DNA of 64,000 nucleotides, taken from contig JAFIGI010000025.1 in assembly GCA_020831465.1 (NCBI GenBank), forward strand, positions 45 through 64,044, given 5' to 3'. Within the stretch, counting starts at the first letter, position 1; every line of letters starts with the position of its first letter. The notes below the pieces were generated by a model. It was not told where the DNA came from. It worked only from the letters and a program-made list of their open reading frames with translations, and searched no databases. Source of the stretch: Chlamydiales bacterium (GTDB lineage: Bacteria > Chlamydiota > Chlamydiia > Chlamydiales > JAAKFR01). Below, in pieces: positions 1 to 64,000 of this stretch. Both the position numbers and the translations under genes were made by a program.

Positions 1-1211
1 ACCCCTATTGGCAGTTATTTTGTGGTTATGATTTCCTTCAATGGAAATTCCCTTTGCATCCCTCATCTTTGTCTCGATGGAGATCGCGTTTGGGTAAACA
101 AGGAATGCATAAGATTCTGCGAGAAACCATCCGCTCAGCACTAGCCGGTGATGTGATCCGGCCATCCGATATGACTTCAGTTATTGTAGATACAACCGTC
201 ATGCCTAAAAATATTGCCTTTCCTACCGATTCTCGCCTTTATTACAAGAGCTTGCTCTCTTTAACGCGTTTTTCTAAACGTTTTAAAATCAAACTCAGAC
301 AAAGTTATGCCTTTCTTGCTAAGAGGAGTTTGCGACTTGTTTCAAGATATGCTCACTCCAGAAAAATGAAGCAAGCGCGCCGGGAAACTAGACGGCTGAA
401 AACGTATTTTGGACGGGTGCTTCGCGAAGTCGAACGACATGTGGCGCACGATGCAGAACTTCAAAAGATAGCCGCCTCGTGGTTGGATGATCTGAGAAAG
501 ATCTTTGAACAACAACGCAGCGATTCACCTAAAATTTACAGCGTTCATGAGCCGCAAGTCGAGTGTATTTCGAAAGGCAAGGCTCACAAAAAATATGAGT
601 TTGGATGCAAGGTTTCCATTTTAGTCACTCATAAACAAGGGATTGTTTTGAGTTCAGAAGCCTTGCATGGAAATCCTTTTGATGGACATACGCTGAAACA
701 AGCCATTGAAGATGCCCAGAATAACGGCGGTACGAGCATTCATCGTTTATTTGTCGATAAGAGGTATCGAGGACACGGAATCAAGGACAAGGAAGTCTTT
801 ATCTCCGGCAAAAAGAAATTGACGGCTCATTTCAAGCGTTTATTGAAAAGGCGTCAGGCTATCGAGCCGATGATCGGCCACATGAAGAGCGATGGCAAAT
901 TGGATAGAAATTACCTGAAAGGCAGAGAAGGTGATTGTTTTAATGCAATTTTGTGTGGGATCGGACACAATATCAGGCTTATTCTCAACCACCTTTTCAG
1001 AACTGCCCAAAAAGCTTAAGAGCACGTATTTCCCTGAGATCCAATAGGTTTGATCCTGTCCTGAAATAGCCGGTTTTTCAAAAAAAATACCGGTTTCCAG
1101 GTATTTTCCCTGCCTTTGTGAGCTCAAACATCGCAATGTAGCGCAAAAGGTGAAATTCTGAATCAAATCCCGCCGAATTTATTCGAAAATCGCCTCTTTT
1201 TCAGGGTCGAC
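1..1211 (+). mobile_element. IS5-family insertion sequence, right part (left end outside window)
   Basis: Contains the transposase. Ends in TTTTTCAGGGTCGAC (1197-1211) running into CTAG (1211-1214), the typical IS5-group target. Confidence 0.8.
3..1019 (+). CDS. IS5 family transposase (5'-partial; frame open from the window edge: PYWQLFCG...)
   Basis: Motifs VIVDTTV, HEPQVECISKGKAHKKYEFGCKVS, FVDKRYRGH, RRQAIEPMIGHMKSDGKLDRNYLKG. Confidence 0.95.
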   Translation, partial: PYWQLFCGYDFLQWKFPLHPSSLSRWRSRLGKQGMHKILRETIRSALAGDVIRPSDMTSVIVDTTVMPKNIAFPTDSRLYYKSLLSLTRFSKRFKIKLRQSYAFLAKRSLRLVSRYAHSRKMKQARRETRRLKTYFGRVLREVERHVAHDAELQKIAASWLDDLRKIFEQQRSDSPKIYSVHEPQVECISKGKAHKKYEFGCKVSILVTHKQGIVLSSEALHGNPFDGHTLKQAIEDAQNNGGTSIHRLFVDKRYRGHGIKDKEVFISGKKKLTAHFKRLLKRRQAIEPMIGHMKSDGKLDRNYLKGREGDCFNAILCGIGHNIRLILNHLFRTAQKA

Positions 1212-1272
1212 TAGTCTGTTTACCCCTAGATTGACAAATTGGGAGACTGCAGGCACTTGAAATTTGGTTCAT
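1211..1272 (-). pseudogene. 5' end of a gene (MNQISSACSLPICQSRGKQT...) interrupted by the IS5 element
   Basis: ATG at 1272 reads open up to the CTAG target. Preceded by TTAA-N7-TTAA (1338-1324), 11 nt, then TATTAT. Confidence 0.5.
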
Positions 1273-1306
1273 GGTAGACTCAATTTTAATGATTTAATTT
1301 GTACTG

Positions 1307-1338
1307 ATAATATCATTTCTAAATTAAGAAAATGTTAA
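1307..1338 (-). promoter_or_regulatory. TTAA-N7-TTAA box plus -10-like TATTAT at 11 nt
   Basis: Minus strand TTAA-CATTTTC-TTAA-tttagaaatga-TATTAT. Confidence 0.55.
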
Positions 1339-1343
1339 TACCT

Positions 1344-1359
1344 AACTGATTTTGCTATA
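1344..1359. repeat. End fragment of palindromic element family 1 (TATAGCAGAATC type)
   Basis: AACTGATTTTGCTATA, 1 mismatch to AACTGATTCTGCTATA at 17896-17911. Confidence 0.6.
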
Positions 1360-1360
1360 G

Positions 1361-2725
1361 CTACAAGCCCATGACAAGGGGAATGATCCAGTAAAACCCG
1401 AGAAAGATCATCAGGAGGGCGATGAGGCTAATCACCGTTCCCCCCTTGATGATGTCGGCGCTCTCCAAATAGCCCGTCATATAGGCTAAAACGTTCGGTG
1501 GAGTGGAGATCGGCAAGACCATGCCGGTCGTGCAGACAAAGGCAATCGTGATGGCGATGACCACTTTGTCAACTCCTTCAACCCCCAATGCGATGGGTAA
1601 AAGAAGACTCGCAGTCGCGGTGTTGCTCATGAAGGCGGAGAAGAGATAGGCAATGACTGAGAAGAGAATGATGAGTAAAAATTCGGGCTGGTCGAAGAAA
1701 CGAAAACCAAGTAGCCAATTTCCAAGATCAGTTTTTTCTGCTGCGACCCCTAGAGCAAGTCCTCCCCACATTAGGATCAAGACATCCCAATCGAGAGTTT
1801 TAATATCCTCTTTCACTAAAAGGCGGCTCGCCAAGAGGGTTCCGGCACAGAGAAGGGCCGTGACCGCCTCGGGAATCTCGTGAAGGGGTGAGGTTACAAA
1901 AAGAATGATCGTTCCGCACGCAACGATGAGAACCTCTTTGCCCTTTTTGGCAAGCGGCTCGCGTGGAAGTTTGAGATCGACCTCCTTGAGAGAGGTGGGA
2001 AAGAGAAGAAATAAGAGCCAGCTGGCCAAGGCGATCAGCAAAAGGACAAGAGGAACTCCCATGAGCATCCACTGCAAAAAAGTGACATCGACGCCATAGC
2101 CTGTTAAAAGACCAATAGCGATGGCGTTGGGCGGAGATCCGATCGGCGTGCCGATACCTCCTAAATTCGCGCTGAAAGCGATCGCTAGAACGAGGAGCTT
2201 ACGAAAAGAGACCTCCATCGTCGACTGTTTTAAGCACGGGGAGAAGATCCCCAGCATCAAAAGAGCGGAGACTGTGTTGGAAATCCACATCGACAAAAAG
2301 GCGGTTGCCAGCATCGCTCCGAGCACAATCCAATAGGGACGGGTGCCGAAGTAGCCGAGAAAACGGGAGGCCAAAAAGGTGTCGACCCTGTATTTACGAA
2401 GGGCAGCGGCAAGGGTAAAGCCCCCGAAAAATAACATGATGATGGGGCTGGCAAAGGGAAACAAAAAGGCAGTATAGCCGGTCTTGTCCATCTCCAGAAC
2501 ACCCCCCGGCCTGGCAAGGGAAAAAATCAGAAGTAGAATCAGAAGAAAGGAAGAGACAAAGGGAGGAAAGAGTTCAAACCCCCACAAAAAGCCAGCTAAA
2601 AGGAAGATGGTAAGGGCCCTTCTGACCGCTTCCGGAGCAATGCCCTCCAAAAAGAAATAGAAGAGAAGGCAAAAAACAATCCCCAAAAACCCGAGAAGGG
2701 CTTTTTTGCCAAGCTTAAAAGCCAT
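1361..2725 (-). CDS. SLC13/DASS family sodium:dicarboxylate/sulfate symporter
   Basis: Multi-TM; FLSMWISNT, GGIGTPIGSPPNAIA, FMSNTATA, LPISTPPN motifs. Confidence 0.9.
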   Translation of the reverse strand: MAFKLGKKALLGFLGIVFCLLFYFFLEGIAPEAVRRALTIFLLAGFLWGFELFPPFVSSFLLILLLIFSLARPGGVLEMDKTGYTAFLFPFASPIIMLFFGGFTLAAALRKYRVDTFLASRFLGYFGTRPYWIVLGAMLATAFLSMWISNTVSALLMLGIFSPCLKQSTMEVSFRKLLVLAIAFSANLGGIGTPIGSPPNAIAIGLLTGYGVDVTFLQWMLMGVPLVLLLIALASWLLFLLFPTSLKEVDLKLPREPLAKKGKEVLIVACGTIILFVTSPLHEIPEAVTALLCAGTLLASRLLVKEDIKTLDWDVLILMWGGLALGVAAEKTDLGNWLLGFRFFDQPEFLLIILFSVIAYLFSAFMSNTATASLLLPIALGVEGVDKVVIAITIAFVCTTGMVLPISTPPNVLAYMTGYLESADIIKGGTVISLIALLMIFLGFYWIIPLVMGL

Positions 2726-2726
2726 C

Positions 2727-3404
2727 TTATCCGTTTAAAGAACTTTCCCAGTGCTTGACAAAGTCGAGGAGGCGTTCTTTGGAAGGCTTGGTGCGGAAAA
2801 AGGCGCGCGTTTTCTCGTTCGCATTGATGTGAGCCACCTTCGCAAGAAGGTTCAGGTGGTGACGATCTTCGCTGGCAAAAAGGAAAAAGAGAGTATGAAC
2901 AGCTTCCCCATCGAGTGATCCATAGTCGATTGGATGCGTTGGATAGACGACCATCATCACATCGTAATGGGTATTTAAAAGAAAATCACGGGTGTGGGGC
3001 ACGGCAATTCCATGCCCTAGGGCGGTCGACATCATCTGTTCCCGGTCCATAAAAAGATCGGTCAAGACTTCAGGGTCGAGGTCAAACCGCTGCCCCATGT
3101 GGCGCATTGTCTTCCGGATCACCTCTTCCTTACTCTCTCCCGAGACGCCATCCAAGACCTCTCCCCGGTAGAGCGCCCGGTAAAGGCTGAACTGCATATT
3201 TCCCTTTTGAGGCTGCTCTTCAGACTCTTCTTCAAAATTGCCCTCAAGCTTCTGCTGAATTAGCCAATCTTCAATCTCGCAGCGGCTGAATCGGTATTGG
3301 CGATTGATGCGGTATGCGGGAATCTTCCCATCGGCCAGCCAGCGGCGGACCGTTGTTTCAGAAATGTTCAGTAACTCGGCTACATCTCTAATTTTTAAAT
3401 CCAC
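2727..3404 (-). CDS. ptsN: PTS IIA(Ntr)-like protein with N-terminal excisionase-type HTH (CT290-like)
   Basis: LKIRDVAELLNISETTVRRW HTH; STALGHGIAVPH phospho-His motif. Confidence 0.9.
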   Translation of the reverse strand: MDLKIRDVAELLNISETTVRRWLADGKIPAYRINRQYRFSRCEIEDWLIQQKLEGNFEEESEEQPQKGNMQFSLYRALYRGEVLDGVSGESKEEVIRKTMRHMGQRFDLDPEVLTDLFMDREQMMSTALGHGIAVPHTRDFLLNTHYDVMMVVYPTHPIDYGSLDGEAVHTLFFLFASEDRHHLNLLAKVAHINANEKTRAFFRTKPSKERLLDFVKHWESSLNG

Positions 3405-3405
3405 C

Positions 3406-3903
3406 CTATATCCCCCTAAAAAGGGCTATAATGTCTTCCGGTTTGGTCAATTGCAAGATTTTTTTTCTACGCTCCTCATCCTTGATAGCCAAAGTCAACC
3501 TGGAGAGCAGCTGAAGATACTCTGTCTGTTTGTCATCTGGCCCGCCGATCATAAAGACAAGACGGACGGGAACTCCGTCGAGAGCTTCCCATGCAATCCC
3601 CTTGCGATGGATGCCGATGGCAATAAAGAAGGTATCGTAACCCGGTAGTTTAGCATGGGGGACCGCTACTCCCATCCCAATCCCGGTAGAGACGATCTGT
3701 TCCCGCTCCAAAATCGCTTGATAGAAAGCCTCTTTCTCTTTCAATTTCCCTTGCTCGTCGAGCAAGTCGACAAGCGAACGGAGGGCGGCATCCCGGCTCT
3801 CAACCTCTAGCAATTTGACCAACGAGGGATTGAGGTATTTTGAAATCAATAAATGGGGGCCGTTTCGCTTTTGTTGCTGCTTCGATGGAAACATTTTTCT
3901 CAA
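3406..3903 (-). CDS. ptsN: PTS IIA(Ntr)-like protein (CT291-like)
   Basis: [19 protein letters not shown] motif; synteny. Confidence 0.9.
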
Positions 3904-4343
3904 TGCACTCCTGTGTGTCCAAAGCCTCCGCTGCCGCGTCCGCTTGGGAGAAGAGCATCGACTTTTATAAAGCGCGCTCTCACAAGAGGCGCCACAACGA
4001 TTTGGGCGACGCGCATCCCCGGCTCGACGATAAAATCATCATGTCCATGATTGATCAGAATCACTTTGAGCTCACCGCGATAATCGGAGTCGATCGTACC
4101 GGGGGTGTTGAGAACCGTTATTTGATGTTTAAAGGCGAGCCCGCTTCGGGGACGCACCTGGATTTCATAGCCTTGGGGAATCTCGAAAAAAAGCCCTGTT
4201 GGGACGAGAGCTGATTGACCCGAAGGAATCGTTAAAGGAATGTTTAAATCGGCACGCACATCGGCGCCGGCTGCACCCTCGGAAGCGTACTCAGGGAGAT
4301 CTTCCCTATCGGTTATAAGAGGAATTTCAACATTTTGTTCCAT
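3900..4343 (-). CDS. dut: dUTP diphosphatase
   Basis: [35 protein letters not shown] motifs. Confidence 0.97.
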
Positions 4344-4363
4344 AGTGAAAGGATGATTGCTTT

Positions 4364-5263
4364 TTAAGCATCATCTGTCAACAAAAACAATTGGTTTGTA
4401 TGCATTGTGACGTATTCACGCTCATTCCCTGTTAAAAAATCAAGAAATTGAGAAAGCTTCTCCTTCATCTGGTGCCGTTTGACGATAGAGTCGATCATGC
4501 CATGCTTGAGAAGGAATTCCGATTTTTGGGCTCCTTGAGGAAGCTTCTGACGGATCACTTGCTCGACAACGCGCGGTCCGGCAAAGCAGATCAATGCATC
4601 AGGCTCGGCAATGATGATATCGCCGAGAGAGGCGAATGAAGCCGTCACCCCGCCCGAGGTCGGGTTTGTCAACACGGAGATAAAGGGAACTCCGGCTTCG
4701 TGGAGCTTGGCCAGCGCAGCCGATGTTTTTGCCATCTGCATGAGTGAAAGAATCGACTCCTGCATCCGGGCGCCGCCGGAAGCGGAGACGATGATAAGAG
4801 GGATTTTTTGATAGAGCGCGAGCTCGATAATGCGGGTCAACCTCTCCCCGACAACTGAGCCCATCGAGCCTGCCATGAATCCGAAATTCAAAACTCCGAG
4901 AGCGATTTTATGGCCGCTCAAGGTGCATGTCCCCACGAAGACCCCTTCAGAGCATCCCGATTTTTCGACCGCCCGTTCGATCCGCTCGGGGTAGGGTTCG
5001 GTATCTTTGAAGCGAAGGGCGTCGACAGACCTAAGGTTGTCAAAAAGCTCCTCAAAAGTCCCGGGGTCTGCCAGCATCTCGATCCGCTCGCGCGCCGAAA
5101 TGCGGTAATGGTAGTCGCATTTAGGGCAGCAGTTCCCGTTTTGGGAGAGCTCATTGGTATGGATCATCTCGTGGCAGTGGGTGCACTTCAGCCAACCGCT
5201 GAACCCATCGGCTTTCGACGACTCGACTTTAATTTTGGGTTTATCTCGTGAAAATAAACGCAT
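4364..5263 (-). CDS. accD: Acetyl-CoA carboxylase carboxyltransferase beta subunit (start probably MRLFSRDK at 5263)
   Basis: CTHC...CPKC zinc ribbon; [25 protein letters not shown]. Confidence 0.96.
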
Positions 5264-5289
5264 AGGAAATGAGTATATTTTATTAAACA

Positions 5290-5322
5290 AATAACCGTCT
5301 ACTTAAAAAGCAGACGGTTATT
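5290..5322 (-). terminator. Intrinsic terminator after sod
   Basis: AATAACCGTCT...AGACGGTTATT stem followed by TGTTT on the minus strand, just past the sod stop. Confidence 0.6.
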
Positions 5323-5333
5323 AAAAGTAAATT

Positions 5334-5969
5334 TTACTTGACGCAAGCAGGACAGGATTTCGCGCACTCCTCATAGCGCTGGGCCACATTTGACCAGTTC
5401 ACCACTTTCCAGATCGCTTTGAGATAGTCGGGGCGCGCGTTTTTATACTGCAGATAATAGGCATGCTCCCAAACATCGATGCCAAGAAGGGGGATTGCAT
5501 TCTTGGTGCCGAGGAGCGGATCTTGATTTGAACAGGTCTCGATTATAAGATGATGCGTTGTTTTGCAGAACCCGAGCCAGCACCATCCCGAACCTTGAAT
5601 CGGCGCGGCGATGTTGTTGAAAGCTTCGACAAAATTCTCAAATGAATCCCACCGCTTGTTGATCGCATCGGCGAGTTCTCCCGAAGGACGCTCTCCTCCG
5701 CCCTTGTTTGGAGGAGCAAGGTTTGTCCAAAAAATACTATGGTTGATATGGCCGCCCCCGTTGAAGCGGATAGCGGGCTGGAGCGAAATCATCGTAGAAA
5801 GGTCTTCACTCGCCTCGGCTTGGGCGTATTTCTCAAGCGCCTCGTTGAGTTTTGTCACGTAGGTATTGTGGTGTTTTTTGTGATGTAGCTCCATAATCTC
5901 CGAACTGATCACAGGTTCAAGAGCATTATATGCATAGGGAAGATCGGGAAGGGTAAACTTTTTGGCCAT
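5334..5969 (-). CDS. sodA: Mn/Fe superoxide dismutase
   Basis: [25 protein letters not shown]. Confidence 0.96.
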
Positions 5970-5983
5970 TGTTCTCCTCAGTG

Positions 5984-6607
5984 TTAAAGTTTATCAGGCC
6001 GAAGAATAGTTGAGTCGAATAATTTATTCAATGCGTTTTGAGTCACAGGACCGATCGCTTCGCACTGCGCCCGCTCAGGAAGTTTGGCAGAAAGAGTTGC
6101 AAAGGCCTCTACGGTCGATGGGCTTGTAAAAACAAGGCGGTCGAAACCCTCAAGATTGGGAAGTTTCACATCTTTTGAAAAGGTATCATACAAGGCGAAT
6201 GGTGTTCCTTTCGCTTTCAAATAATCCGGAAGAAGAGGGCGGGCTCTAGCCGAGTGGGGATAGAGAATATGTTCGCAGGCAAGCCTTTCCAAGAGCGCGA
6301 TTACACCTTCTCCGCATGCCTCTTTGGCAACATGCGCTGCCTCCACCCCGAATTCGGCCAATCGCTGCGCCGTTGCTTTTCCAACGCAAAGGCATATTTT
6401 ATCCCCTCGGCCTCCATATCCAAAGTAATAGGAGACCGCTGTTCGGCTGGTGAATAAGAGATGCGAATGAGGAGAGGTGAAATAGAACTTTACCCTTTCA
6501 TAAGGAAGGGGTCGTGTTTCGATTAAAGGAAAGTGTATAATTTCTTCATTTGATTCATAACGGCTCGGATCAAGGCCGAAGTAGAGAATTTTCTTGCGAT
6601 TTAACAT
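5984..6607 (-). CDS. hemD: Uroporphyrinogen-III synthase
   Basis: [32 protein letters not shown]; close to hemC. Confidence 0.85.
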
Positions 6608-6620
6608 ATTAGAACATATC

Positions 6621-6635
6621 TTAATGTTTTCTTAA
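6621..6635 (+). promoter_or_regulatory. TTAA-N7-TTAA box
   Basis: TTAA-TGTTTTC-TTAA, 25 nt upstream of the Inc-like ORF 6661. Confidence 0.5.
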
Positions 6636-6660
6636 ATTTTAAGTCTTCAAGGAGAAGCTT

Positions 6661-6936
6661 ATGAGTCGATCTGTAACCCCCCCCTTACCTGACAGTTTTT
6701 CGTTTACCCCTAGTCAAAATAACGTCACCCCAAGAAAGGTAGCTACAGTGGCGGCAGCTGTCCTCCTAACGTGCATTCTCGCCTTAACTGCATGTATTCT
6801 CATTTCCCAATACCCCGCCGCTTCTTCCGCCTTCATCACAACTTTCAGCATCCTCGGTATCGGAAGTCTGATCACCCTCAGCATTGCGCTCTGCAAACAT
6901 TACAAAAAACCGATTGCCTTTCCATTCAAAGGTTAA
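6661..6936 (+). CDS. Small Inc-like protein (bilobed hydrophobic domain)
   Basis: S/T/P-rich N-terminus, two close hydrophobic helices, AAGGAG RBS; sits between hemD and hemC on the opposite strand. Confidence 0.7.
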   Translation: MSRSVTPPLPDSFSFTPSQNNVTPRKVATVAAAVLLTCILALTACILISQYPAASSAFITTFSILGIGSLITLSIALCKHYKKPIAFPFKG

Positions 6937-7573
6937 ACAGAGAATGCATTTCTCTATCTCCCTTCCGTGCAAGGATAGCAAGCTGTCCTTGCAAGGGAGC
7001 CGTCTCTCCCGGTAATCTGATCCGGTTGAGATCGGTTAATCCCAAACGGATAAGCGCCGCTTCGGCGATGACAACGCCGTCGACCTCACCGCTCTCTAGT
7101 TTTGCAAGACGCTCTTCAATTGTTCCCCTGATATCGACAAAGAATAGATCTTCGGTGAGAGTGCGGACCATCTCCTCGCGCCGTACCGAAGAGGTCGCAA
7201 TTACAAACGCTTTTGACAACCGCTCCCCTTTACGCATTACCAAGCTGTCCGAAGGATCGACTCCTTTTGTCAGCTTAATCAGCTCAAGACCTTTTGGAAG
7301 GGGTTCGGGCAAATCTTTCGCCGAATGGATCGCGATACGGCACTCCCCTCTTAGGAGCATCTCGTCGATCTCGCGCGTAAAAAAGTCCGTCTTATCGAGT
7401 ATGCGTAATGAAGTTGTCCGGTCGCGGTCTCCGACTGTTTTCACATAAACCGGCTCAAAAAGGAGATGCGCGTATTCGGCCTGAACTTCTTCCACTTGCC
7501 GCCTCGATAAATTGGAGTCGCGCGCTCCTACTTTAATTGAAAGCCGCTCGGATCGCTTCTTCGACACGTTCAA
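6926..7573 (-). CDS. hemC: Hydroxymethylbilane synthase, short chlamydial type (exact start uncertain)
   Basis: KVGARDSNLS, KTVGD, IHSAKDLP, TSSVRR, DIRGTIEERL, QGQLA. Confidence 0.9.
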   Translation of the reverse strand: MNVSKKRSERLSIKVGARDSNLSRRQVEEVQAEYAHLLFEPVYVKTVGDRDRTTSLRILDKTDFFTREIDEMLLRGECRIAIHSAKDLPEPLPKGLELIKLTKGVDPSDSLVMRKGERLSKAFVIATSSVRREEMVRTLTEDLFFVDIRGTIEERLAKLESGEVDGVVIAEAALIRLGLTDLNRIRLPGETAPLQGQLAILARKGDREMHSLFNL

Positions 7574-8879
7574 TCCCTATCGTTTCGATTTGTTTATACT
7601 CGCTATACCCCTTTTTGGGGATGAGCGCCCTTTTAAAGCCCATATGGATAGCCTCTTTAAGCCGCTCTTCCAAACGGGGAACACTGCGAATCTCGCCGCC
7701 AAGACCCACCTCGCCGATCACAATTGTTTCCGGGTCGATCGTTCTGTTCATCAACGAGGAGGCAACCGCCAAGACAACCCCCAAATCGATAGCGGGCTCG
7801 GAAATCTTCATTCCACCTGCGATCGACACAAAGACATCGCGATTATGGAGTTGATAGCCGATCCGCTTTTCCATTACGGCGAGCAAGAGGGCAAGCCTGT
7901 TCGAATCGAGCCCGGCCGAGCGGCGAGATGGGGTGCTGTAGGCAGTATCGGTCACAAGGGCTTGCACTTCGATGAGAATCGGGCGAGATCCTTCAACGGT
8001 AGGAATGATGACCGAGCCGGGATTTCCCTTCATCCGCTCTTCCAAAAAGAGCTCTGAGGGATTGGGAACCTCTTTCAATCCCCCATCTCCCATTTGGAAG
8101 ACAGCGATTTCATCCGTCGAACCGAAACGATTCTTCACAACGCGCATCAGTCTATAGTTATGCTGACGGTCCCCCTCGAAATAGAGTACGGTGTCGACCA
8201 AATGTTCCAGCACGCGCGGCCCCGCAATCTCGCCCGATTTCGTCACGTGTCCGATAACCAAAATCGAAATATCGCTTCGTTTGGCCAAATGCATCAGCTC
8301 CGTAGCGGTTTCCCTAACCTGAGAAACAGAACCCGGCGCTGAGGAGAGCTCGCTTTTATAGATAATCTGGATCGAGTCGATAATCACAAGATCGGGATTG
8401 ACCTTTTCGATTTGTTTTTTGATCTGGGAGAAATTTGTTTCCGACAAAAGAAGGAGATTTTCGTTAGAGACGCCGAGCCGCCTCGCCCGCTGCGAAGTTT
8501 GGGCGACCGATTCCTCTCCGCAGACGTAAAGGACGACCACTCCCTGGCGCGAGACCGCATTTGAGACCTGCATCAGAAGGGTCGATTTTCCGATTCCCGG
8601 TTCGCCGCCAACGAGAGAGAGCGAGCCCTGCATCAACCCCCCTCCCAGGAGCCGGTCGAACTCCTTCATGTGGGTTTGCAAACGGGGTTTCTCTTCGCCG
8701 GAGACTTCGTTGACCCGGACCGGCGCTGTCGGGAGCTGGAGCTTTGAATCAAAGCGCGTTTCAAAGCGGAGCTCTTCGTAAAAGGTATTCCATTCTTTAC
8801 AGCTCGGGCATTGGCCCAGCCATTTCGGTTCGCTATGTCCGCATTCGTTACAATACCAGACCGTTTTTGTTTTGCTCAT
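7533..8879 (-). CDS. radA: DNA repair protein RadA/Sms
   Basis: CNECG...CPSC, GGEPGIGKSTL, KNRFG. Confidence 0.97.
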   Translation of the reverse strand: MSKTKTVWYCNECGHSEPKWLGQCPSCKEWNTFYEELRFETRFDSKLQLPTAPVRVNEVSGEEKPRLQTHMKEFDRLLGGGLMQGSLSLVGGEPGIGKSTLLMQVSNAVSRQGVVVLYVCGEESVAQTSQRARRLGVSNENLLLLSETNFSQIKKQIEKVNPDLVIIDSIQIIYKSELSSAPGSVSQVRETATELMHLAKRSDISILVIGHVTKSGEIAGPRVLEHLVDTVLYFEGDRQHNYRLMRVVKNRFGSTDEIAVFQMGDGGLKEVPNPSELFLEERMKGNPGSVIIPTVEGSRPILIEVQALVTDTAYSTPSRRSAGLDSNRLALLLAVMEKRIGYQLHNRDVFVSIAGGMKISEPAIDLGVVLAVASSLMNRTIDPETIVIGEVGLGGEIRSVPRLEERLKEAIHMGFKRALIPKKGYSEYKQIETIGIERVEEAIRAAFN

Positions 8880-9039
8880 AGGAGGGAATCGATTTCACAA
8901 TTAAAGAGTTGACACAATCATAGCTTCTTTTGCTTTTTTCAGCTGGAGAAAAAATATACCAGCTCTGGAATCTTCTTAGAGTCATCACATTTTTTCACCT
9001 CCCTACAAAAAAGTAGAGAGGTGAATTCTTGGAGAAAAA

Positions 9040-9396
9040 TTATTCTGTGTTAACTTCCTGGTTAACTTCCTGCTGCATCCCTTGAGAATTTTTTTTCTGG
9101 ACCTCTTCGAAATACTCATAAGTTGAGATTTCAAGTATACCGCTAACCATCCTCAATAAGACACCAATACAGAAAGTTGCGCCTGCGAGGAATGTGAGAT
9201 CTTGAACGGTTTGAGAGAGAGGGGTATATTGGAGGGCGATTAAAGCAAAAACTAGACCAACGGCTCCAATAGGGACCAGGGCGTAAGACAAATAATTCGC
9301 TGCCTTGAAAATTTTTTTTGCCATTTGAGGCGTGCAACTTACAGTTTCTTTATTTATATTTTTTGCAAAAGAATTATTTACTAATTTTATTGACAT
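9040..9396 (-). CDS. Inc-like protein, low GC
   Basis: Two adjacent hydrophobic helices, polar termini, AT-rich. Confidence 0.7.
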   Translation of the reverse strand: MSIKLVNNSFAKNINKETVSCTPQMAKKIFKAANYLSYALVPIGAVGLVFALIALQYTPLSQTVQDLTFLAGATFCIGVLLRMVSGILEISTYEYFEEVQKKNSQGMQQEVNQEVNTE

Positions 9397-9537
9397 ATCA
9401 AAACTCCGCGTTTTAAAATTATTTCAGCACTATTATAACAAAACCTCTAAAAATATAGAAGTAAAAAAAATTATAAGTTTATGTTAAATGGCGTTGATGT
9501 GAGACAACCTAAGTTTTAAGATCTCTTCACCTCTTGA

Positions 9538-9552
9538 TTAAGACTAAATTAA
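9538..9552 (-). promoter_or_regulatory. TTAA-N7-TTAA box (a second, 1-mismatch box at 9473-9487)
   Basis: TTAA-GACTAAA-TTAA in the intergenic region upstream of ORF 9396. Confidence 0.5.
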
Positions 9553-9603
9553 GAGCGCCTGAAGTAGGCTTAAATCATGAAAAAGTTGATTTTGTCGCCT
9601 CTC

Positions 9604-10305
9604 TTACTGCCTTTCTTCTATTTGCAGCAGTGCATCCTGCGCAGCATGCGTCTGCGCCTCTTTTTTGGATGAGCCCCTCCCTTCGCCCCTTTTTTCCGAC
9701 CGGATCCAAACGACAACCCGAAAGAGCCTTTGATGAGCAGGTCCCGATTCTTCCACTACCTCGTAACGAGGTGTTTCCTGAAAATTTTTCTGCGTCCAAT
9801 CTTGGAGTTCTGCTTTCCAATTCCTTTGAGGGGAGGCAATCAGCCGATCGACATCCTCTTTAAAATGAGAAAAGAAAAAAGCGCGTGCGGCTTCAAGCCC
9901 CTGGTCGAGGTATAGCGCTCCGATGATCGCCTCAAATAGGTCGGCCAAAATCGAATCACGCCCTTTTCCAATGTTCATCTGCTCTCCTTTTCCCAGAAGC
10001 AAGTATTCGCTGATGCCGAGGTGCATAATGTATTGGGCGCACGCAGGAGCGTCTACAAGCTGCGAGCGGAGCTTCGAAAGAACCCCCTCATCGAGCTCGG
10101 GATGCTTCAGAAAGAGATAGTCCGCTATCAAAAGGCCTAATACAGAGTCTCCTAAAAACTCCAGCCGTTCGTTATGGCCGGAAACGAGATTTTGATTTTC
10201 ATTCCAAAAGGAGCGGTGAACAAAAGCCGACAGAAGCAAAGTAGGGTTTTGAAAGGCGATAGCGAGTTTCTTCTCAATCTCCTCAGCCCGAAAAAATTTT
10301 TGCAT
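9604..10305 (-). CDS. rnc: Ribonuclease III
   Basis: HNERLEFLGDSVL, ADLFEAIIGALYLD, C-terminal dsRBD. Confidence 0.97.
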   Translation of the reverse strand: MQKFFRAEEIEKKLAIAFQNPTLLLSAFVHRSFWNENQNLVSGHNERLEFLGDSVLGLLIADYLFLKHPELDEGVLSKLRSQLVDAPACAQYIMHLGISEYLLLGKGEQMNIGKGRDSILADLFEAIIGALYLDQGLEAARAFFFSHFKEDVDRLIASPQRNWKAELQDWTQKNFQETPRYEVVEESGPAHQRLFRVVVWIRSEKRGEGRGSSKKEAQTHAAQDALLQIEERQ

Positions 10306-10429
10306 TTGGTTCGCAAGAAACGTTAAGAGTACCCAAGAATAGGAATAGGTAGATTTTTAGGCCACACTTATGAGTCAGTCGAAGCATACCTATAGACTAA
10401 AGAGTGTGCCTTAGAGTAAACTCGACAGC

Positions 10430-10873
10430 ATGAAACCTGCGGCGCTTGCTCCCGAGCATAAAAAATTTTTTCAAATCAATGGCTACATTTCGTTTGAAGG
10501 TCTTATTCCTTCGAGAGAAATGGAAGCGGTTTGGAAAGAGATGCTTGAAAGGCACAAGCAGCTTCCCGAACCCGCTCATGAGAACATTTCCCGCAGTGTT
10601 CCATCCGTTTTAAAGCTCGCGCGCAAATTGGGGGGGGTTGCAGCAGGGTTGCTCGACCGCAAACCGGTCCGTTTCGCCTACGACAGCTTCGTCGAAACCC
10701 TCGATCAAGTGCGGAAGATCGAAGAACGGGAGATCGGACTCCTTTTATCAGATTCAGGGAAGGGGTTTTTCTTCAACGACCGCTCCCACCTTTACAATCT
10801 CCCCCAAGAGTGTTATCTTCTGATCGTTTTTACCGCCAATTACGTGAACAACCCCATTGTTTTCAATGATTGA
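10430..10873 (+). CDS. Chlamydial CT296/DcrA-like protein
   Basis: HKKFFQINGYISFEGL start resembles the PhyH-like N-terminus; divergent from rnc as in chlamydial synteny. Confidence 0.6.
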   Translation: MKPAALAPEHKKFFQINGYISFEGLIPSREMEAVWKEMLERHKQLPEPAHENISRSVPSVLKLARKLGGVAAGLLDRKPVRFAYDSFVETLDQVRKIEEREIGLLLSDSGKGFFFNDRSHLYNLPQECYLLIVFTANYVNNPIVFND

Positions 10874-10976
10874 TCGAGAAGCTGTCGCCATATTTATCAT
10901 CTGCATCATCGTTCTCGCCCTTTTTGTCGTCGCGGGAATCCGGGATATCATGAAAAGGAAAGATGAAGAAGAATGA
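10866..10976 (+). CDS. 36-aa single-TM small protein (below the ORF-track cutoff)
   Basis: MIDREAVAIFIICIIVLALFVVAGIRDIMKRKDEEE; overlaps the upstream stop and the downstream start. Confidence 0.6.
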   Translation: MIDREAVAIFIICIIVLALFVVAGIRDIMKRKDEEE

Positions 10977-11400
10977 CCGTTGGTATGCAAAGGGTTTGAG
11001 ATTTTCTTGTACCGAGTGCGGGAAATGCTGCACCGGCAGCCCCGGCTATGTATGGGTCAATAGGAGCGAAATGGAAGAAATGGCCCGTTTTCTCGATATC
11101 CCTCTGAATACCTTCAAGAAGCTATATACCCGACGCGTCGGAAATCGCTACTCGCTTCTCGAATCAAAAGAGACCTACGACTGCATCTTTTTAAAAGATA
11201 AGAAATGCCGTCTCTACGGAGCCCGCCCGACCCAATGCAAGACCTTCCCTTGGTGGCCGCAAAATCTCAACTCCCAAGAGGCTTGGGAGGCAACGGCCCA
11301 AACGTGTGAAGGAATTGATGATAAGGCAAATCTCGTTGATTACGAAACGATTGAACAGCAGAAGCTGATCCAAATAGGTCGAAATGAAGAGAATAGCTGA
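10963..11400 (+). CDS. YkgJ family cysteine-cluster protein
   Basis: CTECGKCC, DCIFL, CRLYGARPTQCKTFPWW, CEG. Confidence 0.9.
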   Translation: MKKNDRWYAKGLRFSCTECGKCCTGSPGYVWVNRSEMEEMARFLDIPLNTFKKLYTRRVGNRYSLLESKETYDCIFLKDKKCRLYGARPTQCKTFPWWPQNLNSQEAWEATAQTCEGIDDKANLVDYETIEQQKLIQIGRNEENS

Positions 11401-12118
11401 AAAAACAGTTGCGGTCGGCGCCGGCAAAGGAGGGGTGGGTAAATCAACCGTCACAGTTAATCTCGCCTGCGCTCTGGCTCAAAGGGGTTTGCGTGTAGGC
11501 CTACTGGACGCAGATCTCTACGGCCCTTCGATCCCCATCATGCTGGGCCTTCGTCAGCTTTCTCCGCGTACTCAGGAAGAAGGAAAGGCTATCCCTTTCG
11601 CCAAATTCGGCGTGCACACCATCTCTCTCGGCTTTTTCATCGACGAGAGCCGCTCTATATTGTGGCGCGGCCCGATGCTTCACGAAATGCTCCAAAAAAT
11701 GATTAACGGTGTTGCTTGGCCCGAGCTCGATCTTCTACTGATCGATCTCCCGCCGGGCACAGGGGATGTCCCGCTCTCGCTCAAGCAACTCTTGAATTTG
11801 ACCGGCGCGCTAGTCGTTACAACCCCTCAACCCGTTGCCCTTCAAGATGTGATTAAATCTATTAATGCTTTTGACCAGCTTCAGATTCCCCTTCTTGGGG
11901 TAATAGAAAATTTTTCAGGCTACACCACCCCTGACGGAAAACGCTATACCCCCTTTGGAGAAGGGCTTGGAGAAAGGCTAGCTGAAAACCTGGCCGTTCC
12001 TTGCTTGGGCAAAGTCACCCTTCAAGAGGAAATTCGAGAAGGAGGGGATAATGGCATTCCTCAACCCCAATCTTTCATTCCTCTTGCCGACGCGCTAATT
12101 CACGTTTTATACCAATAA
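11384..12118 (+). CDS. mrp: Mrp/NBP35 (ApbC) family ATPase
   Basis: GKGGVGKST, DADLYGPS, WRGPM, DLPPGTGD. Confidence 0.92.
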   Translation: MKRIAEKTVAVGAGKGGVGKSTVTVNLACALAQRGLRVGLLDADLYGPSIPIMLGLRQLSPRTQEEGKAIPFAKFGVHTISLGFFIDESRSILWRGPMLHEMLQKMINGVAWPELDLLLIDLPPGTGDVPLSLKQLLNLTGALVVTTPQPVALQDVIKSINAFDQLQIPLLGVIENFSGYTTPDGKRYTPFGEGLGERLAENLAVPCLGKVTLQEEIREGGDNGIPQPQSFIPLADALIHVLYQ

Positions 12119-12145
12119 TCGAAAATAAATAGATAAATTCAGGTC

Positions 12146-12239
12146 AGCATAACCGGTCATCTTTAAAAGATCGTTTCCTACTTATGTTTAAAGATATGAG
12201 TCGCAAAACGCTCTTGTAAATCTAACCGATTCTGCTATA
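12146..12239. repeat. Degenerate family-1 palindromic element
   Basis: Right end AACCGATTCTGCTATA (12224-12239); possible eroded left end AGCATAACCGGTCA (12146-12159). Confidence 0.5.
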
Positions 12240-12346
12240 TTTTCGATTATTTTTATTACGCTCTCGAAATAGTTAAATTCATTTTTAAAAAATATTATAC
12301 AATAGTTTAATATATAAATTAAGATAATTGAATTTAATTGGCGGTC

Positions 12347-13669
12347 ATGAGCTCTATTGAACCAAATAAATCTAACCCTGCAATAAAAAGCGAAGAGGGA
12401 AAGTCAGTCACACCCTCCCAACGGCCGCTTGACCATAAAGTTGATGAAGTTGCGAACCAAATATTTGAGAAGAAAGGGAGAGATGAAGTTGTCATTCCCC
12501 AAAAAAAAATAAAACTTACGAATCAGGGTGTGAGCGAGTCGACCCAACTTGTTGCAGATGCATTAAAGAGTCTATCTAAAGACAAAATTGAACTCTTCAA
12601 AAGCATGTTGTCACCGAAATATCGAGAAATGAAAACCGATTTTCAAGGGCGGATCGGCGAGATATTGACTCATATGAGCAAAATTAAGTCGATGTACGAA
12701 GAAGTCCTGAAAGAATCCCCAAGGACAACCATGCAGAAAGAAGTCGAAGAGATGTTGAAATCGGGAAGCATGGTTCCTGAGAAAGGGGGAAAGGGAGGAG
12801 TTTACTATCTTCAAGACAAAAATGGTAGACGTAGATTTGTGCTCAAGCCGTTGGATGAATCGAATCTTGCAGTCAATAACGGAAAAAAGAATGGATCAAT
12901 TTGTTTCGAAAGTGGTGAAGGCGCTCCCGCAAATGGTGTTCATATTTATGAATCGGTCCAAAATGCAGAACTCGCTTATAAGGTAGCTGAATTCTTAGGT
13001 TTTTCAGAAATTACACCGGAATCAGAGGTCATGATCCTGGAGGATGATCGCTTCCACGACAATCTACACCACCTTTTAGGAGAGAAAACCCCAAAAGAGA
13101 AAGTTGTCCTCGTACAACGATATGTAGAGGGGTGTTGGGATATCGGGACCCTTTTATGCGACAAAACCAAAATGCAAGAGGAAGAAATCAAAAATTTAAT
13201 GAAAAACGAAGAAGGCATCAAAAAACTTGAATCACTGAAAGAAGAGTATATGCCTAAAGATTTCGATCAAGACCTCTATGAAAAGCTTGCGATTTTTCTG
13301 ATTGTTATTGGTGAAAAGGATGGAAATGCAGGAAATTTTATTGCTAATAAAGAAGAGCCCAAAAAGGGAGAAAAAAGAACTATTGTTAAAATTGATAATT
13401 CTGCATGCTTCGCTGAAAACAATGAGGATATTGCGACTGGCCTAGAATGGTTTACTCATAATTATGAACAACAACTCTCAGAAAAAACGAAGGACCTGAT
13501 TAAAAATCTCGCTACAAAAGAGAGCGTCGAACAAATAAAAAAAATGATGGAGAGCCGCGGAAAAAGCGCCGAATCGATCAAAGCTTTTGAAAAGCGGATT
13601 GAGAATTTGGAGTTTAACTCGCTTATGTGCGACACGCCGGCAGATTTTGATTTAGTATTCACAGACTAA
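12347..13669 (+). CDS. PI3/PI4-kinase-like (type II PI4K/HipA-like fold) protein, putative effector (ATG 12347; TTG 12338 is an alternative)
   Basis: GGKGGVYY Gly loop, FVLKPLDE, EKDGNAGNF, VKIDNSACF; long polar N-terminus; low GC. Confidence 0.7.
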   Translation: MSSIEPNKSNPAIKSEEGKSVTPSQRPLDHKVDEVANQIFEKKGRDEVVIPQKKIKLTNQGVSESTQLVADALKSLSKDKIELFKSMLSPKYREMKTDFQGRIGEILTHMSKIKSMYEEVLKESPRTTMQKEVEEMLKSGSMVPEKGGKGGVYYLQDKNGRRRFVLKPLDESNLAVNNGKKNGSICFESGEGAPANGVHIYESVQNAELAYKVAEFLGFSEITPESEVMILEDDRFHDNLHHLLGEKTPKEKVVLVQRYVEGCWDIGTLLCDKTKMQEEEIKNLMKNEEGIKKLESLKEEYMPKDFDQDLYEKLAIFLIVIGEKDGNAGNFIANKEEPKKGEKRTIVKIDNSACFAENNEDIATGLEWFTHNYEQQLSEKTKDLIKNLATKESVEQIKKMMESRGKSAESIKAFEKRIENLEFNSLMCDTPADFDLVFTD

Positions 13670-13692
13670 CAACCAAACGATATGGAGTAAAA

Positions 13693-13968
13693 ATGAGTTT
13701 CGCCGTTCGCAACAGTGTTACAAACGATTTGATCTTGGAAATTCAAGATGACAAGGTCACATACCTCAATCCGCTTTTTGCCGAACCGCTAAAAAAAATT
13801 CCTGTGAATGCCTGTTTTACATCTTTTATTAAGGGAGAACGAGAAAAAATATTCGGAAATGTGACCCGTATCGACAGAGATCACCCTCTTTATCCCACAG
13901 CCCTTCGCATGTATGCGGAAGCACAAATGCTCACCCATCCTGAATCCTATGTCCAGCAGAAGTTATAA
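13693..13968 (+). CDS. Hypothetical 91-aa protein co-oriented with the kinase
   Basis: GGAG RBS; stop overlaps the pgm start (TAATG). Confidence 0.75.
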   Translation: MSFAVRNSVTNDLILEIQDDKVTYLNPLFAEPLKKIPVNACFTSFIKGEREKIFGNVTRIDRDHPLYPTALRMYAEAQMLTHPESYVQQKL

Positions 13969-15749
13969 TGGAAACCGTTATCGACAACGCAACGCAAAAA
14001 AATATTGAGAGCTGGTTAAGCGGTGATTACGATAGAGAAACGAAAGAAGAGATCCGCCGTTTGCAGCGTGAAAATCCTCAAGAGCTCATCGACGCCTTTT
14101 ATACGACCCTTTCTTTTGGAACAGGAGGCTTAAGGGGGATCGTGGGCGTCGGGACCAACCGAATGAACGCCTACAACATCAGAGCTGCTACGCAAGGACT
14201 AGCCAACTACATCAAAACGCAAACGCCTAAAGGAGAAAAACACGCCGTTGTGATCGGCTATGATTGCCGCAACCATTCTCGTGCCTTTTCCGAAGAAGCG
14301 GCGAAGGTACTTGCCGCAAATGGGATTGAAGTCTTTCTTTTCAGCGCTTTGCGGCCCGTCGCGCTTGTCTCATTTGGGGTACTCTACAAAAAAGCGACTG
14401 CCGGAATCATGGTGACAGCTTCGCACAACCCTCCGGAGTACAACGGCTATAAAGTCTATTGGGATTACGGCGGACAGGTTCTTCCTCCCCACGATAAGGG
14501 GATCATAGACGAGGTGGAGCGGATCACCTCGACTGAGATGGTCAAAAAGGCTCCCCTCCCCCATCCACTTGTCCATGAAGTGAACGACGAGATCGACCAG
14601 GCCTACTTAAGGGCGATTCATGAATGGCAGCTTCATCCAGGTGATAATCATACCCACGGAAAGGAGCTCCATGTCGTCTATACAAGCCTGCATGGAGCGG
14701 GAATTACTATGATCCCTCCTGCACTCAGCGATTGGGGATTCACTAACCTTACAATCGTCAAAGAACAAGAGGCCCCTGACGGGAATTTCCCTACCGTTAA
14801 AAGCCCCAATCCGGAAGAGCATGCCGCGCTTGAGATGGGGATTGAGGAGCTCAAAAGGGTCAAGGGCGACCTTCTTCTAGGTACCGATCCCGACACCGAC
14901 CGGCTCGGTGTTGTCGTCATGCATCAGAACAAACCCTTTTTCTTTAACGGAAACGAATTGGCTTGCATCCTTTTGGAACATATCTGCCGTGCACTGCACC
15001 AAACGCAGTCGATGCCGCCGAAACCGATGTTCATCAAAACGATCGTCACAACCGAGCTCTTTCGCAAAATCGCCGAACATTATGAAGGGAGATGCCTCGA
15101 TGTCTTGACCGGCTTCAAATACATTGGTGAGAAAATCGCACAATGGGAGGAGGAGAAAGGGAGCGGCGTTGCGCGCCATCACTATATTTTTGGCGGTGAG
15201 GAGTCTTACGGCTATCTTTTGGGCACGCATGCACGCGATAAAGATGCGATTATTTCGGCGGCATGCGTATGCGAAGCCGCGCTCCAGCTCAAACGCGAAG
15301 GAAAGACCCTCGTCGATTTTCTCTACGAGATTTACAACACCTACGGCATCTTTCGCGAGAAGCTCCTCTCTCTTACTTTCGAGGGAAAGGAGGGAGCTGA
15401 CAAGATGAAAAGCATGATGCGCCATTTGCGCGACCATCCGCCCAAAATCCTGGCCGGAACACCTGTCGCAGTGATGGAGGATTATCTCACACACACCAAG
15501 ATCCATCCCGAAACGGGAGAAAAAGAGGCGCTTCTTCTTCCTAAGTCAGACGTATTGCGCTTTTGGCTCGAAGACGGCACAAAAATTGTAGTACGCCCTT
15601 CAGGAACAGAACCCAAAATCAAACTCTACTGCGCGATTCAAGAGAGGCACCACCACGTCGACCGACACGATATGGAAAAGGCGATCGCCGCAAGCGATCG
15701 CCGCCTCGACGAACTCCTTCTGCAGGTAAAGAAGAAGCTACTGAGCTGA
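13968..15749 (+). CDS. pgm: Phosphoglucomutase/phosphomannomutase
   Basis: FGTGGLRG, TASHNP, DPDTDR, GEESYG, RPSGTEPKIK. Confidence 0.95.
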   Translation: METVIDNATQKNIESWLSGDYDRETKEEIRRLQRENPQELIDAFYTTLSFGTGGLRGIVGVGTNRMNAYNIRAATQGLANYIKTQTPKGEKHAVVIGYDCRNHSRAFSEEAAKVLAANGIEVFLFSALRPVALVSFGVLYKKATAGIMVTASHNPPEYNGYKVYWDYGGQVLPPHDKGIIDEVERITSTEMVKKAPLPHPLVHEVNDEIDQAYLRAIHEWQLHPGDNHTHGKELHVVYTSLHGAGITMIPPALSDWGFTNLTIVKEQEAPDGNFPTVKSPNPEEHAALEMGIEELKRVKGDLLLGTDPDTDRLGVVVMHQNKPFFFNGNELACILLEHICRALHQTQSMPPKPMFIKTIVTTELFRKIAEHYEGRCLDVLTGFKYIGEKIAQWEEEKGSGVARHHYIFGGEESYGYLLGTHARDKDAIISAACVCEAALQLKREGKTLVDFLYEIYNTYGIFREKLLSLTFEGKEGADKMKSMMRHLRDHPPKILAGTPVAVMEDYLTHTKIHPETGEKEALLLPKSDVLRFWLEDGTKIVVRPSGTEPKIKLYCAIQERHHHVDRHDMEKAIAASDRRLDELLLQVKKKLLS

Positions 15750-15785
15750 GAATTGCTATTCTCTCCAACCCATAATTTGGTTTAT

Positions 15786-17465
15786 TTAAGATTCATTTTG
15801 TTGGGCGATTTGTAAGTATAAGCCAGTGCTTAAAGTCGCTACTCTTAAGTTAAGATTATGTTGGGTCACCCATTCTCTCAAGCGCTTAACAGAGCGCTTT
15901 GTTGTAAAGGCAACATTAATATCTTTTCCAACCTCTAAAGGACCCTCTACTAAAACTTCTTCTCGAACGTTTGTGATAACTAGTCCCCGAGCAGCAAACC
16001 GTCCTGGAAATTTAGGGTTGGTTGAAGCCCAAACAATTGGAAAGGGGTCGTCTAAATAGCTTTTATCTTCCTTTGTTAAACTGTACGAAAGATTCTTTGC
16101 TTCAAGAATTTCCAATAAATCGATAGTTAGACTTATGGGATGGATCAAAGATCTTAGTGGATAAGTGACATCTTTTTTATCGGAAGCCTGATCTGAAGTA
16201 GGAATATAGGGAAGAAAATTCTCACCATGCCTTTCTAACCCGTAGCTTAAACAATCTTTGTGGTAGACGACCTCATATTTCCAAACTTCACTATCAGTGC
16301 GATCCGAGCTCTCTTCGTGAACTTGATAACAGTTGGTAATCATACCTATCATTTTAGTTTTTAAATTAACTACAAGAGATCCTTTTTTACAAAGAGGAGT
16401 TCCTTCATGATCCTTCTTAGCATGGACCTCAAAAAGAGGAATTCCCTCTATTTTTCTTCCGATTAAAGAGGCATATTTTTCCCATTGAGGCTCGGCATCA
16501 GAAGGAGTTTCCAATCCAGATACGCATTTTCTCATTCTTGATTTCATCTCTTCCAATCTACTAATCTGCTCAGGAGTTAAATATTCCTTCAAATAAGCAA
16601 TTCGTAGCGCTGCAATTTTTGATCGCAGTTTTGGACAATCCCTTTCATTTTTACTTAGAAAATCGATCGATAGTGCGTCTAACTCCTGATCAAAGTCAAT
16701 AGAAAATCCACTCTTCAAATCCAAATTTGCGTACTTATACGCAATATAGAAATGTTCTGGGCGGACTCCTGAGAGCATTTTACTATTGTCTCCTCCAGGA
16801 ATCCAGATTCCACTATTCAACTCCCCAGAAAAGAGAGGAACATCATAAGTTAACAATTGGGCTGACCCCATAAAAAAAGTACAACCATCATAAAAAATTT
16901 TTTTTAAAATATTTAGTCCAACCAATACCCCTGAATTATTTCCAGTTACCCAGTAGATTTTCTTAATTAGACCTGCACGCTTTGAATAGAGACTCAGGTT
17001 CGATGAAATTTTTTCTAATTTTTTCGCATAAAAACCGGTTTGATTACAAATTTCTGAGAAAACATCTTTTTCGGTACGCTTTGAAGGTGTCAATTTTTTT
17101 GGAAAATCTTCTTCTTTTTTAAGCTTAGATCTTGAACTTCTCCCTATGTCATCTGGAAATGGAGCTGGTCTATAAGGCGGTATATCAAGAGGAGATAAAT
17201 CTTGAGAAACTTTGCCAAATGAGCAGCGCAAAATTACATAAGCCGGAAATCCCGAAATAAGAGCGATCCCTCCCCCTACAGCTCCCCACATCAGAACGCC
17301 ATGAGTCAGGAAATAAGCAGCTAAAGCAGCTCCTATTCCCACAATAATCGCTATAGCAAGAGATGTTGCTAAGTGCGTAAATGCTGAAGAAAAGCGCTTT
17401 TGATTTGCCCCATCCAAAGGTTGAGATGAACAGCCCGGAAAAAGTAACCCAATAGTATCTGACAT
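15786..17465 (-). CDS. 559-aa hypothetical protein with N-terminal Inc-like bilobed TM region and large soluble domain
   Basis: Two hydrophobic helices at about aa 28-80; low GC; long uninterrupted ORF. Confidence 0.8.
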   Translation of the reverse strand: MSDTIGLLFPGCSSQPLDGANQKRFSSAFTHLATSLAIAIIVGIGAALAAYFLTHGVLMWGAVGGGIALISGFPAYVILRCSFGKVSQDLSPLDIPPYRPAPFPDDIGRSSRSKLKKEEDFPKKLTPSKRTEKDVFSEICNQTGFYAKKLEKISSNLSLYSKRAGLIKKIYWVTGNNSGVLVGLNILKKIFYDGCTFFMGSAQLLTYDVPLFSGELNSGIWIPGGDNSKMLSGVRPEHFYIAYKYANLDLKSGFSIDFDQELDALSIDFLSKNERDCPKLRSKIAALRIAYLKEYLTPEQISRLEEMKSRMRKCVSGLETPSDAEPQWEKYASLIGRKIEGIPLFEVHAKKDHEGTPLCKKGSLVVNLKTKMIGMITNCYQVHEESSDRTDSEVWKYEVVYHKDCLSYGLERHGENFLPYIPTSDQASDKKDVTYPLRSLIHPISLTIDLLEILEAKNLSYSLTKEDKSYLDDPFPIVWASTNPKFPGRFAARGLVITNVREEVLVEGPLEVGKDINVAFTTKRSVKRLREWVTQHNLNLRVATLSTGLYLQIAQQNES

Positions 17466-17479
17466 GAAAATCTTCCTAT

Positions 17480-17511
17480 ATTTTAATTACATTTTATTGA
17501 AAAAATATTAA
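17480..17511 (-). promoter_or_regulatory. TTAA-N7-TCAA box plus TAAAAT at 11 nt
   Basis: Minus strand TTAA-TATTTTT-TCAA-taaaatgtaat-TAAAAT, upstream of ATG 17465. Confidence 0.55.
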
Positions 17512-17704
17512 CATACGATAAATTTACACGTTTTTTATCGAAAAAAAGAATAGTCTGACACCTTCACATTATATGGGGCTCTGTTTCGCAATTCCTAGGA
17601 TAGCGAGCCCCTGCGCAGCTTCGGCAAGCATTTCCGCCACATCTATAGCCAAGGTGTCAGCCGAGCACTAAAGGCGGGGCTACTTTCTCGGATTCATACA
17701 TCTT

Positions 17705-18046
17705 ATTTGAAAGAGAACAACGCCATCAATGACCAAAGTCCCTGAATATAGCAGAATCAGTTGAAAAATTTACATTTTGACCTGCGTGAAAGCCCCGTGA
17801 TTGACCGATCATAAGTGAACCCATATTTCTAATATTGGTTCACTTATGATCGATCAAGCCCGGGAGCTTTGACGCGGTGAAAATGTAAATTTTTCAACTG
17901 ATTCTGCTATAAAAACCAATGCCTATAATCAACGCCCCTGCCACTACTGAAGTTGCAGCAATAACGGCTTGAGCTTTTCTTGAACAATTTCTAGAAATCA
18001 CTTCTGATTGTGTTATGGACAAAGTGGCTAAGGAAATATTAGTCAT
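17705..18046 (-). pseudogene. Small Inc-like gene interrupted by a family-1 palindromic element (3' end uncertain)
   Basis: ATG 18046 MTNISLATLSITQSEVISRNCSRKAQAVIAATSVVAGALIIGIGF runs into the element and stops (YSRIS*); hydrophobic sequence resumes past the element. Confidence 0.55.
17747..17911. mobile_element. 165-bp full-length palindromic MITE-like element, family 1
   Basis: Perfect 32-bp terminal inverted repeat TATAGCAGAATCAGTTGAAAAATTTACATTTT; pairing continues with few mismatches to a 3-nt loop. Confidence 0.85.
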
Positions 18047-18114
18047 ACTTTTTCTTTATCCCTAAGAAGTTAATAAACTTGAGATAAATTACATGATGGT
18101 TTCATTTATTTACA

Positions 18115-19227
18115 TTAATTTGGAGATTTAAGCCATTCAGGATTCCGTTTAAGCATTCTAAACAGCTTCTCCACTTTGTTCATGTCGCGCTTGGTAACCA
18201 GGGTGACGCAGACCCCTTCCCGGCCGGAACGGCCCGTCCGCCCGGAGCGGTGGGTGTAGGTCTCTTGGTCAAGGGGAAAATGAAAATTGACCACATGGGT
18301 GACGTTAGAGAAATCGAGGCCGCGCGCCGCAATGTCGGTCGCCACTAAAAATCGGATTTTCCCTCTTTGGAACTTGTTAGTAATGATTGAGCGGATGCTT
18401 TGATCTAATCCACCATGAAGAAAATCGACCGAGGCGAGCTTCGATTTCAGGTCGCGGTAGAGAGCCTCCACTTCACGGCGCGAATTAGCGAAAATTAAGC
18501 ATTGGGTTGGATTGAGCATCTTGAGAAGCGAGACGAGCTCCTCCCGCTTTTTTCCGGGATGGGAACAGTAGGTCAACTGGTGCTTCAGCTTAGCCGGAGT
18601 CGGCTTTTTTGAGATTAAGGTGAGCTCTTTGGGGTCGACCATGTGGTTTTTTGCAATCTCCCGAATCTGCTTGGGCATCGTTGCCGAAAAGAGTAGGGTT
18701 TGATGGTTCTGGATGAGGCAGTTGATAATAAATTCGAGATCTTCATAAAAGCCCATTCCAAGCATCTGATCGGCCTCGTCAAGGACAAGGGTTTCAACTT
18801 TTGAAAGGTCGATCGCCCGTGAAAAGACGAAGTCGATCAAACGGCCGGGAGTGGCGATCAAAACCTGGACGCCTCCTTTCAGCTTGGCGCGTTGCAAGTC
18901 CATGTCCTCGCCGCCAAAGAGGGCAAAGGCTTTTACTTTCTTGAACCTGCCGATTTTTTGGGTTTCGGTCGCGTATTGCAAGGCCAGCTCTCGAGTGGGA
19001 ACAACAATAAGTGCCTGGATATGCTTTTGATTTGGATCGACTTTATTGCAGACGGGAATCGCGCAGGCAGCCGTCTTTCCCGACCCGGTCTCCGCAAGAG
19101 CGATCAAATCCCGCCCCTCGATCACAAAAGGGATGGCATGCTCCTGAATGGGGGTGGCGTTTTCGTAGCCAAGCTCTCGCAGAGCATCTAGGATCAAGGG
19201 GTCTAGATCAAAGGTTTGAAAGGTCAT
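18115..19227 (-). CDS. DEAD-box RNA helicase (start probably MTFQTF at 19227)
   Basis: AETGSGKT, PTRELA, DEAD, FSAT, HRSGRTGR. Confidence 0.95.
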   Translation of the reverse strand: MTFQTFDLDPLILDALRELGYENATPIQEHAIPFVIEGRDLIALAETGSGKTAACAIPVCNKVDPNQKHIQALIVVPTRELALQYATETQKIGRFKKVKAFALFGGEDMDLQRAKLKGGVQVLIATPGRLIDFVFSRAIDLSKVETLVLDEADQMLGMGFYEDLEFIINCLIQNHQTLLFSATMPKQIREIAKNHMVDPKELTLISKKPTPAKLKHQLTYCSHPGKKREELVSLLKMLNPTQCLIFANSRREVEALYRDLKSKLASVDFLHGGLDQSIRSIITNKFQRGKIRFLVATDIAARGLDFSNVTHVVNFHFPLDQETYTHRSGRTGRSGREGVCVTLVTKRDMNKVEKLFRMLKRNPEWLKSPN

Positions 19228-19964
19228 TGACGTTCTTGTATCTCTTTCCAAATCAATTTTTTCGCAAGCGATATGGGAGTCAGTAAGACAGAGAGGCGGT
19301 AAAACCAGTTAATGGTCCGTTTCTCTTGCCTTTTTTCAATTTGCTTCCATATCTCCCGAGCAGCAAACTCGGGGGTCATGACGACGCCGCGTACGTTCAC
19401 ATGTTTTCCGGCAGCCCGGTCGGCGAAGCGCGTACTAACCATGCCGGGGCAGCTGACCAGAACATGGACTCCCTTCGGGGAGAGCTCAGTATTGAGTGTG
19501 CGTGAAAAATTGGTCAGGCACGCCTTAGCGGGGCCGTAAAGGCCCATCCCGGGGGAACAAAAATCGCCTGCGATCGAAGAGACGTTGAGTATCACCCCCC
19601 TTTTTTTCGCCGCTACCAAGGCATGCGCCGCGCGAAGGGTCAATTCTATAGGAGCAACGGCATTTACCTCAAGGATCGCCATCTGCTTCTCTACAGGAAT
19701 CGAGAGCGCCTCTCCATACATCCCATAGCCCGCGCTATTCACAAGAAGGTCGGGAATTTCCCGCTCCACAGTCTCAATTAAACGAGAGAGTCCTGCTTTT
19801 TCTGCAAGGTCGGCCGCTACCCACTCTGCATCGAGTTTTTTCCCCAATTCGCGAAGGCGCTCTTCGTTTCTTCCTGATAAGATCAATCGATATCCCTTGG
19901 AAGCCAACAGATGGGCAAGTCCTTCGCCAATCCCTGATGTGGCTCCGGTTATAAGAGCTTTCAT
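19224..19964 (-). CDS. SDR family oxidoreductase
   Basis: TGATSGIG, NSAG, YGPAK. Confidence 0.92.
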   Translation of the reverse strand: MKALITGATSGIGEGLAHLLASKGYRLILSGRNEERLRELGKKLDAEWVAADLAEKAGLSRLIETVEREIPDLLVNSAGYGMYGEALSIPVEKQMAILEVNAVAPIELTLRAAHALVAAKKRGVILNVSSIAGDFCSPGMGLYGPAKACLTNFSRTLNTELSPKGVHVLVSCPGMVSTRFADRAAGKHVNVRGVVMTPEFAAREIWKQIEKRQEKRTINWFYRLSVLLTPISLAKKLIWKEIQERQ

Positions 19965-22150
19965 CCCTCTTCTCCCGGATGATGGGTGGGATATTTTACC
20001 CGCGGGTGGCTGGCAGCAAGAAGCGTTTTAACTAGAGTCGTTTTGACAATTCCAAGCTCCTCAAAGGTAAGGAGTGACTCGTCGAATTGCCCATCCTCCA
20101 TTTTTTGGGCGATCAGCGTCTCGACAAGATCGGTCACCGTCTCTTCGTTAAAGAGATCAAGACAACGCGAAGCAGCTTCGAGCGTATCGGCAATCATGAT
20201 AATCGTCGACTCTTTCGTACGCGGCTTAGGTCCGCTATAACGGAAATCGTTCTCATCAACTTTGCTCTTGTCGCCCTCCATTAGCTCTATTTGTTTGTGG
20301 TAGAAATAGTAGACGAGGGTGGTGCCGTGGTGTTCCTTGATGATGTCGATAAACTGCTCGGGGAGGCCGACTTTACGGGCCAGAGCGACGCCCTCGCTGA
20401 CATGGGCGATAATCACCTGGGTCGATTCGAGCGGAGTGAGAAGCTGGTGCATATCCATGCCACCCAGCTGATTTTCGGTAAAGTATTGGGGATTGGCGAG
20501 CTTGCCGATATCGTGGTATTGAGTTGAGACCCGGCAAAAAAGGCCGTTCGCTCCAATCGCTGAAGCAGCAGCTTCGGAGAGATGTCCGACAACCATCGAG
20601 TGTTGGTAGGTTCCTGGTGCTTCGATGGTGAGGCGGCGCAAAAGCTCATTGCTGGGGTCCATAAACTCCATCAATGTGATGTCAGTCATTATTTGGAATG
20701 TCGACTCCAAAATCGGGAGCAGTCCAACAACCAATATGGCCGTCATCCCCATAAAAAAGAAGGTGCTTGTAAGATCTCCGATAAAGTTGAGGGTAAGGGT
20801 CGTATTTTCATACAAGTTGAAGGATAGAATGACGAGGACGCTTGCAAGCCATGCTTTGGCGCAGACGATAAAAACTTCTTTGCGGCGGCGGATGCGGCGT
20901 GCCATCAGAATGACCGTCATCGCGGTTAAAAGGTTGAGGACTAAAAAAGGGGTACAATCCACAGCGAGAGCCATCACATAAACAATCGATAAGAAAACCG
21001 AGGCGAAGGCGCTGATTCGGACACTCATCAGGCTTGTCAAAAGAAGCGCGGAAAAAGGCACAAAAAGTGGAAATCGGACCAAATCGAGAATAGGCGAGGT
21101 CGTTTGAATCAGAAACAACTCTACCCCTTTAGCAAGAAGAAGAGAGAGAATGAGGATTGTCGCAAGCAGCGCGAGCTTTCGGTTAGAATGAAAGATTTCC
21201 CTATGGTTTTCGGCAAGATAGATTCCGGCGACCCCGACAAGGAGCAGGGTCATCAATAAGGTGCCCCCGATCGTAAAGGGATCGAGCAGATTCCGTTTCT
21301 GGTCCAAACCCTCTTTCATCGCCTGAAGCATCGCAATGTGGCGTGACGTGACTTTTTCCCCTTGATCGATCAGCCGGTCGCCTGCCCGGACCCGAGTGTA
21401 TTTTTCCGGAATTCCTTTTTGGGCGAGTTTGCGCAACGTGTACTCAACCCCTTGATCAACTTCAAACTCCCATCTAACGGGTTCAAAATAGTTAAGAATG
21501 AATTTTGATACTGAAGGAGGGATATCGGCATCGGTAAATCTACGTTTTGAAAATCGGGACCAGAAGGGAAGAGGAAGACGTCCTGAAAGATCGGGTGGAA
21601 TATAAGGGTAAAAGTCATGGCGGGGAAGAGGAAGCTCTTCTTCCGGAAGTTCTTCGATCTGCTGGATGGTTTTGACATCGGTAAAGCGCGTTTGTCCAAG
21701 CCCGTCGGCGATGAGGCTGAGTGCAAGTGCAACATCTTCGAAGCCGCTCTCCTTGCTTAACTCCTCCCACCTTTTCATCCCCGTTTCATCGCGCGTAATA
21801 AATTTTTGAAAGTCAGTCGCCTTTTCGTGGATTTGCTGATCTTTGATTCGGTAAACCGTCCCGATTTCATGCGCCGCTTCCTGCTTAAGGATAATGGTGG
21901 CCTCTTCGTCAGGGAAGGCAAAGTCGATTTGGGCAACAACATAGCGGCCCGCTTCGCTGCTCAGTTCGAGTTTATCTATATAGGTCTCGCGAAAATGAAG
22001 AAAAAAGAAGAGGCAAAGGGCAAAAAAGCCCCCGATCAGAAGGCGGATTGTTAAGCTTTTATCGAAATAACTCTGGGCTCTTGAGAAACGGAGCTCATTC
22101 AAGTCCTCCTCCTCTTGGGCCTCTCCGCTCTCTGAAGAATTGTCGTCCAT
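19961..22150 (-). CDS. 7TM-HD family phosphohydrolase (PgpH-like)
   Basis: TM, extracytoplasmic domain, 7TM, then APGTYQHS, YHDIGK, EHHGT, IADTLEAASR. Confidence 0.9.
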   Translation of the reverse strand: MDDNSSESGEAQEEEDLNELRFSRAQSYFDKSLTIRLLIGGFFALCLFFFLHFRETYIDKLELSSEAGRYVVAQIDFAFPDEEATIILKQEAAHEIGTVYRIKDQQIHEKATDFQKFITRDETGMKRWEELSKESGFEDVALALSLIADGLGQTRFTDVKTIQQIEELPEEELPLPRHDFYPYIPPDLSGRLPLPFWSRFSKRRFTDADIPPSVSKFILNYFEPVRWEFEVDQGVEYTLRKLAQKGIPEKYTRVRAGDRLIDQGEKVTSRHIAMLQAMKEGLDQKRNLLDPFTIGGTLLMTLLLVGVAGIYLAENHREIFHSNRKLALLATILILSLLLAKGVELFLIQTTSPILDLVRFPLFVPFSALLLTSLMSVRISAFASVFLSIVYVMALAVDCTPFLVLNLLTAMTVILMARRIRRRKEVFIVCAKAWLASVLVILSFNLYENTTLTLNFIGDLTSTFFFMGMTAILVVGLLPILESTFQIMTDITLMEFMDPSNELLRRLTIEAPGTYQHSMVVGHLSEAAASAIGANGLFCRVSTQYHDIGKLANPQYFTENQLGGMDMHQLLTPLESTQVIIAHVSEGVALARKVGLPEQFIDIIKEHHGTTLVYYFYHKQIELMEGDKSKVDENDFRYSGPKPRTKESTIIMIADTLEAASRCLDLFNEETVTDLVETLIAQKMEDGQFDESLLTFEELGIVKTTLVKTLLAASHPRVKYPTHHPGEEG

Positions 22151-22210
22151 TTAGCTTTGTATCACCTTTTCTCCCTTAAGGATAGGAAATCGGTATTATT
22201 TAAGCAAATA

Positions 22211-22239
22211 TTGCAAACGGCTCCTATTTCAAGTATACT
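22211..22239 (+). promoter_or_regulatory. Sigma66/sigma70-type promoter of dnaX
   Basis: TTGCAA-N17-TATACT, 9 nt before the ATG. Confidence 0.6.
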
Positions 22240-22248
22240 ATTTCTAGT

Positions 22249-23577
22249 ATGTCAGAGTATCAAGTTTTAGCTCGAAAATACCGGCCGCAGCGATTCGGAG
22301 AGGTCGTCGGCCAGGAGCCTGTTGTCTCGACGTTGATCAATGCGATCCGCATGAAGCGCACAGCGCACGCCTATCTCTTTTGCGGCTGCCGAGGGACAGG
22401 AAAGACCACTTTGGCGCGCTTATTTGCGAAAGCCCTCAATTGCCGCTCCCTTTCAGAGAGCGGTGAACCATGCAATGCCTGCCCCTCTTGCAAAGAGATC
22501 GCCGCGGGACACGCAATGGATGTGCTGGAGATCGACGGCGCTTCACACCGAGGAATCGAGGATATCCGGCAGATCAACGAGACGATTGGATTCACCCCGA
22601 CAAGCGGAAAATACAAAATTTACTTGATAGACGAAGTGCATATGTTGACAAAAGAGGCATTCAACGCCCTTTTGAAGACGCTAGAAGAGCCTCCCGCTCA
22701 CGCTAAATTCTTTTTTGCAACGACCGAAGCGCACAAAATTCCGGCGACGATCGTGAGCCGCTGTCAGCGGTTCAACTTGGGGCGGATCCCATTTGAGAAG
22801 ATGTGTGCGAAACTGGCCGAAATCGCAGCCGACTTGGAGCTTGAGGTCGAAGAGGAGGCCCTCTCTACAATTGCGGAGCTAGGCGAGGGAAGCTTGCGCG
22901 ATGCACAATCGCTTTTCGACCGGGTTATTACCTATCAAAAAACGCCGATCACACAGAACGTCGTCATCGACGTGCTGGGACTTCCTTCCCGTGAGACTCT
23001 CTTTTCTCTTGATGAGGCGGGCAACAAAGGCGATTTGGCGGCGGCTTTCCGGATTGCCGAAGAGGTATTCGCCTCAGGCAAAAATATCGGATTTTTCCTC
23101 GAAGAGTTAATCCGGCATTTCCGCACCCTCTTCTTATTGAAGAACGGCTCTTCGTTACAAGGGCGCGATCAAAAACGGTACCAAGTTTCCGTCGCTTTTT
23201 ATCGAAACGACCAATTGCTTGAGATTTTGGAGCTGCTCACGGAAGCGGGACAAAACTTAAAGTTTGCCGCCTCCGAAAAAACGGCGTTGGAAATGCTGCT
23301 TTTGCGGATTTTGCGCTCCCATCAGCGGATCTCGCTCGATCACTTGGTCGAACGGCTCATCGCTCTGGAATCCCGTGTCTTGAAAGAGAAGCCGGTCAAA
23401 CCAGCTCAACCCCCAGCGCCGCCTACGCCGCCGCGGCCCAACCCTCAACCGCCTCCTCCTCCCCCGATGCCTCCCTCTCCCCCTTCCAAACCGCCCTCAG
23501 TCAAGGAGCAGAGCCATTTCGATACATTGATGCGATTCGCGGCGAAAGAGCTAAACGGAGCATTTAAAAAGGAGTAA
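22249..23577 (+). CDS. dnaX: DNA polymerase III subunit gamma/tau
   Basis: ARKYRP, GCRGTGKTT, IDEVHML, SRCQRF. Confidence 0.97.
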   Translation: MSEYQVLARKYRPQRFGEVVGQEPVVSTLINAIRMKRTAHAYLFCGCRGTGKTTLARLFAKALNCRSLSESGEPCNACPSCKEIAAGHAMDVLEIDGASHRGIEDIRQINETIGFTPTSGKYKIYLIDEVHMLTKEAFNALLKTLEEPPAHAKFFFATTEAHKIPATIVSRCQRFNLGRIPFEKMCAKLAEIAADLELEVEEEALSTIAELGEGSLRDAQSLFDRVITYQKTPITQNVVIDVLGLPSRETLFSLDEAGNKGDLAAAFRIAEEVFASGKNIGFFLEELIRHFRTLFLLKNGSSLQGRDQKRYQVSVAFYRNDQLLEILELLTEAGQNLKFAASEKTALEMLLLRILRSHQRISLDHLVERLIALESRVLKEKPVKPAQPPAPPTPPRPNPQPPPPPPMPPSPPSKPPSVKEQSHFDTLMRFAAKELNGAFKKE

Positions 23578-23584
23578 AAAAATT

Positions 23585-23902
23585 ATGGGTAGCGGATACG
23601 CCAAAAAGAAAAAAGAAGCCAAGATGCTTCAGAAAAAGTTTGAAGAAATGCAGGAGAAGCTCAAAGACGAACGAGCCGAGGGGAGCGCCGGCAACGGTCT
23701 TGTGAGTGTGACGTTGAATGGGGAACATGAGATGATCGACATCAAAATCAAACCTGAGTGTGTCGATCCGGATGATGTGGAAGGGTTGGAAGATTTGGTC
23801 CGCGCCGCCTACAACGAAGCATCCAAGAAGCTTGAAAAGAGCTCTTCAAGCAGCCTTGGTCTCCCAAGTCTGCCGGGCGGCTTACCGGGATTCGGTTTTT
23901 AA
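23585..23902 (+). CDS. ybaB: YbaB/EbfC nucleoid-associated protein
   Basis: GSAGNGLVSV, DPDDVEGLEDLV; follows dnaX. Confidence 0.93.
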   Translation: MGSGYAKKKKEAKMLQKKFEEMQEKLKDERAEGSAGNGLVSVTLNGEHEMIDIKIKPECVDPDDVEGLEDLVRAAYNEASKKLEKSSSSSLGLPSLPGGLPGFGF

Positions 23903-25647
23903 TCTGCGAGCAATTTTTTGTAGGCCTCTTCCAAGAGTAGTTCGACTTCAATTGCCGTTGAAAGCAGCAGAGCATGCTCAGCTATTGTATGTGCATCAAT
24001 GATCGATAGGCGGCGGATCACGTTTTTTACAACAGGCAGCGAGGGAGAGGAGACCGAGAGGTCATGGACGCCCAGCCCCAACAGCAAGGGAGTATAACGA
24101 GGATCAGCCGCAATCTCTCCACAGACTGAAACACTTTTTTTTGCTCGGGTTCCTTCGTCAACAACTAGCTTGATCAAGCGCAAAATGCTCGGGTGAGCAG
24201 GAGTATAGAGGTAACTCATTCCAGGATTACCTCGGTCGACAGCAAGAGAATATTGCACAAGGTCGTTTGTTCCGATCGAAAGAAAGTCGCACTCTTTAAC
24301 CAAAATATCGCAAGTAATGGCGGCTGATGGGACTTCAATCATGCAGCCAATTGGAATGTTGCGCGCAAAAGGAACTCCCTTCTCAAGCAATTCCTGTTTT
24401 GCCTCTTCTACGACTCCTTTGGCTTCGCGGAGTTCAAGAACCCCCGAGATCATGGGAAAAAGAATACTCACTTCTCCAAATGCGCTTGCGCGCAAGATCG
24501 CCCTAATCTGTGTTTTAAAAACTGTGCGCTCCTTCAACATCAAACGAATCGCCCGGCAGCCGAGGTAAGGGTTCTTCTCGTAACGGCTCAGATGGAAGTT
24601 GCCAAGCTTGTCTCCTCCTATATCGAACGTGCGAATGACAGAGGGATGGCCGCCCACCTTCTCGACAATACTCCGATAGACAAGAAACTGCTCTTCTTCG
24701 GTAGGAAAGACCTCGCGCGCCAAAAAGAGGTATTCGGAACGGAAAAGCCCGACTCCCTCTCCGCCATATTGATGAAGGGTATCCAGTTCGTTAAACATCT
24801 CGATATTGGCTGATAGGCATGTCTTGTAACCGTCGAGGGTTTCTGCTTCGAGCATGCCCGATTGTTTGAGACCCTTAACATGTATTTTCAATTTCTTACC
24901 CTCTTCGCGATAAAGAAGGAGTGTCTCTTTCCCTGGGTTGATGACCACTTCGCCCGATCGTCCGTCTACTATCACTTGAGGAGGGGCGGAAATAGAGAAA
25001 TCGGGAAAGTCTACGTTGGAGACAAAGGGAATCCCTTTTGCGCGCGCCATAATCGCGACATGTGAAGTCTCCGCTCCGCTCCGTGTGACAAAGGCTTCAA
25101 TCACTTCAGTATTCGCTTCAGCCGTATCAGAGGGAGAGAGTTCATGGGCGAAAACAATCGACTTATAGTCGAGGTCGGCGAGTGTATAGCGCTCATGCTT
25201 GCGCAGATGGCCAATAATCCGCCGAGAGATATCTTGGAAATCTTTTAGCCTTTCGCGGAAAAACTCATCGGAGATTTTGCGGAATTTTTCCTCATACTCA
25301 CCAATTGCCGTCTTGAATACATACTCAGTATTCTTCCCTTTCTGACGAATAGCCTCTTCCATCTGAACGGTCATAAAGGGGTCATGCATTATTTCTAGAT
25401 GCGATCCCAAAATGGCTGCAGCTTCGCTGCCTCCCTCTTTTTGCAAGCGTTTTTGAAGGGAGAGAAGATCTTTACGGGAGTTTTTTAAGGCACTGTAATA
25501 GCGATCGACCTCGCGATCAATCTGATCATCCGGGACGGAAAATTCGGGGATATTCTCCTCAGCGACAGCGAAATAAAAGGGACGTCCGATTGCGATCCCG
25601 GGGCATATGGGATATCCTTGCAGTCGGATCTCTTTTTTCTTGTTCAT
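23899..25647 (-). CDS. ptsI: PTS enzyme I
   Basis: TSHVAIMAR, GLFRSE, RTFDIGGDK, MIEVP, SIGTNDL. Confidence 0.96.
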   Translation of the reverse strand: MNKKKEIRLQGYPICPGIAIGRPFYFAVAEENIPEFSVPDDQIDREVDRYYSALKNSRKDLLSLQKRLQKEGGSEAAAILGSHLEIMHDPFMTVQMEEAIRQKGKNTEYVFKTAIGEYEEKFRKISDEFFRERLKDFQDISRRIIGHLRKHERYTLADLDYKSIVFAHELSPSDTAEANTEVIEAFVTRSGAETSHVAIMARAKGIPFVSNVDFPDFSISAPPQVIVDGRSGEVVINPGKETLLLYREEGKKLKIHVKGLKQSGMLEAETLDGYKTCLSANIEMFNELDTLHQYGGEGVGLFRSEYLFLAREVFPTEEEQFLVYRSIVEKVGGHPSVIRTFDIGGDKLGNFHLSRYEKNPYLGCRAIRLMLKERTVFKTQIRAILRASAFGEVSILFPMISGVLELREAKGVVEEAKQELLEKGVPFARNIPIGCMIEVPSAAITCDILVKECDFLSIGTNDLVQYSLAVDRGNPGMSYLYTPAHPSILRLIKLVVDEGTRAKKSVSVCGEIAADPRYTPLLLGLGVHDLSVSSPSLPVVKNVIRRLSIIDAHTIAEHALLLSTAIEVELLLEEAYKKLLAD

Positions 25648-25931
25648 TTGTTAAAATCCTCCCCAAACCGGCTCTCAAAACTCTCGACTAATCGATCCAT
25701 CGTCTCTTGAGCATCCACACCGGTAACGGTAATGGTAATCAAGGCGTTTTTTTGAGCGGCGAGCATTAGGATATTTAAAATACTGCGTGCATCGATCGTC
25801 TCTTTTTTATGTTTAAAGGTCACGGTGCTTTTGCAGTCCTGCAACAGTTTGACGATAAGGGTAGCAGGACGCGTATGCAAACCGAGTTCATTGACTACGC
25901 GCACTTTTTTTTTCAGCGTTTGTGTACTCAT
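25644..25931 (-). CDS. ptsH: HPr phosphocarrier (start probably MSTQ at 25931)
   Basis: GLHTRPA, DARSIL. Confidence 0.93.
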   Translation of the reverse strand: MSTQTLKKKVRVVNELGLHTRPATLIVKLLQDCKSTVTFKHKKETIDARSILNILMLAAQKNALITITVTGVDAQETMDRLVESFESRFGEDFNK

Positions 25932-26878
25932 GATCGCACTCTCCCCCATTTGGCCCCCTTACGGTCGATCGCGTCGAGCAGCTTGGCATTATATTCTTTC
26001 GCGGAATGGTATCCCATCTTTTTCAAACGGTGATTCAGGGCAATGGTTTCGAGAAGAAGGACTACATCGCGCCCAGGTTTAACAGGAAGAAGATGATGCG
26101 GAACATCGACTCCTAAAATTGTTACAGTTTTTTCCTCAATTCCGACACGATCGTAGAAGTGGTTATCATCCCATAATTCCAACTTCACGACAATATCAAG
26201 ACTTTTCTTTTCCCGCACGCAAACAGCTCCATATAGATGTGCGACATTAATGATTCCTATCCCCCGGATCTCCATATGATGACGCGAAAGCTCGGCCCCG
26301 AATCCTTCGAGTCCTCCCTCTCGCAGTCGAACTTTTACGAGGTCGTCGGAGATAAGGCGGTGTCCGCGTTCTATCAGTCCGAGAGCCGTTTCGCTCTTTC
26401 CTACTGAAGAGTCACCCTCGATTAAGACACCAACCCCAAACACCTCAACAAGAGAGCCGTGGCAGGATATCGAAGGGGCGAATTCATCGGCTAGGAGAAG
26501 CGTGAGCTTGCTCATCAATTTCATTGTCGTCATTTTCGCACGAAAGAGAGGGATTTCTCTCTCTTGGCAGAGCTGAAGTAGTTCTTTTGGCGGACGGTAG
26601 CGCCGCGCGATGATCACGGCCGGCGTTTTATCGGTTAAAATCGGTTTTAAACGGGATAGGCGTAAATGACTCGCCAGATCGCGCAAATATTCGACTTCAA
26701 CCTTCCCAAAGATAAGTATCCTCTTTTTTGCGTGATGTTTAAGATATCCTGTCAAACTAAGTCCGGGACGCTCTACTTCAGGAACAAAGATTTTTCTATC
26801 GATCCCTTCTCCACCCGCAACGAGTTCGAGCTCTAACAGCTCGCAGTGTTCTTGAAAGAGATCTTTTACCGAGTACAT
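25928..26878 (-). CDS. hprK: HPr kinase/phosphorylase (start MYSVK at 26878, coupled TAATG)
   Basis: HGSLV, GDSSVGKSE, LISDD, MEIRGIGII. Confidence 0.96.
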   Translation of the reverse strand: MYSVKDLFQEHCELLELELVAGGEGIDRKIFVPEVERPGLSLTGYLKHHAKKRILIFGKVEVEYLRDLASHLRLSRLKPILTDKTPAVIIARRYRPPKELLQLCQEREIPLFRAKMTTMKLMSKLTLLLADEFAPSISCHGSLVEVFGVGVLIEGDSSVGKSETALGLIERGHRLISDDLVKVRLREGGLEGFGAELSRHHMEIRGIGIINVAHLYGAVCVREKKSLDIVVKLELWDDNHFYDRVGIEEKTVTILGVDVPHHLLPVKPGRDVVLLLETIALNHRLKKMGYHSAKEYNAKLLDAIDRKGAKWGRVRS

Positions 26879-27690
26879 TAGATGTGCCAGATATCCTCTA
26901 AATAAAAAACAAGCCACCCCAGGAAAGTGGAGAAGGCAAGGTTTTCTTCCAGATGATTTCGGTCGAGAAAATTGCTGATTGTGCGGTCATGTTCAGAAAA
27001 ATAGAGGTTCCCCATCTCTTCTTCCGGATGCCAATCGGCATAAAAACATTGATAGCAATGAAGGCCGAATGATTCGTAAAAAGGGATCAGGCTTGAAGGA
27101 TCGATTCCCTGTCCATCGGGACGCACTAGAATTTCCTCGGCAAGCAAGTGCTGCAGGTGTTGAAAAATCCGCGCCATATCGCGCGACTTAATCATTCCCG
27201 TATCCGTATATTTGCTGAAGCCGTCATGGACTTGTAAAAAGGCAAGATAATCGGGTGGAAAATGAATATGCGCAAACTGCTTGTAAAGATTATCAAGAGT
27301 GTGATTGTTAGCGGGAGGGCTTCCGTGGAAAAAACCCGTTGCATCCTTTAATCCGTAGACCATATGCACATCAAAAGGCTGGTCTGATTTCGCTTGAGTC
27401 ACAAATATTTCGATATCGTCAAGACTTTGAAAAAAGGTATCGAGCCTCTCTTCTAAATGACTCTCATTCGGCGAGATAAAGGGGAGTTTTGCTAACCAGA
27501 AAGCACGAGTGAACTCGATTCGGTCTTCGGTCGGTAGGCGGCTCAACTCGAACCACCCTCGCGGCAGGAGGGGAACCTTTTGGGAGAGCTCCTCCCAATC
27601 GAGATTGGGTTCGCGATGAAGCGCGATCACCTGATGAAAATGTGGGTTTCTTCCTTCACGTCCATAATATTCATGAAAATCTTCACTCAT
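26878..27690 (-). CDS. SMI1/KNR4-domain protein (CT338-like)
   Basis: FPPDYLAFLQVHDGF and C-terminal FSTFLGWL; chlamydial synteny. Confidence 0.75.
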   Translation of the reverse strand: MSEDFHEYYGREGRNPHFHQVIALHREPNLDWEELSQKVPLLPRGWFELSRLPTEDRIEFTRAFWLAKLPFISPNESHLEERLDTFFQSLDDIEIFVTQAKSDQPFDVHMVYGLKDATGFFHGSPPANNHTLDNLYKQFAHIHFPPDYLAFLQVHDGFSKYTDTGMIKSRDMARIFQHLQHLLAEEILVRPDGQGIDPSSLIPFYESFGLHCYQCFYADWHPEEEMGNLYFSEHDRTISNFLDRNHLEENLAFSTFLGWLVFYLEDIWHI

Positions 27691-27722
27691 AGAGGAGATG
27701 AGTATACAATTTCTGAAAAAAT

Positions 27723-29114
27723 ATGAAACAAGTTTGGATTCGGCATCCTGCGCTCATCTATGGGCTCTCGGTTCTTCTCGGGACTCTCTTCGTCCTTCAA
27801 TCTCCTTTAGCCCTTCTTCCCTTTCTCTTTCTTCTTAACAAGCGTCATGTCTTTAAAGTGACTCTGTTCTTTCTACTGACGATCGCCTACCTCTACCACG
27901 CCTACTCATTTCCTCCTTCCGGCTCTCTGGTCACAGGTCGGTTTCGTATCCAATCGGTAAGGGAGTCCAAGGGATTTACCGGAGGGTGGAGCTACAGGGG
28001 TGTGCTTAAAACGCAGAAGGGGCGGCTCTGCTGTTCAATCCATAGTAAGACCCACTTTGCTGCCGACCGCGCCTACACAATATCGGGAGTCGCTTTTTCC
28101 CAAGGGGGGCCTTATTATTCAATCAAAGGGTCGACTTGGGACCGGATAGAAAAGAGCTTCTCTCTCGCTGAATGGCGCTTCTTTGCAAAAAAATGGGTCA
28201 AGGACTATATCGAAAGGCACATAAAGCAAAAACGTTCCGCCCACTTTCTAACGGGAATGGTCACAGGCTCGCTCGAAGACCCCGTTATGCTTCAAGAATT
28301 TGGCACCTTGGGCCTCTCCCACATCATGGCAATTTCCGGATTCCATTTTGCTCTGCTGACACTCGCTTTCCACCTGCTTCTGCGCCTCTTTCTGCCTCCC
28401 AAAGCGGAAGCGCTTCTTCTCATGTTCGTCTTAACCGCCTATCTAATCTTCATTGGAGATAGCCCCTCTATCCAGCGCGCCTGGATCGCTGCCATGATCT
28501 TCCTGCTCGGCCAGCTTCTTGAACGCCCTCCACGTCCGCTCAACTCTTTAGGAGCTGCCCTGCTGACCGCCATTCTCCTTAACCCTCTCTCTGCGACCAC
28601 GCTCAGTTTTCAGCTCAGCTTTCTTGCCACAGCAGGCATCCTCGTTCTCTATGCCCCCCTCAACCGCCTCCTTCAACTCTGGCTTCCCATCCTTCCTTTA
28701 CAAGAAGCGCTTGAACGTCCATTACTCTGGCAGCATGCCTATTTAGCCTCACTCCTCATCCGAGAAGCGCTCTCTCTCTCAGCTGCCGTCCACCTCGCTC
28801 TGCTTCCCCTCCTCCTTTATTACTTCCACGCGATCTCACTTAATAGCCTTGTTTACAATCTCTTCTTTCCCTTCTGTTCGAGCATTGCCCTCTTTCTCTT
28901 TCTTCTTGGCATCCTCACAGGAGGACTTCTCCACCCTCTAAACGGTTGGTACTGTGAACGTTTACTGGCTCTCACGGAATCGCCTCCCCTTCTTTTCAAA
29001 ACCCTCTACATTGAAAATCTTTCTCCCTTACTAATAGTAATTTATATTACTTCACTCTTTATTTTGACGATTTGTTATAATAATTATTATGAGACGGCCT
29101 GCCGGAGAGAATAA
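27723..29114 (+). CDS. comEC: ComEC/Rec2 family competence protein, channel domain only
   Basis: GLSHIMAISGFH, SPSIQRA, SFQLSFLAT. Confidence 0.9.
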   Translation: MKQVWIRHPALIYGLSVLLGTLFVLQSPLALLPFLFLLNKRHVFKVTLFFLLTIAYLYHAYSFPPSGSLVTGRFRIQSVRESKGFTGGWSYRGVLKTQKGRLCCSIHSKTHFAADRAYTISGVAFSQGGPYYSIKGSTWDRIEKSFSLAEWRFFAKKWVKDYIERHIKQKRSAHFLTGMVTGSLEDPVMLQEFGTLGLSHIMAISGFHFALLTLAFHLLLRLFLPPKAEALLLMFVLTAYLIFIGDSPSIQRAWIAAMIFLLGQLLERPPRPLNSLGAALLTAILLNPLSATTLSFQLSFLATAGILVLYAPLNRLLQLWLPILPLQEALERPLLWQHAYLASLLIREALSLSAAVHLALLPLLLYYFHAISLNSLVYNLFFPFCSSIALFLFLLGILTGGLLHPLNGWYCERLLALTESPPLLFKTLYIENLSPLLIVIYITSLFILTICYNNYYETACRRE

Positions 29115-29166
29115 GAGAAGCGGAGGAGAAAAGCTTCCTAGCCCGTCGCGCGTTTTGAAGGGGGAT

Positions 29167-29207
29167 TATAGCAGAATCAGTTGAAAAATTTACATTTTCA
29201 TCGCGTC
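29167..29207. repeat. Single arm of a family-1 palindromic element
   Basis: TATAGCAGAATCAGTTGAAAAATTTACATTTTCATCGCGTC; 40/41 identical to the reverse complement of 17871-17911. Confidence 0.85.
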
Positions 29208-29250
29208 CATATAGAGTCGGAGAGTTCCAAAAGTGAATCATGAGAGCTCT

Positions 29251-30309
29251 TTAGCTTGCAGGATAATCAACCGACCAACTTTTTGGGATCGGTTTGCCGC
29301 TATACTCCCCTCCTCCACCGGTTTTTGAGTAAATGTATCCTTTCCCCTGATCGTTTTCTATCACGTGGATGATCCCATCTGCAATGAGTCCAGCCCCATT
29401 TCCATTTGGCACTGTTCCATCAACGTCAACGTATAAATCGTGATAGGGGTGAAACGTATTAGGTAAATCGAGCACAGGTATTTTAGACTCTCTTGCATGA
29501 TCGAGGATAGGTTTATAAAACCTCTCTAAAAACGCGTCAAATACACTCATCGACGGTTTTTTTAAATAGGCGATATCTCTTGAGGCAGACAAGGGAACCA
29601 CTTTATGACTCAAATAGAGGCCAAGCCCTCCAATAATTGGGGAGACGAGTTGAGAGATTTTGAAGGCGAAAGCGCCCGACATTGCTTGAAAGAGGGGGGA
29701 TAGGATCAAGGCGAGGCAGGCCAGATTCACAACAAAAGCCACAACTCCCACCGCTCCTAAAAATTTATAAATATCATGTACATCATTGCTGGCATCGGTA
29801 CGGTATTGCAACATTAAGATCGGAGAAACTTTTTGCTGATCAGAGGATAAAGATGTGACTTGGTTGATAATCTCTAGATAACGCTTCTGAGTATCTGAAA
29901 GATGTTTGGAAAACATGAGCACTTTCTTTGCTTTTTCCTTGGCGCTGTTGCCTTCGAGACTTAAAATATCTCGAAAATCCTCTTTTCCTACGCTTATTAG
30001 CACATAGTTCTTATTAGCAAGAGACTTTTTTAAGTTTTCGATAGGTTTGACAGTTCCTCCATTTGGTTTTCTTGCCTTAAGATACTTCTGCTTTTTTTCC
30101 TCAGGCAATCCCTTTCCAACCTCCCCACCTTCAAGCAGATCTTGTGTCGTAAAGCCGGCGTAAGCGAAGTTGTACACCGGGGTCTTACGGTTAAAAACGG
30201 TCTTCTTGTCATTCGATTTACTATCTAATTGTTTTTGAACGGTTTCTTCACTCTTTACCCAATATTGATTGTCGATTGTCGAATCCCCTATTAAATGAAT
30301 AGTAGTCAT
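29251..30309 (-). CDS. SGNH/GDSL-like hydrolase with internal TM hairpin (start probably MTTIHLIGDS at 30309)
   Basis: IHLIGDSTIDN block I, NFAYAGFTT block II, ISVGKEDF degenerate block III; lower GC than neighbours. Confidence 0.7.
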   Translation of the reverse strand: MTTIHLIGDSTIDNQYWVKSEETVQKQLDSKSNDKKTVFNRKTPVYNFAYAGFTTQDLLEGGEVGKGLPEEKKQKYLKARKPNGGTVKPIENLKKSLANKNYVLISVGKEDFRDILSLEGNSAKEKAKKVLMFSKHLSDTQKRYLEIINQVTSLSSDQQKVSPILMLQYRTDASNDVHDIYKFLGAVGVVAFVVNLACLALILSPLFQAMSGAFAFKISQLVSPIIGGLGLYLSHKVVPLSASRDIAYLKKPSMSVFDAFLERFYKPILDHARESKIPVLDLPNTFHPYHDLYVDVDGTVPNGNGAGLIADGIIHVIENDQGKGYIYSKTGGGGEYSGKPIPKSWSVDYPAS

Positions 30310-30313
30310 AAGA

Positions 30314-30853
30314 TTATCCTTTGTTAAAAGTGGTAAAGTAGAGCAGGGCAGCGATGGTTTTTGCATCTCGAATTTCCCCGCTAAAAATCATGTCGAGAGC
30401 GCGCTTGAGCTTAAGGGGAATCACATCAATCATTTCGGTTTCATCAAGACTTTGCTTTTTGAGGGTCAGATCTGTTGCCAGATAGATGAAAAGCTTCTCA
30501 TTGCAAAAGCCCGGGGTCGAGTAACAATTAAATAAAGGTTCGATTTTACCGGCGCGGTAGCCGGTCTCCTCCTCAAGTTCGCGTTCAGCGCAGTCCAAGG
30601 GATTCTCAATCTCCTCAAGAGTGCCCGCCGGAAGCTCCCATAGGGTCTCCTGAACGACATAACGGACGTTTTGAATAAGAACGACGGTTTCAGGCTCGAG
30701 GAGAGGCAGAATGACAACTGCACCGGGATGAGAGACAACCTCGCGGCGCACGGTCCCCCCTTTAGGGTGGTCGGCTTCTATAGAGAGAAGGTCGACACGG
30801 CTCCCATGAAAAAGGATTTCGGGTTTTTTATAGTTGTACGAGAATCCATCCAT
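30314..30853 (-). CDS. NUDIX hydrolase (ADP-ribose pyrophosphatase-like)
   Basis: ELPAGTLE...AERELEEETG, HPGAV, STPG, DAKT. Confidence 0.93.
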   Translation of the reverse strand: MDGFSYNYKKPEILFHGSRVDLLSIEADHPKGGTVRREVVSHPGAVVILPLLEPETVVLIQNVRYVVQETLWELPAGTLEEIENPLDCAERELEEETGYRAGKIEPLFNCYSTPGFCNEKLFIYLATDLTLKKQSLDETEMIDVIPLKLKRALDMIFSGEIRDAKTIAALLYFTTFNKG

Positions 30854-30909
30854 AAGGGGGGTGAATTTAAATTTTTATGGAATATTTCGCAAGTATCTTA
30901 CGAACTTAA

Positions 30910-31039
30910 TAGCAGAATCAGAAGCGGCAAGACTTCATTCTCGAGGGGTTTGCTGTGAGTTAATAACGGACCAACCGGCGGATTTCCGCTTCAAGGTCGG
31001 CGGGTTGCGGCAAGACTTCATTCTCGAGGGGTTTGCTGT
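30910..31039. repeat. Perfect 33-bp direct repeat (30924-30956 = 31007-31039) next to a family-1 end fragment (30910-30921)
   Basis: GCGGCAAGACTTCATTCTCGAGGGGTTTGCTGT twice; TAGCAGAATCAG adjacent. Confidence 0.85.
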
Positions 31040-33059
31040 AAGGAACAGCGCTGTCGAATCCGCACAAGCGGTGAATGGGGGCGTCGAGATACTCAAAGGC
31101 CTCCTCGGCAACGCGGGCGGCGACCTCGGCACCGAAACCGCAATTGCGCGGCGCTTCGTGTGCGATCAAAAGTTTTCCGGTTTTTTGAACCGAGCTGATA
31201 ACGGTCGCACCATCAAGGGGAACGAGGGTGCGCAGATCGATTACTTCGACTGAGATTCCCTCCCTGGCAAGCTTCTCGGCTACTTCCCACGCCATCACCA
31301 CCATCATCCCCCAGCAGACGATCGTAAGATCACTTCCTTCGCGCACGACGTTGGCTTCGCCGAAAGGAAGAAGATAATCTTTTCCGGGCTCGGCCCGGGC
31401 GCAGAATTTCTGCTGACGGTAGAGTCCTTTGTGTTCGAGGAAAATAACAGGGTTGGGATCGCGGATCGCGCTCTTGAGCAGCCCTTTGGCGTCAGCCGCA
31501 TTGCTCGGAATGACAACTTTAAGACCGGGGCAGTGGGTAAGGAACCCTTCAATGCTTTGAGAGTGATAGGGGCCTCCCTGAATATACCCTCCATAGGGCA
31601 TACGCACGACGATCGGAACGTGCCACTCGCCGTTCGAGCGGTAATGGATGCTGGAGGCCTCATTGAAAAGCTGATTGATTCCCGTCCATAAGTAATCGGC
31701 AAATTGAATCTCTGCAACCGGCTTGTGCAGCCCGTCGACGCCCATCCCGATCGCGAGACCAATAATCGTCGACTCGGCGAGCGGCGTGTTGAAACAGCGA
31801 AGGAGGCCATATTTTTCAGTCAGCCCACGTGTGATGCCGAAAACACCCCCTTTTCCGTGGGCGACGTCCTGGCCGAAAACAACAACGTTTGGATCGTGCG
31901 CCATCTCTTCATCGAGAGCATGGTTAAGGGCATCCATGATCACGATTTTTTCTCCCTCTGCCGGAAGATCTCGAAGCGCCGCAGGCGGATCAAATGGGGC
32001 GAAGAGATTAAGTCGGCTGCTCCCTTTTTGCGGATAAGGCATCGCATCGGCTTCGACCGCTGCCCGCTCGACCTCTTCCCGAGCCTCTCTGCGAATCTTC
32101 TCGAAGATCTCACGATCGCATAGCTCCTCAGCAGTGAGCCACTCTTCAAGCCTCAAGATCGGGTCGCGCCCCTTTTCCCGCTCCATCATCTCATCGGATT
32201 GATATTTTCTTGCATCGTCGCTATTGCTATGCGGGGCCAGACGCGGAACGTGTGCGATTAGAACCGTCGGTCCCTCATGAGCGCGCCCCCTTCGAACCGC
32301 CTCGCCGATTGCATGCGCAACAGCGGGATAATCGGTTCCGTCGATCTCATGAAGAACCATGCCCTCATAGCCGCGGGCAACGTCGGCAACGCTTCCACCC
32401 GCACTTTGCTCCCTCGCAGGGACGGAAATGGCCCATTCGTTGTTTTGGATGACAAAGATAACCGCGAGGCGATGAATCGAAGCAAAGTTGAGAGCCTCAT
32501 GGAAATCTCCCTGAGAGGTAGCGCCGTCTCCGGCAGAGACATAAACCACCTCATCGTTTCCAAGATGGCGGTTCGACCAGGCGCGGCCGACCGCATGGAG
32601 AAACTGGGAGCCGACAACGCTCGATTGGCAGATGATGCGCAATTTTCTGTGGGAATAGTGGTGGGGCATCATCCGGCCCCCTGAATGGTTTTTAGTGGCC
32701 CGCCCTAGAAAGACGCCGAATAATTCGGAGAGATCGCAGCCAAGACCGATTGCAAACCCTTGATCGCGATAATAAGGAAGACCCCAATCGCGCCCTGCTT
32801 CAAGCGATTGGGCACACACGACTCCGACGAGCTCATGGCCGGCTGATGAGAGCTGAAACGTTCCACCCTTATTCTGCTTCACAAGCTTGGCCATTTTCTC
32901 GTCGGCAAAACGCGAGAGATAGATGAGCTTCAGGGTTTGAAGGACCTTTTCAGGTGTTGTGAAGGTATCCGTTTTAAGAGGGTGTTTACAAAGTGCTAAT
33001 GACTTAGATTCGGGTTCTTTTTTCGTAGGTCGATTTGGAACATTGGGGGCCATATTCAT
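30960..33059 (-). CDS. 2-oxoacid (branched-chain/pyruvate) dehydrogenase E1 alpha/beta fusion (CT340-like)
   Basis: GDGATSQG...NN TPP motif, HSNSDD, FNTPLAE, EIQFADY, VIDLRT. Confidence 0.93.
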   Translation of the reverse strand: MNMAPNVPNRPTKKEPESKSLALCKHPLKTDTFTTPEKVLQTLKLIYLSRFADEKMAKLVKQNKGGTFQLSSAGHELVGVVCAQSLEAGRDWGLPYYRDQGFAIGLGCDLSELFGVFLGRATKNHSGGRMMPHHYSHRKLRIICQSSVVGSQFLHAVGRAWSNRHLGNDEVVYVSAGDGATSQGDFHEALNFASIHRLAVIFVIQNNEWAISVPAREQSAGGSVADVARGYEGMVLHEIDGTDYPAVAHAIGEAVRRGRAHEGPTVLIAHVPRLAPHSNSDDARKYQSDEMMEREKGRDPILRLEEWLTAEELCDREIFEKIRREAREEVERAAVEADAMPYPQKGSSRLNLFAPFDPPAALRDLPAEGEKIVIMDALNHALDEEMAHDPNVVVFGQDVAHGKGGVFGITRGLTEKYGLLRCFNTPLAESTIIGLAIGMGVDGLHKPVAEIQFADYLWTGINQLFNEASSIHYRSNGEWHVPIVVRMPYGGYIQGGPYHSQSIEGFLTHCPGLKVVIPSNAADAKGLLKSAIRDPNPVIFLEHKGLYRQQKFCARAEPGKDYLLPFGEANVVREGSDLTIVCWGMMVVMAWEVAEKLAREGISVEVIDLRTLVPLDGATVISSVQKTGKLLIAHEAPRNCGFGAEVAARVAEEAFEYLDAPIHRLCGFDSAVPYSKPLENEVLPQPADLEAEIRRLVRY

Positions 33060-33145
33060 TTAATATTGTCCCCCAATGTTCCAAATCGACCTACGAAAAA
33101 AGAATCTCGAATATAAGCCATTATGACTTTGTAAACACCCTCTAA
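32975..33145. mobile_element. 165-bp palindromic MITE-like element, family 2 (32978-33142), with TAA target duplication
   Basis: GAGGGTGTTTACAAAGT...ACTTTGTAAACACCCTC termini, near-continuous hairpin, TAA at 32975-77 and 33143-45. Confidence 0.88.
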
Positions 33146-34320
33146 GCATCTGCCGAGAAAAAGGATTTGATCTTCTCCATAAAACTTCTTTTGCGCGGCA
33201 AATTGTCGATTCCCTCCGTCTCTCCGAACTCCTTAAGCATCTTCTTCTGATTTTCGGTCAAATGCGTTGGAGTTTCAACCAGGGTCCGGACAAGGAGATC
33301 TCCTCTCCCGCGGCCGTGGACGTTGGGGAAACCTTTTCCGCGGACACGGAAAATTTTTCCGCTCTGGGTACCCTCGGGAATGGTTAGGAGGCAAGATTCG
33401 GATAAGGTCGGAATCTCTTTTTTGGCGCCGAGCGCTGCTTCTGCAAAGCCGATCGGCAGGTCCAAGAGCAAATTGTCCCCCTCGCGCTCAAAGACAGGAT
33501 GGGGCTGGACATCGATAAATACGTAGAGATCCCCGGGCGGGCCTCCCCCCTCTCCCTCATCTCCGTAGCCCGACATTTTCAAACGCATGCCGGAATCGAC
33601 GCCTGCTGGAATATGTACCTTGACATGCTGTTTTTCACGCATGCGCCCCCGGCCTCTGCACTCTTTGCATGGGTCGGTCACAATCTTTCCTTCCCCATGG
33701 CACTGTGGACAGGTCGAAGACATGCTGAAAAAGCCGCGGGTTTGAAAGACCTGCCCTTGGCCGTTGCATTGGGTGCAGGTTTTAATGCCGTTGGCAGATG
33801 CGGCTCCGCTCCCCTTGCAAGAACCGCACTGCATCAAACGGGTGACGGCAAGCTCTTTTTCTACACCTTTAGCGGCCTCTTCGAAGGAGATGCGGATTGA
33901 GGCCTTCTTGCTCGCTCCCTGTCTGACATACCCTCCTTCGCGCCCCCCTCCCCCGAAAGCGCCTCCGAATAGGGTCTCAAAAATCGACTCGCCTCCTCCG
34001 CCGCCGCCGAAAGCGTCCATGAAGGTGCGCAACGCATCTTCCATCGATCCGAAGCCATGGGCTCCGCCGCCTGGGGCTCCTGCTCCCGCAAAGACCCCTT
34101 CCTTTCCGTAGCGGTCATACATTTCCCGTTTTTTTGGATCGTTGAGAACCTCGTACGCTTCAGAGACCTCTTTGAATCGCGCTTCTGCCTCGGCGTCTCC
34201 GGGATTTTTATCGGGATGGTATTTAAGAGCCATCTTGCGGTAGGCCTTTTTGACCTCCTCTTGTGAGCATCCCTTAGAGATCCCTAAAACCTCGTAATAA
34301 TCCATGACTTTCTGGTTCAT
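33142..34320 (-). CDS. dnaJ: Chaperone DnaJ
   Basis: HPD J-domain, G/F region, CxxCxGxG repeats. Confidence 0.97.
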
Positions 34321-34493
34321 CGGTTGCGGTATTTAGCTGCTGCTTTCGATTTTGCACGCTTCTTTACAGAAGGTTTGTCGTAAAAACGGTGCGCCTTTGC
34401 GGCCTTCATCACCCCTTCCTTGTCCAATTTCTTTTTCAACGCTCTGAGAGCCTTGTCAATCGTCTCTCCGATGCGAACTTTCACACTTGGCAT
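34317..34493 (-). CDS. rpsU: 30S ribosomal protein S21 (58 aa, absent from the ORF track)
   Basis: [62 protein letters not shown] overlap with dnaJ. Confidence 0.95.
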
Positions 34494-34535
34494 AAACCTA
34501 TCCTTATAAAAAAAGTTTCAATGGCAATGGGAGAG

Positions 34536-34564
34536 ATTTTACCAAGGATCTAATTACCTTTCAA
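34536..34564 (-). promoter_or_regulatory. Sigma66-type promoter of rpsU-dnaJ
   Basis: Minus strand TTGAAA-N17-TAAAAT. Confidence 0.6.
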
Positions 34565-34575
34565 GCTTCTCGCTC

Positions 34576-34607
34576 TTAATTACGCCTTAACATTTTAGAA
34601 GTAAACT
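34576..34607 (+). promoter_or_regulatory. TTAA-N7-TTAA box plus TAAACT at 11 nt
   Basis: TTAA-TTACGCC-TTAA-cattttagaag-TAAACT, 7 nt before the giant ORF. Confidence 0.55.
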
Positions 34608-34614
34608 CCTACCC

Positions 34615-37600
34615 ATGTTTCGTACAAACTTGTTCGACTCTCTTTTTACGGCTGCCGACAGGCCGGACCTTCGATCTTCAACCTCTCTATCAGAGGAAAA
34701 AACCGTCATCAAAACTGTTGATCCTGTCCCTATAGAGGCGCGCCAATTCGGCCAGCGCCTCGTTGCAAACCAACTGGAAAACTCTCCAATAGAAGGGCAA
34801 GACTCTTTGGCAAGCTTAGCCTATTGGATTGAGATTGTCTCTCTTTTTTTAAAGGGGGAAGGGGAAATTCTTGAGACAGGAATTTCCCCGAAACATTTTG
34901 CCGAACTCAAAGAAATTTTGGAAGACTACTCCCGCTTGAAGAGCCTCATTCAGAAAGCGAGAGGAGATGAGGAAGACCGAAGGAAATGCGCCCAATCGGT
35001 TCAAATGGAGATCAAAGAGAAACTCTCCCTTGGAAGAAGGGTTGCCTATCTTCCCCTAGGATACGCGGCGGGCCCCTTGAACGAAGGGCACGCAATTCCC
35101 CTTAAATTCCGCATGTTTAAAAATTTGGTTGAAGGAATGTGTTTAAATCTGGGGGAAGGTGTCCAGATGCACCCTGAACTGATGTGGAATCAAATTGAGG
35201 TTCTCTACCATTTCCAGAGCTTTCCAATTCATTTCGACCCGGAAATCCTCTTCGGCCCAAAAGGCGAAAATATGCTTTGCCGATTGATCCGCCTTCAAAA
35301 TGAAGAACCTGGCTGGGAGGATCTCCCCTATTGCGCCGAGGATTGCTATGGCCCTTTTTTAGAACTGGGGACCGTTCAATCAACCTTCGACTCGAAGCTT
35401 GCCGACCGAGCTGAACCCGCGCAAAGAGGGCCGATTTGCGCTGATATGGCGACCTTGCTCATTATTAAAGATCTTCTGATAGACCTGGGCTACCAAAGAG
35501 TTCAAATCGAGAGCTTAATCCTTAATGAAAAATATTGCGCCCTTATCAGTTTTTACGCGCATTTAGAGAGAAAAGGATCGTATAACGAGTGGTCATTGCT
35601 GAAAAAGGGAGTCATCCAATACGCAGTTGATCTTGCCCAAGCATATGAAAAGAAGATCGTCCAACCAGAGGAACTCTCCGCGCTACGAAGAGCGTGCGAA
35701 GAGCTCTCGCTAAAAGTAGAGAGGCGCGTCGACTCTCTCAAACCTCTTCCTCTACTACATCCGGCGTTGAAAACAGATTCTTTTTCCTATCAAGGCTTTT
35801 CTGAAGAAGAGTTGCAAGGGACAGGTTTCCAAGAAATTTCAACCCCGAAAGAAGAGAACGTCTGCCTTCACCCACCCAAAAAATTGCCGGCGCCCGAGAG
35901 GTTATTGCTCAATCTCAAAATCCGGCATGAGATGCTGGAAAAAGCCAAGCCGGAAGCGATACGCGCTTCTTATTTTGTGATTCAGCTCTTTCTTCTTCTC
36001 CCTGTTCCCAACCCCTTCGAGAAAGATTATTGGGACGCCATCCCTTCCTCTCATATTCCGGAAGTGCTTCGACTTCTCGCTCTTTTGGTCTGTAAACAGC
36101 TCGCATGGAAAGAGGAGCAGAGCCACTATCTCAATATCATTGCCGTTCACACGGCATACGCGATTGCCGACAAGCTCGCAAGAAGGGTTCCCGAAATGCG
36201 GTTAGAGGGTTTTGCATCACCTTTTTACGGATCCAGCATCGAAAAAAAGGAACAAACCCGCCTCTCCTCAATCTTTTTTAACCCGGGTTTCGCAAAAAAG
36301 GAGGAGTATTTTGAATTCGACCTTCTTCCCTTCGGCGCGGGAAATAGGCAGTGGAACGCGATTCGCCGCTATTTTGAAACTCAAGACGAAAATTGCCAGG
36401 GGCCCACGCTTTTTGCACTTTCCAAATCGCACATCAACGTAACCGAAGGTGTACGAACGCTTCAAAGCGGCTTGTTTTTTAAGAGGCAGCTCCCCTCTCC
36501 GGAATCGGAACATCTCTCCTATTTGCAGCAGTTTTTTCCAAAAGATTTTAAAAGCGGCAATGTGGAACAACTCGCGGCTACTTTTGCCAAATTTTGGCTA
36601 AACCGTGAAGGAAAAATGTTGCCCGCGGAATATGAGCCTCTTTATTTTCTTGCTTACTCCGCTTGGACGGCTTTTACAGGCCTGCCTAATCGGATTTCCG
36701 ATTGGAGGGGAGTTGTCAAAAGATGGGAAGAAAAGATCCCCTCTTCAACCGACATCTTTATTTCTTTTTTAGGTGATAGATCACATCGTTATATCCAGCG
36801 AAACGGAGACGAAATCGTTCATAAATTCCGCAATCGTGAAGAGGAAAGAGAAAATGGGGAAAACAAAGCTCTATGCCTCCAAAGAGCCCCTTGCTCCTAT
36901 TTGAGCGTGAAAACATCTCAGGAGTGGAGACGCATCTTCTCGACGCCTGAGATGCGCGTCACCTCCATCATCCAATGGCTCCGAAAAAACCTTTCAAGTA
37001 TCTCCTCTAACCACTTTTCCCTTATCGAATGCGGCTTGTTTGAGCCGAGCTTTCTAGATAAAAAGATCTGCGAAGAGCCCAATTTGGTGAAAGAGCTCCA
37101 TCTTATCCTCAGAGATGGAATTACATACTTTTGCAAGCAGGAATCTCGAGATCATATGCTTTTTTGCATCAGAACCGCAATTCTTCTCGAGTCATTCGCC
37201 CCAAGTGTAGACTCAACTATTTTGATCGCGCTGGAAAACGACCTATTAAACATGATCGAAGAGCAGAAAGAGCCTGAAGCCGAGTTCTACCATCTCTTGC
37301 TTCTCTATCGGATTGCGCTGCCAAGGAACGAAGATTCCGCTGCGGAGCTCGCAAAGGCAAAATTTTATCTTAAATACTACGCTTCTGAGATGAGTGGGAG
37401 CACGAGCAGCTTACCTCACTGGCTGGTCTCTGAAAGCAGATTTTCCTTTTTTCAATCCTTGGAAGGCATTGGATTCTCTTCTCCTTCGTGGAAGAAAGAA
37501 GTAGCCCGGCATGTCCTGAGACGGACAGTGCCCGATTTCCCCCAAAATCAAGCAATAAAGGAGGCACCCTATCCTTTCATCAAATATGGCGATTATACTT

Positions 37601-40600
37601 TAGACCTCGAAAATTGCCTCATAAAAAGAGGTCATAACGAAACTTTGATTCGGATCGCATCTCACCCTTATTTTAAATTGCCTGCATGGAGTTCGGCAGG
37701 AAAACTGATCTCCTTGGACGGAAACTCGATGCTGAAAAAGAACGATCAAGGGGAATATCTTCTCTTTTCCAAAGTATCCGTGGATACTCTCAGTTCAAGA
37801 TGGTATAGGCTCTCTTCGCTTCAATTTAAGCTCTTCGAGAATGAACAAATCCTGATCGAAGATGAGGAAGGAACGCGCGACGAACAGAGGCATATCCTGA
37901 TCGGAGAGAAATGCCTGGTGGTTCCGCAGAGAAGAGGCGAGTGGAAAATCTTTCAATTGCGCCAGGGTCGAAAGAGCGGCCTTGTGCTCGCAAACCAGAG
38001 GAAAATCAGTGCTGATTTATTCTCACGGTTGAAGATGGAAGAGGAATTTCGCTGCTGGTCCAACCCGAAAACAGACCAAATTCAAGAGATAGATCTTTTC
38101 AAAGCCGATCTTCTTTTCCGTTTCGAAAGAGGAGAGGGATATCTCTCCATGCAGTTTCCCGACTATCTCCTTGCCGCTGAACAAAGCTTGAAAGAACTGA
38201 ACCACTACCGGGGCTCTCTTGTCCTTTCAAACGGCGCAAAACTAGCCTTGATCCTTCCCTCAAAAAAATTGCGGGCGGAAGCAGAAGATTTTTCTCCCGT
38301 AGCCGTTCCTCAAAAGGAATATTTCTGCTCGAAGGAGAGATATTTTTTCTATACTGTAGACCAAGTTGCCGAATTACTCATAAGCGATGATCCTTTGGCA
38401 AATCTCTACCTGGTACTGCTTTTTTCCAAGCAGCGCGACTATAAAAAAGCATTTCGTTATCTTGAGCGCGCTCACTCGTATAAGCGCTGCTATAAACAAA
38501 ATCAATCCTTTTCCGCCTCTCTCATGCAGGCTTTTCTCAATTTGAAGGATGAATCTCCCGAAGCGCTCGCATTCTATCTTCATCTTGCCTTGTTTTATTT
38601 GGAAAACGCTTCGCAGCTTATTCATGATCACTATGGGGAGGACAATCAACACCATAATCTTGTAGAGAGTTTATGCCTTTGGACGGGCAAGATGTATGCT
38701 CGATACATTCCGGCCCTTTCTTCTCATTCTGCAAGTCCCGTACCTTACTACTGCCGGCTTACACCCGTCCAGGAAACCCTTTTGCTTTCAAAACTCAAGC
38801 ATGTCCTGAAAAATAAAGATGAGCTGAATAAAAAAAATCTCCTTCGAAAATTTGGATTGGACCCATTTAGGAAAGAAGCTGAGCCTCTCCTCTTATCGCT
38901 CAACCTAAATTGGATCCCTTCTTTAGAATTCCGTGAACGTTTGCTTGTTGAAAAGAGAGTGGAGAAAAGGATCCCCAAGAGTTTCTATCCCGCGCAGCTT
39001 GCGGCTTATTTTTTCCTGCCTCTAGTGCCAATTTCAGAGAGATTGTCATCCTACCCCCCTATATTCTCGGAAGATGAGCGCAGGACCCCTCTGCAGGAGG
39101 ACTTTGTGCGGATCAGCCTTGAGGCTCTCCGTAGGAATTTTCCCCTCCTTTATGAACGGGCCAGAAAGGGCAGCGGCACTCTTGATATTTACTACATCCT
39201 GCGCAGCGAAGCGGGAATAAATTCGTCCTATCTTCTCGCCTATGCAGCCCTTCTACATTACATTGGAAACTACCCACGCGATTTTTCCGATCTGAATTTT
39301 GGGGAAGAGCGTGAGAAAAATCTCAGCATTTTCAGAAAGATTGTGGAACGCGCTTCTCGATTTTACGCCAACCTCATTCGACAAGCTTCCGTGATCTCAA
39401 ACCTCTACCGGCGGACCGTAACTTTCAGCTACAGCAATAAAACGATTCTCGCGCTGCCTCCTTCTGAAAAGATTGCTCCTCTGAAGTGGGAATTTTCCGA
39501 AAAAGAGCAAGAGGAACTTTCAGCCTTCAGAGAGGAGGTCTACACTCGTTTTTTAAAAGAGGATTTGAGAAAATCGACCCTCCCCATCATTCCTTCAGAT
39601 AGCCTCTTCGCATTCGATTCCTATTCTCCTTCTGGGCCGACGGAAAAAGAGCTTGTCGAAACGCTCCGCGCGGGGCATCGCATGCTCGCCGATAGGAAAT
39701 CGGGTAGAACGATCTACGGTTTGAAAGAGGGAAGAAGGCTCGACACAATTCAGAAAAAAGCCGATCTCCTCCTTCAGAAAAAACGGCTAGAATTGCGCGA
39801 TCTCAAAGAAGAGACGGAAAAATTGGCAAACCGTCTTCCAAAAGAGGCCGACCTCATATTTTTACGCAAGCTGGGGCAAGATTTGCCAACCGTGATCATA
39901 GAGGAGATTCTGACCGCTGCTTATGAACAACAAAACCCCGCACTTGTGCAAGAGGCAAATCCCCTATTAACTCCCAAAGAGGTGCGGCAGATCCTTTTCG
40001 ACACAATCAAGTACCACTTGCTCCGCATTCAAATTCTGCAATTGGAAAAAGCGGCGGTCGCGCCCGATATCCAAGCCTTTGGTGAAGCTTTAGCTCTTCA
40101 CACAACCCTTTGCCCAACCAAAGAGCCTGAACTTTACCTTTATCAATCCTGCTCGGGAAAAATTTTATGGCATGAGCAGGCTAGACTTATCGAATGGTAC
40201 TACGAGAGAGCCATGCGCCACCGCCTTACCCTTTTTGCGGCGCCTGCCGGAGTCGGAAAAACGACTCTCTTTCAGCCCATTGCCATGAAGTGGCTGCAGC
40301 GAAAAGGCTATTTCCCGGTCAGCGCCTCCCCTACTCCCCTCTATTTGGTCGACCGAGAGGGACTCCGCTCAGCGGCGCAGCAAGCGTTTGATTTGCAGAT
40401 CGCTGTATGCGAGCTCGCGCTCGGTACTAAAGCGGACGCAAAAGATTTTCAATGGCTTTTTGAAAAACTCTCTCAATACCAAACGCTCAAAGGGCTGAAA
40501 CTCACGCCCTCCGTCTATTTAGCCCTTCTGCTTAAATACGAGTTGGCCCTCGAATGCGAAGATGTCGAATCAGTCCGCTGGATCAGCCTGACGCTGGATC

Positions 40601-43302
40601 TTTTTAAACGTAAATCGGTTGGTTTGATAGATGAGGCGAGGCAAAACGCAAGCCCTTTCTCCCAATCAGAAATCGGAATCGGAAAGCCCCTTCCCCTCCC
40701 CCCCGTCGACAGAAAAGTTTTTGTCGAAATCTACCGCGCCCTGACCTCCAAACAACTCCTTGGGGTTGTTGGATTAACCAAAAACCTTCAAGCTACCGTC
40801 GATCCCGAACTCTATCCCGAGATCAAAGCCGCGGCTTTTAGATTCCTTGTAGATTCGCCTTATCTCGACATTCCTGAAAAGGAGAAAAAGAATCTGCTCG
40901 CCTACTGGATGAGCGAAAAAGAGGAACCCGAGTGGCTCCTTTCAATCGCCCCTACAGATCAGGGGCGCGCTCTCGAACTCGTCAAGATTTATTTTGAGGA
41001 GTTTTTCTACGAAGCGATGAAATGCGTTGGCAATATGCAGCATCGCCCCTCACAGAAAATAGATGAAGAGATCCATCTTCCGGCCCGTAAAAAGCAAGCG
41101 AGCGATGCCTATTTCAAAGAGGTTTACGCAACTTTGATCACCACGATACAAGGGACGCTGCAGATCGGCCTAAGCTCAGCCCAAGCTGAGAAATTGCTCA
41201 AGGTTTTGAAAAGAGCGCACGTCAATGAAGTCGGCTACTCGGAAAATCTCTCCGAGACGGAGAAAATGCTACGTCGATGGCTAAACAATGATTCTATCCG
41301 CCTCTACTCTCTTTCCTTTGAGAATCGAGGGACAGTCGAGAGAGTGACCGATCTCGTTTCCCGCAATCCCGAGGCGATTTTGTTCTACTTGGAACACTGC
41401 GTCCTACAGCAGGTGACCTATTGCCCGGAACAGCTGGTCGTCACGCCGATACACTTTCTCAACGCCTTTCAAAAAGCGGTTCTCTTTTCTGCAGACCCGG
41501 GCCCTGCTGAAATGTATGCGCTGCCTGAAAAAAAGGAAGCAGTCGGTCTTAATACGACTTTTTTGGCTCATGTCATTCATAAGCTCTCACTTCCGGAAAA
41601 CAGCGACCTCGTCCTCTTTCCGATCTTTACCCGTCCATTGGAATTTTTCGAATGGCTTTACCAACTTAAAAAACGACTCTTCATCGATCTCAAAATGATC
41701 GCTGATGCCGGCGGCGCCTTGCGCGATTTTTCTAACGAGGAGATCCGCCGTGATTTCTTTGCGTTTTTGGAGGCGCATCGAGAAATAAATTACGATGGGC
41801 TCATCCTCTTCGCCGAGTCAAGCGGATTAAGCGAGCAGAGCGAACAGCTCCTTTACCTTAAAGGGGAGAAAGAACCAAAAATCTTGAAAGGCAATGACAT
41901 AGTAGAAGCCTTAACGATGCATGGCCTTAGGTGGGAGTCCCTCAACCTCTTGACTTTTATCGATCCCAGCCATTGTACGGGGGCCAATATCAAGCAGCCT
42001 CCTCAAGCGCGGGCTCTGCTCCTTTTGGGTGAGGATCTGACTATTGGGGACCTTATCCAGGGGGTGATGCGTCTCAGGGAATTTCTGCATAACCAAACCA
42101 TCTCATGGGGAGCATCCTTTCCTCTTGCGCGAAAAATCGAGCATACTTTAGGGCGAAAAATCGATCCTCTTGCTTGTCTCGCTTGGACATTGCAAAACGA
42201 AGGAGTCCGCATCGATAACGAGATTCTTTTGAGCGCCTACCAGCAAATCACCTATCTAATTGAAAAGGAGGCGCGTGAGGAACTCGAAGCGCATCTGAAC
42301 AAGCCGGAAAAACAAATTTCCACTTGGAAGAAGTACCGCTCCGGTTTCGTCAGCCAATACGAATGGGATCCGATCCGGCGTTTCAAGATTAAAAGGGGGG
42401 AGCGGGAGACCCGAAGCGTTCTAATGGAGTTTGCCCAAGAGCTTTATAGCCGTTTCTCCTATTCTAAATCTTTTAAAACTCTACAGGACTCTCTAAATCC
42501 GATCATCGGGAATGTAGACAAAAGAAAACCTACCCTTTCCTCTTCAGATTCTTTCTCAATGAAAAGGCAGACGCAAATGCGCGTTCATCAGGAGCAAAAG
42601 AGAAAGCTTGACTTGATCTCCGTCAATCACACATCGCTCGACCCGGACATTCAAACCCCTCTTCCCAAATGGCTTGTGATCGACCGACCCGATTTTCTTA
42701 CTCAATTCGCCTCCTTCTCTTCTCCTTGCAAAGAGCTCTTTGGCTCGAAAGGCTTAACCGAGGGCCTTTTTTTGACGCACAATCTTGTCCAAACTGCACA
42801 GACAGGAGCCTCTTCTCTCGGTTTAGATTATTTGAAGCCGGCTAATTATTTCCTTTTAATCGAAGAAGAACAGTTATGCGCTCTTGCTCTTTCTGACGAG
42901 GAGGCCTCTTTTTTCCAAAAACAGCTTATTTCGAAAGAAAAAGGTGGAAATCTAAAGATTGCGCTGATTTGCGCAGACGGTAATTTTGCGCAAAATGGAA
43001 GGGGATCCTTCGCCTTTTCTCCCAGTATTTTAACGCATACCTTTGTTCAAGACTGCGTGATCGACCTGGGATTGATGCAGTGCCGTCTTTACCATCCGCT
43101 TCGCTTTTCGCAGAGGATAACCCATTGGAACGATTTTTGGCCCCTGTGGCTAAGAATCAAAAAGTCTCAACCTTCATTGAGTGAAATCGAGCCTGAGCAT
43201 ATCGAACGTTTGGTTCCAAAGCATATTAAGGAGGGACCGCAAGAAGAAAAAAACAGCAAAAGTTTTTTTCAACTTTTTACAAAGAAATTAAGCTTGCATT
43301 AA
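34615..43302 (+). CDS. Giant 2895-aa protein; N-terminal H/N/Q/C protease-like motifs and C-terminal SF2/SecA-like P-loop ATPase (DUF3638-like)
   Basis: GH159AI, LN178LGEG, Q270RGPIC275; APAGVGK1882TT, LID2006EA, LFSAD, HCTGANI, IQ2482GVMRLR. Confidence 0.75.
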   Translation: MFRTNLFDSLFTAADRPDLRSSTSLSEEKTVIKTVDPVPIEARQFGQRLVANQLENSPIEGQDSLASLAYWIEIVSLFLKGEGEILETGISPKHFAELKEILEDYSRLKSLIQKARGDEEDRRKCAQSVQMEIKEKLSLGRRVAYLPLGYAAGPLNEGHAIPLKFRMFKNLVEGMCLNLGEGVQMHPELMWNQIEVLYHFQSFPIHFDPEILFGPKGENMLCRLIRLQNEEPGWEDLPYCAEDCYGPFLELGTVQSTFDSKLADRAEPAQRGPICADMATLLIIKDLLIDLGYQRVQIESLILNEKYCALISFYAHLERKGSYNEWSLLKKGVIQYAVDLAQAYEKKIVQPEELSALRRACEELSLKVERRVDSLKPLPLLHPALKTDSFSYQGFSEEELQGTGFQEISTPKEENVCLHPPKKLPAPERLLLNLKIRHEMLEKAKPEAIRASYFVIQLFLLLPVPNPFEKDYWDAIPSSHIPEVLRLLALLVCKQLAWKEEQSHYLNIIAVHTAYAIADKLARRVPEMRLEGFASPFYGSSIEKKEQTRLSSIFFNPGFAKKEEYFEFDLLPFGAGNRQWNAIRRYFETQDENCQGPTLFALSKSHINVTEGVRTLQSGLFFKRQLPSPESEHLSYLQQFFPKDFKSGNVEQLAATFAKFWLNREGKMLPAEYEPLYFLAYSAWTAFTGLPNRISDWRGVVKRWEEKIPSSTDIFISFLGDRSHRYIQRNGDEIVHKFRNREEERENGENKALCLQRAPCSYLSVKTSQEWRRIFSTPEMRVTSIIQWLRKNLSSISSNHFSLIECGLFEPSFLDKKICEEPNLVKELHLILRDGITYFCKQESRDHMLFCIRTAILLESFAPSVDSTILIALENDLLNMIEEQKEPEAEFYHLLLLYRIALPRNEDSAAELAKAKFYLKYYASEMSGSTSSLPHWLVSESRFSFFQSLEGIGFSSPSWKKEVARHVLRRTVPDFPQNQAIKEAPYPFIKYGDYTLDLENCLIKRGHNETLIRIASHPYFKLPAWSSAGKLISLDGNSMLKKNDQGEYLLFSKVSVDTLSSRWYRLSSLQFKLFENEQILIEDEEGTRDEQRHILIGEKCLVVPQRRGEWKIFQLRQGRKSGLVLANQRKISADLFSRLKMEEEFRCWSNPKTDQIQEIDLFKADLLFRFERGEGYLSMQFPDYLLAAEQSLKELNHYRGSLVLSNGAKLALILPSKKLRAEAEDFSPVAVPQKEYFCSKERYFFYTVDQVAELLISDDPLANLYLVLLFSKQRDYKKAFRYLERAHSYKRCYKQNQSFSASLMQAFLNLKDESPEALAFYLHLALFYLENASQLIHDHYGEDNQHHNLVESLCLWTGKMYARYIPALSSHSASPVPYYCRLTPVQETLLLSKLKHVLKNKDELNKKNLLRKFGLDPFRKEAEPLLLSLNLNWIPSLEFRERLLVEKRVEKRIPKSFYPAQLAAYFFLPLVPISERLSSYPPIFSEDERRTPLQEDFVRISLEALRRNFPLLYERARKGSGTLDIYYILRSEAGINSSYLLAYAALLHYIGNYPRDFSDLNFGEEREKNLSIFRKIVERASRFYANLIRQASVISNLYRRTVTFSYSNKTILALPPSEKIAPLKWEFSEKEQEELSAFREEVYTRFLKEDLRKSTLPIIPSDSLFAFDSYSPSGPTEKELVETLRAGHRMLADRKSGRTIYGLKEGRRLDTIQKKADLLLQKKRLELRDLKEETEKLANRLPKEADLIFLRKLGQDLPTVIIEEILTAAYEQQNPALVQEANPLLTPKEVRQILFDTIKYHLLRIQILQLEKAAVAPDIQAFGEALALHTTLCPTKEPELYLYQSCSGKILWHEQARLIEWYYERAMRHRLTLFAAPAGVGKTTLFQPIAMKWLQRKGYFPVSASPTPLYLVDREGLRSAAQQAFDLQIAVCELALGTKADAKDFQWLFEKLSQYQTLKGLKLTPSVYLALLLKYELALECEDVESVRWISLTLDLFKRKSVGLIDEARQNASPFSQSEIGIGKPLPLPPVDRKVFVEIYRALTSKQLLGVVGLTKNLQATVDPELYPEIKAAAFRFLVDSPYLDIPEKEKKNLLAYWMSEKEEPEWLLSIAPTDQGRALELVKIYFEEFFYEAMKCVGNMQHRPSQKIDEEIHLPARKKQASDAYFKEVYATLITTIQGTLQIGLSSAQAEKLLKVLKRAHVNEVGYSENLSETEKMLRRWLNNDSIRLYSLSFENRGTVERVTDLVSRNPEAILFYLEHCVLQQVTYCPEQLVVTPIHFLNAFQKAVLFSADPGPAEMYALPEKKEAVGLNTTFLAHVIHKLSLPENSDLVLFPIFTRPLEFFEWLYQLKKRLFIDLKMIADAGGALRDFSNEEIRRDFFAFLEAHREINYDGLILFAESSGLSEQSEQLLYLKGEKEPKILKGNDIVEALTMHGLRWESLNLLTFIDPSHCTGANIKQPPQARALLLLGEDLTIGDLIQGVMRLREFLHNQTISWGASFPLARKIEHTLGRKIDPLACLAWTLQNEGVRIDNEILLSAYQQITYLIEKEAREELEAHLNKPEKQISTWKKYRSGFVSQYEWDPIRRFKIKRGERETRSVLMEFAQELYSRFSYSKSFKTLQDSLNPIIGNVDKRKPTLSSSDSFSMKRQTQMRVHQEQKRKLDLISVNHTSLDPDIQTPLPKWLVIDRPDFLTQFASFSSPCKELFGSKGLTEGLFLTHNLVQTAQTGASSLGLDYLKPANYFLLIEEEQLCALALSDEEASFFQKQLISKEKGGNLKIALICADGNFAQNGRGSFAFSPSILTHTFVQDCVIDLGLMQCRLYHPLRFSQRITHWNDFWPLWLRIKKSQPSLSEIEPEHIERLVPKHIKEGPQEEKNSKSFFQLFTKKLSLH
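43288..43302 (+). promoter_or_regulatory. TTAA-N7-TTAA box, overlapping the last codons of the giant ORF
   Basis: TTAA-GCTTGCA-TTAA, 49 nt upstream of ORF 43352. Confidence 0.45.
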
Positions 43303-43351
43303 GAATCTGTTTCAGCAATACTTTTACTAGAAAAATTAAGTATGTAAAAAG

Positions 43352-43765
43352 ATGGTTCAAGCTACTCAATCCCCCTCAAGAAGAACCCAAGAAGATCAAA
43401 ATTCGGGCGCCCTCCCTGGCTTTGATCTTGTCAATCAAGCGACAGAGAACTTAAAGTCTGTAATCAACAATGGCGAACGCGCGATTACGGCTAAAAAGGC
43501 TTGTGCCTATCTCGGCTACCGCTTGTTCTCCTATTCCTTTATCCCGGCTCTGGCGAATTTAATCTCGGTAGTTGTCTCCGGAATTCTCTGCTTAGCCACT
43601 CTTCCACTGCGCTGCTGCTCAAAGAGTATCAATCAGTACTTCTTTAAATGTTGTATGGGTTCTTTGGGGTATCTCAGCGTAAATATCTTGATGGACCTGA
43701 CGTGCGATTTCCGCCAGCTCGGCAGACTCTGCAGCTGCACTTCGCCCACCTTTTATGAAATTTAA
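43352..43765 (+). CDS. Cys-rich hydrophobic hypothetical protein (Inc-like)
   Basis: Polar N-terminus; long hydrophobic segment; CC pairs. Confidence 0.65.
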   Translation: MVQATQSPSRRTQEDQNSGALPGFDLVNQATENLKSVINNGERAITAKKACAYLGYRLFSYSFIPALANLISVVVSGILCLATLPLRCCSKSINQYFFKCCMGSLGYLSVNILMDLTCDFRQLGRLCSCTSPTFYEI

Positions 43766-44334
43766 ATCGTTTCCCTTAAGTAGATCAGCTCGAGGTCCCC
43801 TTCTCTTTGTCTTTCAGAAGATAGAGGATGTTTGATGAGGGCAGCAGGGTCCGGGGCCCGCTCGATTTGATTGGGAAAGGAAAAACGCTTGAGATTGGGG
43901 CCGATGATCGCATCATACCCCTCCAGCGCTTGCGGCAGGTCGCTCTCTAAAACAAGACGCGGCTCGCCGCCGGGAGTCAATAGATAAGCCCCGCCGATCC
44001 GGGCGTCAATGAGAGCCGCGCTCTTTCCCCCCATCAAAAATCCTTGAAGTGAGCATAAGCCGATAAGAGGCAAGCCCCTTGGAGCTGCAATTCCTTTTGC
44101 GGCCGAAACCCCGACGCGGATTCCCGTAAATGAGCCCGGACCGACTGCCACGGCCACGGCGTCCAAATCGGCTGAAGTCAACTTAAGTTTTTGAAGTCCA
44201 GTCTTAATCGTTGGAAAAAGATAAGAAGAACTTTGAAGGCCGATAGGCAGCGGCAAGTTTAAGAGGATATCAAACCCATCGGCGAACGCAACGATTGATC
44301 TTTCATGACTTGTGTCGATAATGAGAGTCTTCAC
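43762..44334 (-). CDS. tsaB: tRNA threonylcarbamoyladenosine biosynthesis protein TsaB
   Basis: LIIDTS, GPGSFTGIRVG, IDAR. Confidence 0.94.
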   Translation of the reverse strand: MKTLIIDTSHERSIVAFADGFDILLNLPLPIGLQSSSYLFPTIKTGLQKLKLTSADLDAVAVAVGPGSFTGIRVGVSAAKGIAAPRGLPLIGLCSLQGFLMGGKSAALIDARIGGAYLLTPGGEPRLVLESDLPQALEGYDAIIGPNLKRFSFPNQIERAPDPAALIKHPLSSERQREGDLELIYLRETI

Positions 44335-44490
44335 AAATTTACTAAATATTTTCTTATGGTTTCTCTTAGTAACAAAATAATATGATATGATAATCTAAAG
44401 ATTAGATTAAAGAGAAAAAAACCCTCCCTTGCACGGATAGGAGGGCATTTGCTACACTTGCCCAGTTAAAAATAGAGAGGCTGGAGACAA

Positions 44491-46932
44491 TTGGACAAAA
44501 AACAACAAGAAGCTCTTGAAGCTGAATTAGAAGAGGCTATTGAAGAGTCGCTCGAGGAGAGTAATGAACCCAAAAAACAGCTTCCGAATGAGCTCTATCT
44601 CTTGCCGATCAACAGGCGGCCTTTCTTCCCGGGAATGGCGGCTCCTATTCTAATTGAACAGGGCCCTTATTACGAAGTGCTGAAAAATATCGCCAAATCG
44701 GATGAAAAGTATGTCGCGCTTGTGCTGACCAAAAAGGAGAATGCGGACATCTATAAGGTCGGCTTTTCCGGACTCTATCGCGTTGGCGTGTTGGCGCGGA
44801 TTTTACGCATTATTCCAATGGATGGAGGGGGAGCCCAGGTCGTGCTGAATATGGAAGAGCGGCTTGAGATTAAAAAGCCGACTAAAGGAAAGCACTTAAA
44901 AGCGGAAATCCTCTATCACCCGGATTCGAAAGAGATAACAGACGAACTCAAAGCCTATTCGATCAACATCGTCTCAGTGATCAAAGAGCTTTTAAAACTC
45001 AATCCGCTCTTCAAGGAAGAGTTGCAGATTTTCCTGGGCCACTCCGATTTTACTGAGCCGGGAAAATTGGCTGATTTTGCTGTTGCGCTGACCACTGCGA
45101 CGCGTGAAGAGTTGCAAGAGATCCTCGAATCGTTCGACATGCCGACCCGCATCGATAAAGCGCTCGCCTTATTGAAAAAAGAGCTCGACCTGAGCCGCCT
45201 GCAAAGCAGCATCAACCAGAAAATCGAAGCGACGATCACCAAAAGCCAAAAGGAGTATTTCCTACGCGAACAACTGAAGACGATCAAACGCGAATTGGGG
45301 ATGGAGCGCGAGGAGAAGTCGATCGACAGCGAAAAATTTGAAGCGCGCTTAAAAAAAAGGGAGGTTCCCCTCCCTGCGATGGAGACTATTCAAGAAGAGA
45401 TCGACAAGCTGCAAACACTCGATTCGGCTTCGGCAGAATATACCGTCTGCCGCAACTATCTCGATTGGCTCACGATCGTCCCCTGGGGGATCAACAGCAA
45501 AGAGCGCCACGACTTGAAAAAAGCCGAAGCGATCCTGCATAAGGACCATTACGGTCTTGAAGAGATTAAACAACGGATCCTGGAATTGATCAGTGTCGGG
45601 AAATTAACCGGAGGCTTGAAGGGAAGCATCATCTGCCTCGTCGGCCCCCCGGGCTGCGGAAAAACAAGTATTGGCAAGACGATAGCTCGCGCCTTAAACC
45701 GGAAGTTTTTCCGCTTCTCCGTCGGAGGAATGCGCGACGAGGCCGAAATCAAAGGACACCGCCGCACTTATGTCGGGGCGATGCCCGGTAAACTCGTCCA
45801 GGCTTTGAAGCAGTGCCAAACTATGAATCCGGTGATCATGATCGACGAGGTCGACAAGATGGGGATGAGCTACCACGGCGACCCTTCGGCTGCGCTTTTG
45901 GAAGTGCTCGACCCGGAACAGAACCGCGATTTCCTAGACCATTATCTAGACGTGAGGGTCGACCTATCAAATGTGCTCTTCGTTGTGACGGCGAACATGA
46001 TCGATACGATCCCCGAGCCGCTTCTCGACCGAATGGAGGTGCTCCGTCTCTCCGGCTACATCATGGAAGAAAAGGTACAGATCGCGAAAAAATACTTAAT
46101 TCCTAGAGCCCGCAAACAGATGGGACTTAGCGCCAATGACGTCGCATTCACGCTCGACTCGCTCCGCGCGATCATCAACGGATATGCGCGCGAAGCGGGC
46201 GTGCGCAGCTTAGAGAACCACATCAAGAAGATCTTGCGCAAAGTGGCGCTCGAGATTGTCAAAGAGCGGGAGAAGGGTCGGCGAAAGAAAGAGGCAAAGC
46301 ACAGCATCACAAAGAGTAATCTCGCTGAATATTTAGGCAAGCCGATCTTTTTGAGCGACCGTTTTTACGAACGTACCCCTGTTGGTGTAGCGACCGGTTT
46401 GGCGTGGACCTCCCACGGCGGGGCGACGCTTTACATAGAGGCGATAAAAACGGCTTCCGACCGTACTGAGATGACCTTGACAGGACAAGCGGGAGAGGTA
46501 ATGCGCGAATCCTCTCAAATCGCCTGGAGCTATTTGCACAGCGCCATTCACAAATACGCCCCGGGTTACACCTTCTTCGAAAAATCTCAAGTGCACATCC
46601 ACATTCCGGAGGGAGCGACTCCTAAAGATGGCCCATCAGCAGGCACTACTATGGTCGCCGCTCTTTTATCGCTTCTTCTCGACACCCCTGTCTTGAACAA
46701 CCTCGGCATGACCGGAGAGATTACCCTTACAGGCCGCATTCTGGGCGTTGGAGGGATCAGGGAAAAACTGATCGCAGCGCGCCGGTCAGGTTTGGATGTC
46801 CTGATTTTTCCAAAAGACAACATGCGTGATTACGATGAGCTTCCCGACTACCTGAAAACAGGACTCGAAGTCCACTTTGTCGAGCACTTTGACGAGATCT
46901 TCCACATCGCCTTCCCGGAGGCTAATGAATGA
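44491..46932 (+). CDS. lon: Lon protease
   Basis: GPPGCGKTS, GHRRTYVGAMPG, PKDGPSAG. Confidence 0.97.
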   Translation: MDKKQQEALEAELEEAIEESLEESNEPKKQLPNELYLLPINRRPFFPGMAAPILIEQGPYYEVLKNIAKSDEKYVALVLTKKENADIYKVGFSGLYRVGVLARILRIIPMDGGGAQVVLNMEERLEIKKPTKGKHLKAEILYHPDSKEITDELKAYSINIVSVIKELLKLNPLFKEELQIFLGHSDFTEPGKLADFAVALTTATREELQEILESFDMPTRIDKALALLKKELDLSRLQSSINQKIEATITKSQKEYFLREQLKTIKRELGMEREEKSIDSEKFEARLKKREVPLPAMETIQEEIDKLQTLDSASAEYTVCRNYLDWLTIVPWGINSKERHDLKKAEAILHKDHYGLEEIKQRILELISVGKLTGGLKGSIICLVGPPGCGKTSIGKTIARALNRKFFRFSVGGMRDEAEIKGHRRTYVGAMPGKLVQALKQCQTMNPVIMIDEVDKMGMSYHGDPSAALLEVLDPEQNRDFLDHYLDVRVDLSNVLFVVTANMIDTIPEPLLDRMEVLRLSGYIMEEKVQIAKKYLIPRARKQMGLSANDVAFTLDSLRAIINGYAREAGVRSLENHIKKILRKVALEIVKEREKGRRKKEAKHSITKSNLAEYLGKPIFLSDRFYERTPVGVATGLAWTSHGGATLYIEAIKTASDRTEMTLTGQAGEVMRESSQIAWSYLHSAIHKYAPGYTFFEKSQVHIHIPEGATPKDGPSAGTTMVAALLSLLLDTPVLNNLGMTGEITLTGRILGVGGIREKLIAARRSGLDVLIFPKDNMRDYDELPDYLKTGLEVHFVEHFDEIFHIAFPEANE

Positions 46933-47438
46933 CCTCCTGGACGCAATACAGCCAATCCAAAACCATCCCGCCTGACCGGTTAGCCGAGAAGGCAGCGCAG
47001 ATCCGCATCGAGGGAAAATCGATTGCAACCTTGAACGGATCGTTCGACCTGCTCCACGCCGGCCATATGTACATGATCTACGAAGCTTCGAAGAGAGCGG
47101 ATGTATTGATCCTTGCCGTGAACAGCGATGAATCGGTGTGCGCCTATAAAGGCCCTGAGAGACCCATTGTCCCCCTCCCCTACCGCATGGAAATCCTTAC
47201 GGCGCTCGCATTTGTCGACTTCGTTACCTGGTTTGACGAAACCGATCCCCGCTCTATACTTGAAGTCATTCGACCAGATGTCCACGTCAACGGCGAAGAG
47301 TATGGAGAGGATTGTATTGAAGCCGAAGTTGTCAAAAAGAATGGAGGTAAGCTCCACCTTGTAGACCGGATTCCCGGGCTGGCTACCTCCGAAATCATTA
47401 AACGAATAGAAGGTTTGCAAAAAAGCACATGCGTTTGA
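46929..47438 (+). CDS. RfaE domain II-like nucleotidyltransferase
   Basis: NGSFDLLHAGH, VNSDESV, KGPERP, RPDVHVNG, TSEII. Confidence 0.85.
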   Translation: MTSWTQYSQSKTIPPDRLAEKAAQIRIEGKSIATLNGSFDLLHAGHMYMIYEASKRADVLILAVNSDESVCAYKGPERPIVPLPYRMEILTALAFVDFVTWFDETDPRSILEVIRPDVHVNGEEYGEDCIEAEVVKKNGGKLHLVDRIPGLATSEIIKRIEGLQKSTCV

Positions 47439-48583
47439 TCTGTACGATCAACACCTTTGAAACGGATGAAAACCCTTACGAATTCTCGTACTATCTGACG
47501 AGCCAAGGGGTAGATAACCAGTGCGAAGAACTTTCGGATGAAAACTACCGCATCTGGGTTTACGAGGAGGACCAGGTTGACAAAGCCCATTCCTTCTATC
47601 AAGAGTATAAAACCCATCCTCATGATCCGCGCTACCGGGTTCGTTATGAGACGGCATCGCGGGCCACGCACGAGCAGCTCGAGGATGAGCCCGAATTAAA
47701 AGCGCGGCCCCCCAGGCGCCGCCTTCTCTCCCCCGCCCCTTACGGCCCGGTCTCCATCCTGGTTCTATTGATTGTCGCTCTTCTCTTTATATGGGCTCAA
47801 ATCCAACGCGAAACCGTCATTCCCCCTCAAATTTCCGGCATTATCCAAGCCCCTATCCTCGCCCCAATCGAAAGAGAGCTGATTTACGACTACCCTCCCT
47901 ACTTCCAAGAGCGCGATAGGCTCTTCACAATTTATACACCTAAGGAGATCGAAGAAGAAAAACCGCCTCCCCCTGAAGCGCTCGAGCTGATCCGGGAATT
48001 GCGCGGCTCCACTACATGGATGGGAATCTACGACCCCATTGTCAGGGCGATCCGCACTCCCGACCAGCCTCTTCGCCTTGACGGGCCGCTATTCGTCAAA
48101 ATTTCGGAAGGGGAGATTTGGAGGATCGTCACCCCTGCATTCCTTCATTTCGACCTGCTCCACATCTTTTTTAACGTCCTCTGGTTTATCCTTCTCGGAA
48201 ACCAGATCGAATTCCGCCTTGGATGGCTGCGTTATTCCCTTCTGATCGTTGCCTCCGCGATTGTTTCGAATACCTCTCAGTATTTGATGAGCGGCCCTTT
48301 CTTCATGGGCCTCTCCGGGGTCGTCTGCGCTCTCGCTGCATTTATCTGGGCCCGGCAGCAAGTCGCTCCCTGGGAGGGATATCTACTCCACCGCTTCACA
48401 CTCATCTTTCTCGCAATTTTCGTCATCGGAATGTTTCTGCTCCAAACCGTCTTTTTCTTTTTGCAGATCGCAGGCACATTCGAAGCGGCGATCGGGATTG
48501 CGAATACTGCACACTTGACCGGTGCCTTGGTCGGCTACCTTCTCGGCCGCATGCGCTTTTTTTCAATCAGACGCCAGAAATAA
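47429..48583 (+). CDS. Rhomboid intramembrane serine protease (GlpG-like)
   Basis: WR, HIFFN, GLSG, AHLTG. Confidence 0.92.
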   Translation: MRLICTINTFETDENPYEFSYYLTSQGVDNQCEELSDENYRIWVYEEDQVDKAHSFYQEYKTHPHDPRYRVRYETASRATHEQLEDEPELKARPPRRRLLSPAPYGPVSILVLLIVALLFIWAQIQRETVIPPQISGIIQAPILAPIERELIYDYPPYFQERDRLFTIYTPKEIEEEKPPPPEALELIRELRGSTTWMGIYDPIVRAIRTPDQPLRLDGPLFVKISEGEIWRIVTPAFLHFDLLHIFFNVLWFILLGNQIEFRLGWLRYSLLIVASAIVSNTSQYLMSGPFFMGLSGVVCALAAFIWARQQVAPWEGYLLHRFTLIFLAIFVIGMFLLQTVFFFLQIAGTFEAAIGIANTAHLTGALVGYLLGRMRFFSIRRQK

Positions 48584-48590
48584 AATTTTA

Positions 48591-48622
48591 TTAACAAAAA
48601 ATTAATACTATTTGTTTATAAT
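48591..48622 (+). promoter_or_regulatory. TTAA-N7-TTAA box plus TATAAT at 11 nt
   Basis: TTAA-CAAAAAA-TTAA-tactatttgtt-TATAAT. Confidence 0.6.
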
Positions 48623-48653
48623 TTGTCTTATAAACTAAAATAAGGAAGTTATA

Positions 48654-49013
48654 ATGTTTGTTACACAGAAATCTGGAACAGAACATCTTAGTTTGTTTCC
48701 TGAGGAGCAAAAAAATTTTCAGAAGAAGTTAGAGAGCAATGAAGCCTCCGCTCTAAAAACCTGGATTATCGCTTCTGCCTTCCTTCTATTGATCGGAACC
48801 CTGTTCGCATTTGGTTTGGAGTTTGGTCTCCTCCCCTTCTTAGAAACGGCAAGCGCAATTTATCTAGGTGGTATTGGTATTATCGGTTTTTCTACTTTTT
48901 TAGGTGCAATCATGGGTGCCCATTATTGTAAAATGAAGCACAATAAAATCGTATCTGAGATACCTTTAGTTAAAGAGATGCAGGAGAATCAGCCCTCAAA
49001 AATAGTTAAGTGA
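48654..49013 (+). CDS. Inc-like protein
   Basis: Bilobed hydrophobic domain at about aa 37-88; low GC; AAGGA RBS. Confidence 0.75.
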   Translation: MFVTQKSGTEHLSLFPEEQKNFQKKLESNEASALKTWIIASAFLLLIGTLFAFGLEFGLLPFLETASAIYLGGIGIIGFSTFLGAIMGAHYCKMKHNKIVSEIPLVKEMQENQPSKIVK

Positions 49014-49016
49014 ATC

Positions 49017-49048
49017 TTAATATCAATTTAACAATTGAATGAGATAAT
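49017..49048 (+). promoter_or_regulatory. TTAA-N7-TTAA box plus GATAAT at 11 nt
   Basis: TTAA-TATCAAT-TTAA-caattgaatga-GATAAT. Confidence 0.55.
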
Positions 49049-49081
49049 AATAACAGGCAAGAAAACATAAGGTCATTGATT

Positions 49082-49420
49082 ATGGTTCAACCTACTATTA
49101 GTAAAGCAGAAGGTATACAACTCACTCCAAATCAGAGCGAGGGGCGAAAAAAAATCGAGCGGCTGGAAATGGCAATCCGCATCACAGGGATTGCATGCCT
49201 TGCTCTCTTTGCGCTCACGATCGTCTTCTTGGGGCTCGCCCAAGCGGACTACATCCACCCTGTGGCCGCATTGATTTCTTTTTCTGCGATTATACCTCTA
49301 ATTGCGGTAATCAAAGCCCTAGACACATGCCAGCTTTCGGTTGCTAAAAAGCACAAAATAGATTTAGAGACTTTGCACAAAGTTATAAGTAGGCAATTTT
49401 GTCTATTTTGTAGTTCGTAA
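49082..49420 (+). CDS. Inc-like protein (ATG 49082)
   Basis: Bilobed hydrophobic domain; C-terminal FCLFCSS. Confidence 0.75.
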   Translation: MVQPTISKAEGIQLTPNQSEGRKKIERLEMAIRITGIACLALFALTIVFLGLAQADYIHPVAALISFSAIIPLIAVIKALDTCQLSVAKKHKIDLETLHKVISRQFCLFCSS

Positions 49421-49495
49421 TCCTTAGTTTGCAAGAGAAAGAGATCGAAAAAGATTGACTTTACCTCTTAAGACCGCGTATCTTTTTCTGCTTTT

Positions 49496-50407
49496 ATGAG
49501 CGTGCGCGATCTTACCATACTTGGCTCATCAAGCCAGCAGCCCACCCGGAAACGCAATCACGGAGCCTATCTCTTTCGCTGGAATGAAGAGGGGCTTCTT
49601 TTCGATCCGGGCGAAGGGACTCAGCGTCAATTCATTTTTGCAAATATCGCCCCCACTTGCGTGACCCGCATCTTTGTCAGCCATTTCCACGGCGACCACT
49701 GCCTAGGATTGGGTTCGATGTTAATGCGGCTCAATCTCGACAAGGTGACCCATCCGATCCATTGCTACTACCCCGCCTCAGGAAAAAAATACTTCGACCG
49801 CCTCCGCTACGGAACGATCTATCATGAGACGATCGATGTTGTCGAGCATCCCGTTTCGGAAGCGGGAGTGGTCGAAGATGATGGCCGCTTTCGGATCGAG
49901 GCCGCTTTTTTAGATCATGGGGTAGACAATCTTGCCTGGCGGATTACGGAACCGGATACAAGAAAGTTCAAGAGGGAGAAACTAAAAGAATTTGGAGTTG
50001 AAGGCCCTCTTGTCAAGGAACTTGAGAAAAAAGGAGTCTTGGAGGTAAAGGGCAAGCGCGTGGCGCTTGATGAGGTCAGTTATATCCGCAAGGGAGAGAG
50101 CATAGCCATTGTAAGCGACACGCGACCTTGTTTAAGCGCAATCGAGATCTCAAGAGGTACCAAGCTTCTGCTTTGCGAAAGCACATATCTGGAAGAACAC
50201 CGAGAGCTTGCGAAAAAACACTACCACTTAACCGCCAGACAGGCCGCAACGATCGCTCATGAGGCAGAGGCCGAAAGGCTTATCCTGACCCATTTTTCGG
50301 CTCGCTACCTCAATGTCCGGGACTTCGAAAAAGAAGCGCGGGAAGTCTTCCCCAACACCGAAGCAGCCGAGGATATGAAGGTTTTCCCGTTTCCCCGCAA
50401 TGTTTGA
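49496..50407 (+). CDS. rnz: Ribonuclease Z
   Basis: [29 protein letters not shown]. Confidence 0.95.
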
Positions 50408-50438
50408 CAATTAAGCCCTTTTCATAGAATTTTATCTT

Positions 50439-51413
50439 ATGATTAAGGCGGCTTATCAGTTTCTGGAATACTTGGGGAGCATTAAAAACGCATCCGATCA
50501 TACCATCCGGAACTATGCAATCGACCTAAATGCCTTGAAAAGCTTCCTTGAAAAGGATCTTCCTCCCGAAAGGCGGCCGGAAAAAATCCGCTTCGACCGC
50601 GCTTATAGTGAAAGAGAGACGAGCCGCGACCACCACTTATCCCTGGCACAAATCGACCGAAAAGTCCTACGCAGCTTCCTCGCGAGTTTGGTCGAAAAGA
50701 GCACCCAAAAACGGACGGTCGTCCGGCGCCTCTCTTCTTTGCGCACCTTTTTCAAGTTCTGCGTCCGCCAAAAGCTGCTGGAGAAAAGCCCCGCGGAAGA
50801 GCTGGAGAGCCCCAGGCTTGAGAAGCGCATCCCCCTCTCCCTTACCTACGACCAAATCCAGCACCTCTTTGATCAACCTGACACAAGCTGCTACTTAGGT
50901 TATCGCGACCGGTGCATCATGGAGCTCTTTTACAGTTCGGGATTACGCGTCAGCGAACTGGTCGCGCTCAACAGAGCCGACTTTGATAGGGAATCGCTCC
51001 TCGTAAGGCTAAAAGGGAAAGGAAAGAAGGAGCGGGTCATTCCGATCACAAAAAATGCAGCCGACTGGATCGTTTCCTATCTCGAACATCCCGAGCGTCA
51101 CAAGGATATGGACGGCCACCTTGCCCAGGCTGATCCCAATGCGATCTTCCTCAACCGCCTCGGGACGCGGCTGACTACCCGCTCGGTCGACAGGAAATTC
51201 GACAAATATTTGACGGCTAGTGGCCTAGCAGGGAAGGTAACCCCTCATACCATTCGTCACACGATCGCGACCCACTGGCTGGAGAATGGGATGGATTTAA
51301 AAACCATCCAGCTTTTGCTCGGCCACACCTCGCTTGCAACCACAACGATTTATACGCACGTCTCTCCTAAACTCAAGAAAGAGGTCTACGACAAGACACA
51401 CCCACGCGCATAG
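50439..51413 (+). CDS. xerC: Tyrosine recombinase XerC/XerD
   Basis: SGLRVSE, KGKKER, HTIRH, LLGH, TTIY; chlamydial rnz-xerC order. Confidence 0.88.
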   Translation: MIKAAYQFLEYLGSIKNASDHTIRNYAIDLNALKSFLEKDLPPERRPEKIRFDRAYSERETSRDHHLSLAQIDRKVLRSFLASLVEKSTQKRTVVRRLSSLRTFFKFCVRQKLLEKSPAEELESPRLEKRIPLSLTYDQIQHLFDQPDTSCYLGYRDRCIMELFYSSGLRVSELVALNRADFDRESLLVRLKGKGKKERVIPITKNAADWIVSYLEHPERHKDMDGHLAQADPNAIFLNRLGTRLTTRSVDRKFDKYLTASGLAGKVTPHTIRHTIATHWLENGMDLKTIQLLLGHTSLATTTIYTHVSPKLKKEVYDKTHPRA

Positions 51414-51418
51414 AAAAC

Positions 51419-51497
51419 CCTTCTTTTTTTACACTAATGTTGTAAAAAATCCATCCTTTTTTACATAATCAATCAAAAAAAGGAAGGATATTTTACA
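51419..51497 (+). repeat. Phased TTTTACA repeats upstream of the AAA+ gene
   Basis: TTTTACA at 51427, 51459, 51491 (32-bp period) and inverted TGTAAAA at 51441. Confidence 0.5.
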
Positions 51498-52651
51498 TGC
51501 CAAGCTTTAAACGGTTTTTTCAAGCCCCTGAAAAGCATAGTTTTTTCCTTTTCGGTCCCCGGGGGACCGGAAAGTCGACATGGGTCAAAAAGCACTATCC
51601 AAAAGCCCTCTATTTAGACCTTTTAATGTCAGATATCCGCCGACGCTATGAATCTCATCCCGAGGAATTAGCAAAAGCTGTCGCCGCTCTTGGGGATGGA
51701 AATCAAGTGGTTATCGATGAAATCCAAAAGATACCCGATCTGTTATCTATCGTTCATGCTCTCATTGAAGAAAAAAGAGGAATTCAATTTATTCTTACCG
51801 GCTCAAGCTCAAGAAAGCTGAAAAAAAAAGGAGTCGATCTTCTAGCCGGTAGGGCCATAAACAAAGAGATGCATCCATTCATTGCTTCTGAGCTCCAAGA
51901 AACATTCGACCTTGCAAAGGCATTAAAGTACGGAATGCTGCCGCTTATTTGGGAAGAAAAGGATCCGGCAGAAGTTTTGGAGTCCTACGTCAACCTCTAT
52001 GTTCTCGAAGAGGTGCAATATGAAGGATTGGTCCGTAATATTGGGAATTTTGCCCGTTTCTTATCCACAATAGCCTTATCGCACGGATCTCTTCTGAATC
52101 TCACAAATATTTCAAGAGAATGCGAAGTTAAACGTTCGACTACAGAAAACTTCTTGGGTATTTTACGAGACTTGCTCCTCTCCTATGAAATTCCGGTTTT
52201 TTCTAAACGGGCAAAAAGGATATTGACATCCCATTCAAAATTTTATCTTTTTGACAGCGGTGTTTATCGGGTAATGAGAAAAATGGGACCTTTGGACAGC
52301 CGCAGTGAAGTGAATGGGAGCGCATTGGAGGGATTGGTTTTACAGCATTTAAAAGCATGGTGCTCTTATTCAAAGGGAAAATATGAAATTTTTTATTGGC
52401 GTACGAAAGCCGGTTTGGAGGTCGATTTTATTATTTACGGCGATGACGGTTTTTGGGCAATAGAAGTCAAAAATTCAGAAACTCTTTCACCAAAAGATTT
52501 GAGGGGATTGAAACATTTCATCGAAGATTATCCCGAATGCAAGCCTGTTCTGCTTTACCGGGGAAAATTTAAATTATTGGAAGACAATATTCTGTGCATT
52601 CCATGCGAGGTATTTTTGAAGCAGTTGGTTCCAAACGAGAGATTGGCTTAA
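51497..52651 (+). CDS. AAA+ ATPase with DUF4143/C-terminal PD-(D/E)xK-like domain
   Basis: GPRGTGKST, IDEIQK, LTGSS, KFYLFDSG, EVDF, AIEVK. Confidence 0.9.
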   Translation: MPSFKRFFQAPEKHSFFLFGPRGTGKSTWVKKHYPKALYLDLLMSDIRRRYESHPEELAKAVAALGDGNQVVIDEIQKIPDLLSIVHALIEEKRGIQFILTGSSSRKLKKKGVDLLAGRAINKEMHPFIASELQETFDLAKALKYGMLPLIWEEKDPAEVLESYVNLYVLEEVQYEGLVRNIGNFARFLSTIALSHGSLLNLTNISRECEVKRSTTENFLGILRDLLLSYEIPVFSKRAKRILTSHSKFYLFDSGVYRVMRKMGPLDSRSEVNGSALEGLVLQHLKAWCSYSKGKYEIFYWRTKAGLEVDFIIYGDDGFWAIEVKNSETLSPKDLRGLKHFIEDYPECKPVLLYRGKFKLLEDNILCIPCEVFLKQLVPNERLA

Positions 52652-52679
52652 TTTTTTCGGTTTGTTATTCTTTTCCGCT

Positions 52680-54260
52680 ATGAGTATCACTTTAGACAAT
52701 ATTTCAAAGAGTTTCGGAAGCCGGGCTCTTTTCAACGATGTTACAGTTACCTTCAACCCGGGAAATCGATATGGATTGACCGGACCGAACGGGTCGGGAA
52801 AATCGACTCTGCTGCGTATCATCATGGGGTTGATCGAGCCCACAAGCGGAACGGTTACCCTGCCTGAACGGGTAGGGATGCTCAAGCAAAATATCGAGGA
52901 CTTTCGCAATATGGTAGTGCTCGATGTGGTGGTCATGGGCAACACTCGTCTTTGGGAAGCGTTGAAAGAGCGCGAGAGGCTTTACGAAGTCGAAATCACA
53001 GATGAGGTCGGCATGCGGCTCGGCGAGCTTGAAGAGATCGTCGCCGACGAAGATGGTTACGTGGCGGAAGCAAATGCTGAACTGCTTCTCGTGGGGGCGG
53101 GTATCCCGGTTGAGCTGCATCAACAGAAGATGAGCTCCATCCCGACCGACATGCAATTCCGGGCTCTTTTGTGCCAAGCGCTCTTCGGAAATCCGCAAGC
53201 CCTCCTTCTCGATGAGCCGACAAACCACCTCGACTTGGAATCGATCGGATGGCTGGAGAATTTCTTTCATAACTACACGGGAACGCTAATCGTGGTGAGC
53301 CACGACCGCCACTTTCTCAACTCGGTCACAACGCATATTGCCGATATCGACTACGACACGATTATCGTCTACCCGGGCAACTACGACCAGATGTTGCTCA
53401 CAAAGACGTCGGTTAGAGAAAGAAGCGAAGCGGATGCGCGCTCCAAAGAGAAGAAAATCTCCCAACTTAAGGAGTTCGTCGCCCGTTTCGGCGCCGGCAC
53501 ACGAGCCTCGCAAGTGCAGTCGCGCTTGCGGGAGATCGAGAGGCTGCAACCCCAAGATCTGAAAAAATCAAATATCCAACGCCCCTATATCCGGTTCATC
53601 CCTTCGGATAAACCGTCGGGAAAAATCGTCTGCAAAGTGGAGAATATTTCGAAAAGTTACGGCTATTTGCAGGTCATCAAGAATCTCTCTTTCGAAATTC
53701 ATCGGGGAGATAAGATAGGAATCATTGGAAACAATGGACGAGGGAAGACAACGTTGATCAAAATGATCGCGGGCGACCTAAACCCCGACGGAGGAAAAAT
53801 TGAGCATGGGCATCAAGTGATCAAGAGCTATTTTCCCCAGGACCACTCTGAGCTGATCTCGAAAGAAAATCCGCACAACGCCTTCGATTGGTTACGGGAA
53901 AAGAAGAAAGGCCTCTACGATCAGGATATCCGCAGCGCCCTTGGAAAGATGCTCTTCGGAGGCGATGACGCTTTTAAAAAAGTCGCGACTCTTTCAGGGG
54001 GAGAGACGGCTCGTTTGATTTTGGCGGGAATCATGCTCGAAGAACACAACTTCATCATCCTTGACGAACCGAATAACCACCTCGACCTGGAGGCGGTCTC
54101 AGCCCTAGGTTGGGGGCTCGAAGAGTACAAGGGAACGGCTCTCGTAGTGAGCCATGACAGAGAACTGATCAATCATTTTGCGACCAAAATCATTGCTTTC
54201 GAAGCCGACGGAGTGCACTTTTTTGAAGGAACACTCGATGAATATTTAACGAGACGCTGA
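52680..54260 (+). CDS. ABC-F family ATP-binding protein (start MSIT at 52680)
   Basis: Two NBDs (GPNGSGKST, GNNGRGKTT, LDEPTNHLD, LDEPNNHLD), no TM. Confidence 0.93.
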   Translation: MSITLDNISKSFGSRALFNDVTVTFNPGNRYGLTGPNGSGKSTLLRIIMGLIEPTSGTVTLPERVGMLKQNIEDFRNMVVLDVVVMGNTRLWEALKERERLYEVEITDEVGMRLGELEEIVADEDGYVAEANAELLLVGAGIPVELHQQKMSSIPTDMQFRALLCQALFGNPQALLLDEPTNHLDLESIGWLENFFHNYTGTLIVVSHDRHFLNSVTTHIADIDYDTIIVYPGNYDQMLLTKTSVRERSEADARSKEKKISQLKEFVARFGAGTRASQVQSRLREIERLQPQDLKKSNIQRPYIRFIPSDKPSGKIVCKVENISKSYGYLQVIKNLSFEIHRGDKIGIIGNNGRGKTTLIKMIAGDLNPDGGKIEHGHQVIKSYFPQDHSELISKENPHNAFDWLREKKKGLYDQDIRSALGKMLFGGDDAFKKVATLSGGETARLILAGIMLEEHNFIILDEPNNHLDLEAVSALGWGLEEYKGTALVVSHDRELINHFATKIIAFEADGVHFFEGTLDEYLTRR

Positions 54261-54859
54261 TGAATTCCGAGGAAAAAAAAGAAAAAATCGCCTTTCACAT
54301 CGAAAAGGTACTGGATATTCTCGGATTGGATTTGAAAGATCCTTCGATTGCAAAAACCCCTCATCGGGTTGCAAAGATGTATGTCGACGAAGTCTTTAGC
54401 GGCCTGAATCCCGAGACCTATCCGGAGATCTCTTTTCACCCTGAGGCTGTTAAAAATGAACTCGTTCTAATAAAGAACATCTCGCTAATCAGCTTTTGCG
54501 AACATCATTTGGTGCCGATGATCGGAACGGCGCATGCCTCTTACCTCCCCACAACGGGCGTCTTGGGTCTCTCGAAAATCCATCGCATCATGCGCTTCTA
54601 CTCAAAACGTCCGCAACTTCAGGAGAGACTGACCTTGCAGATCGCGGAAAAACTTCAGGAAGAGTTAAAGACCGAAGACGTTGCAGTCGCCCTCCGCTTA
54701 AGACATCTGTGCGTTGCCGCCAGAGGCGTTGAGGACCGCTCAAGCGAAGTGGAGACTCATGTGCTAAAAGGGCGTTTTGAGTCAGATCCCAAGATCCGCG
54801 GAGAGTTTTTTTTAAGAATAGGGATAGAGGAAGAATCTAAAAGTTGGGAGAGAGGGTAA
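54260..54859 (+). CDS. folE: GTP cyclohydrolase I
   Basis: TPHRVAKMY, SFCEHHL, GLSK, PQLQERLT, HLC. Confidence 0.95.
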   Translation: MNSEEKKEKIAFHIEKVLDILGLDLKDPSIAKTPHRVAKMYVDEVFSGLNPETYPEISFHPEAVKNELVLIKNISLISFCEHHLVPMIGTAHASYLPTTGVLGLSKIHRIMRFYSKRPQLQERLTLQIAEKLQEELKTEDVAVALRLRHLCVAARGVEDRSSEVETHVLKGRFESDPKIRGEFFLRIGIEEESKSWERG

Positions 54860-55199
54860 GCCGGATTCTGTTTCTTCGTATGAAGAATGGCAATCATTCC
54901 TCTAGGAACTTTGTCGCCAAAGTTCTCAAGCGACTGTTGAAAAGGGGATTGGCGGAGAACGTGCCCCTTTTGCGTCTTGCTTCGGATAGGGTTTACACCA
55001 CCTTGAGTCGCCTCAAGTGCGCTCGACTCACAAAGCCGAGATTTTCAGCCTCCCCGGATCGTGAAACCCGGCGGCGTGTTTTCTGTTGCACTTTCCGTAG
55101 CCTTACGGCCCCCAGCGTTTCGCTGGTATCCTCTCCTGCAAAGTCCGGACTTTCCTCTCCTCTCATGATGTGAGAGCAGCGATTGCCTCTCTCTCCCAA
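54844..55199 (-). ncRNA. rnpB: RNase P RNA
   Basis: Minus strand GAGGAAAGTCCGGAC, GAAAGTGCAACAGAAA, ACAGAATCCGGCTTA; P1 pairing TTGGGAGAGAG/CTCTCTCCCAA. Confidence 0.95.
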
Positions 55200-55204
55200 A
55201 AAGA

Positions 55205-55981
55205 TTATGTAGCTGCGGTTGTCGCACGTCTTCGGCGCCTGCGAGGAGCGGCGTCTTCCTCTCCTTCGGAAATTTCGGCTTCCTGCCAATAGAGGATACG
55301 CGAGCAATGTTCGCAAAAAATCAGGCGATCCCCTTTGCGCACTAAATTCTCATGCTGCGGGGTTAAGAGGATATGACATCCGCTGCACGTACGCTTCTCA
55401 ATCGGGACAACAACGCGGTCGCGCTTATTCTTTAAAAGACGTTCGTAAATTTCAAAGAGCTCAGGAGAGACCGTACCTTTCATACCTTCGCGCTTCTCTA
55501 AGATCGAACGCCCCTCCTCATTGATCTTATCAATGCTCTCACGAATCTCTTTCTCGATGATGTTGCTATTTTCCTCAGTAGATTGGAGATTCTCTTTCAA
55601 TGTCACGAGAAGATCCTCTTCAGCTGCAAGTTTGTCCATTAAATCGCTGAGCCGGTGTTCGATTGCGCTCCTCTCGCGCCCCGCCGCTGTCATCTCATGA
55701 GTAAGCGCATTGAACTCATCCATTTTCTTCACGGCCGCTTGCTGGGATTCCAGTTTTGCGATTTTTTCCTGAATTTCTTTGACCTGGTTTTCCCCCATGC
55801 GGATCTCTTTTTTGACATCGAGGATCTCGGCTTCTTTATCGCTTACCTGCTTCTGAATATCGCTTTTCAGTTGATGAATTTTTGAGAGCTCTTTTTGCCT
55901 CTCTTTTTTGACCCGCATCAAGCGAATTATATTAATATCAAGCTCTTGAATACTAAGAATTGTCTGAAACGACTCGTCCAT
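55205..55981 (-). CDS. cdsZ: Coiled-coil/C4 zinc-ribbon protein (CT398/CdsZ)
   Basis: Long coiled coil; CSGC...CEHCSRILY. Confidence 0.85.
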   Translation of the reverse strand: MDESFQTILSIQELDINIIRLMRVKKERQKELSKIHQLKSDIQKQVSDKEAEILDVKKEIRMGENQVKEIQEKIAKLESQQAAVKKMDEFNALTHEMTAAGRERSAIEHRLSDLMDKLAAEEDLLVTLKENLQSTEENSNIIEKEIRESIDKINEEGRSILEKREGMKGTVSPELFEIYERLLKNKRDRVVVPIEKRTCSGCHILLTPQHENLVRKGDRLIFCEHCSRILYWQEAEISEGEEDAAPRRRRRRATTAAT

Positions 55982-56014
55982 CTGCGAACCTTAAATTTAA
56001 GAATTGAATCCAAA

Positions 56015-56043
56015 ATCTTAACGTTTCCCTCGATAAATATCAA
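56015..56043 (-). promoter_or_regulatory. Sigma66-type promoter of cdsZ
   Basis: Minus strand TTGATA-N17-TAAGAT. Confidence 0.5.
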
Positions 56044-56102
56044 CAAAAATTCGGAGCAACTGTTGCTTAAATTTCAATTTAAGATTTATATCTAAAATCG
56101 GT

Positions 56103-56384
56103 ATGGCTAAAAGGAAAGAGAAAAAAACACGCGTTGTCATTCAAGTAGACCCTAATTTTCCTAAGGAACTCTATTTAAGAGGAGAAGGTCTTGCAAACTT
56201 GAGTTGGGAGAAGGGTGTCGAATTGAAGCATGTTCGGCCGGACGAGTGGGTCTTTGAAACCGATGAGCCTTTTTCTTCGGGCTCGTTCAAGGTTCTGATC
56301 AACGACGAAACCTACGAGCTAGGAGAAAACCATCCTCTCTATCCGGGCGCTTCGATTCGGGTGAATCCGAAATTCCCGGAATAA
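56103..56384 (+). CDS. Small beta-rich protein, CBM20-like
   Basis: LYLRG...LSWEKGVEL...W...FKVLIND...GENH pattern. Confidence 0.6.
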   Translation: MAKRKEKKTRVVIQVDPNFPKELYLRGEGLANLSWEKGVELKHVRPDEWVFETDEPFSSGSFKVLINDETYELGENHPLYPGASIRVNPKFPE

Positions 56385-56392
56385 CAACTCCG

Positions 56393-56421
56393 TTGACATT
56401 TTGCCCTTTTGCGTGAATAAT
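56393..56421 (+). promoter_or_regulatory. Sigma66-type promoter of glyA
   Basis: TTGACA-N17-AATAAT; supports ATG 56431 as the start. Confidence 0.6.
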
Positions 56422-56430
56422 GCACCGGCT

Positions 56431-57906
56431 ATGAAAAGTCTTCTCGATACCTATTTGAACCGTGCCAAAGAGAGGCGCTTCGACGTGATCGCCTATCTAG
56501 CGGCACTCGACCATCTTCAGACCGTTTCTCCCACGATTGCCGATGCAATCCTCAAAGAGCTACAAGATCAGCGCTCCCACCTTAAACTGATCGCTTCCGA
56601 AAATTTCTGCTCTCTTTCAGTCCAGCTGGCAATGGGCAATTTATTGACCGATAAATACTGCGAGGGGTATCCCTACCACCGTTTTTACGCCGGGTGCGAA
56701 AATGTGGATGCCGTCGAAGCGGAAGCGGCGGAACTTGCACAGGAGCTCTTCCATGTCGATCACGCCTATGTCCAGCCGCACTCCGGAGCGGATGCGAACA
56801 TGGTCGCGTTTTGGGCCATCCTGACCGAACGAATCCAAAATCCTTTTTTGAAAAAACTCGAGAAAAAAAACCCCGACCAGCTCTCCGCAGAGGAGTTTGA
56901 ACAGCTGCGCGGACTTCTTTGCAACCAATCCTTCATGGGTCTCTCTTTAAGCTCGGGGGGTCATCTTACCCATGGTTTTAGGCAGAACGTATCGGCAAAG
57001 ATGATGCGTGCCCATCTTTACAACGTCGACCGGTCGACGGGATATCTCAATTATTCTGCGATTGCGAAACAGGCGAGGGAGGTCAAGCCCTTGATTCTTC
57101 TTGCCGGCTACTCCGCCTATCCCCGCCATATCAATTTCGCGAAAATGCGCGAAATCGCCGACGAAGTCGGGGCTGTCTTAATGGTCGATATGGCCCACTT
57201 TGCCGGACTCGTGGCGGGTAATGTCTTCCAAGGGGAGGCAAACCCGACAAAATATGCGCACATTTTAACGACCACAACCCACAAAACGTTGCGCGGTCCG
57301 CGCGGAGGCCTCGTCTTATGCGAAGAGCGGTTTGCCGACAGCGTCAACAAAGGATGCCCCCATGTCCTCGGTGGTCCCCTCCCCCATGTGATGGCGGCAA
57401 AGGCGATTGCCTTTCGAGAGGCCCACTCGACCGACTTCAAACTCTATTCCCAGCAGGTCGTTAAAAACGCCCGCGCGCTTGCGGAAGAATTGATTGAGGG
57501 CGGACTGAAGCTGGTAACGGGCGGGACTGACAACCATCTCGTCCTGATCGACCTCTCGTCGATCGGCATTACCGGCCGTGTGGCCGAAAAGGCCCTCTGC
57601 GAAGCGGGGCTTACCGCGAATCGGAATATGGTTCCCTTCGACCCAAATGGTGCATGGTACACCTCGGGTATCCGGCTCGGGACGCCTGCCCTTACATCAC
57701 TGGGCATGAGAGAAAAGGAGATGAAAGAGGTCGCTGCGATCATCGTGAAAGTCTTAACGCATGCGAAGCCCGAAATTGAGAAAAAAACCGGGCTTCCAAG
57801 TAAGGCCCGAGGCGTCGTCGATTCGAAAATTATTGAGGAGGCACGCGGGCGGGTACAATCACTACTTGACCAATATCCGCTCTATCCGGAGATTGTAATT
57901 AGCTAG
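56431..57906 (+). CDS. glyA: Serine hydroxymethyltransferase
   Basis: LIASEN, GGHLTHG, TTTTHKTLRGPRGG. Confidence 0.97.
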   Translation: MKSLLDTYLNRAKERRFDVIAYLAALDHLQTVSPTIADAILKELQDQRSHLKLIASENFCSLSVQLAMGNLLTDKYCEGYPYHRFYAGCENVDAVEAEAAELAQELFHVDHAYVQPHSGADANMVAFWAILTERIQNPFLKKLEKKNPDQLSAEEFEQLRGLLCNQSFMGLSLSSGGHLTHGFRQNVSAKMMRAHLYNVDRSTGYLNYSAIAKQAREVKPLILLAGYSAYPRHINFAKMREIADEVGAVLMVDMAHFAGLVAGNVFQGEANPTKYAHILTTTTHKTLRGPRGGLVLCEERFADSVNKGCPHVLGGPLPHVMAAKAIAFREAHSTDFKLYSQQVVKNARALAEELIEGGLKLVTGGTDNHLVLIDLSSIGITGRVAEKALCEAGLTANRNMVPFDPNGAWYTSGIRLGTPALTSLGMREKEMKEVAAIIVKVLTHAKPEIEKKTGLPSKARGVVDSKIIEEARGRVQSLLDQYPLYPEIVIS

Positions 57907-57915
57907 GAGGTAGCA

Positions 57916-58509
57916 GTGGCGAAAGAGGAAAAAGAGAAAGAGGAATTCAAATCGCTCGACGATAAAATCGACAGCGTCATCCTGGAATCGAGGCGGATTT
58001 TCTTTTCGGAGCAAGTCGATAACAACACAGCTAGGGATGCGATCCGTAAACTCTGGTATCTAGAACTCACAAATCCCGGCAAGCCGATTATTTTTGTCAT
58101 TAATAGTCCGGGCGGGTCTGTCGATGCCGGCTTCGCGGTATGGGATCAAGTGAAAATGATCACTTCTCCCGTTATTACGCTTGTTACGGGACTTGCCGCA
58201 TCGATGGGATCTGTTCTCAGTCTATGCGCTGCTTCAGGCAAGCGGTTCGCGACTCCTCATGCGCGGATCATGATTCACCAACCCTCGATTTCCGGCCCCG
58301 TAACTGGGCAGGCGACAGATTTAAGCATCCACGCGAAAGAAATCATCAAAACGAAAAACCAGCTAATCGACCTCTATGTGGAGCATACCGGAAAAAAACG
58401 CGAAGAGATCGAAAAGGCTTTGGATCGCGACAAGTGGCTGACTGCTCCAGAAGCTTTGGAATATGGCTTGCTCGATAAGATCATCTCTTCTTTTAAAGAA
58501 CTTAAATGA
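57916..58509 (+). CDS. clpP: ATP-dependent Clp protease proteolytic subunit
   Basis: [23 protein letters not shown]. Confidence 0.96.
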
Positions 58510-59261
58510 GGTACGAGCTTTACTCCGGTGCGGGAAATACCTTTGCCATCCTTGAGGAGCCCATCTCTTCGAGAGAGGCTGTTTTGATTTGCGAAACGAG
58601 CGGCGTCGATGGGGTCATTTTTTCTGAAAACGGTTTACGCATGCGCATTTTCAATCGTGACGGCAGCGAGGCAGAAATGTGCGGAAACGGTCTGCGGTGC
58701 TTCATCAAGTTCTTGATGGAACACAATATCGATCGTGAATGTTACACCATCGAAACTCAGGCCGGTACCCATAAGGCATGGACACACGGAAAGAGCGTCT
58801 GTGTGGAGTTCCCCTCCCCAAAAGACTTCCTATGGAATTTATCAATCGGCCCCTATACGGTCCACCACCTCAACACAGGGGTCCCTCATGCCGTTTTGTT
58901 CGTCGATTCGATTGACGCTATCGATTTGATGGGAATCGCTCCTCCGATTCGCAGACACCCGCTCTTTCCCGAGGGAACAAACGTCAATTTTGTGGACCCC
59001 GAAACATTGCGCATGCGCACCTATGAACGTGGAGTAGAAAGAGAGACTCTTGCTTGCGGGACCGGAGCCGTGGCCTCTGCGCTTGCCGCAGCAAAAGTAT
59101 TCTCCCTCCCCTCCCCTCTGGAGATGGAAGTTCGCTCCAAGGAGAAACTCAAAATCTCCTTTACCCCCGACTGGAGCCATGTTACGATGGAAGGCCCCGC
59201 AAATAGGATTGGAGAAGGAACCTTGGAGTTAAAAGAAGAATCTCGTATACTTTCTACATGA
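58506..59261 (+). CDS. dapF: Diaminopimelate epimerase
   Basis: [33 protein letters not shown]. Confidence 0.95.
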
Positions 59262-60295
59262 TGAGTAAAACCCCTCAAGCTCAAAACCCCCTAATCTTGC
59301 GCGCTCTGCGTCTGATGGACGCCTTTTCGAAATCCGATGATGAGCGCGACTTTTACCTCGACCGGATGGAAGGATTTATCGTTTTCGTCGATCTGGACAA
59401 AGATGAGGAAGACCTTAACAAGCTTCAGCAGGAGCTCGACTCAAACCCCGATCGTTACTGCCTAATACCGAAGCTTACATTCTATGAGACGAAAAAGATC
59501 ATGGAAGGCTTTGTCAATGAAAAGGTCTATGATATCGATACGAAAGAAAAGCTTCTCGACATCATCTCAGGAAAAGATGCGCGGGAGCAATTTTTGGAAT
59601 TCATCTATGACCATGAGACCGAGCTCGAAAAATGGCAGCAATTTTATCAAGAGCGTTCGCGCGTCAGGATCATTGAATGGCTTCGCAACAACAATTTTAC
59701 TTTTGTTTTCGAGGAAGATCTCGAGATTCCGACTCATATTGTCGAACAGCTGAAAATGCATCTTTTCGAACCCAAAGTCCCAAAGGAAGTGAGCCAAGCG
59801 CGCCAACAGCTCATAAAAAAAGCCGAAACCTATTACTCGAGTGAAGCGCTTAATCCCCGGCCTAAACGGGGGCGCCCGCCGAAGCAGGTCGCAAAAATCG
59901 AAGTTGAGACCCAGGTAACAAACGATATCTACACGCAAGTCCCCCAAACAGTCCGCCGCTTTCTCCATCTTCCCGACATTGCTTCTGCAACCTCCATCAC
60001 CTTTTCCGAAAAATTCGATTCGGAGGAGGAGTTTTTGGCTCACCTACGCGGAACAGGTAGGACTGATGCTGAGAGCCAACTTGAAGCTCTTTCTGAGAAA
60101 TTTGCCTCTTTGCGCAAGCTTTCGACTCAACTCGGATTAGAGGGAGAACTTTCGATCCCTTCGTTCGGTGAGGAAGATGAAGACGAGGACGAAGAGGAGG
60201 ACTCCCCCAAACAGCAGGGGCGCGGACGAAAATCCAAAAAGGAAGAGGCCACTCTCACAAAAAAGCGTGGTAGAAAAACAAAAGGTTCAATCTAG
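59258..60295 (+). CDS. UPF0158 family protein (CT429-like)
   Basis: AFSKSDDERDFYLDR chlamydial N-terminus; follows dapF. Confidence 0.8.
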   Translation: MMSKTPQAQNPLILRALRLMDAFSKSDDERDFYLDRMEGFIVFVDLDKDEEDLNKLQQELDSNPDRYCLIPKLTFYETKKIMEGFVNEKVYDIDTKEKLLDIISGKDAREQFLEFIYDHETELEKWQQFYQERSRVRIIEWLRNNNFTFVFEEDLEIPTHIVEQLKMHLFEPKVPKEVSQARQQLIKKAETYYSSEALNPRPKRGRPPKQVAKIEVETQVTNDIYTQVPQTVRRFLHLPDIASATSITFSEKFDSEEEFLAHLRGTGRTDAESQLEALSEKFASLRKLSTQLGLEGELSIPSFGEEDEDEDEEEDSPKQQGRGRKSKKEEATLTKKRGRKTKGSI

Positions 60296-60336
60296 GGCAT
60301 GTCGTCAATTAGACTCTAATTGACGACACGCCCTAG
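60292..60336. mobile_element. 45-bp palindromic mini-element, family 3, flanked by CTAG
   Basis: CTAGGGCATGTCGTCAATTAGA-C-TCTAATTGACGACACGCCCTAG; 22-bp arms, 1 mismatch. Confidence 0.7.
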
Positions 60337-61203
60337 GAAGTTTTCTACTAAAGGAAGGTACTGGGGGGAATTGCCCTCAATCCAATGGCGAAGATTTCCA
60401 AGCCGGTTTTTCAAATCCCGGATCTGTTCTTCCTGACTTCGCATCCTTTCTTCTTTATAAAATTGTCCGGTATCGATGAAAAGAGCTCCTGGTTTATAGG
60501 AAGAAAATGCAACATTCTGTACAAAAGCACGATCCCCGTCTGCAATCCCTTTTTCACACCGGGCAAGAACAACAGCGATCAGCTGCTCGATCAAAAAGCG
60601 TAACTCTTCTTCCGACTTGACTCGAGTAAAGGCTTCTTTAGCGGGTATGGCGCGTGTCTGAATCAGGTATTCAAATTTGTCAACCGCGATGCGGTGTTTA
60701 AGGCCGAGTTTATCAATTAGCTCAACCTCCTTCTCCAAAGCGGGAACCCGGTTGAGATGGATATAGAAGAGCCCCGTCTCCTCGCTCATCTCCTCATAGG
60801 CCAACTTGCAGCTTGAAAAGAGATGATCCACCCGCTCTCGCCGCCGCGCGATTTTCGCATCGCTTTTTTCCCGTAGCTTGCGCGGCATTGGAATCGAGTT
60901 AAGCCAATCTAAAGAACGCAAATGCTTGTGTTTAAAAAATTTCAAAACATACTTCCCATCAGCGCTTTCGAAAACATAAAACTGGCATCCTTTTCCGATG
61001 TAGCGAAAGGGCTGGGAGAGGCAGGATTTCAGCATCTCCTTTTTTTCTGCGGAAAGGGCGACTTCGAACTCGGGGCATGGAGGCAGTGACGAGCTCATCT
61101 GCCGAATCGAGAAGCCGTCGGTGATTTTGTTGTAAAAATAGACCGCGCTCCAGGACAATAAAAGCGCTATAGATAGAAGAAAAAGTTTTCGTATTATTTT
61201 CAT
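60316..61203 (-). CDS. Signal-anchored protein-kinase-like hypothetical protein (start probably MKIIRK at 61203)
   Basis: N-terminal TM; YIGKGCQFYVF...YVLKFFK, ADGD...QN, FIDTG. Confidence 0.65.
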   Translation of the reverse strand: MKIIRKLFLLSIALLLSWSAVYFYNKITDGFSIRQMSSSLPPCPEFEVALSAEKKEMLKSCLSQPFRYIGKGCQFYVFESADGKYVLKFFKHKHLRSLDWLNSIPMPRKLREKSDAKIARRRERVDHLFSSCKLAYEEMSEETGLFYIHLNRVPALEKEVELIDKLGLKHRIAVDKFEYLIQTRAIPAKEAFTRVKSEEELRFLIEQLIAVVLARCEKGIADGDRAFVQNVAFSSYKPGALFIDTGQFYKEERMRSQEEQIRDLKNRLGNLRHWIEGNSPQYLPLVENFLGRVVN

Positions 61204-61231
61204 AGCAGTTACAGTATACGGACGGTTGTTT

Positions 61232-61999
61232 ATGATGTCCCGAAAGAAAAAAATCCTCATCATTTTTCATTTGATTTTCGCCTTCTCCTTCCTCACGTGG
61301 TTAGTGATCAAACCTTATACTATGGAAGTGGTCTCGAGGAAATCGCAGCGCGCCTTGTATGAAAAAGTGTTGCAACGAGAGGAACTCTTCCAAAACCTCT
61401 CAATTGAGGAGCAGGAAGCGATTCGCGAAGGATATCATGAAGTCGCGAAAAGGCCTGCAGCCTCGCTTTTTAAGAGCGAGACACCCGCCTTTGGCCTCGC
61501 CTGGCTCTTCTTTTCCATTCTGATCTGCATCTTGCTTCTCTTCAACATCGAGGGGGCCAGGACGGCTGTTTGGATCCTTCCCCTTCTTGTGGTCGGATAC
61601 GGCTATTTCCTTTATGCCTCACCCCAGCCTCAACGTCCGGGGCTTTTTCCGAGCGAGCAGTATGTGCGCGAAACCTATTTAGAGGGGATCGAGGGAAACC
61701 GGGAGCAGCTGCTGAAGGGGTGGCATCTCTATTTAGTCAACGAGTGGGCGCAAGAAGCCCCGAGCGAGGAGCCCGCGCTCTTTGAACAACAGGTAGACAA
61801 GGGACTTTTTGCGTTCAACATCGCTCGTCTTCAATGGATCCGGGATGGGAAAGGCGATGAGGTCGTCCTTGCAGGGTTTACTTCGCCCCCTTCGCTTTTT
61901 CGGGTCATCTCTTATTTTCTATGGAATCTAGCCTTTGCATGGGTTATCAATCGACGCGAGAAAAGCTTACAATCCGAACCGCTGTCAAGCCCGAGTTGA
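61232..61999 (+). CDS. Hypothetical membrane protein
   Basis: Four hydrophobic segments; long ORF. Confidence 0.75.
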   Translation: MMSRKKKILIIFHLIFAFSFLTWLVIKPYTMEVVSRKSQRALYEKVLQREELFQNLSIEEQEAIREGYHEVAKRPAASLFKSETPAFGLAWLFFSILICILLLFNIEGARTAVWILPLLVVGYGYFLYASPQPQRPGLFPSEQYVRETYLEGIEGNREQLLKGWHLYLVNEWAQEAPSEEPALFEQQVDKGLFAFNIARLQWIRDGKGDEVVLAGFTSPPSLFRVISYFLWNLAFAWVINRREKSLQSEPLSSPS

Positions 62000-62484
62000 T
62001 CCGGGCGACGCTCAAGCGAGGAGGGGGGATCGCGGCTGCCGGCGCCCTCATGATTCTCCTTGGAGGGACTTTGCTTCCCTTACCCCTATTGAAAATCTGG
62101 GGTATCCCTATCTTTTTCGGAGGGTTGATTCTGATCGCAATCGGCTGGCTCCCCTACCGTGAGCTGCAACGCCTCGAGCTCAAGCCAAATGAGCTCGCCT
62201 ATGACGGCACCTATTTTCATTTTGTGAAGGGGGGAAAACCTCTATTCAAGATCCCCGAAAAAAGCATTGCGAAGCTTGAATATGTGGAAAAAGATCAGCT
62301 ATACGGAGCAGCAATCCGGCTAAAAAAACCTGTTGAAGAGAAGGTAGTTGTCTTGCAGCGTCGGTTTAATTTCGAAAGATTTGTCAGCGATTCCTCTAGC
62401 CGCTTTCACGGTTGCGACCTCTTCCTTCCCTATTTCACGGAAAGCGGGATTAAACTCCTGCTTGAATCAGATCATGCATTTTGA
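61939..62484 (+). CDS. Hypothetical membrane protein (start uncertain)
   Basis: Two TM helices followed by a beta-rich domain ending DLFLPYF. Confidence 0.7.
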   Translation: MGYQSTREKLTIRTAVKPELIRATLKRGGGIAAAGALMILLGGTLLPLPLLKIWGIPIFFGGLILIAIGWLPYRELQRLELKPNELAYDGTYFHFVKGGKPLFKIPEKSIAKLEYVEKDQLYGAAIRLKKPVEEKVVVLQRRFNFERFVSDSSSRFHGCDLFLPYFTESGIKLLLESDHAF

Positions 62485-63406
62485 TGATGCCAATCACTTC
62501 GCTCTTTTCGATCACCGGAAGGACCATGACAGGGCATTTTTGATCGGCTTCCATGAGTTTCATCGCATCCCAGGCAAGGGCATCCGCATCGATTGCTTTT
62601 GGCCTCCTTGTCATGAGATTTCCCACTTTCTCCTTTAAGACTTTCTCTCCTTTTGCCTGAAGCGCTCGACGCAAATCTCCGTCAGTGAAAATCCCTTTCA
62701 GCTCTTTTTGCTCATCTATCACAATCAAGCAGCCACACCGTTTCTCCGAAAAATCGACGAGAACTTCTTCGAGCTTATCTTCGGCGAAGCAGAGCGGGGT
62801 CCGCTCTTTGTCGAGCATCATCTGGCGCACTTTGAGGGAGGCGCGCCGGCCGATCCGCCCGCCCGGGTGGTTGGCTGCATACTCGTCGAGAGTAAAACCT
62901 TTCCTGCGCATCACCGCGACAGCCAGCACATCGCCGAAGAGGAGCTGAACTTCTGAGGAGATTGTGGGCGCGAGGTCGAAAGGACAGAGCTCGCTCGGGC
63001 AAGGAAGGAAAACGGGAAAATCGACGCCTTTCGCGAGGCACCCCTCGGGATTGGAAGTGACGGCGCTCACCTTCGCGCCGCGGCTGCGCACAAAAGGGAG
63101 AAGTTCGAGCAACTCGTCGGTCTCTCCGCTCTTACTCAAAATGATGACCAGATCCTGCTTCGAAACCATGCCCAGGTCTCCATGCAGCGCATCAATAGGC
63201 GGGAGAAAGGCGGCTTTAGTGCCGGTCGACATCATGGTCGATGCGATTTTTTGGGCGATAAACCCGCTTTTGCCGATCCCCGTAAAAAATACGACACCTC
63301 TGCAGGCTAAAACCTCTTCGAGAAGCCGCTCAGCCCGGCCGATCTCGATTTCGGAAAAAAACGTTTCGAGAGACTCTTTTTGTTTGGTAAACAGCTCTTG
63401 TAGCAT
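62450..63406 (-). CDS. kdsD: KpsF/GutQ family arabinose-5-phosphate isomerase (start probably MLQELF at 63406)
   Basis: TGIGKSG, ALHGDLG, SKSGET, HPGG, CBS pair. Confidence 0.92.
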   Translation of the reverse strand: MLQELFTKQKESLETFFSEIEIGRAERLLEEVLACRGVVFFTGIGKSGFIAQKIASTMMSTGTKAAFLPPIDALHGDLGMVSKQDLVIILSKSGETDELLELLPFVRSRGAKVSAVTSNPEGCLAKGVDFPVFLPCPSELCPFDLAPTISSEVQLLFGDVLAVAVMRRKGFTLDEYAANHPGGRIGRRASLKVRQMMLDKERTPLCFAEDKLEEVLVDFSEKRCGCLIVIDEQKELKGIFTDGDLRRALQAKGEKVLKEKVGNLMTRRPKAIDADALAWDAMKLMEADQKCPVMVLPVIEKSEVIGIIKMHDLIQAGV

Positions 63407-63473
63407 TTGGGCTGTAATTGTATTCACAAACCTTCTTGAAGTCATTGAAAAAAACTTCTAGAATTAAAAATCT

Positions 63474-64000
63474 ATGACGAAAAAACATCCTATAACAGTC
63501 GCCGAAGGGGATGGGATCGGTCCCGAAATCATGGAGGCGACTCTCCAGATCCTTCAAGAGTCGGGCGCTGCGCTTGAAATTGAAAAAGTCGAAATCGGCG
63601 AGAAGGTCTATCTAGCCGGCAACCCTGTCGGGATGGAGGAAAAGACCTGGGAGTCCTTGCTGCGCACCGGAGTCTTTCTAAAAGCGCCGATCACAACTCC
63701 CCAAGGAGGCGGCTACCGCAGCCTCAACGTCACTGTCCGCACCAAGCTGGGTCTCTACGCCAACATCCGCCCGTGCGTCTCCTACAACCCGTTTATCGAG
63801 ACAAAGCACCCGGATATGGACGTCGTGATCATCCGGGAGAACGAAGAGGATCTCTATGTCGGAATCGAGTACCGTCAAACACCCGATGTCTGCCAGGCGC
63901 TCAAACTGATCAGCAGGCCTGCGAGCGAGCGGATTGTGCGCTACGCCTTCGAGTATGCTCGCCGTTATGGCCGGAAGAAAGTGACCGCTTTTACGAAAGA
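63474..64000 (+). CDS. icd: NADP-dependent isocitrate dehydrogenase, 3'-partial
   Basis: MTKKHPITVAEGDGIGPEIM, LKAPITTPQGGGYRSLNV, IRENEEDLY. Confidence 0.92.
   Translation, partial: MTKKHPITVAEGDGIGPEIMEATLQILQESGAALEIEKVEIGEKVYLAGNPVGMEEKTWESLLRTGVFLKAPITTPQGGGYRSLNVTVRTKLGLYANIRPCVSYNPFIETKHPDMDVVIIRENEEDLYVGIEYRQTPDVCQALKLISRPASERIVRYAFEYARRYGRKKVTAFTK

Follow-up and report, generated by a model that had tools for sequence, protein, structure and literature searches.

We asked whether a short box, TTAA-N7-TTAA, that recurs along a contig of an uncultured environmental Chlamydiales bacterium is part of a promoter, which genes it precedes and which protein might read it. The window is the whole stretch of this contig that was analysed (64,000 nucleotides). 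An initial annotation had proposed that the box takes the -35 position in promoters of scattered Inc-like or effector-like genes under one activator. The sites and open reading frames (ORFs) concerned are listed below; a composite is a box, an 11-nt spacer (N11) and a -10 hexamer.

1307..1338, minus strand: composite promoter, TTAA-N7-TTAA at 1338-1324, N11, -10 TATTAT at 1312-1307
6621..6635, no strand assigned: perfect box; an uncalled 90-aa ORF begins 25 nt further on, with its ATG at 6661
6661-6933, plus strand: this uncalled 90-aa ORF, with a two-lobed hydrophobic domain
9538..9552, no strand assigned: perfect box, 141 nt upstream of a 118-aa ORF
9396-9040, minus strand: 118-aa ORF, hydrophobic from residue 34 to 61 and from 66 to 91
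17480..17522, minus strand: degenerate triple repeat TTTA-N7-TTAA-N7-TCAA upstream of a 559-aa ORF; its second and third units are each followed at 11 nt by TAAAAT (in one case at 17485-17480)
17465-15786, minus strand: 559-aa ORF, hydrophobic domain with two lobes (residues 25-59 and 61-79)
34576..34607, plus strand: composite promoter of a 2895-aa ORF, box, N11, -10 TAAACT at 34602-34607
34615-43302, plus strand: giant 2895-aa ORF, its ATG 7 nt past the -10 hexamer
43288..43302, no strand assigned: perfect box that overlaps the giant ORF at its stop codon; a 137-aa ORF follows after 49 nt
43352-43765: 137-aa ORF, one 33-residue hydrophobic stretch (residues 58-90)
48591..48622, plus strand: the clearest composite, TTAA-N7-TTAA, N11, TATAAT at 48617-48622
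48654-49013, plus strand: 119-aa ORF starting 31 nt past this composite, hydrophobic domain at residues 31-89
49006..49048, plus strand: triple TTAA in 11-bp phase (units at 49006, 49017 and 49028), N11, GATAAT at 49043-49048
49076-49420, plus strand: 114-aa ORF downstream of the triple TTAA, hydrophobic domain at residues 30-90
56067..56098, plus strand: one-mismatch composite, TTAA-N7-TTTA, N11, TAAAAT

The repeat box and its distance to the -10 element

The window holds eight perfect boxes, against 1.54 ± 1.15 expected, and none of 100 dinucleotide shuffles reached eight. Seven of them had been listed before, all correctly placed; the eighth, at 49006-49020, overlaps the one at 49017-49031 to give the triple TTAA. 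The one-mismatch copies at 17497, 9473 and 12274 and the N8 variants at 12307 and 56067 are also as the initial annotation described them. Across the whole genome (1.80 Mb), non-coding DNA contains 54 TTAA pairs at N7, whereas each other spacing from 0 to 24 gives between 13 and 32 (mean 20.9, s.d. 4.5 over these 24 spacings), an excess of z about 7. Judging from the other spacings, about 21 of the 54 are expected by chance. These genome-wide non-coding counts show no peak at N18, the spacing of a second helical turn. Triple repeats in 11-bp phase occur four times.

The distance to the -10 element is also fixed. We tabulated box spacings of 3-11 against distances of 6-16 to a -10-like hexamer: 13 perfect sites fall into the cell (7,11), compared with 0 to 4 in any other. 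When one core mismatch is allowed, this cell holds 20 sites, against 0-17 elsewhere (mean about 6.7). The preference for both spacings, suspected from the window, is thus found genome-wide, and the five hexamers noted there 11 nt after a box (TATTAT, TAAAAT, TAAACT, TATAAT and GATAAT) are all real. When the sites are oriented by the -10, each half-site reads TTAATATT, i.e. TTAAT(A)(T)(T), which makes the repeat direct. The oriented matrix of composite sites contains no TTG at a spacing of 16-18 bp. With the -10 distance, this supports the box as a genuine promoter element that stands in place of the -35, where the initial annotation had put it.

A called gene starts on the same strand within 100 nt downstream of 9 of the 13 perfect sites and 11 of the 20 one-mismatch sites; the control value is 527 of 1480 other -10-like hexamers. 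Around 20 of the boxes in excess carry no -10 at 11 nt. In the window this applies to those at 6621, 9538 and 43288, for which both orientations were checked.

Could AT-rich intergenic composition, or DNA curvature, produce such sites without any specific reader? The local DNA around them is AT-rich, and the other spacings predict the 21 or so non-coding N7 pairs mentioned above. However, composition would have to account for an enrichment restricted to N7, for the missing N18 peak and for a grid in which only the cell (7,11) stands out. We consider this explanation hardly credible and already disfavoured.

The -10 elements themselves are strong: 8 of the 13 perfect composites have an exact TATAAT, and 7 have TG at -15/-14 (an extended -10, TGn). 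This bears on two alternatives. The first is that an alternative sigma factor recognises the two boxes and the hexamer. Three proteins of the genome (in 554-, 263- and 180-aa frames) do contain a sigma-70 region 4, but the hexamer is TATAAT, the housekeeping -10, with TGn. Sigma-28 and ECF promoters are known to differ in appearance, and a sigma factor would be expected to use a single -35 element, not a pair of identical units directly repeated at 11 bp. We therefore regard it as very improbable. The second is that the boxes are an operator, covered from -38 to -24 by the developmental repressor Euo or another repressor whose stage-specific release would free a self-sufficient promoter. Transcription can start from a near-perfect -10 extended by TGn even when there is no -35 or activator, so a repressor operator fits these near-consensus elements equally well. 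Yet a fixed 11-nt distance with replacement of the -35 is typical of class II activators, not of repressors. We return to this alternative with the candidate proteins.

Genes downstream of the boxes

The targets are mostly orphans. A Pfam domain above the cut-off was found in 2 of 15 targets and in 18 of 20 other genes (Fisher p = 1e-5), the latter being a set of window genes rather than a random sample of the genome. The earlier proposal that the box marks scattered, mostly orphan genes thus holds. The gene calls come from a crude ORF caller. Roughly 25-35 promoters in the genome would make up the regulon, i.e. about thirty mostly orphan genes. Among their products are the 2895-aa giant, an F-box protein and many small proteins whose hydrophobic domain has two lobes.

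We called proteins Inc-like (resembling inclusion membrane proteins) when crude hydropathy alone showed two hydrophobic lobes in a domain of about 40-60 residues. Of 30 composite targets, 7 qualify, whereas the whole genome has 63 such proteins among 1588 genes (p = 2e-4). Inc-like ORFs adjoin 15 boxes at N7 and 2-6 pairs at each other spacing. The enrichment anticipated by the initial annotation is therefore real, but partial: of 62 boxes 15 are concerned, and of the 63 Inc-like genes 9. Five of seven box loci in the window lie directly upstream of ORFs with the two-lobed domain (90, 114, 118, 119 and 559 aa), and the remaining two precede the 137-aa ORF, with its single hydrophobic stretch, and the giant. 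It had been claimed that a lineage-specific Inc-like or effector-like ORF follows each perfect copy. The box at 1324, however, precedes just a 23-aa ORF (about 1273-1202), between two convergent genes, and this composite may have a small RNA or a peptide as its product. The composite at 56067..56098 lies about 300 nt upstream of a serine hydroxymethyltransferase ORF, and its membership of the promoter class is uncertain. The products of the targets may be secreted, as the initial annotation proposed.

Conservation in related genomes

Composites with an exact TATAAT occur in 8, 11 and 10 copies in the three genomes of the genus. Over the eight genomes of the host's family (f1), we counted 44, against 3 for a control with the pattern reversed. 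There is one in 23 genomes of family f3, and 30 genomes outside these two families contain 21, against 9 for the control. The box alone is in excess only in f1, with 149 copies against 73 for the control. No such excess was seen in G044, the representative of family f12 (15 against 14), or in family f8. The promoter class is much expanded in the chlamydial family of the host.

We compared related promoters within the genus, matched by position or by orthology. The two TTAA units and the TATAAT are kept, while the N7, the N11 and the downstream proteins diverge. Conservation of the TTAA letters in orthologous promoters whose adjacent bases change is a further argument against mere composition. 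The downstream proteins at conserved promoters are 68% and 33% identical at two loci, and those of a syntenic third cannot be aligned. At a fourth locus (C44) we do not claim orthology of the genes, because the downstream proteins share no detectable similarity. The composite at 48591..48622 has conserved positional counterparts in G050 and G058. The promoter of the giant ORF has a counterpart in G050, TTAA-N7-TTCA-N11-TATAAT, at an equally short distance from the ATG.

A candidate reader of the repeats

Direct repeats bound by winged-helix response regulators are known from the Pho-box of Escherichia coli PhoB, from Bacillus subtilis PhoP (TTAACA repeats) and from ArcA. The composites share with Pho-box class II promoters the tandem repeats one helical turn apart, the replacement of the -35 and the fixed short distance to the -10; they differ in the half-site sequence and in having orphan membrane proteins as targets. 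The tandem repeats, the replaced -35 at a fixed distance and an encoded regulator of the family, all found here, are the marks of an OmpR/PhoB class II promoter. The genome has exactly one Trans_reg_C match, in a 236-aa protein that also carries a Response_reg domain. In its receiver we recognise by eye an ordinary acidic pocket and the aspartate of LDIMLPG, and we take it to be canonical. Outside families f3 and f11, all 36 sampled genomes encode this regulator at 63-98% identity (79% for G044) with a nearly invariant recognition helix. Family f3 has only a ChxR-type protein, 33-39% identical to it.

The regulator is PhoB-like without being a true PhoB: it scores 213.4 bits against an equivalog cut-off of 296.2 for TIGR02154. 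Neither PhoU (PF01895) nor PBP_like_2 (PF12849) has a match in this 94.3%-complete genome, where no PstS-like gene was found. The initial annotation had also noted the resemblance to CtrA of Alphaproteobacteria. Many CtrA-activated promoters have their box over the -35, and the core motif and spacing, TTAA-N7-TTAA[C], are identical, but the likeness ends with the motif. The half-site extends to TTAAT here and to TTAAC for CtrA, the host is chlamydial, with Chlamydiota or Chlamydiales MAGs as its relatives, the one protein of the OmpR family that it encodes is PhoB-like, and the best 25 NCBIfam matches of this regulator include no CtrA model. ChxR of Chlamydia trachomatis, which had been put forward as a possible regulator, belongs to the same protein family as a distant homologue and also binds direct repeats (PMC3960148). 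These are of another kind, TCGATCA-N5-TAGATAA, i.e. a TxGAxxx-N5 repeat (PMC3960148), unlike the TTAA box, and another report states that ChxR lacks the phospho-accepting aspartate (PMC4989314). The regulator found here is a PhoB orthologue with a canonical-looking receiver, and the 23 genomes with the ChxR-type protein hold a single composite, so we rejected ChxR.

The idea is partly known. A study of Waddlia chondrophila (de Barsy et al. 2016, PMC4989314) reports a ChIP-seq motif for the orthologous PhoB, (T/A)NTNAA(G/A)AAANTGN(T/A)AAATTT, which contains TNAA-N7-NWAA, and a regulon of mostly hypothetical proteins and a type III secretion chaperone, without a link to classical phosphate genes. 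We searched our genome with this consensus (WNTNAARAAANTGNWAAATTT, up to three mismatches) and found 88 non-coding matches against 40 for the reversed control; the matches overlap 7 perfect boxes, those of the control none. The fit is loose in the spacer, whose first base is T here and R in Waddlia (C when reversed). The sharp repetition of TTAATATT, the geometry (N11, no -35, TGn) and the triple repeats are not described in the available part of that study, and the sites are much more numerous in the family of our host. Hence, as had been proposed, an OmpR/PhoB-family regulator is the best candidate, and the only such protein of the genome is most likely the one that binds the box.

Two sets of observations complicate this assignment. 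We found neither a box in front of the gene that encodes the regulator nor an autoregulatory site there, and the regulator is about 80% identical, with the same recognition helix, in families without clear enrichment of the box or the composite. Because of the latter, the expansion in f1 needs a further explanation or another factor. It is conceivable, but unlikely, that a different DNA-binding protein, specific to this family, reads the TTAATATT repeats. The confinement of box-alone enrichment to f1, when other families that carry the regulator, such as those of G044 and f8, show none, would fit such a protein. On the other hand, we found no candidate for it, direct repeats that cover the -35 with a period of one helical turn are the hallmark of the OmpR/PhoB family, the enriched Waddlia consensus coincides with boxes, and a weak excess of composites exists outside f1.

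That the PhoB-type regulator is phylum-wide while the expansion is family-specific also suits the operator alternative. According to the Waddlia study, Euo there has winged-helix domains in tandem and over 100 targets, and its consensus, TTAAAAACAAATTTT, has the form TTAA-N7-TTTT (PMC4989314). However, this consensus is not enriched in non-coding DNA (100 matches against 142 for the reversed control, up to three mismatches) and overlaps the boxes less often than the control does (4 against 10). Furthermore, Chlamydiaceae retain Euo (PMC4989314), yet have one composite in 23 genomes. We consider repression by Euo or another factor rather unlikely, if the most serious of the alternatives.

The reading that we favour, with moderate confidence in it as a whole, is a class of promoters of the housekeeping sigma factor (sigma-66) in which TTAATATT repeats serve for the -35 under a candidate PhoB-type activator. 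Sigma-66 would read these promoters without a -35 hexamer, its place being taken by two, at times three, direct repeats with an 11-bp period, located near -38 and -27, with a near-consensus -10 exactly 11 nt further on and often a TGn. The 'PhoB' conserved in Chlamydia-related bacteria would, as a dimer or oligomer, bind the repeats head-to-tail, contact RNA polymerase and switch transcription on, as PhoB does at Pho-box promoters.

Copy number and spacing of the TTAA box

The window contains eight perfect copies of the TTAA-N7-TTAA motif (hereafter the box) against 1.54 expected, and none of 100 dinucleotide shuffles reached eight. The initial annotation gave correct coordinates for every box that it reported in the window, and all seven of its perfect copies are real, but the true total is eight: an additional perfect box at 49006-49020 overlaps the one at 49017-49031, forming a triple TTAA in 11-bp phase. 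Phased triple units of this kind occur at four loci in the genome. The window corresponds to bases 45-64044 of contig C65 in an assembly of 1.80 Mb (69 contigs, 47% G+C, 94% complete), for which a crude ORF caller returned 1588 ORFs (90% coding, non-coding G+C of 40%). Both its gene content and its closest relatives assign it to the uncultured environmental Chlamydiota. The window encodes a CT398-like coiled-coil protein, and proteins 84-96% identical to the candidate regulator discussed below are labelled 'Chlamydiales bacterium'.

Our preferred control was the set of other spacings inside the same AT-rich non-coding DNA. Genome-wide, 54 fully non-coding TTAA pairs are separated by exactly seven nucleotides, against 13-32 pairs (mean 20.9, s.d. 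4.5) for the 24 other spacings between 0 and 24 (z = 7.4), and about 21 of the 54 are expected by chance. The spacing preference that had been proposed as a check is thus present in non-coding DNA, where N7 alone is enriched. In coding DNA the N7 count (25) is unremarkable and the sole pattern is the usual 3-base periodicity. Non-coding DNA shows no further peak at the next helical turn (20 pairs at a spacing of 18), which indicates that general curvature is not the cause. The extended form TTAAT-N6-TTAAT, counted over the whole genome without the non-coding filter, occurs 31 times against 4-18 at other spacings.

Geometry of the composite promoter

We searched downstream of the 62 boxes that are not fully coding for a -10-like hexamer, defined as TAnnnT with at most one mismatch to TATAAT. 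It lies exactly 11 nt downstream in 13 cases and at other offsets in 0-7, the seven at offset 0 arising because the half-site itself reads TTAATAT. When box spacing (3-11) and distance to the -10 (6-16) were varied together, the combination of 7 and 11 gave 13 perfect sites and all others 0-4, which bears out the earlier claim of a fixed 11 nt between box and -10. With a single mismatch allowed among the eight letters of the core, the same combination gave 20 sites, against 0-17 elsewhere (mean about 6.7). These counts suggest that the genome has roughly 25-35 promoters of this composite design (box, N11 and -10-like hexamer). A called gene start on the same strand lies within 100 nt downstream of 9/13 perfect and 11/20 one-mismatch composites, against 527/1480 for the remaining -10-like hexamers in non-coding DNA (p = 0.015 for the perfect sites, p = 0.003 for the one-mismatch sites). 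Ordinary promoters are also present: among 1165 non-coding -10-like hexamers, TTG occurs at 17-bp spacing in 54 cases and at other offsets in 10-41.

Oriented by their -10, the 13 perfect sites read TTAA-T(7)A(7)T(10)T(7)-n-n-n-TTAA-T(10)A(9)T(9)T(9)-n-n-T-T-T(12)-G(7)-n-TATAAT, in which TTAATATT is repeated directly every 11 bp. No TTG stands at -35, and seven of the 13 carry a TGn extended -10. In the one-mismatch sites it is the upstream half-site that is degenerate, most commonly as TTTA (8/20). An iterative weight matrix seeded with the composites was discarded, since it drifted towards generic AT-rich sequence, its hits growing from 137 to 679 and then 1112. We also set aside a 44-fold peak of ATTA 16 nt 5' of -10-like hexamers, which is unrelated to the box and comes from a 166-nt palindromic dispersed repeat (window 17747-17912). 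This repeat has a partial copy at 29164-29207, and many full-length copies (95-99% identical) and terminal fragments on other contigs.

Class II activation by the OmpR/PhoB family is classically recognised by direct repeats that cover the -35 one helical turn apart and keep a set distance from the -10. There are two other readings of the same anatomy. The near-consensus extended -10 could fire unaided, so that the boxes being a repressor operator is a serious rival to activation. The other, that an alternative sigma factor reads the promoter, is unlikely: the genome has three sigma-70-family genes (one in a 180-aa frame), but the -10 is of the housekeeping type. Regulator binding, transcription start and sign of regulation at the boxes are predictions. 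About 20 boxes in excess of chance lack a -10 at 11 nt, among them those starting at 6621, 9538 and 43288 in the window; the first of these is just 25 nt from a start codon.

Genes behind the boxes and conservation of the promoter

Few of the downstream genes resemble known families. A Pfam domain above cut-off was found in 2/15 composite targets scanned (an F-box protein and a cation-efflux transporter), against 18/20 genes away from boxes (Fisher exact test, p = 1.1e-5), the latter being drawn from the window and not a random genome sample. The initial annotation held that the boxes mark Inc-like or effector-like ORFs, where Inc-like means a two-lobed hydrophobic domain resembling inclusion-membrane proteins, called here near the N-terminus by a simple hydropathy test. 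For the window this description is largely right. Counting the boxes as seven loci, and taking in one one-mismatch site, we found:

Boxes and downstream ORFs in the window
Five loci: before ORFs with a two-lobed hydrophobic domain (119, 114 and 118 aa, an uncalled 90-aa ORF at 6661-6933, and 559 aa)
559-aa ORF: the one behind the one-mismatch site
One locus: before a 137-aa ORF with a single 33-residue hydrophobic stretch
One locus: before the 2895-aa ORF (34615-43302), with sub-threshold P-loop/NACHT similarity only
Locus 1324: followed only by a 23-aa ORF, in the gap between convergent genes

The box at 1324 therefore does not precede an Inc-like or effector-like ORF as had been proposed. 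At 1202-1312 (- strand) a full composite points into a 340-nt gap between convergent genes, which may hold a small RNA or micropeptide gene. The 90-aa ORF (+ strand) has a good ribosome-binding site and is missed by length-based ORF lists; a 225-aa GTG frame overlapping it (6771-7448) has no Pfam match and looks spurious. On another contig (C16:7944-7992), a triple TTAA carries divergent composite promoters, one on each strand, for an ORF of 342 aa and for one of 117 aa that has two hydrophobic segments.

Genome-wide, 7/30 composite targets are Inc-like, against 63/1588 called genes (p = 2e-4). A perfect N7 box lies within 150 nt upstream of 9/63 Inc-like genes and 50/1525 others, and other spacings precede 1-4 of the 63. 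Considering either side and ORFs of at least 60 aa, 15/62 N7 boxes adjoin an Inc-like ORF, against 2-6 for each other spacing (49/383 pooled, p = 0.019). The enrichment thus stands, but the link is partial, involving 15 of the 62 boxes and 9 of the 63 genes. Secretion of the box-driven Inc-like proteins is putative.

We counted the strict composite TTAA-N7-TTAA-N11-TATAAT in 61 sampled Chlamydiota genomes, with the reversed pattern as control.

Strict composites in Chlamydiota
Same genus (window genome, G050 and G058): 3 genomes; composites 8, 11 and 10; control counted within the family row
Whole family of the window genome (f1): 8 genomes; composites 44; control 3
Families other than f1 and f3: 30 genomes; composites 21; control 9
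ChxR-type family (f3), 1.0-1.3 Mb genomes: 23 genomes; composites 1; control 1

In coding DNA, the two same-genus relatives share just about 75% identity with the window. In both, the counterpart of the 48591 promoter lies directly 3' of the conserved upstream gene with TTAA, TTAA and TATAAT in register, while the N7, the N11 and the small proteins that follow hardly align at all. At two further loci the boxes and -10 are invariant and the downstream proteins are 68% and 33% identical. The fourth (C44:26367-26398, with L127 in G050 and L128 in G058) is a near-identical 32-bp cassette followed by proteins without detectable similarity (131 aa in the window genome, about 210 aa in the relatives), which suggests either that the promoter stayed while the gene behind it was replaced, or that the promoter is mobile. 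Conserved boxes and -10 amid such divergence are the pattern expected of a functional element that is read sequence-specifically. The G050 counterpart of the 2895-aa gene has TTAA-N7-TTCA-N11-TATAAT, with the ATG 6 nt past the hexamer, against 7 nt in the window; this distance (window 34602-34617; L107 in G050 at about 1402, - strand) implies a leaderless transcript, unless translation in fact begins at a codon further on. Both relatives also carry a triple TTAA in 11-bp phase (L096 in G058, 2445-2470; L097 in G050, 1463-1488) downstream of the counterpart of window gene 49496-50407; the window has no perfect equivalent of this triple.

A candidate regulator and its proposed regulon

Exactly one protein in the genome, of 236 aa, has an OmpR/PhoB-type winged-helix output domain. 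By reading of its sequence, the receiver is of the phosphorylatable type, with the customary acidic pocket and the aspartate, serine and lysine in place. The genome encodes seven HisKA kinases. Identity of the protein is 63-98% in each of the 36 sampled genomes outside f3 and another family, f11 (44-45% in f11, 33-39% in f3), and from family to family its recognition helix and wing hardly vary. It matches, as far as sequence can tell, the description of 'PhoB' of Chlamydia-related bacteria in PMC4989314, which gives about 80% conservation and assigns the Chlamydiaceae an aspartate-less ChxR instead. The same paper reports a Waddlia PhoB consensus from ChIP-seq and MEME, (T/A)NTNAA(G/A)AAANTGN(T/A)AAATTT, containing TNAA-N7-NWAA; the targets it lists are for the most part hypothetical proteins, with a type III secretion chaperone besides. 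The core at 1324-1338 agrees with each specified position of TNAA-N7-NWAA. We scanned non-coding DNA with both published Waddlia consensus strings (at most three mismatches, reversed controls).

Waddlia consensus strings in non-coding DNA
PhoB: 88 hits, control 40; overlap with perfect boxes 7, control 0; spacer fit loose
Euo, TTAAAAACAAATTTT: 100 hits, control 142; overlap with perfect boxes 4, control 10

Euo was rejected as reader of the box, its consensus not being enriched in non-coding DNA. So was ChxR, whose repeat differs from the box (PMC3960148); the promoter class is missing from genomes that carry ChxR. The CtrA box of Alphaproteobacteria has the same motif, but host and regulator are not CtrA-like. 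The earlier proposal of a ChxR- or CtrA-like regulator therefore keeps its OmpR/PhoB family and is corrected to the conserved chlamydial PhoB-type protein. Most probably, these promoters are members of the PhoB regulon of chlamydiae that was first described in Waddlia.

The composite would work like a Pho-box promoter, but the regulator is not a true PhoB (213 bits against an equivalog cut-off of 296), and neither PhoU nor PstS-type (PBP_like_2) genes were found in the 94%-complete genome. Both observations agree with the published idea of a functionally specialised regulator. Autoregulation is not apparent: the 322 nt upstream of its gene, and three related loci, have no perfect box or composite, and such boxes as were seen there are scattered, carry one mismatch and have no -10. 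Only f1 shows enrichment of the box by itself (149 against 73 in the control), with no excess in f8 or in the f12 representative G044 (15 against 14), although the regulator is phylum-wide. This implies either that the regulon expanded in f1 or that another, family-specific factor is at work.

Our literature search for TTAA-N7-TTAA in Chlamydia or the PhoB regulon of Chlamydia-related bacteria returned only PMC4989314 and an unrelated Caulobacter paper, and the available part of a comparative-regulation paper (PMC4652624) contains neither a 'TTAA' string nor such a motif. Within the portions of the literature searched, the following appear to be new: the sharply defined half-site, the precise geometry of the promoter, the triples in phase, the expansion in one family, the footprint ahead of genes that evolve fast and the statistical association with Inc-like ORFs. 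Overall, the initial observation is confirmed and its interpretation partly supported.

Regulon expansion admits a bolder version, which we offer tentatively and hold to be less likely than not: in f1 an ancestral two-component regulator of the phosphate type would have lost its phosphate regulon and been rewired as master switch of fast-evolving host-interaction genes (Inc-like membrane proteins, the F-box protein, the giant P-loop protein). The 32-bp cassette (TTAATATT twice, N-spacer, TGnTATAAT) would be kept, and even re-used before unrelated genes, as these turn over. If so, the cassette alone would predict effectors beyond the reach of any homology search. Genetic manipulation of chlamydiae is difficult, and recognisable homologues are lacking for most of their effectors. 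A response regulator at a class II promoter is a classical mechanism, and the interest is thus specialist rather than general. A genus-conserved signature ahead of orphan and Inc-like genes allows candidate host-interaction genes of uncultured chlamydiae to be listed from sequence only, and gives the conserved 'PhoB' regulator a concrete, testable DNA target. It would also provide an example of a regulon that grew in one lineage as its regulator stayed nearly unchanged.

What the first reader, a model, noticed from the sequence alone, without database searches (positions are those of the whole stretch)
32975..33149. Palindromic element inserted in frame into the dnaJ/E1 overlap, supplying a stop codon, a leader peptide and a new N-terminus
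Seen: removing 32978-33142 and one TAA restores minus-strand GCAGATGCTTAAAACGGAT, i.e. dnaJ ...ADA* overlapping ATG-CTT-AAA-ACG-GAT (MLKTD), the ancestral E1 start. The insertion is 168 nt, so it is in frame. The old ATG (33149) now reads a 29-aa peptide [29 protein letters not shown] ending at a single TAA at the hairpin apex. That TAA is followed immediately by ATG 33059, which adds MNMAPNVPNRPTKKEPESKSLALCKHP to the enzyme. The dnaJ stop became TAG using the element's first base. Known: Rickettsia palindromic elements insert in frame into genes, and TAA/TTA duplications are typical of IS5/PIF-Harbinger-type transposases. Inference: a chlamydial analogue that preserves operon function by stop-restart coupling in its loop, where translating arm 1 melts the hairpin and exposes the new start.
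Basis: partly seen in the sequence, partly recalled or inferred. Interest (0 to 1): 0.85.

Follow-up and report, generated by a model that had tools for sequence, protein, structure and literature searches.

The report
Palindromic transposon inserted at dnaJ/E1 junction
A 165-base hairpin-shaped mobile element has landed exactly on the overlap between a chaperone gene and a metabolic enzyme gene in an uncultured chlamydia-like bacterium, leaving both genes readable but forcing the enzyme to start from a new codon inside the element.

Summary
Window 33142..32978 (minus strand) is a 165-nt near-perfect palindrome flanked by a TTA/TTA duplication. Removing it restores a dnaJ stop/E1 start overlap, and that old start aligns with the E1 start of a same-genus relative.

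It is a miniature inverted-repeat element (MITE) of an IS5-family transposon. An 863-bp insertion sequence in a genome of the same order has nearly the same terminal repeats and encodes DUF4096 and DDE_Tnp_1 domains. Six of seven further elements with this terminus have TTA or TAA on both sides.

Relatives of the element occur in many environmental Chlamydiae genomes. None of the dnaJ-E1 junctions of relatives that I checked carries it.

Consequences shown from sequence:
- dnaJ keeps a stop codon (TAG).
- The old ATG now opens a 29-codon ORF that ends at TAA at the hairpin apex.
- The intact 699-aa E1 frame opens at ATG 33059 and gains 27 element-encoded residues.

The proposed stop-restart relay is plausible but untested. 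The apex Shine-Dalgarno-like run is fully paired and costs about 20 kcal/mol to open. No RNA data exist.

In-frame insertion is not a trait of the family. Landing on TAA stop codons is (7 of 28 copies). Interest is moderate: a new member of a known kind.

The parts
32978..33142 (-). 165-nt near-perfect palindromic MITE, the non-autonomous derivative of an IS5-family element
   Evidence: Family alignment A1.
33126..33142 (-). 5' terminal inverted repeat GAGGGTGTTTACAAAGT. Its first G completes the new dnaJ stop TAG.
   Evidence: Matches the termini of the 863-bp IS in L104.
32978..32994 (-). 3' terminal inverted repeat, the reverse complement of the 5' repeat
33143..33145 (-). Target-site duplication, copy 1 (TTA on the minus strand)
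   Evidence: The same TWA duplication is seen.
32975..32977 (-). Target-site duplication, copy 2 (TTA on the minus strand)
33103..33114 (-). Family-conserved left subterminal core ATATTCGAGATT
   Evidence: Largely invariant in alignment A1; per-column list in the call.
33006..33021 (-). Family-conserved right subterminal core AAAAGAACCCGAATCT
33142..34320 (-). dnaJ, 392 aa. The stop is now TAG at 33144-33142.
33060..33149 (-). 29-codon ORF from the ancestral E1 ATG (33149-33147) through the 5' arm to TAA (33062-33060) at the apex. Proposed leader ORF.
   Evidence: The role as a leader is inferred.
33069..33074 (-). Shine-Dalgarno-like GGGGGA, 9 nt upstream of ATG 33059, fully base-paired in the hairpin
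   Evidence: probability unpaired 0.00-0.01 for the five G
33057..33059 (-). ATG in the apical loop, immediately after the TAA. First codon of the 699-aa E1 frame. This ATG is specific to the window copy.
33051..33053 (-). Second in-frame ATG (AATATGG), shared with 8 of the 18 other aligned copies
30960..33059 (-). Fused alpha/beta E1 component of a 2-oxo acid (branched-chain type) dehydrogenase, 699 aa, intact
32892..32894 (-). Next in-frame ATG (Met56), the alternative start. It would remove conserved residues 38-55.
34317..34493 (-). rpsU (ribosomal protein S21), first gene of the likely operon rpsU-dnaJ-E1-NUDIX
34536..34564 (-). Sigma-70-like promoter match TTGAAA-17-TAAAAT upstream of rpsU
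   Evidence: A consensus match only.

Best explanation
A non-autonomous transposable element (MITE) inserted into the triplet TTA inside the 8-nt overlap between the dnaJ stop and the E1 start (ancestral GCAGATGCTTAAAACGG). It is mobilised by an IS5-family DDE transposase that duplicates a TWA/TNA triplet.

Shown from sequence:
- The insertion duplicated TTA.
- The element's first G turned the dnaJ stop from TAA into TAG.
- The ancestral E1 ATG is separated from the E1 body by 168 in-frame nucleotides that hold a single stop, TAA, at the hairpin apex.
- The only start codons that keep the whole conserved E1 domain are ATG 33059 and ATG 33053 in the apex. The enzyme would then carry 27 or 25 element-encoded residues.

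Inferred:
- E1 is still made.
- Ribosomes finishing dnaJ restart at the old ATG, as they presumably did before the insertion.
- They translate the 29-codon ORF, which melts the 5' arm, and terminate at the apical TAA.
- They restart at the adjacent ATG. This makes a three-step relay: dnaJ, leader ORF, E1.
- Free 30S subunits are largely shut out because the Shine-Dalgarno-like run is locked in the stem.
For: Element identity:
- Termini and palindrome.
- An 863-bp IS (L104) has termini GAGGGTGTCTACAAAGTC, identical to the window element in 17 of the first 18 nt. It holds two overlapping ORFs that hit DUF4096 (2e-29) and DDE_Tnp_1 (3.5e-24).
- Identical TTA or TAA lies on both sides in 6 of 7 further elements with this terminus. 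The same holds for 8 of 16 family copies whose ends are clear and for both short copies in the own genome.

Lineage-specific insertion:
- The element DNA matches only 2 of 40 relatives, and there at other loci.
- The 24 relatives' dnaJ-E1 junctions that were printed are element-free.
- 0 of 80 metagenome E1 loci carry it.

Ancestral start:
- MLKTDTFTTPEK aligns without gaps to MAETQAFTTSEK of G002.
- Two family relatives (L023, L024) have ATGA stop/start overlaps at this same junction, so coupling here has precedent.

E1 looks maintained:
- The 699-aa frame is intact.
- Its terminal branch length is 0.16, equal to the median of 12 orthologues.
- Three intact E2 genes are present in the genome.

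Need for a relay:
- Opening -15..+12 around ATG 33059 costs 20.3 kcal/mol, and the five G have probability unpaired 0.00-0.01. The AAAUG of the loop is unpaired.
- TAA and ATG are adjacent.
- A start at Met56 would delete residues 38-55, which align to the solved homologue 1um9_A and to Pfam E1_dh from residue 46.
- Termination-reinitiation coupling is documented in bacteria (PMC6728339; I saw only the search listing and the start of the abstract).
Against: - There are no expression data of any kind. No RNA run holds the locus.
- A perfect stem of about 80 bp is the kind of substrate RNase III cuts (recalled), and the genome encodes RNase III. Cleavage would separate the apical ATG from the E1 body.
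- Two successive restarts should each lose ribosomes, so E1 output may be low.
- The intact frame and the ordinary branch length are equally expected if the insertion is recent and E1 is already silent.
- The loop ATG is not a family feature, and loops vary freely. Its two unique substitutions may be neutral.
- Only one genome carries the insertion, and no closer relative than 75-82% E1 identity was found. Fixation and age are therefore unknown.
- The 16S rRNA is not assembled, so the anti-Shine-Dalgarno sequence was not checked.
Confidence: 0.5

Rival explanations
1. Same MITE insertion, but it has silenced or crippled E1. The hairpin blocks initiation or is cleaved, and the gene is a young pseudogene or hypomorph that has not yet accumulated lesions. 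The leader ORF and the apical ATG are accidents.
For: - The Shine-Dalgarno-like run is fully paired, and opening costs 20.3 kcal/mol.
- The stem is -113 kcal/mol.
- RNase III is present.
- The single in-frame stop is unremarkable. The E1 frame has 1 stop against 2-4 in the other five frames of the element, and in-frame length is at chance level in the family (5 of 19).
- The loop ATG is absent from the 18 other copies.
- A second, split E1 alpha/beta pair exists elsewhere in the genome (C68).
Against: - The 699-aa frame is intact, with a terminal branch at the family median.
- Three E2 genes are retained.
- The fused E1 is kept in 36 of 40 relatives (37 of 40 have a match, but G037 matches only split alpha and beta chains; G018 and G008 hold partial copies). 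That suggests it is not dispensable.
- The second E1 is only 30-45% identical, so it is probably a different complex.
- None of these points excludes a recent event.
Confidence: 0.3
2. E1 is translated independently from the next in-frame ATG (Met56, 32894). That gives an N-terminally truncated enzyme, and the element-encoded codons are untranslated leader.
For: The Met56 region is the most accessible of the candidates. Opening costs 6.3 kcal/mol and mean probability unpaired is 0.58. It lies outside the hairpin.
Against: - It would remove residues 38-55, which align to solved E1 alpha structures (1um9_A from residue 38).
- That segment includes the motif LKLIYLSRFADEK, whose SRFADEK-like stretch (variants such as SRFTDEK, SRLTDEK, ARFTDEK) is kept in all 20 orthologues examined.
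- Pfam E1_dh starts at residue 46.
- No purine-rich Shine-Dalgarno sequence beyond GAG precedes it.
Confidence: 0.12
3. The palindrome is an assembly or library artefact (a fold-back chimera) and is not present in the organism.
For: No single contig spans the whole palindrome. Depth is only about 3-6. All runs come from one study.
Against: - Contigs from 4 runs cross each junction from unique flank into the element. X1 and X2 cross on the E1 side; X1, X3 and X4 cross on the dnaJ side.
- No empty-site joint is seen.
- The clean 3-bp duplication, the family membership and the related copies in many other genomes are not what a chimera gives.
- Breaks inside perfect inverted repeats are expected of k-mer assemblers (my inference).
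Confidence: 0.03

Closest known systems
MITEs derived from IS5-family insertion sequences (DUF4096 + DDE_Tnp_1 transposase with a two-frame orfAB; I recall these as the IS427/IS1031-type groups with TNA duplications)
   Same: - Terminal inverted repeats nearly identical to a full-length IS (L104).
- 3-bp TWA/TNA duplication.
- No coding capacity.
- Dispersed copies.
- Empty sites in relatives.

   Different: - The whole element is a palindrome, not just its ends.
- No matching transposase is assembled in the window's own genome. The only hit is a 50-aa fragment at 50% identity.
- The subgroup name is recalled, not tested.
Rickettsia palindromic elements (RPE; recalled; PMC1166351 seen only in a search listing)
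   Same: A palindromic repeat of about 100-170 nt in an obligate intracellular bacterium. In this one copy it contributes translated codons to a host protein without breaking the frame.
   Different: - RPEs are known for in-frame insertion inside genes as a family habit. Here 27 of 28 copies are intergenic, and lengths are not biased to multiples of 3.
- This family has clear terminal repeats, a target duplication and an identifiable transposase type.
- Sequence similarity to RPEs was not tested.
Correia (Neisseria) and ERIC (enterobacterial) hairpin MITEs co-transcribed with flanking genes (recalled)
   Same: A long hairpin element sitting between co-transcribed genes, expected to affect mRNA processing and translation of the downstream gene.
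   Different: - Correia elements duplicate TA (recalled); this family duplicates TWA.
- No sequence relation is known.
- Here the element supplies the start codon and N-terminus, not only untranslated structure.
Translational coupling by termination-reinitiation at overlapping or adjacent stop/start codons (PMC6728339; listing and start of abstract only)
   Same: Both junctions have the right geometry. The dnaJ TAG overlaps ATG 33149 (ATGCTTAG), and the leader TAA abuts ATG 33059 (TAAATG).
   Different: The intermediate ORF is transposon-derived and would have to unwind a -113 kcal/mol hairpin. Nothing has been measured here.
Tourist-like MITEs of PIF/Harbinger transposons in eukaryotes (recalled)
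   Same: TWA (TAA/TTA) target duplication, short terminal repeats, a transposase distantly related to IS5.
   Different: Those are eukaryotic. There is no evidence of relatedness beyond the transposase superfamily.

Membership tests
IS5-family-derived MITE | Terminal inverted repeats matching those of an autonomous IS of the family | tested here: met
   L104 (G174:C98) is an 863-bp IS with both termini GAGGGTGTCTACAAAGTC. The window element has GAGGGTGTTTACAAAGTC, so 17 of 18 nt agree. Its ORFs hit DUF4096 and DDE_Tnp_1.
IS5-family-derived MITE | Short direct target-site duplication of fixed length (3 bp, TNA/TWA) | tested here: met
   - Window: TTA/TTA.
- C46 and C8 copies: TTA/TTA.
- 6 of 7 elements have identical flanks.
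- 8 of 16 non-D-type copies have identical flanks. 12 D-type copies have unclear ends.
- One element has TCA/TCA (L106).
IS5-family-derived MITE | Small and without transposase coding capacity | tested here: met
   165 nt. Only ORFs of 26-36 aa lie within it.
IS5-family-derived MITE | Multiple dispersed copies, with empty orthologous sites | tested here: met
   - 24 loci in 9 MAGs, 12 of them in one MAG.
- 13 matches in G012.
- 18 of 400 genomes of the order, a floor.
- Own genome: only 1 full copy plus 2 deletion derivatives.
- The junction is empty in all relatives checked.
IS5-family-derived MITE | Mobilisation in trans by the cognate transposase | not testable with these tools
   The own genome shows only a 50-aa fragment at 50% identity to the L104 transposase.
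Rickettsia palindromic elements | Recurrent in-frame insertion within protein-coding genes, with element codons translated | tested here: not met
   1 of 28 copies touches coding sequence. Lengths are divisible by 3 in 5 of 19.
Rickettsia palindromic elements | Sequence similarity to RPE consensus sequences | not tested
   No RPE sequence was at hand. Rfam gave only sub-threshold generic hairpin (miRNA precursor) matches.
Termination-reinitiation coupled gene pair | Upstream stop overlapping or adjacent to the downstream start | tested here: met
   ATGCTTAG at dnaJ/leader and TAAATG at leader/E1.
Termination-reinitiation coupled gene pair | Downstream initiation depends on upstream translation | tested here: inconclusive
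   Prediction only. 20.3 kcal/mol to open the apical start region, with the Shine-Dalgarno-like run fully paired. No expression data.

The most novel reading that the evidence does not exclude
The hairpin apex of this MITE copy has been turned into a working TAA-ATG stop/start junction by two substitutions found in no other copy (loop AATTC to AAATG). E1 would then be made only by ribosomes handed on from dnaJ through a 29-codon, hairpin-melting leader ORF. That would be a natural, transposon-built translational relay tying the output of a metabolic enzyme to translation of a chaperone gene. Separately, the family's invariant, asymmetric subterminal core, kept across subfamilies that have different termini, may mark an unknown DNA-level function of these elements.
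Probability: 0.25. Interest if true: 0.6.

Novelty: new member of a known kind. Interest (0 to 1): 0.4.

Why it matters
- It gives an apparently undescribed MITE family, and its IS5-type partner, for annotating environmental Chlamydiae genomes. My four literature searches found no description. These palindromes also break assemblies: in G012 several contigs end inside copies.
- It shows that a TAA/TTA-targeting element tends to land on stop codons in compact genomes and so often spares the genes around it (7 of 28 copies).
- The window copy is a natural test case for whether translation can be relayed through a very stable hairpin by a short upstream ORF. If E1 is made this way, it shows how an operon can survive a hit on an overlapping stop/start.

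Tried and rejected
- **Rfam scan of 32800-33350.** It gave only sub-gathering matches to miRNA-precursor hairpins. I read these as generic long-hairpin matches.
- **Promoter and terminator scan.** Nothing lies inside the element. There is only a promoter-like site upstream of rpsU.
- **Search for an autonomous partner in the own genome, G012 and G322.** IS5-family ISs exist in the own genome (C35, C60, C36), but their termini differ and none carries the family core. The partner type was found only in G174.
- **Sequencing runs.** No RNA holder is listed. All four holders are Logan contigs from one study at depth about 3-6, so they give no allele frequencies and no transcript ends. The stretch 33069-33088 is not covered by any listed contig.
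- **Metagenome scan with the E1 N-terminal part.** The best relative is 75% identical, so no same-species locus was found and polymorphism could not be judged.
- **Open-frame test.** I asked whether the family keeps an open frame, as RPEs do. The E1-equivalent frame has 0-2 stops in several subfamilies but 3-9 in others, and the copies are related. I do not count this as evidence.
- **Orientation relative to neighbouring genes.** I saw no clear bias by eye and did not test it statistically.
- **16S rRNA.** It is not assembled, so the anti-Shine-Dalgarno sequence is unchecked.
- **Literature.** No paper describing MITEs in Chlamydiae turned up. This covers only open-access full text and bioRxiv. 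Supplementary files were not consulted.
- **Papers seen.** PMC9769881 (Cardinium MITE): passages read with find; unrelated element. PMC6728339, PMC1166351 and PMC5010888: search listing only.
Full report
**1. Observation**

The minus strand of the window reads ...TTC TCG GCA GAT GCT TAG|AGGGTGTTTACAAAGT... ...ACTTTGTAAACACCCTC|TTA AAA CGG ATA CC. The 15-mer terminus occurs exactly twice in 64 kb, once per strand; 0.09 are expected, and 0 of 100 shuffles reach 2.

The 165 nt at 33142..32978 fold into one hairpin of -113.3 kcal/mol. Shuffled sequences average -39.4 kcal/mol, z = -18.2, and 0 of 200 fold as well. TTA flanks both ends.

The mechanical ORF list confirms three ORFs:
- dnaJ at 33142..34320, with stop TAG.
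- A 29-codon ORF at 33060..33149.
- A 699-aa ORF at 30960..33059.

Pfam identifies the neighbourhood as rpsU, dnaJ, a fused E1 alpha/beta 2-oxo acid dehydrogenase component (E1_dh 46-344, Transket_pyr, Transketolase_C) and a NUDIX hydrolase, all on the minus strand. A promoter-like site lies upstream of rpsU and none lies in the element.

**2. Is it really in the organism?**

Logan contigs from four runs of a single bioreactor-metagenome study cross the E1-side junction (X1: 32811-33068; X2: 32807-33036). They also cross the dnaJ-side junction (X1: 33097-33500; X3: 33089-33353; X4: 33113-33390). No contig shows an empty-site joint.

The contigs stop inside the palindrome, as k-mer assemblers do at perfect inverted repeats (my inference). 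Depth is about 3-6, and the runs may include the source sample. This is consistency, not independent proof. Other contigs that matched 33110-33145 with 3 differences belong to the short copy on contig C46.

**3. What the element is**

*Copies in the own genome.* The own 1.8-Mb, 69-contig genome holds this one full copy and two internally deleted copies, both flanked by TTA on each side. One is 88 nt at C46:8106-8193, just upstream of a gene starting MAVPRSR. The other is 41 nt at C8:21485-21525.

*Copies elsewhere.*
- The element DNA matches 2 of 40 close relatives. G012 has 13 matches, several at contig ends; G020 has 1.
- It matches 18 of 400 genomes sampled from the order. That is a floor, because only two candidates per genome were scored.
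- A strict two-part pattern from the conserved core found 24 loci in the collection of 185,579 species genomes. They lie in 9 MAGs. Seven are labelled Chlamydiae, Chlamydiales, Parachlamydiales or Parachlamydiaceae, and two are labelled Verrucomicrobia. Twelve of the 24 loci are in one MAG.

*The autonomous partner type.* The terminus pattern GAGRGTGTYTWCAAA occurs in 99 of 401 genomes of the order. The reversed-pattern control is nearly empty. One inverted pair 863 bp apart (G174:C98, locus L104) is a full insertion sequence. Both of its termini read GAGGGTGTCTACAAAGTC, identical to the window element in 17 of the first 18 nt. It has two overlapping ORFs that hit DUF4096 (2e-29) and DDE_Tnp_1 (3.5e-24).

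*Target duplication.* Seven further elements with the same terminus but other interiors (92-246 bp) have identical TTA or TAA on both sides in 6 of 7 cases. One element in L106 has TCA/TCA.

The element is therefore a MITE of an IS4/IS5-family transposon with a TNA/TWA duplication. The window's own genome has no close copy of that transposase, only a 50-residue fragment at 50% identity. Its other IS5-family ISs have different termini.

**4. Family anatomy (beyond the finding)**

Nineteen diverse copies align into one hairpin of 66 pairs (alignment A1).
- 48 pairs show changes on both sides.
- 94.1% of cells are paired, against 68.8% in shuffles and 36-46% when the partner columns are slid.
- There are 322 double-change cells against 98 in shuffles.
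- One-sided changes such as G-U are almost absent. This suggests complementarity is kept at the DNA level rather than by selection on an RNA (inference).

The most conserved parts are not the termini. They are a subterminal core (left ATATTCGAGATT.TTTT, right AAAAGAAC.CGAATCT) and the apex (TATT-loop-AATAT). The core holds the same mismatches in every copy, so the two arms are not mirror images.

The termini fall into several types: GAGGGTGT.., GAGGTTGTC.., GAGAGTGTC.., GACCCTGATTGC.., AGACCTCTTGC... The profile scores the window copy at 131 bits in one orientation and 87 in the other. I have no tested explanation for a conserved core combined with exchangeable termini.

**5. The insertion site**

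dnaJ followed by E1 is conserved. A dnaJ C-terminus lies upstream of E1 in 24 of 28 relatives' loci. None of these junctions holds the element, and none of 80 metagenome E1 loci does.

Taking out the element and one TTA gives GCAGATGCTTAAAACGG. That reads as dnaJ ...ADA-TAA overlapping ATG CTT AAA ACG GAT. The resulting MLKTDTFTTPEK aligns without gaps to MAETQAFTTSEK of same-genus G002.

All 20 orthologues examined start 15-27 residues before the motif LKLMYLSRF, and none has the element-encoded peptide. Two relatives (L023, L024) have ATGA stop/start overlaps at this junction. No purine-rich Shine-Dalgarno sequence precedes the old ATG. The ancestral E1 start was therefore probably already coupled to dnaJ termination (inference).

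**6. Consequences**

Shown:
- dnaJ is unchanged except that its stop is TAG instead of TAA.
- The old ATG now opens 29 codons ending at TAA 33062-33060.
- The E1 frame is open from ATG 33059.
- There is no other ATG, GTG or TTG in frame until Met56.

A start at Met56 would remove residues 38-55. These align to the solved Thermus E1 alpha (1um9_A, from residue 38) and lie at the start of Pfam E1_dh.

The loop ATG at 33059 is unique to this copy. The nearest copies (L045, L060, L034, L046) read TATTAATTCAA(T/C)AT, the window reads TATTAAATGAATAT, and 0 of the 18 other aligned copies has an ATG in the loop. The second ATG at 33053 (AATATGG) is shared by 8 of the 18 other copies.

**7. Does the relay work?**

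In the predicted equilibrium fold the loop AAAUG is unpaired. The GGGGG run 10 nt upstream has probability unpaired 0.00-0.01. Freeing -15..+12 around ATG 33059 costs 20.3 kcal/mol, against 6.3 kcal/mol for the Met56 region. Independent initiation at the apex should therefore be poor. A ribosome translating the 29-codon ORF would unwind the 5' arm and stop right next to the ATG. That is the geometry of termination-reinitiation (PMC6728339, listing only).

In favour of continued function:
- The frame is intact.
- The terminal branch in the E1 tree (0.16) equals the median of 12 orthologues.
- Three intact E2 genes are present.

Against:
- An RNase III gene is in the genome.
- Two restarts in series should each lose ribosomes.
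- No RNA run holds the locus.
- The evidence for function is equally expected from a recent insertion.

I put the relay at roughly even odds, conditional on the MITE insertion, which I regard as established.

**8.

- *In-frame or in-gene bias: no.* The window copy is the only one of 28 copies with flanks that touches coding sequence. Lengths are divisible by 3 in 5 of 19 copies.
- *Gene-junction bias: yes, in a simpler form.* In 7 of 28 copies the stop codon of an ORF of at least 100 aa coincides with the element edge or duplication, at distance -1 to +1: window, L045, L062, L064, L088, L098 and L103. At least four copies (window, L045, L062, L096) sit in tight junctions between co-directional genes. 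This follows from a TAA/TTA target together with survival only outside genes (inference). I did not compute a null expectation.
- *Conserved TAAATG apex: no*.

**9. Novelty and verdict**

Four literature searches found no description of MITEs in Chlamydiae. The one MITE paper I read in passages concerns Cardinium.

The element is a new member of a known kind, an IS5-type MITE. The insertion is a neat but not unprecedented type of event. The translational relay is an attractive hypothesis that is testable and as yet untested. Interest 0.4.

Noticed in passing
Alignment A1 (window 32978-33142 and 18 loci, e.g. L046, L050, L082, L093, L098): The most conserved parts of the family are an asymmetric subterminal core with invariant mismatches and the apex. 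The termini fall into several unrelated types, and the central stem turns over with perfect compensation and almost no G-U pairs. A conserved interior combined with exchangeable termini is unusual for MITEs and remains unexplained.
   Followed up: partly
L104 (G174:C98:1-1020): An 863-bp IS4/IS5-family insertion sequence with a two-frame transposase (DUF4096 + DDE_Tnp_1). Its termini are almost identical to those of the window MITE. It is the likely type of autonomous partner.
   Followed up: yes
G000:C46:8106-8193 and G000:C8:21485-21525 (own genome, outside the window): Two internally deleted copies of the element, 88 and 41 nt, each flanked by TTA. The C46 copy ends just before a GGAG and an ORF starting MAVPRSR, which looks like ribosomal protein L32 (recalled).
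   Followed up: partly
L105-L109, L196-L202 (G317, G004, G005, G397, G395, G223, G216, G278, G383): Many other small elements (69-246 bp, mostly palindromic, often 160-171 bp) share the terminus GAGGGTGTYTACAAA and TTA/TAA duplications but have unrelated interiors. They occur also in same-genus genomes that lack the window's family.
   Followed up: partly
L096:7153-7315: A family copy sits between two co-directional minus-strand ORFs of about 207-225 aa, 5 nt from the stop of one and 5 nt from the start of the other. The downstream ORF's translation contains GPSGSGKT, which I recognise from memory as an ABC-type ATPase motif. I ran no family search on either ORF.
   Followed up: no
G012 contigs C147, C14, C43, C124 (L034, L036-L038): Several contigs of this MAG begin or end inside copies of the element. 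These palindromes fragment short-read assemblies.
   Followed up: no
window 34615-43302 (+): A 2895-aa ORF lies divergent from the rpsU-dnaJ operon. I did not examine it.
   Followed up: no
window 29251-30366 (-): A 371-aa ORF downstream of the NUDIX gene has no Pfam match at E <= 0.001.
   Followed up: no
window 570-929 (+) (G000:C65:614-973): A weak DDE_Tnp_1 match (22.3 bits; 30.1 with neighbours in the same frame) in a 353-aa open frame near the start of the window. It may be another IS-related gene.
   Followed up: no
window 9862-10248 (-) (G000:C65:9906-10292): An RNase III gene (Ribonucleas_3_3, 2.1e-35) lies in the same window. It is relevant to the fate of the long hairpin in the mRNA.
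   Followed up: partly
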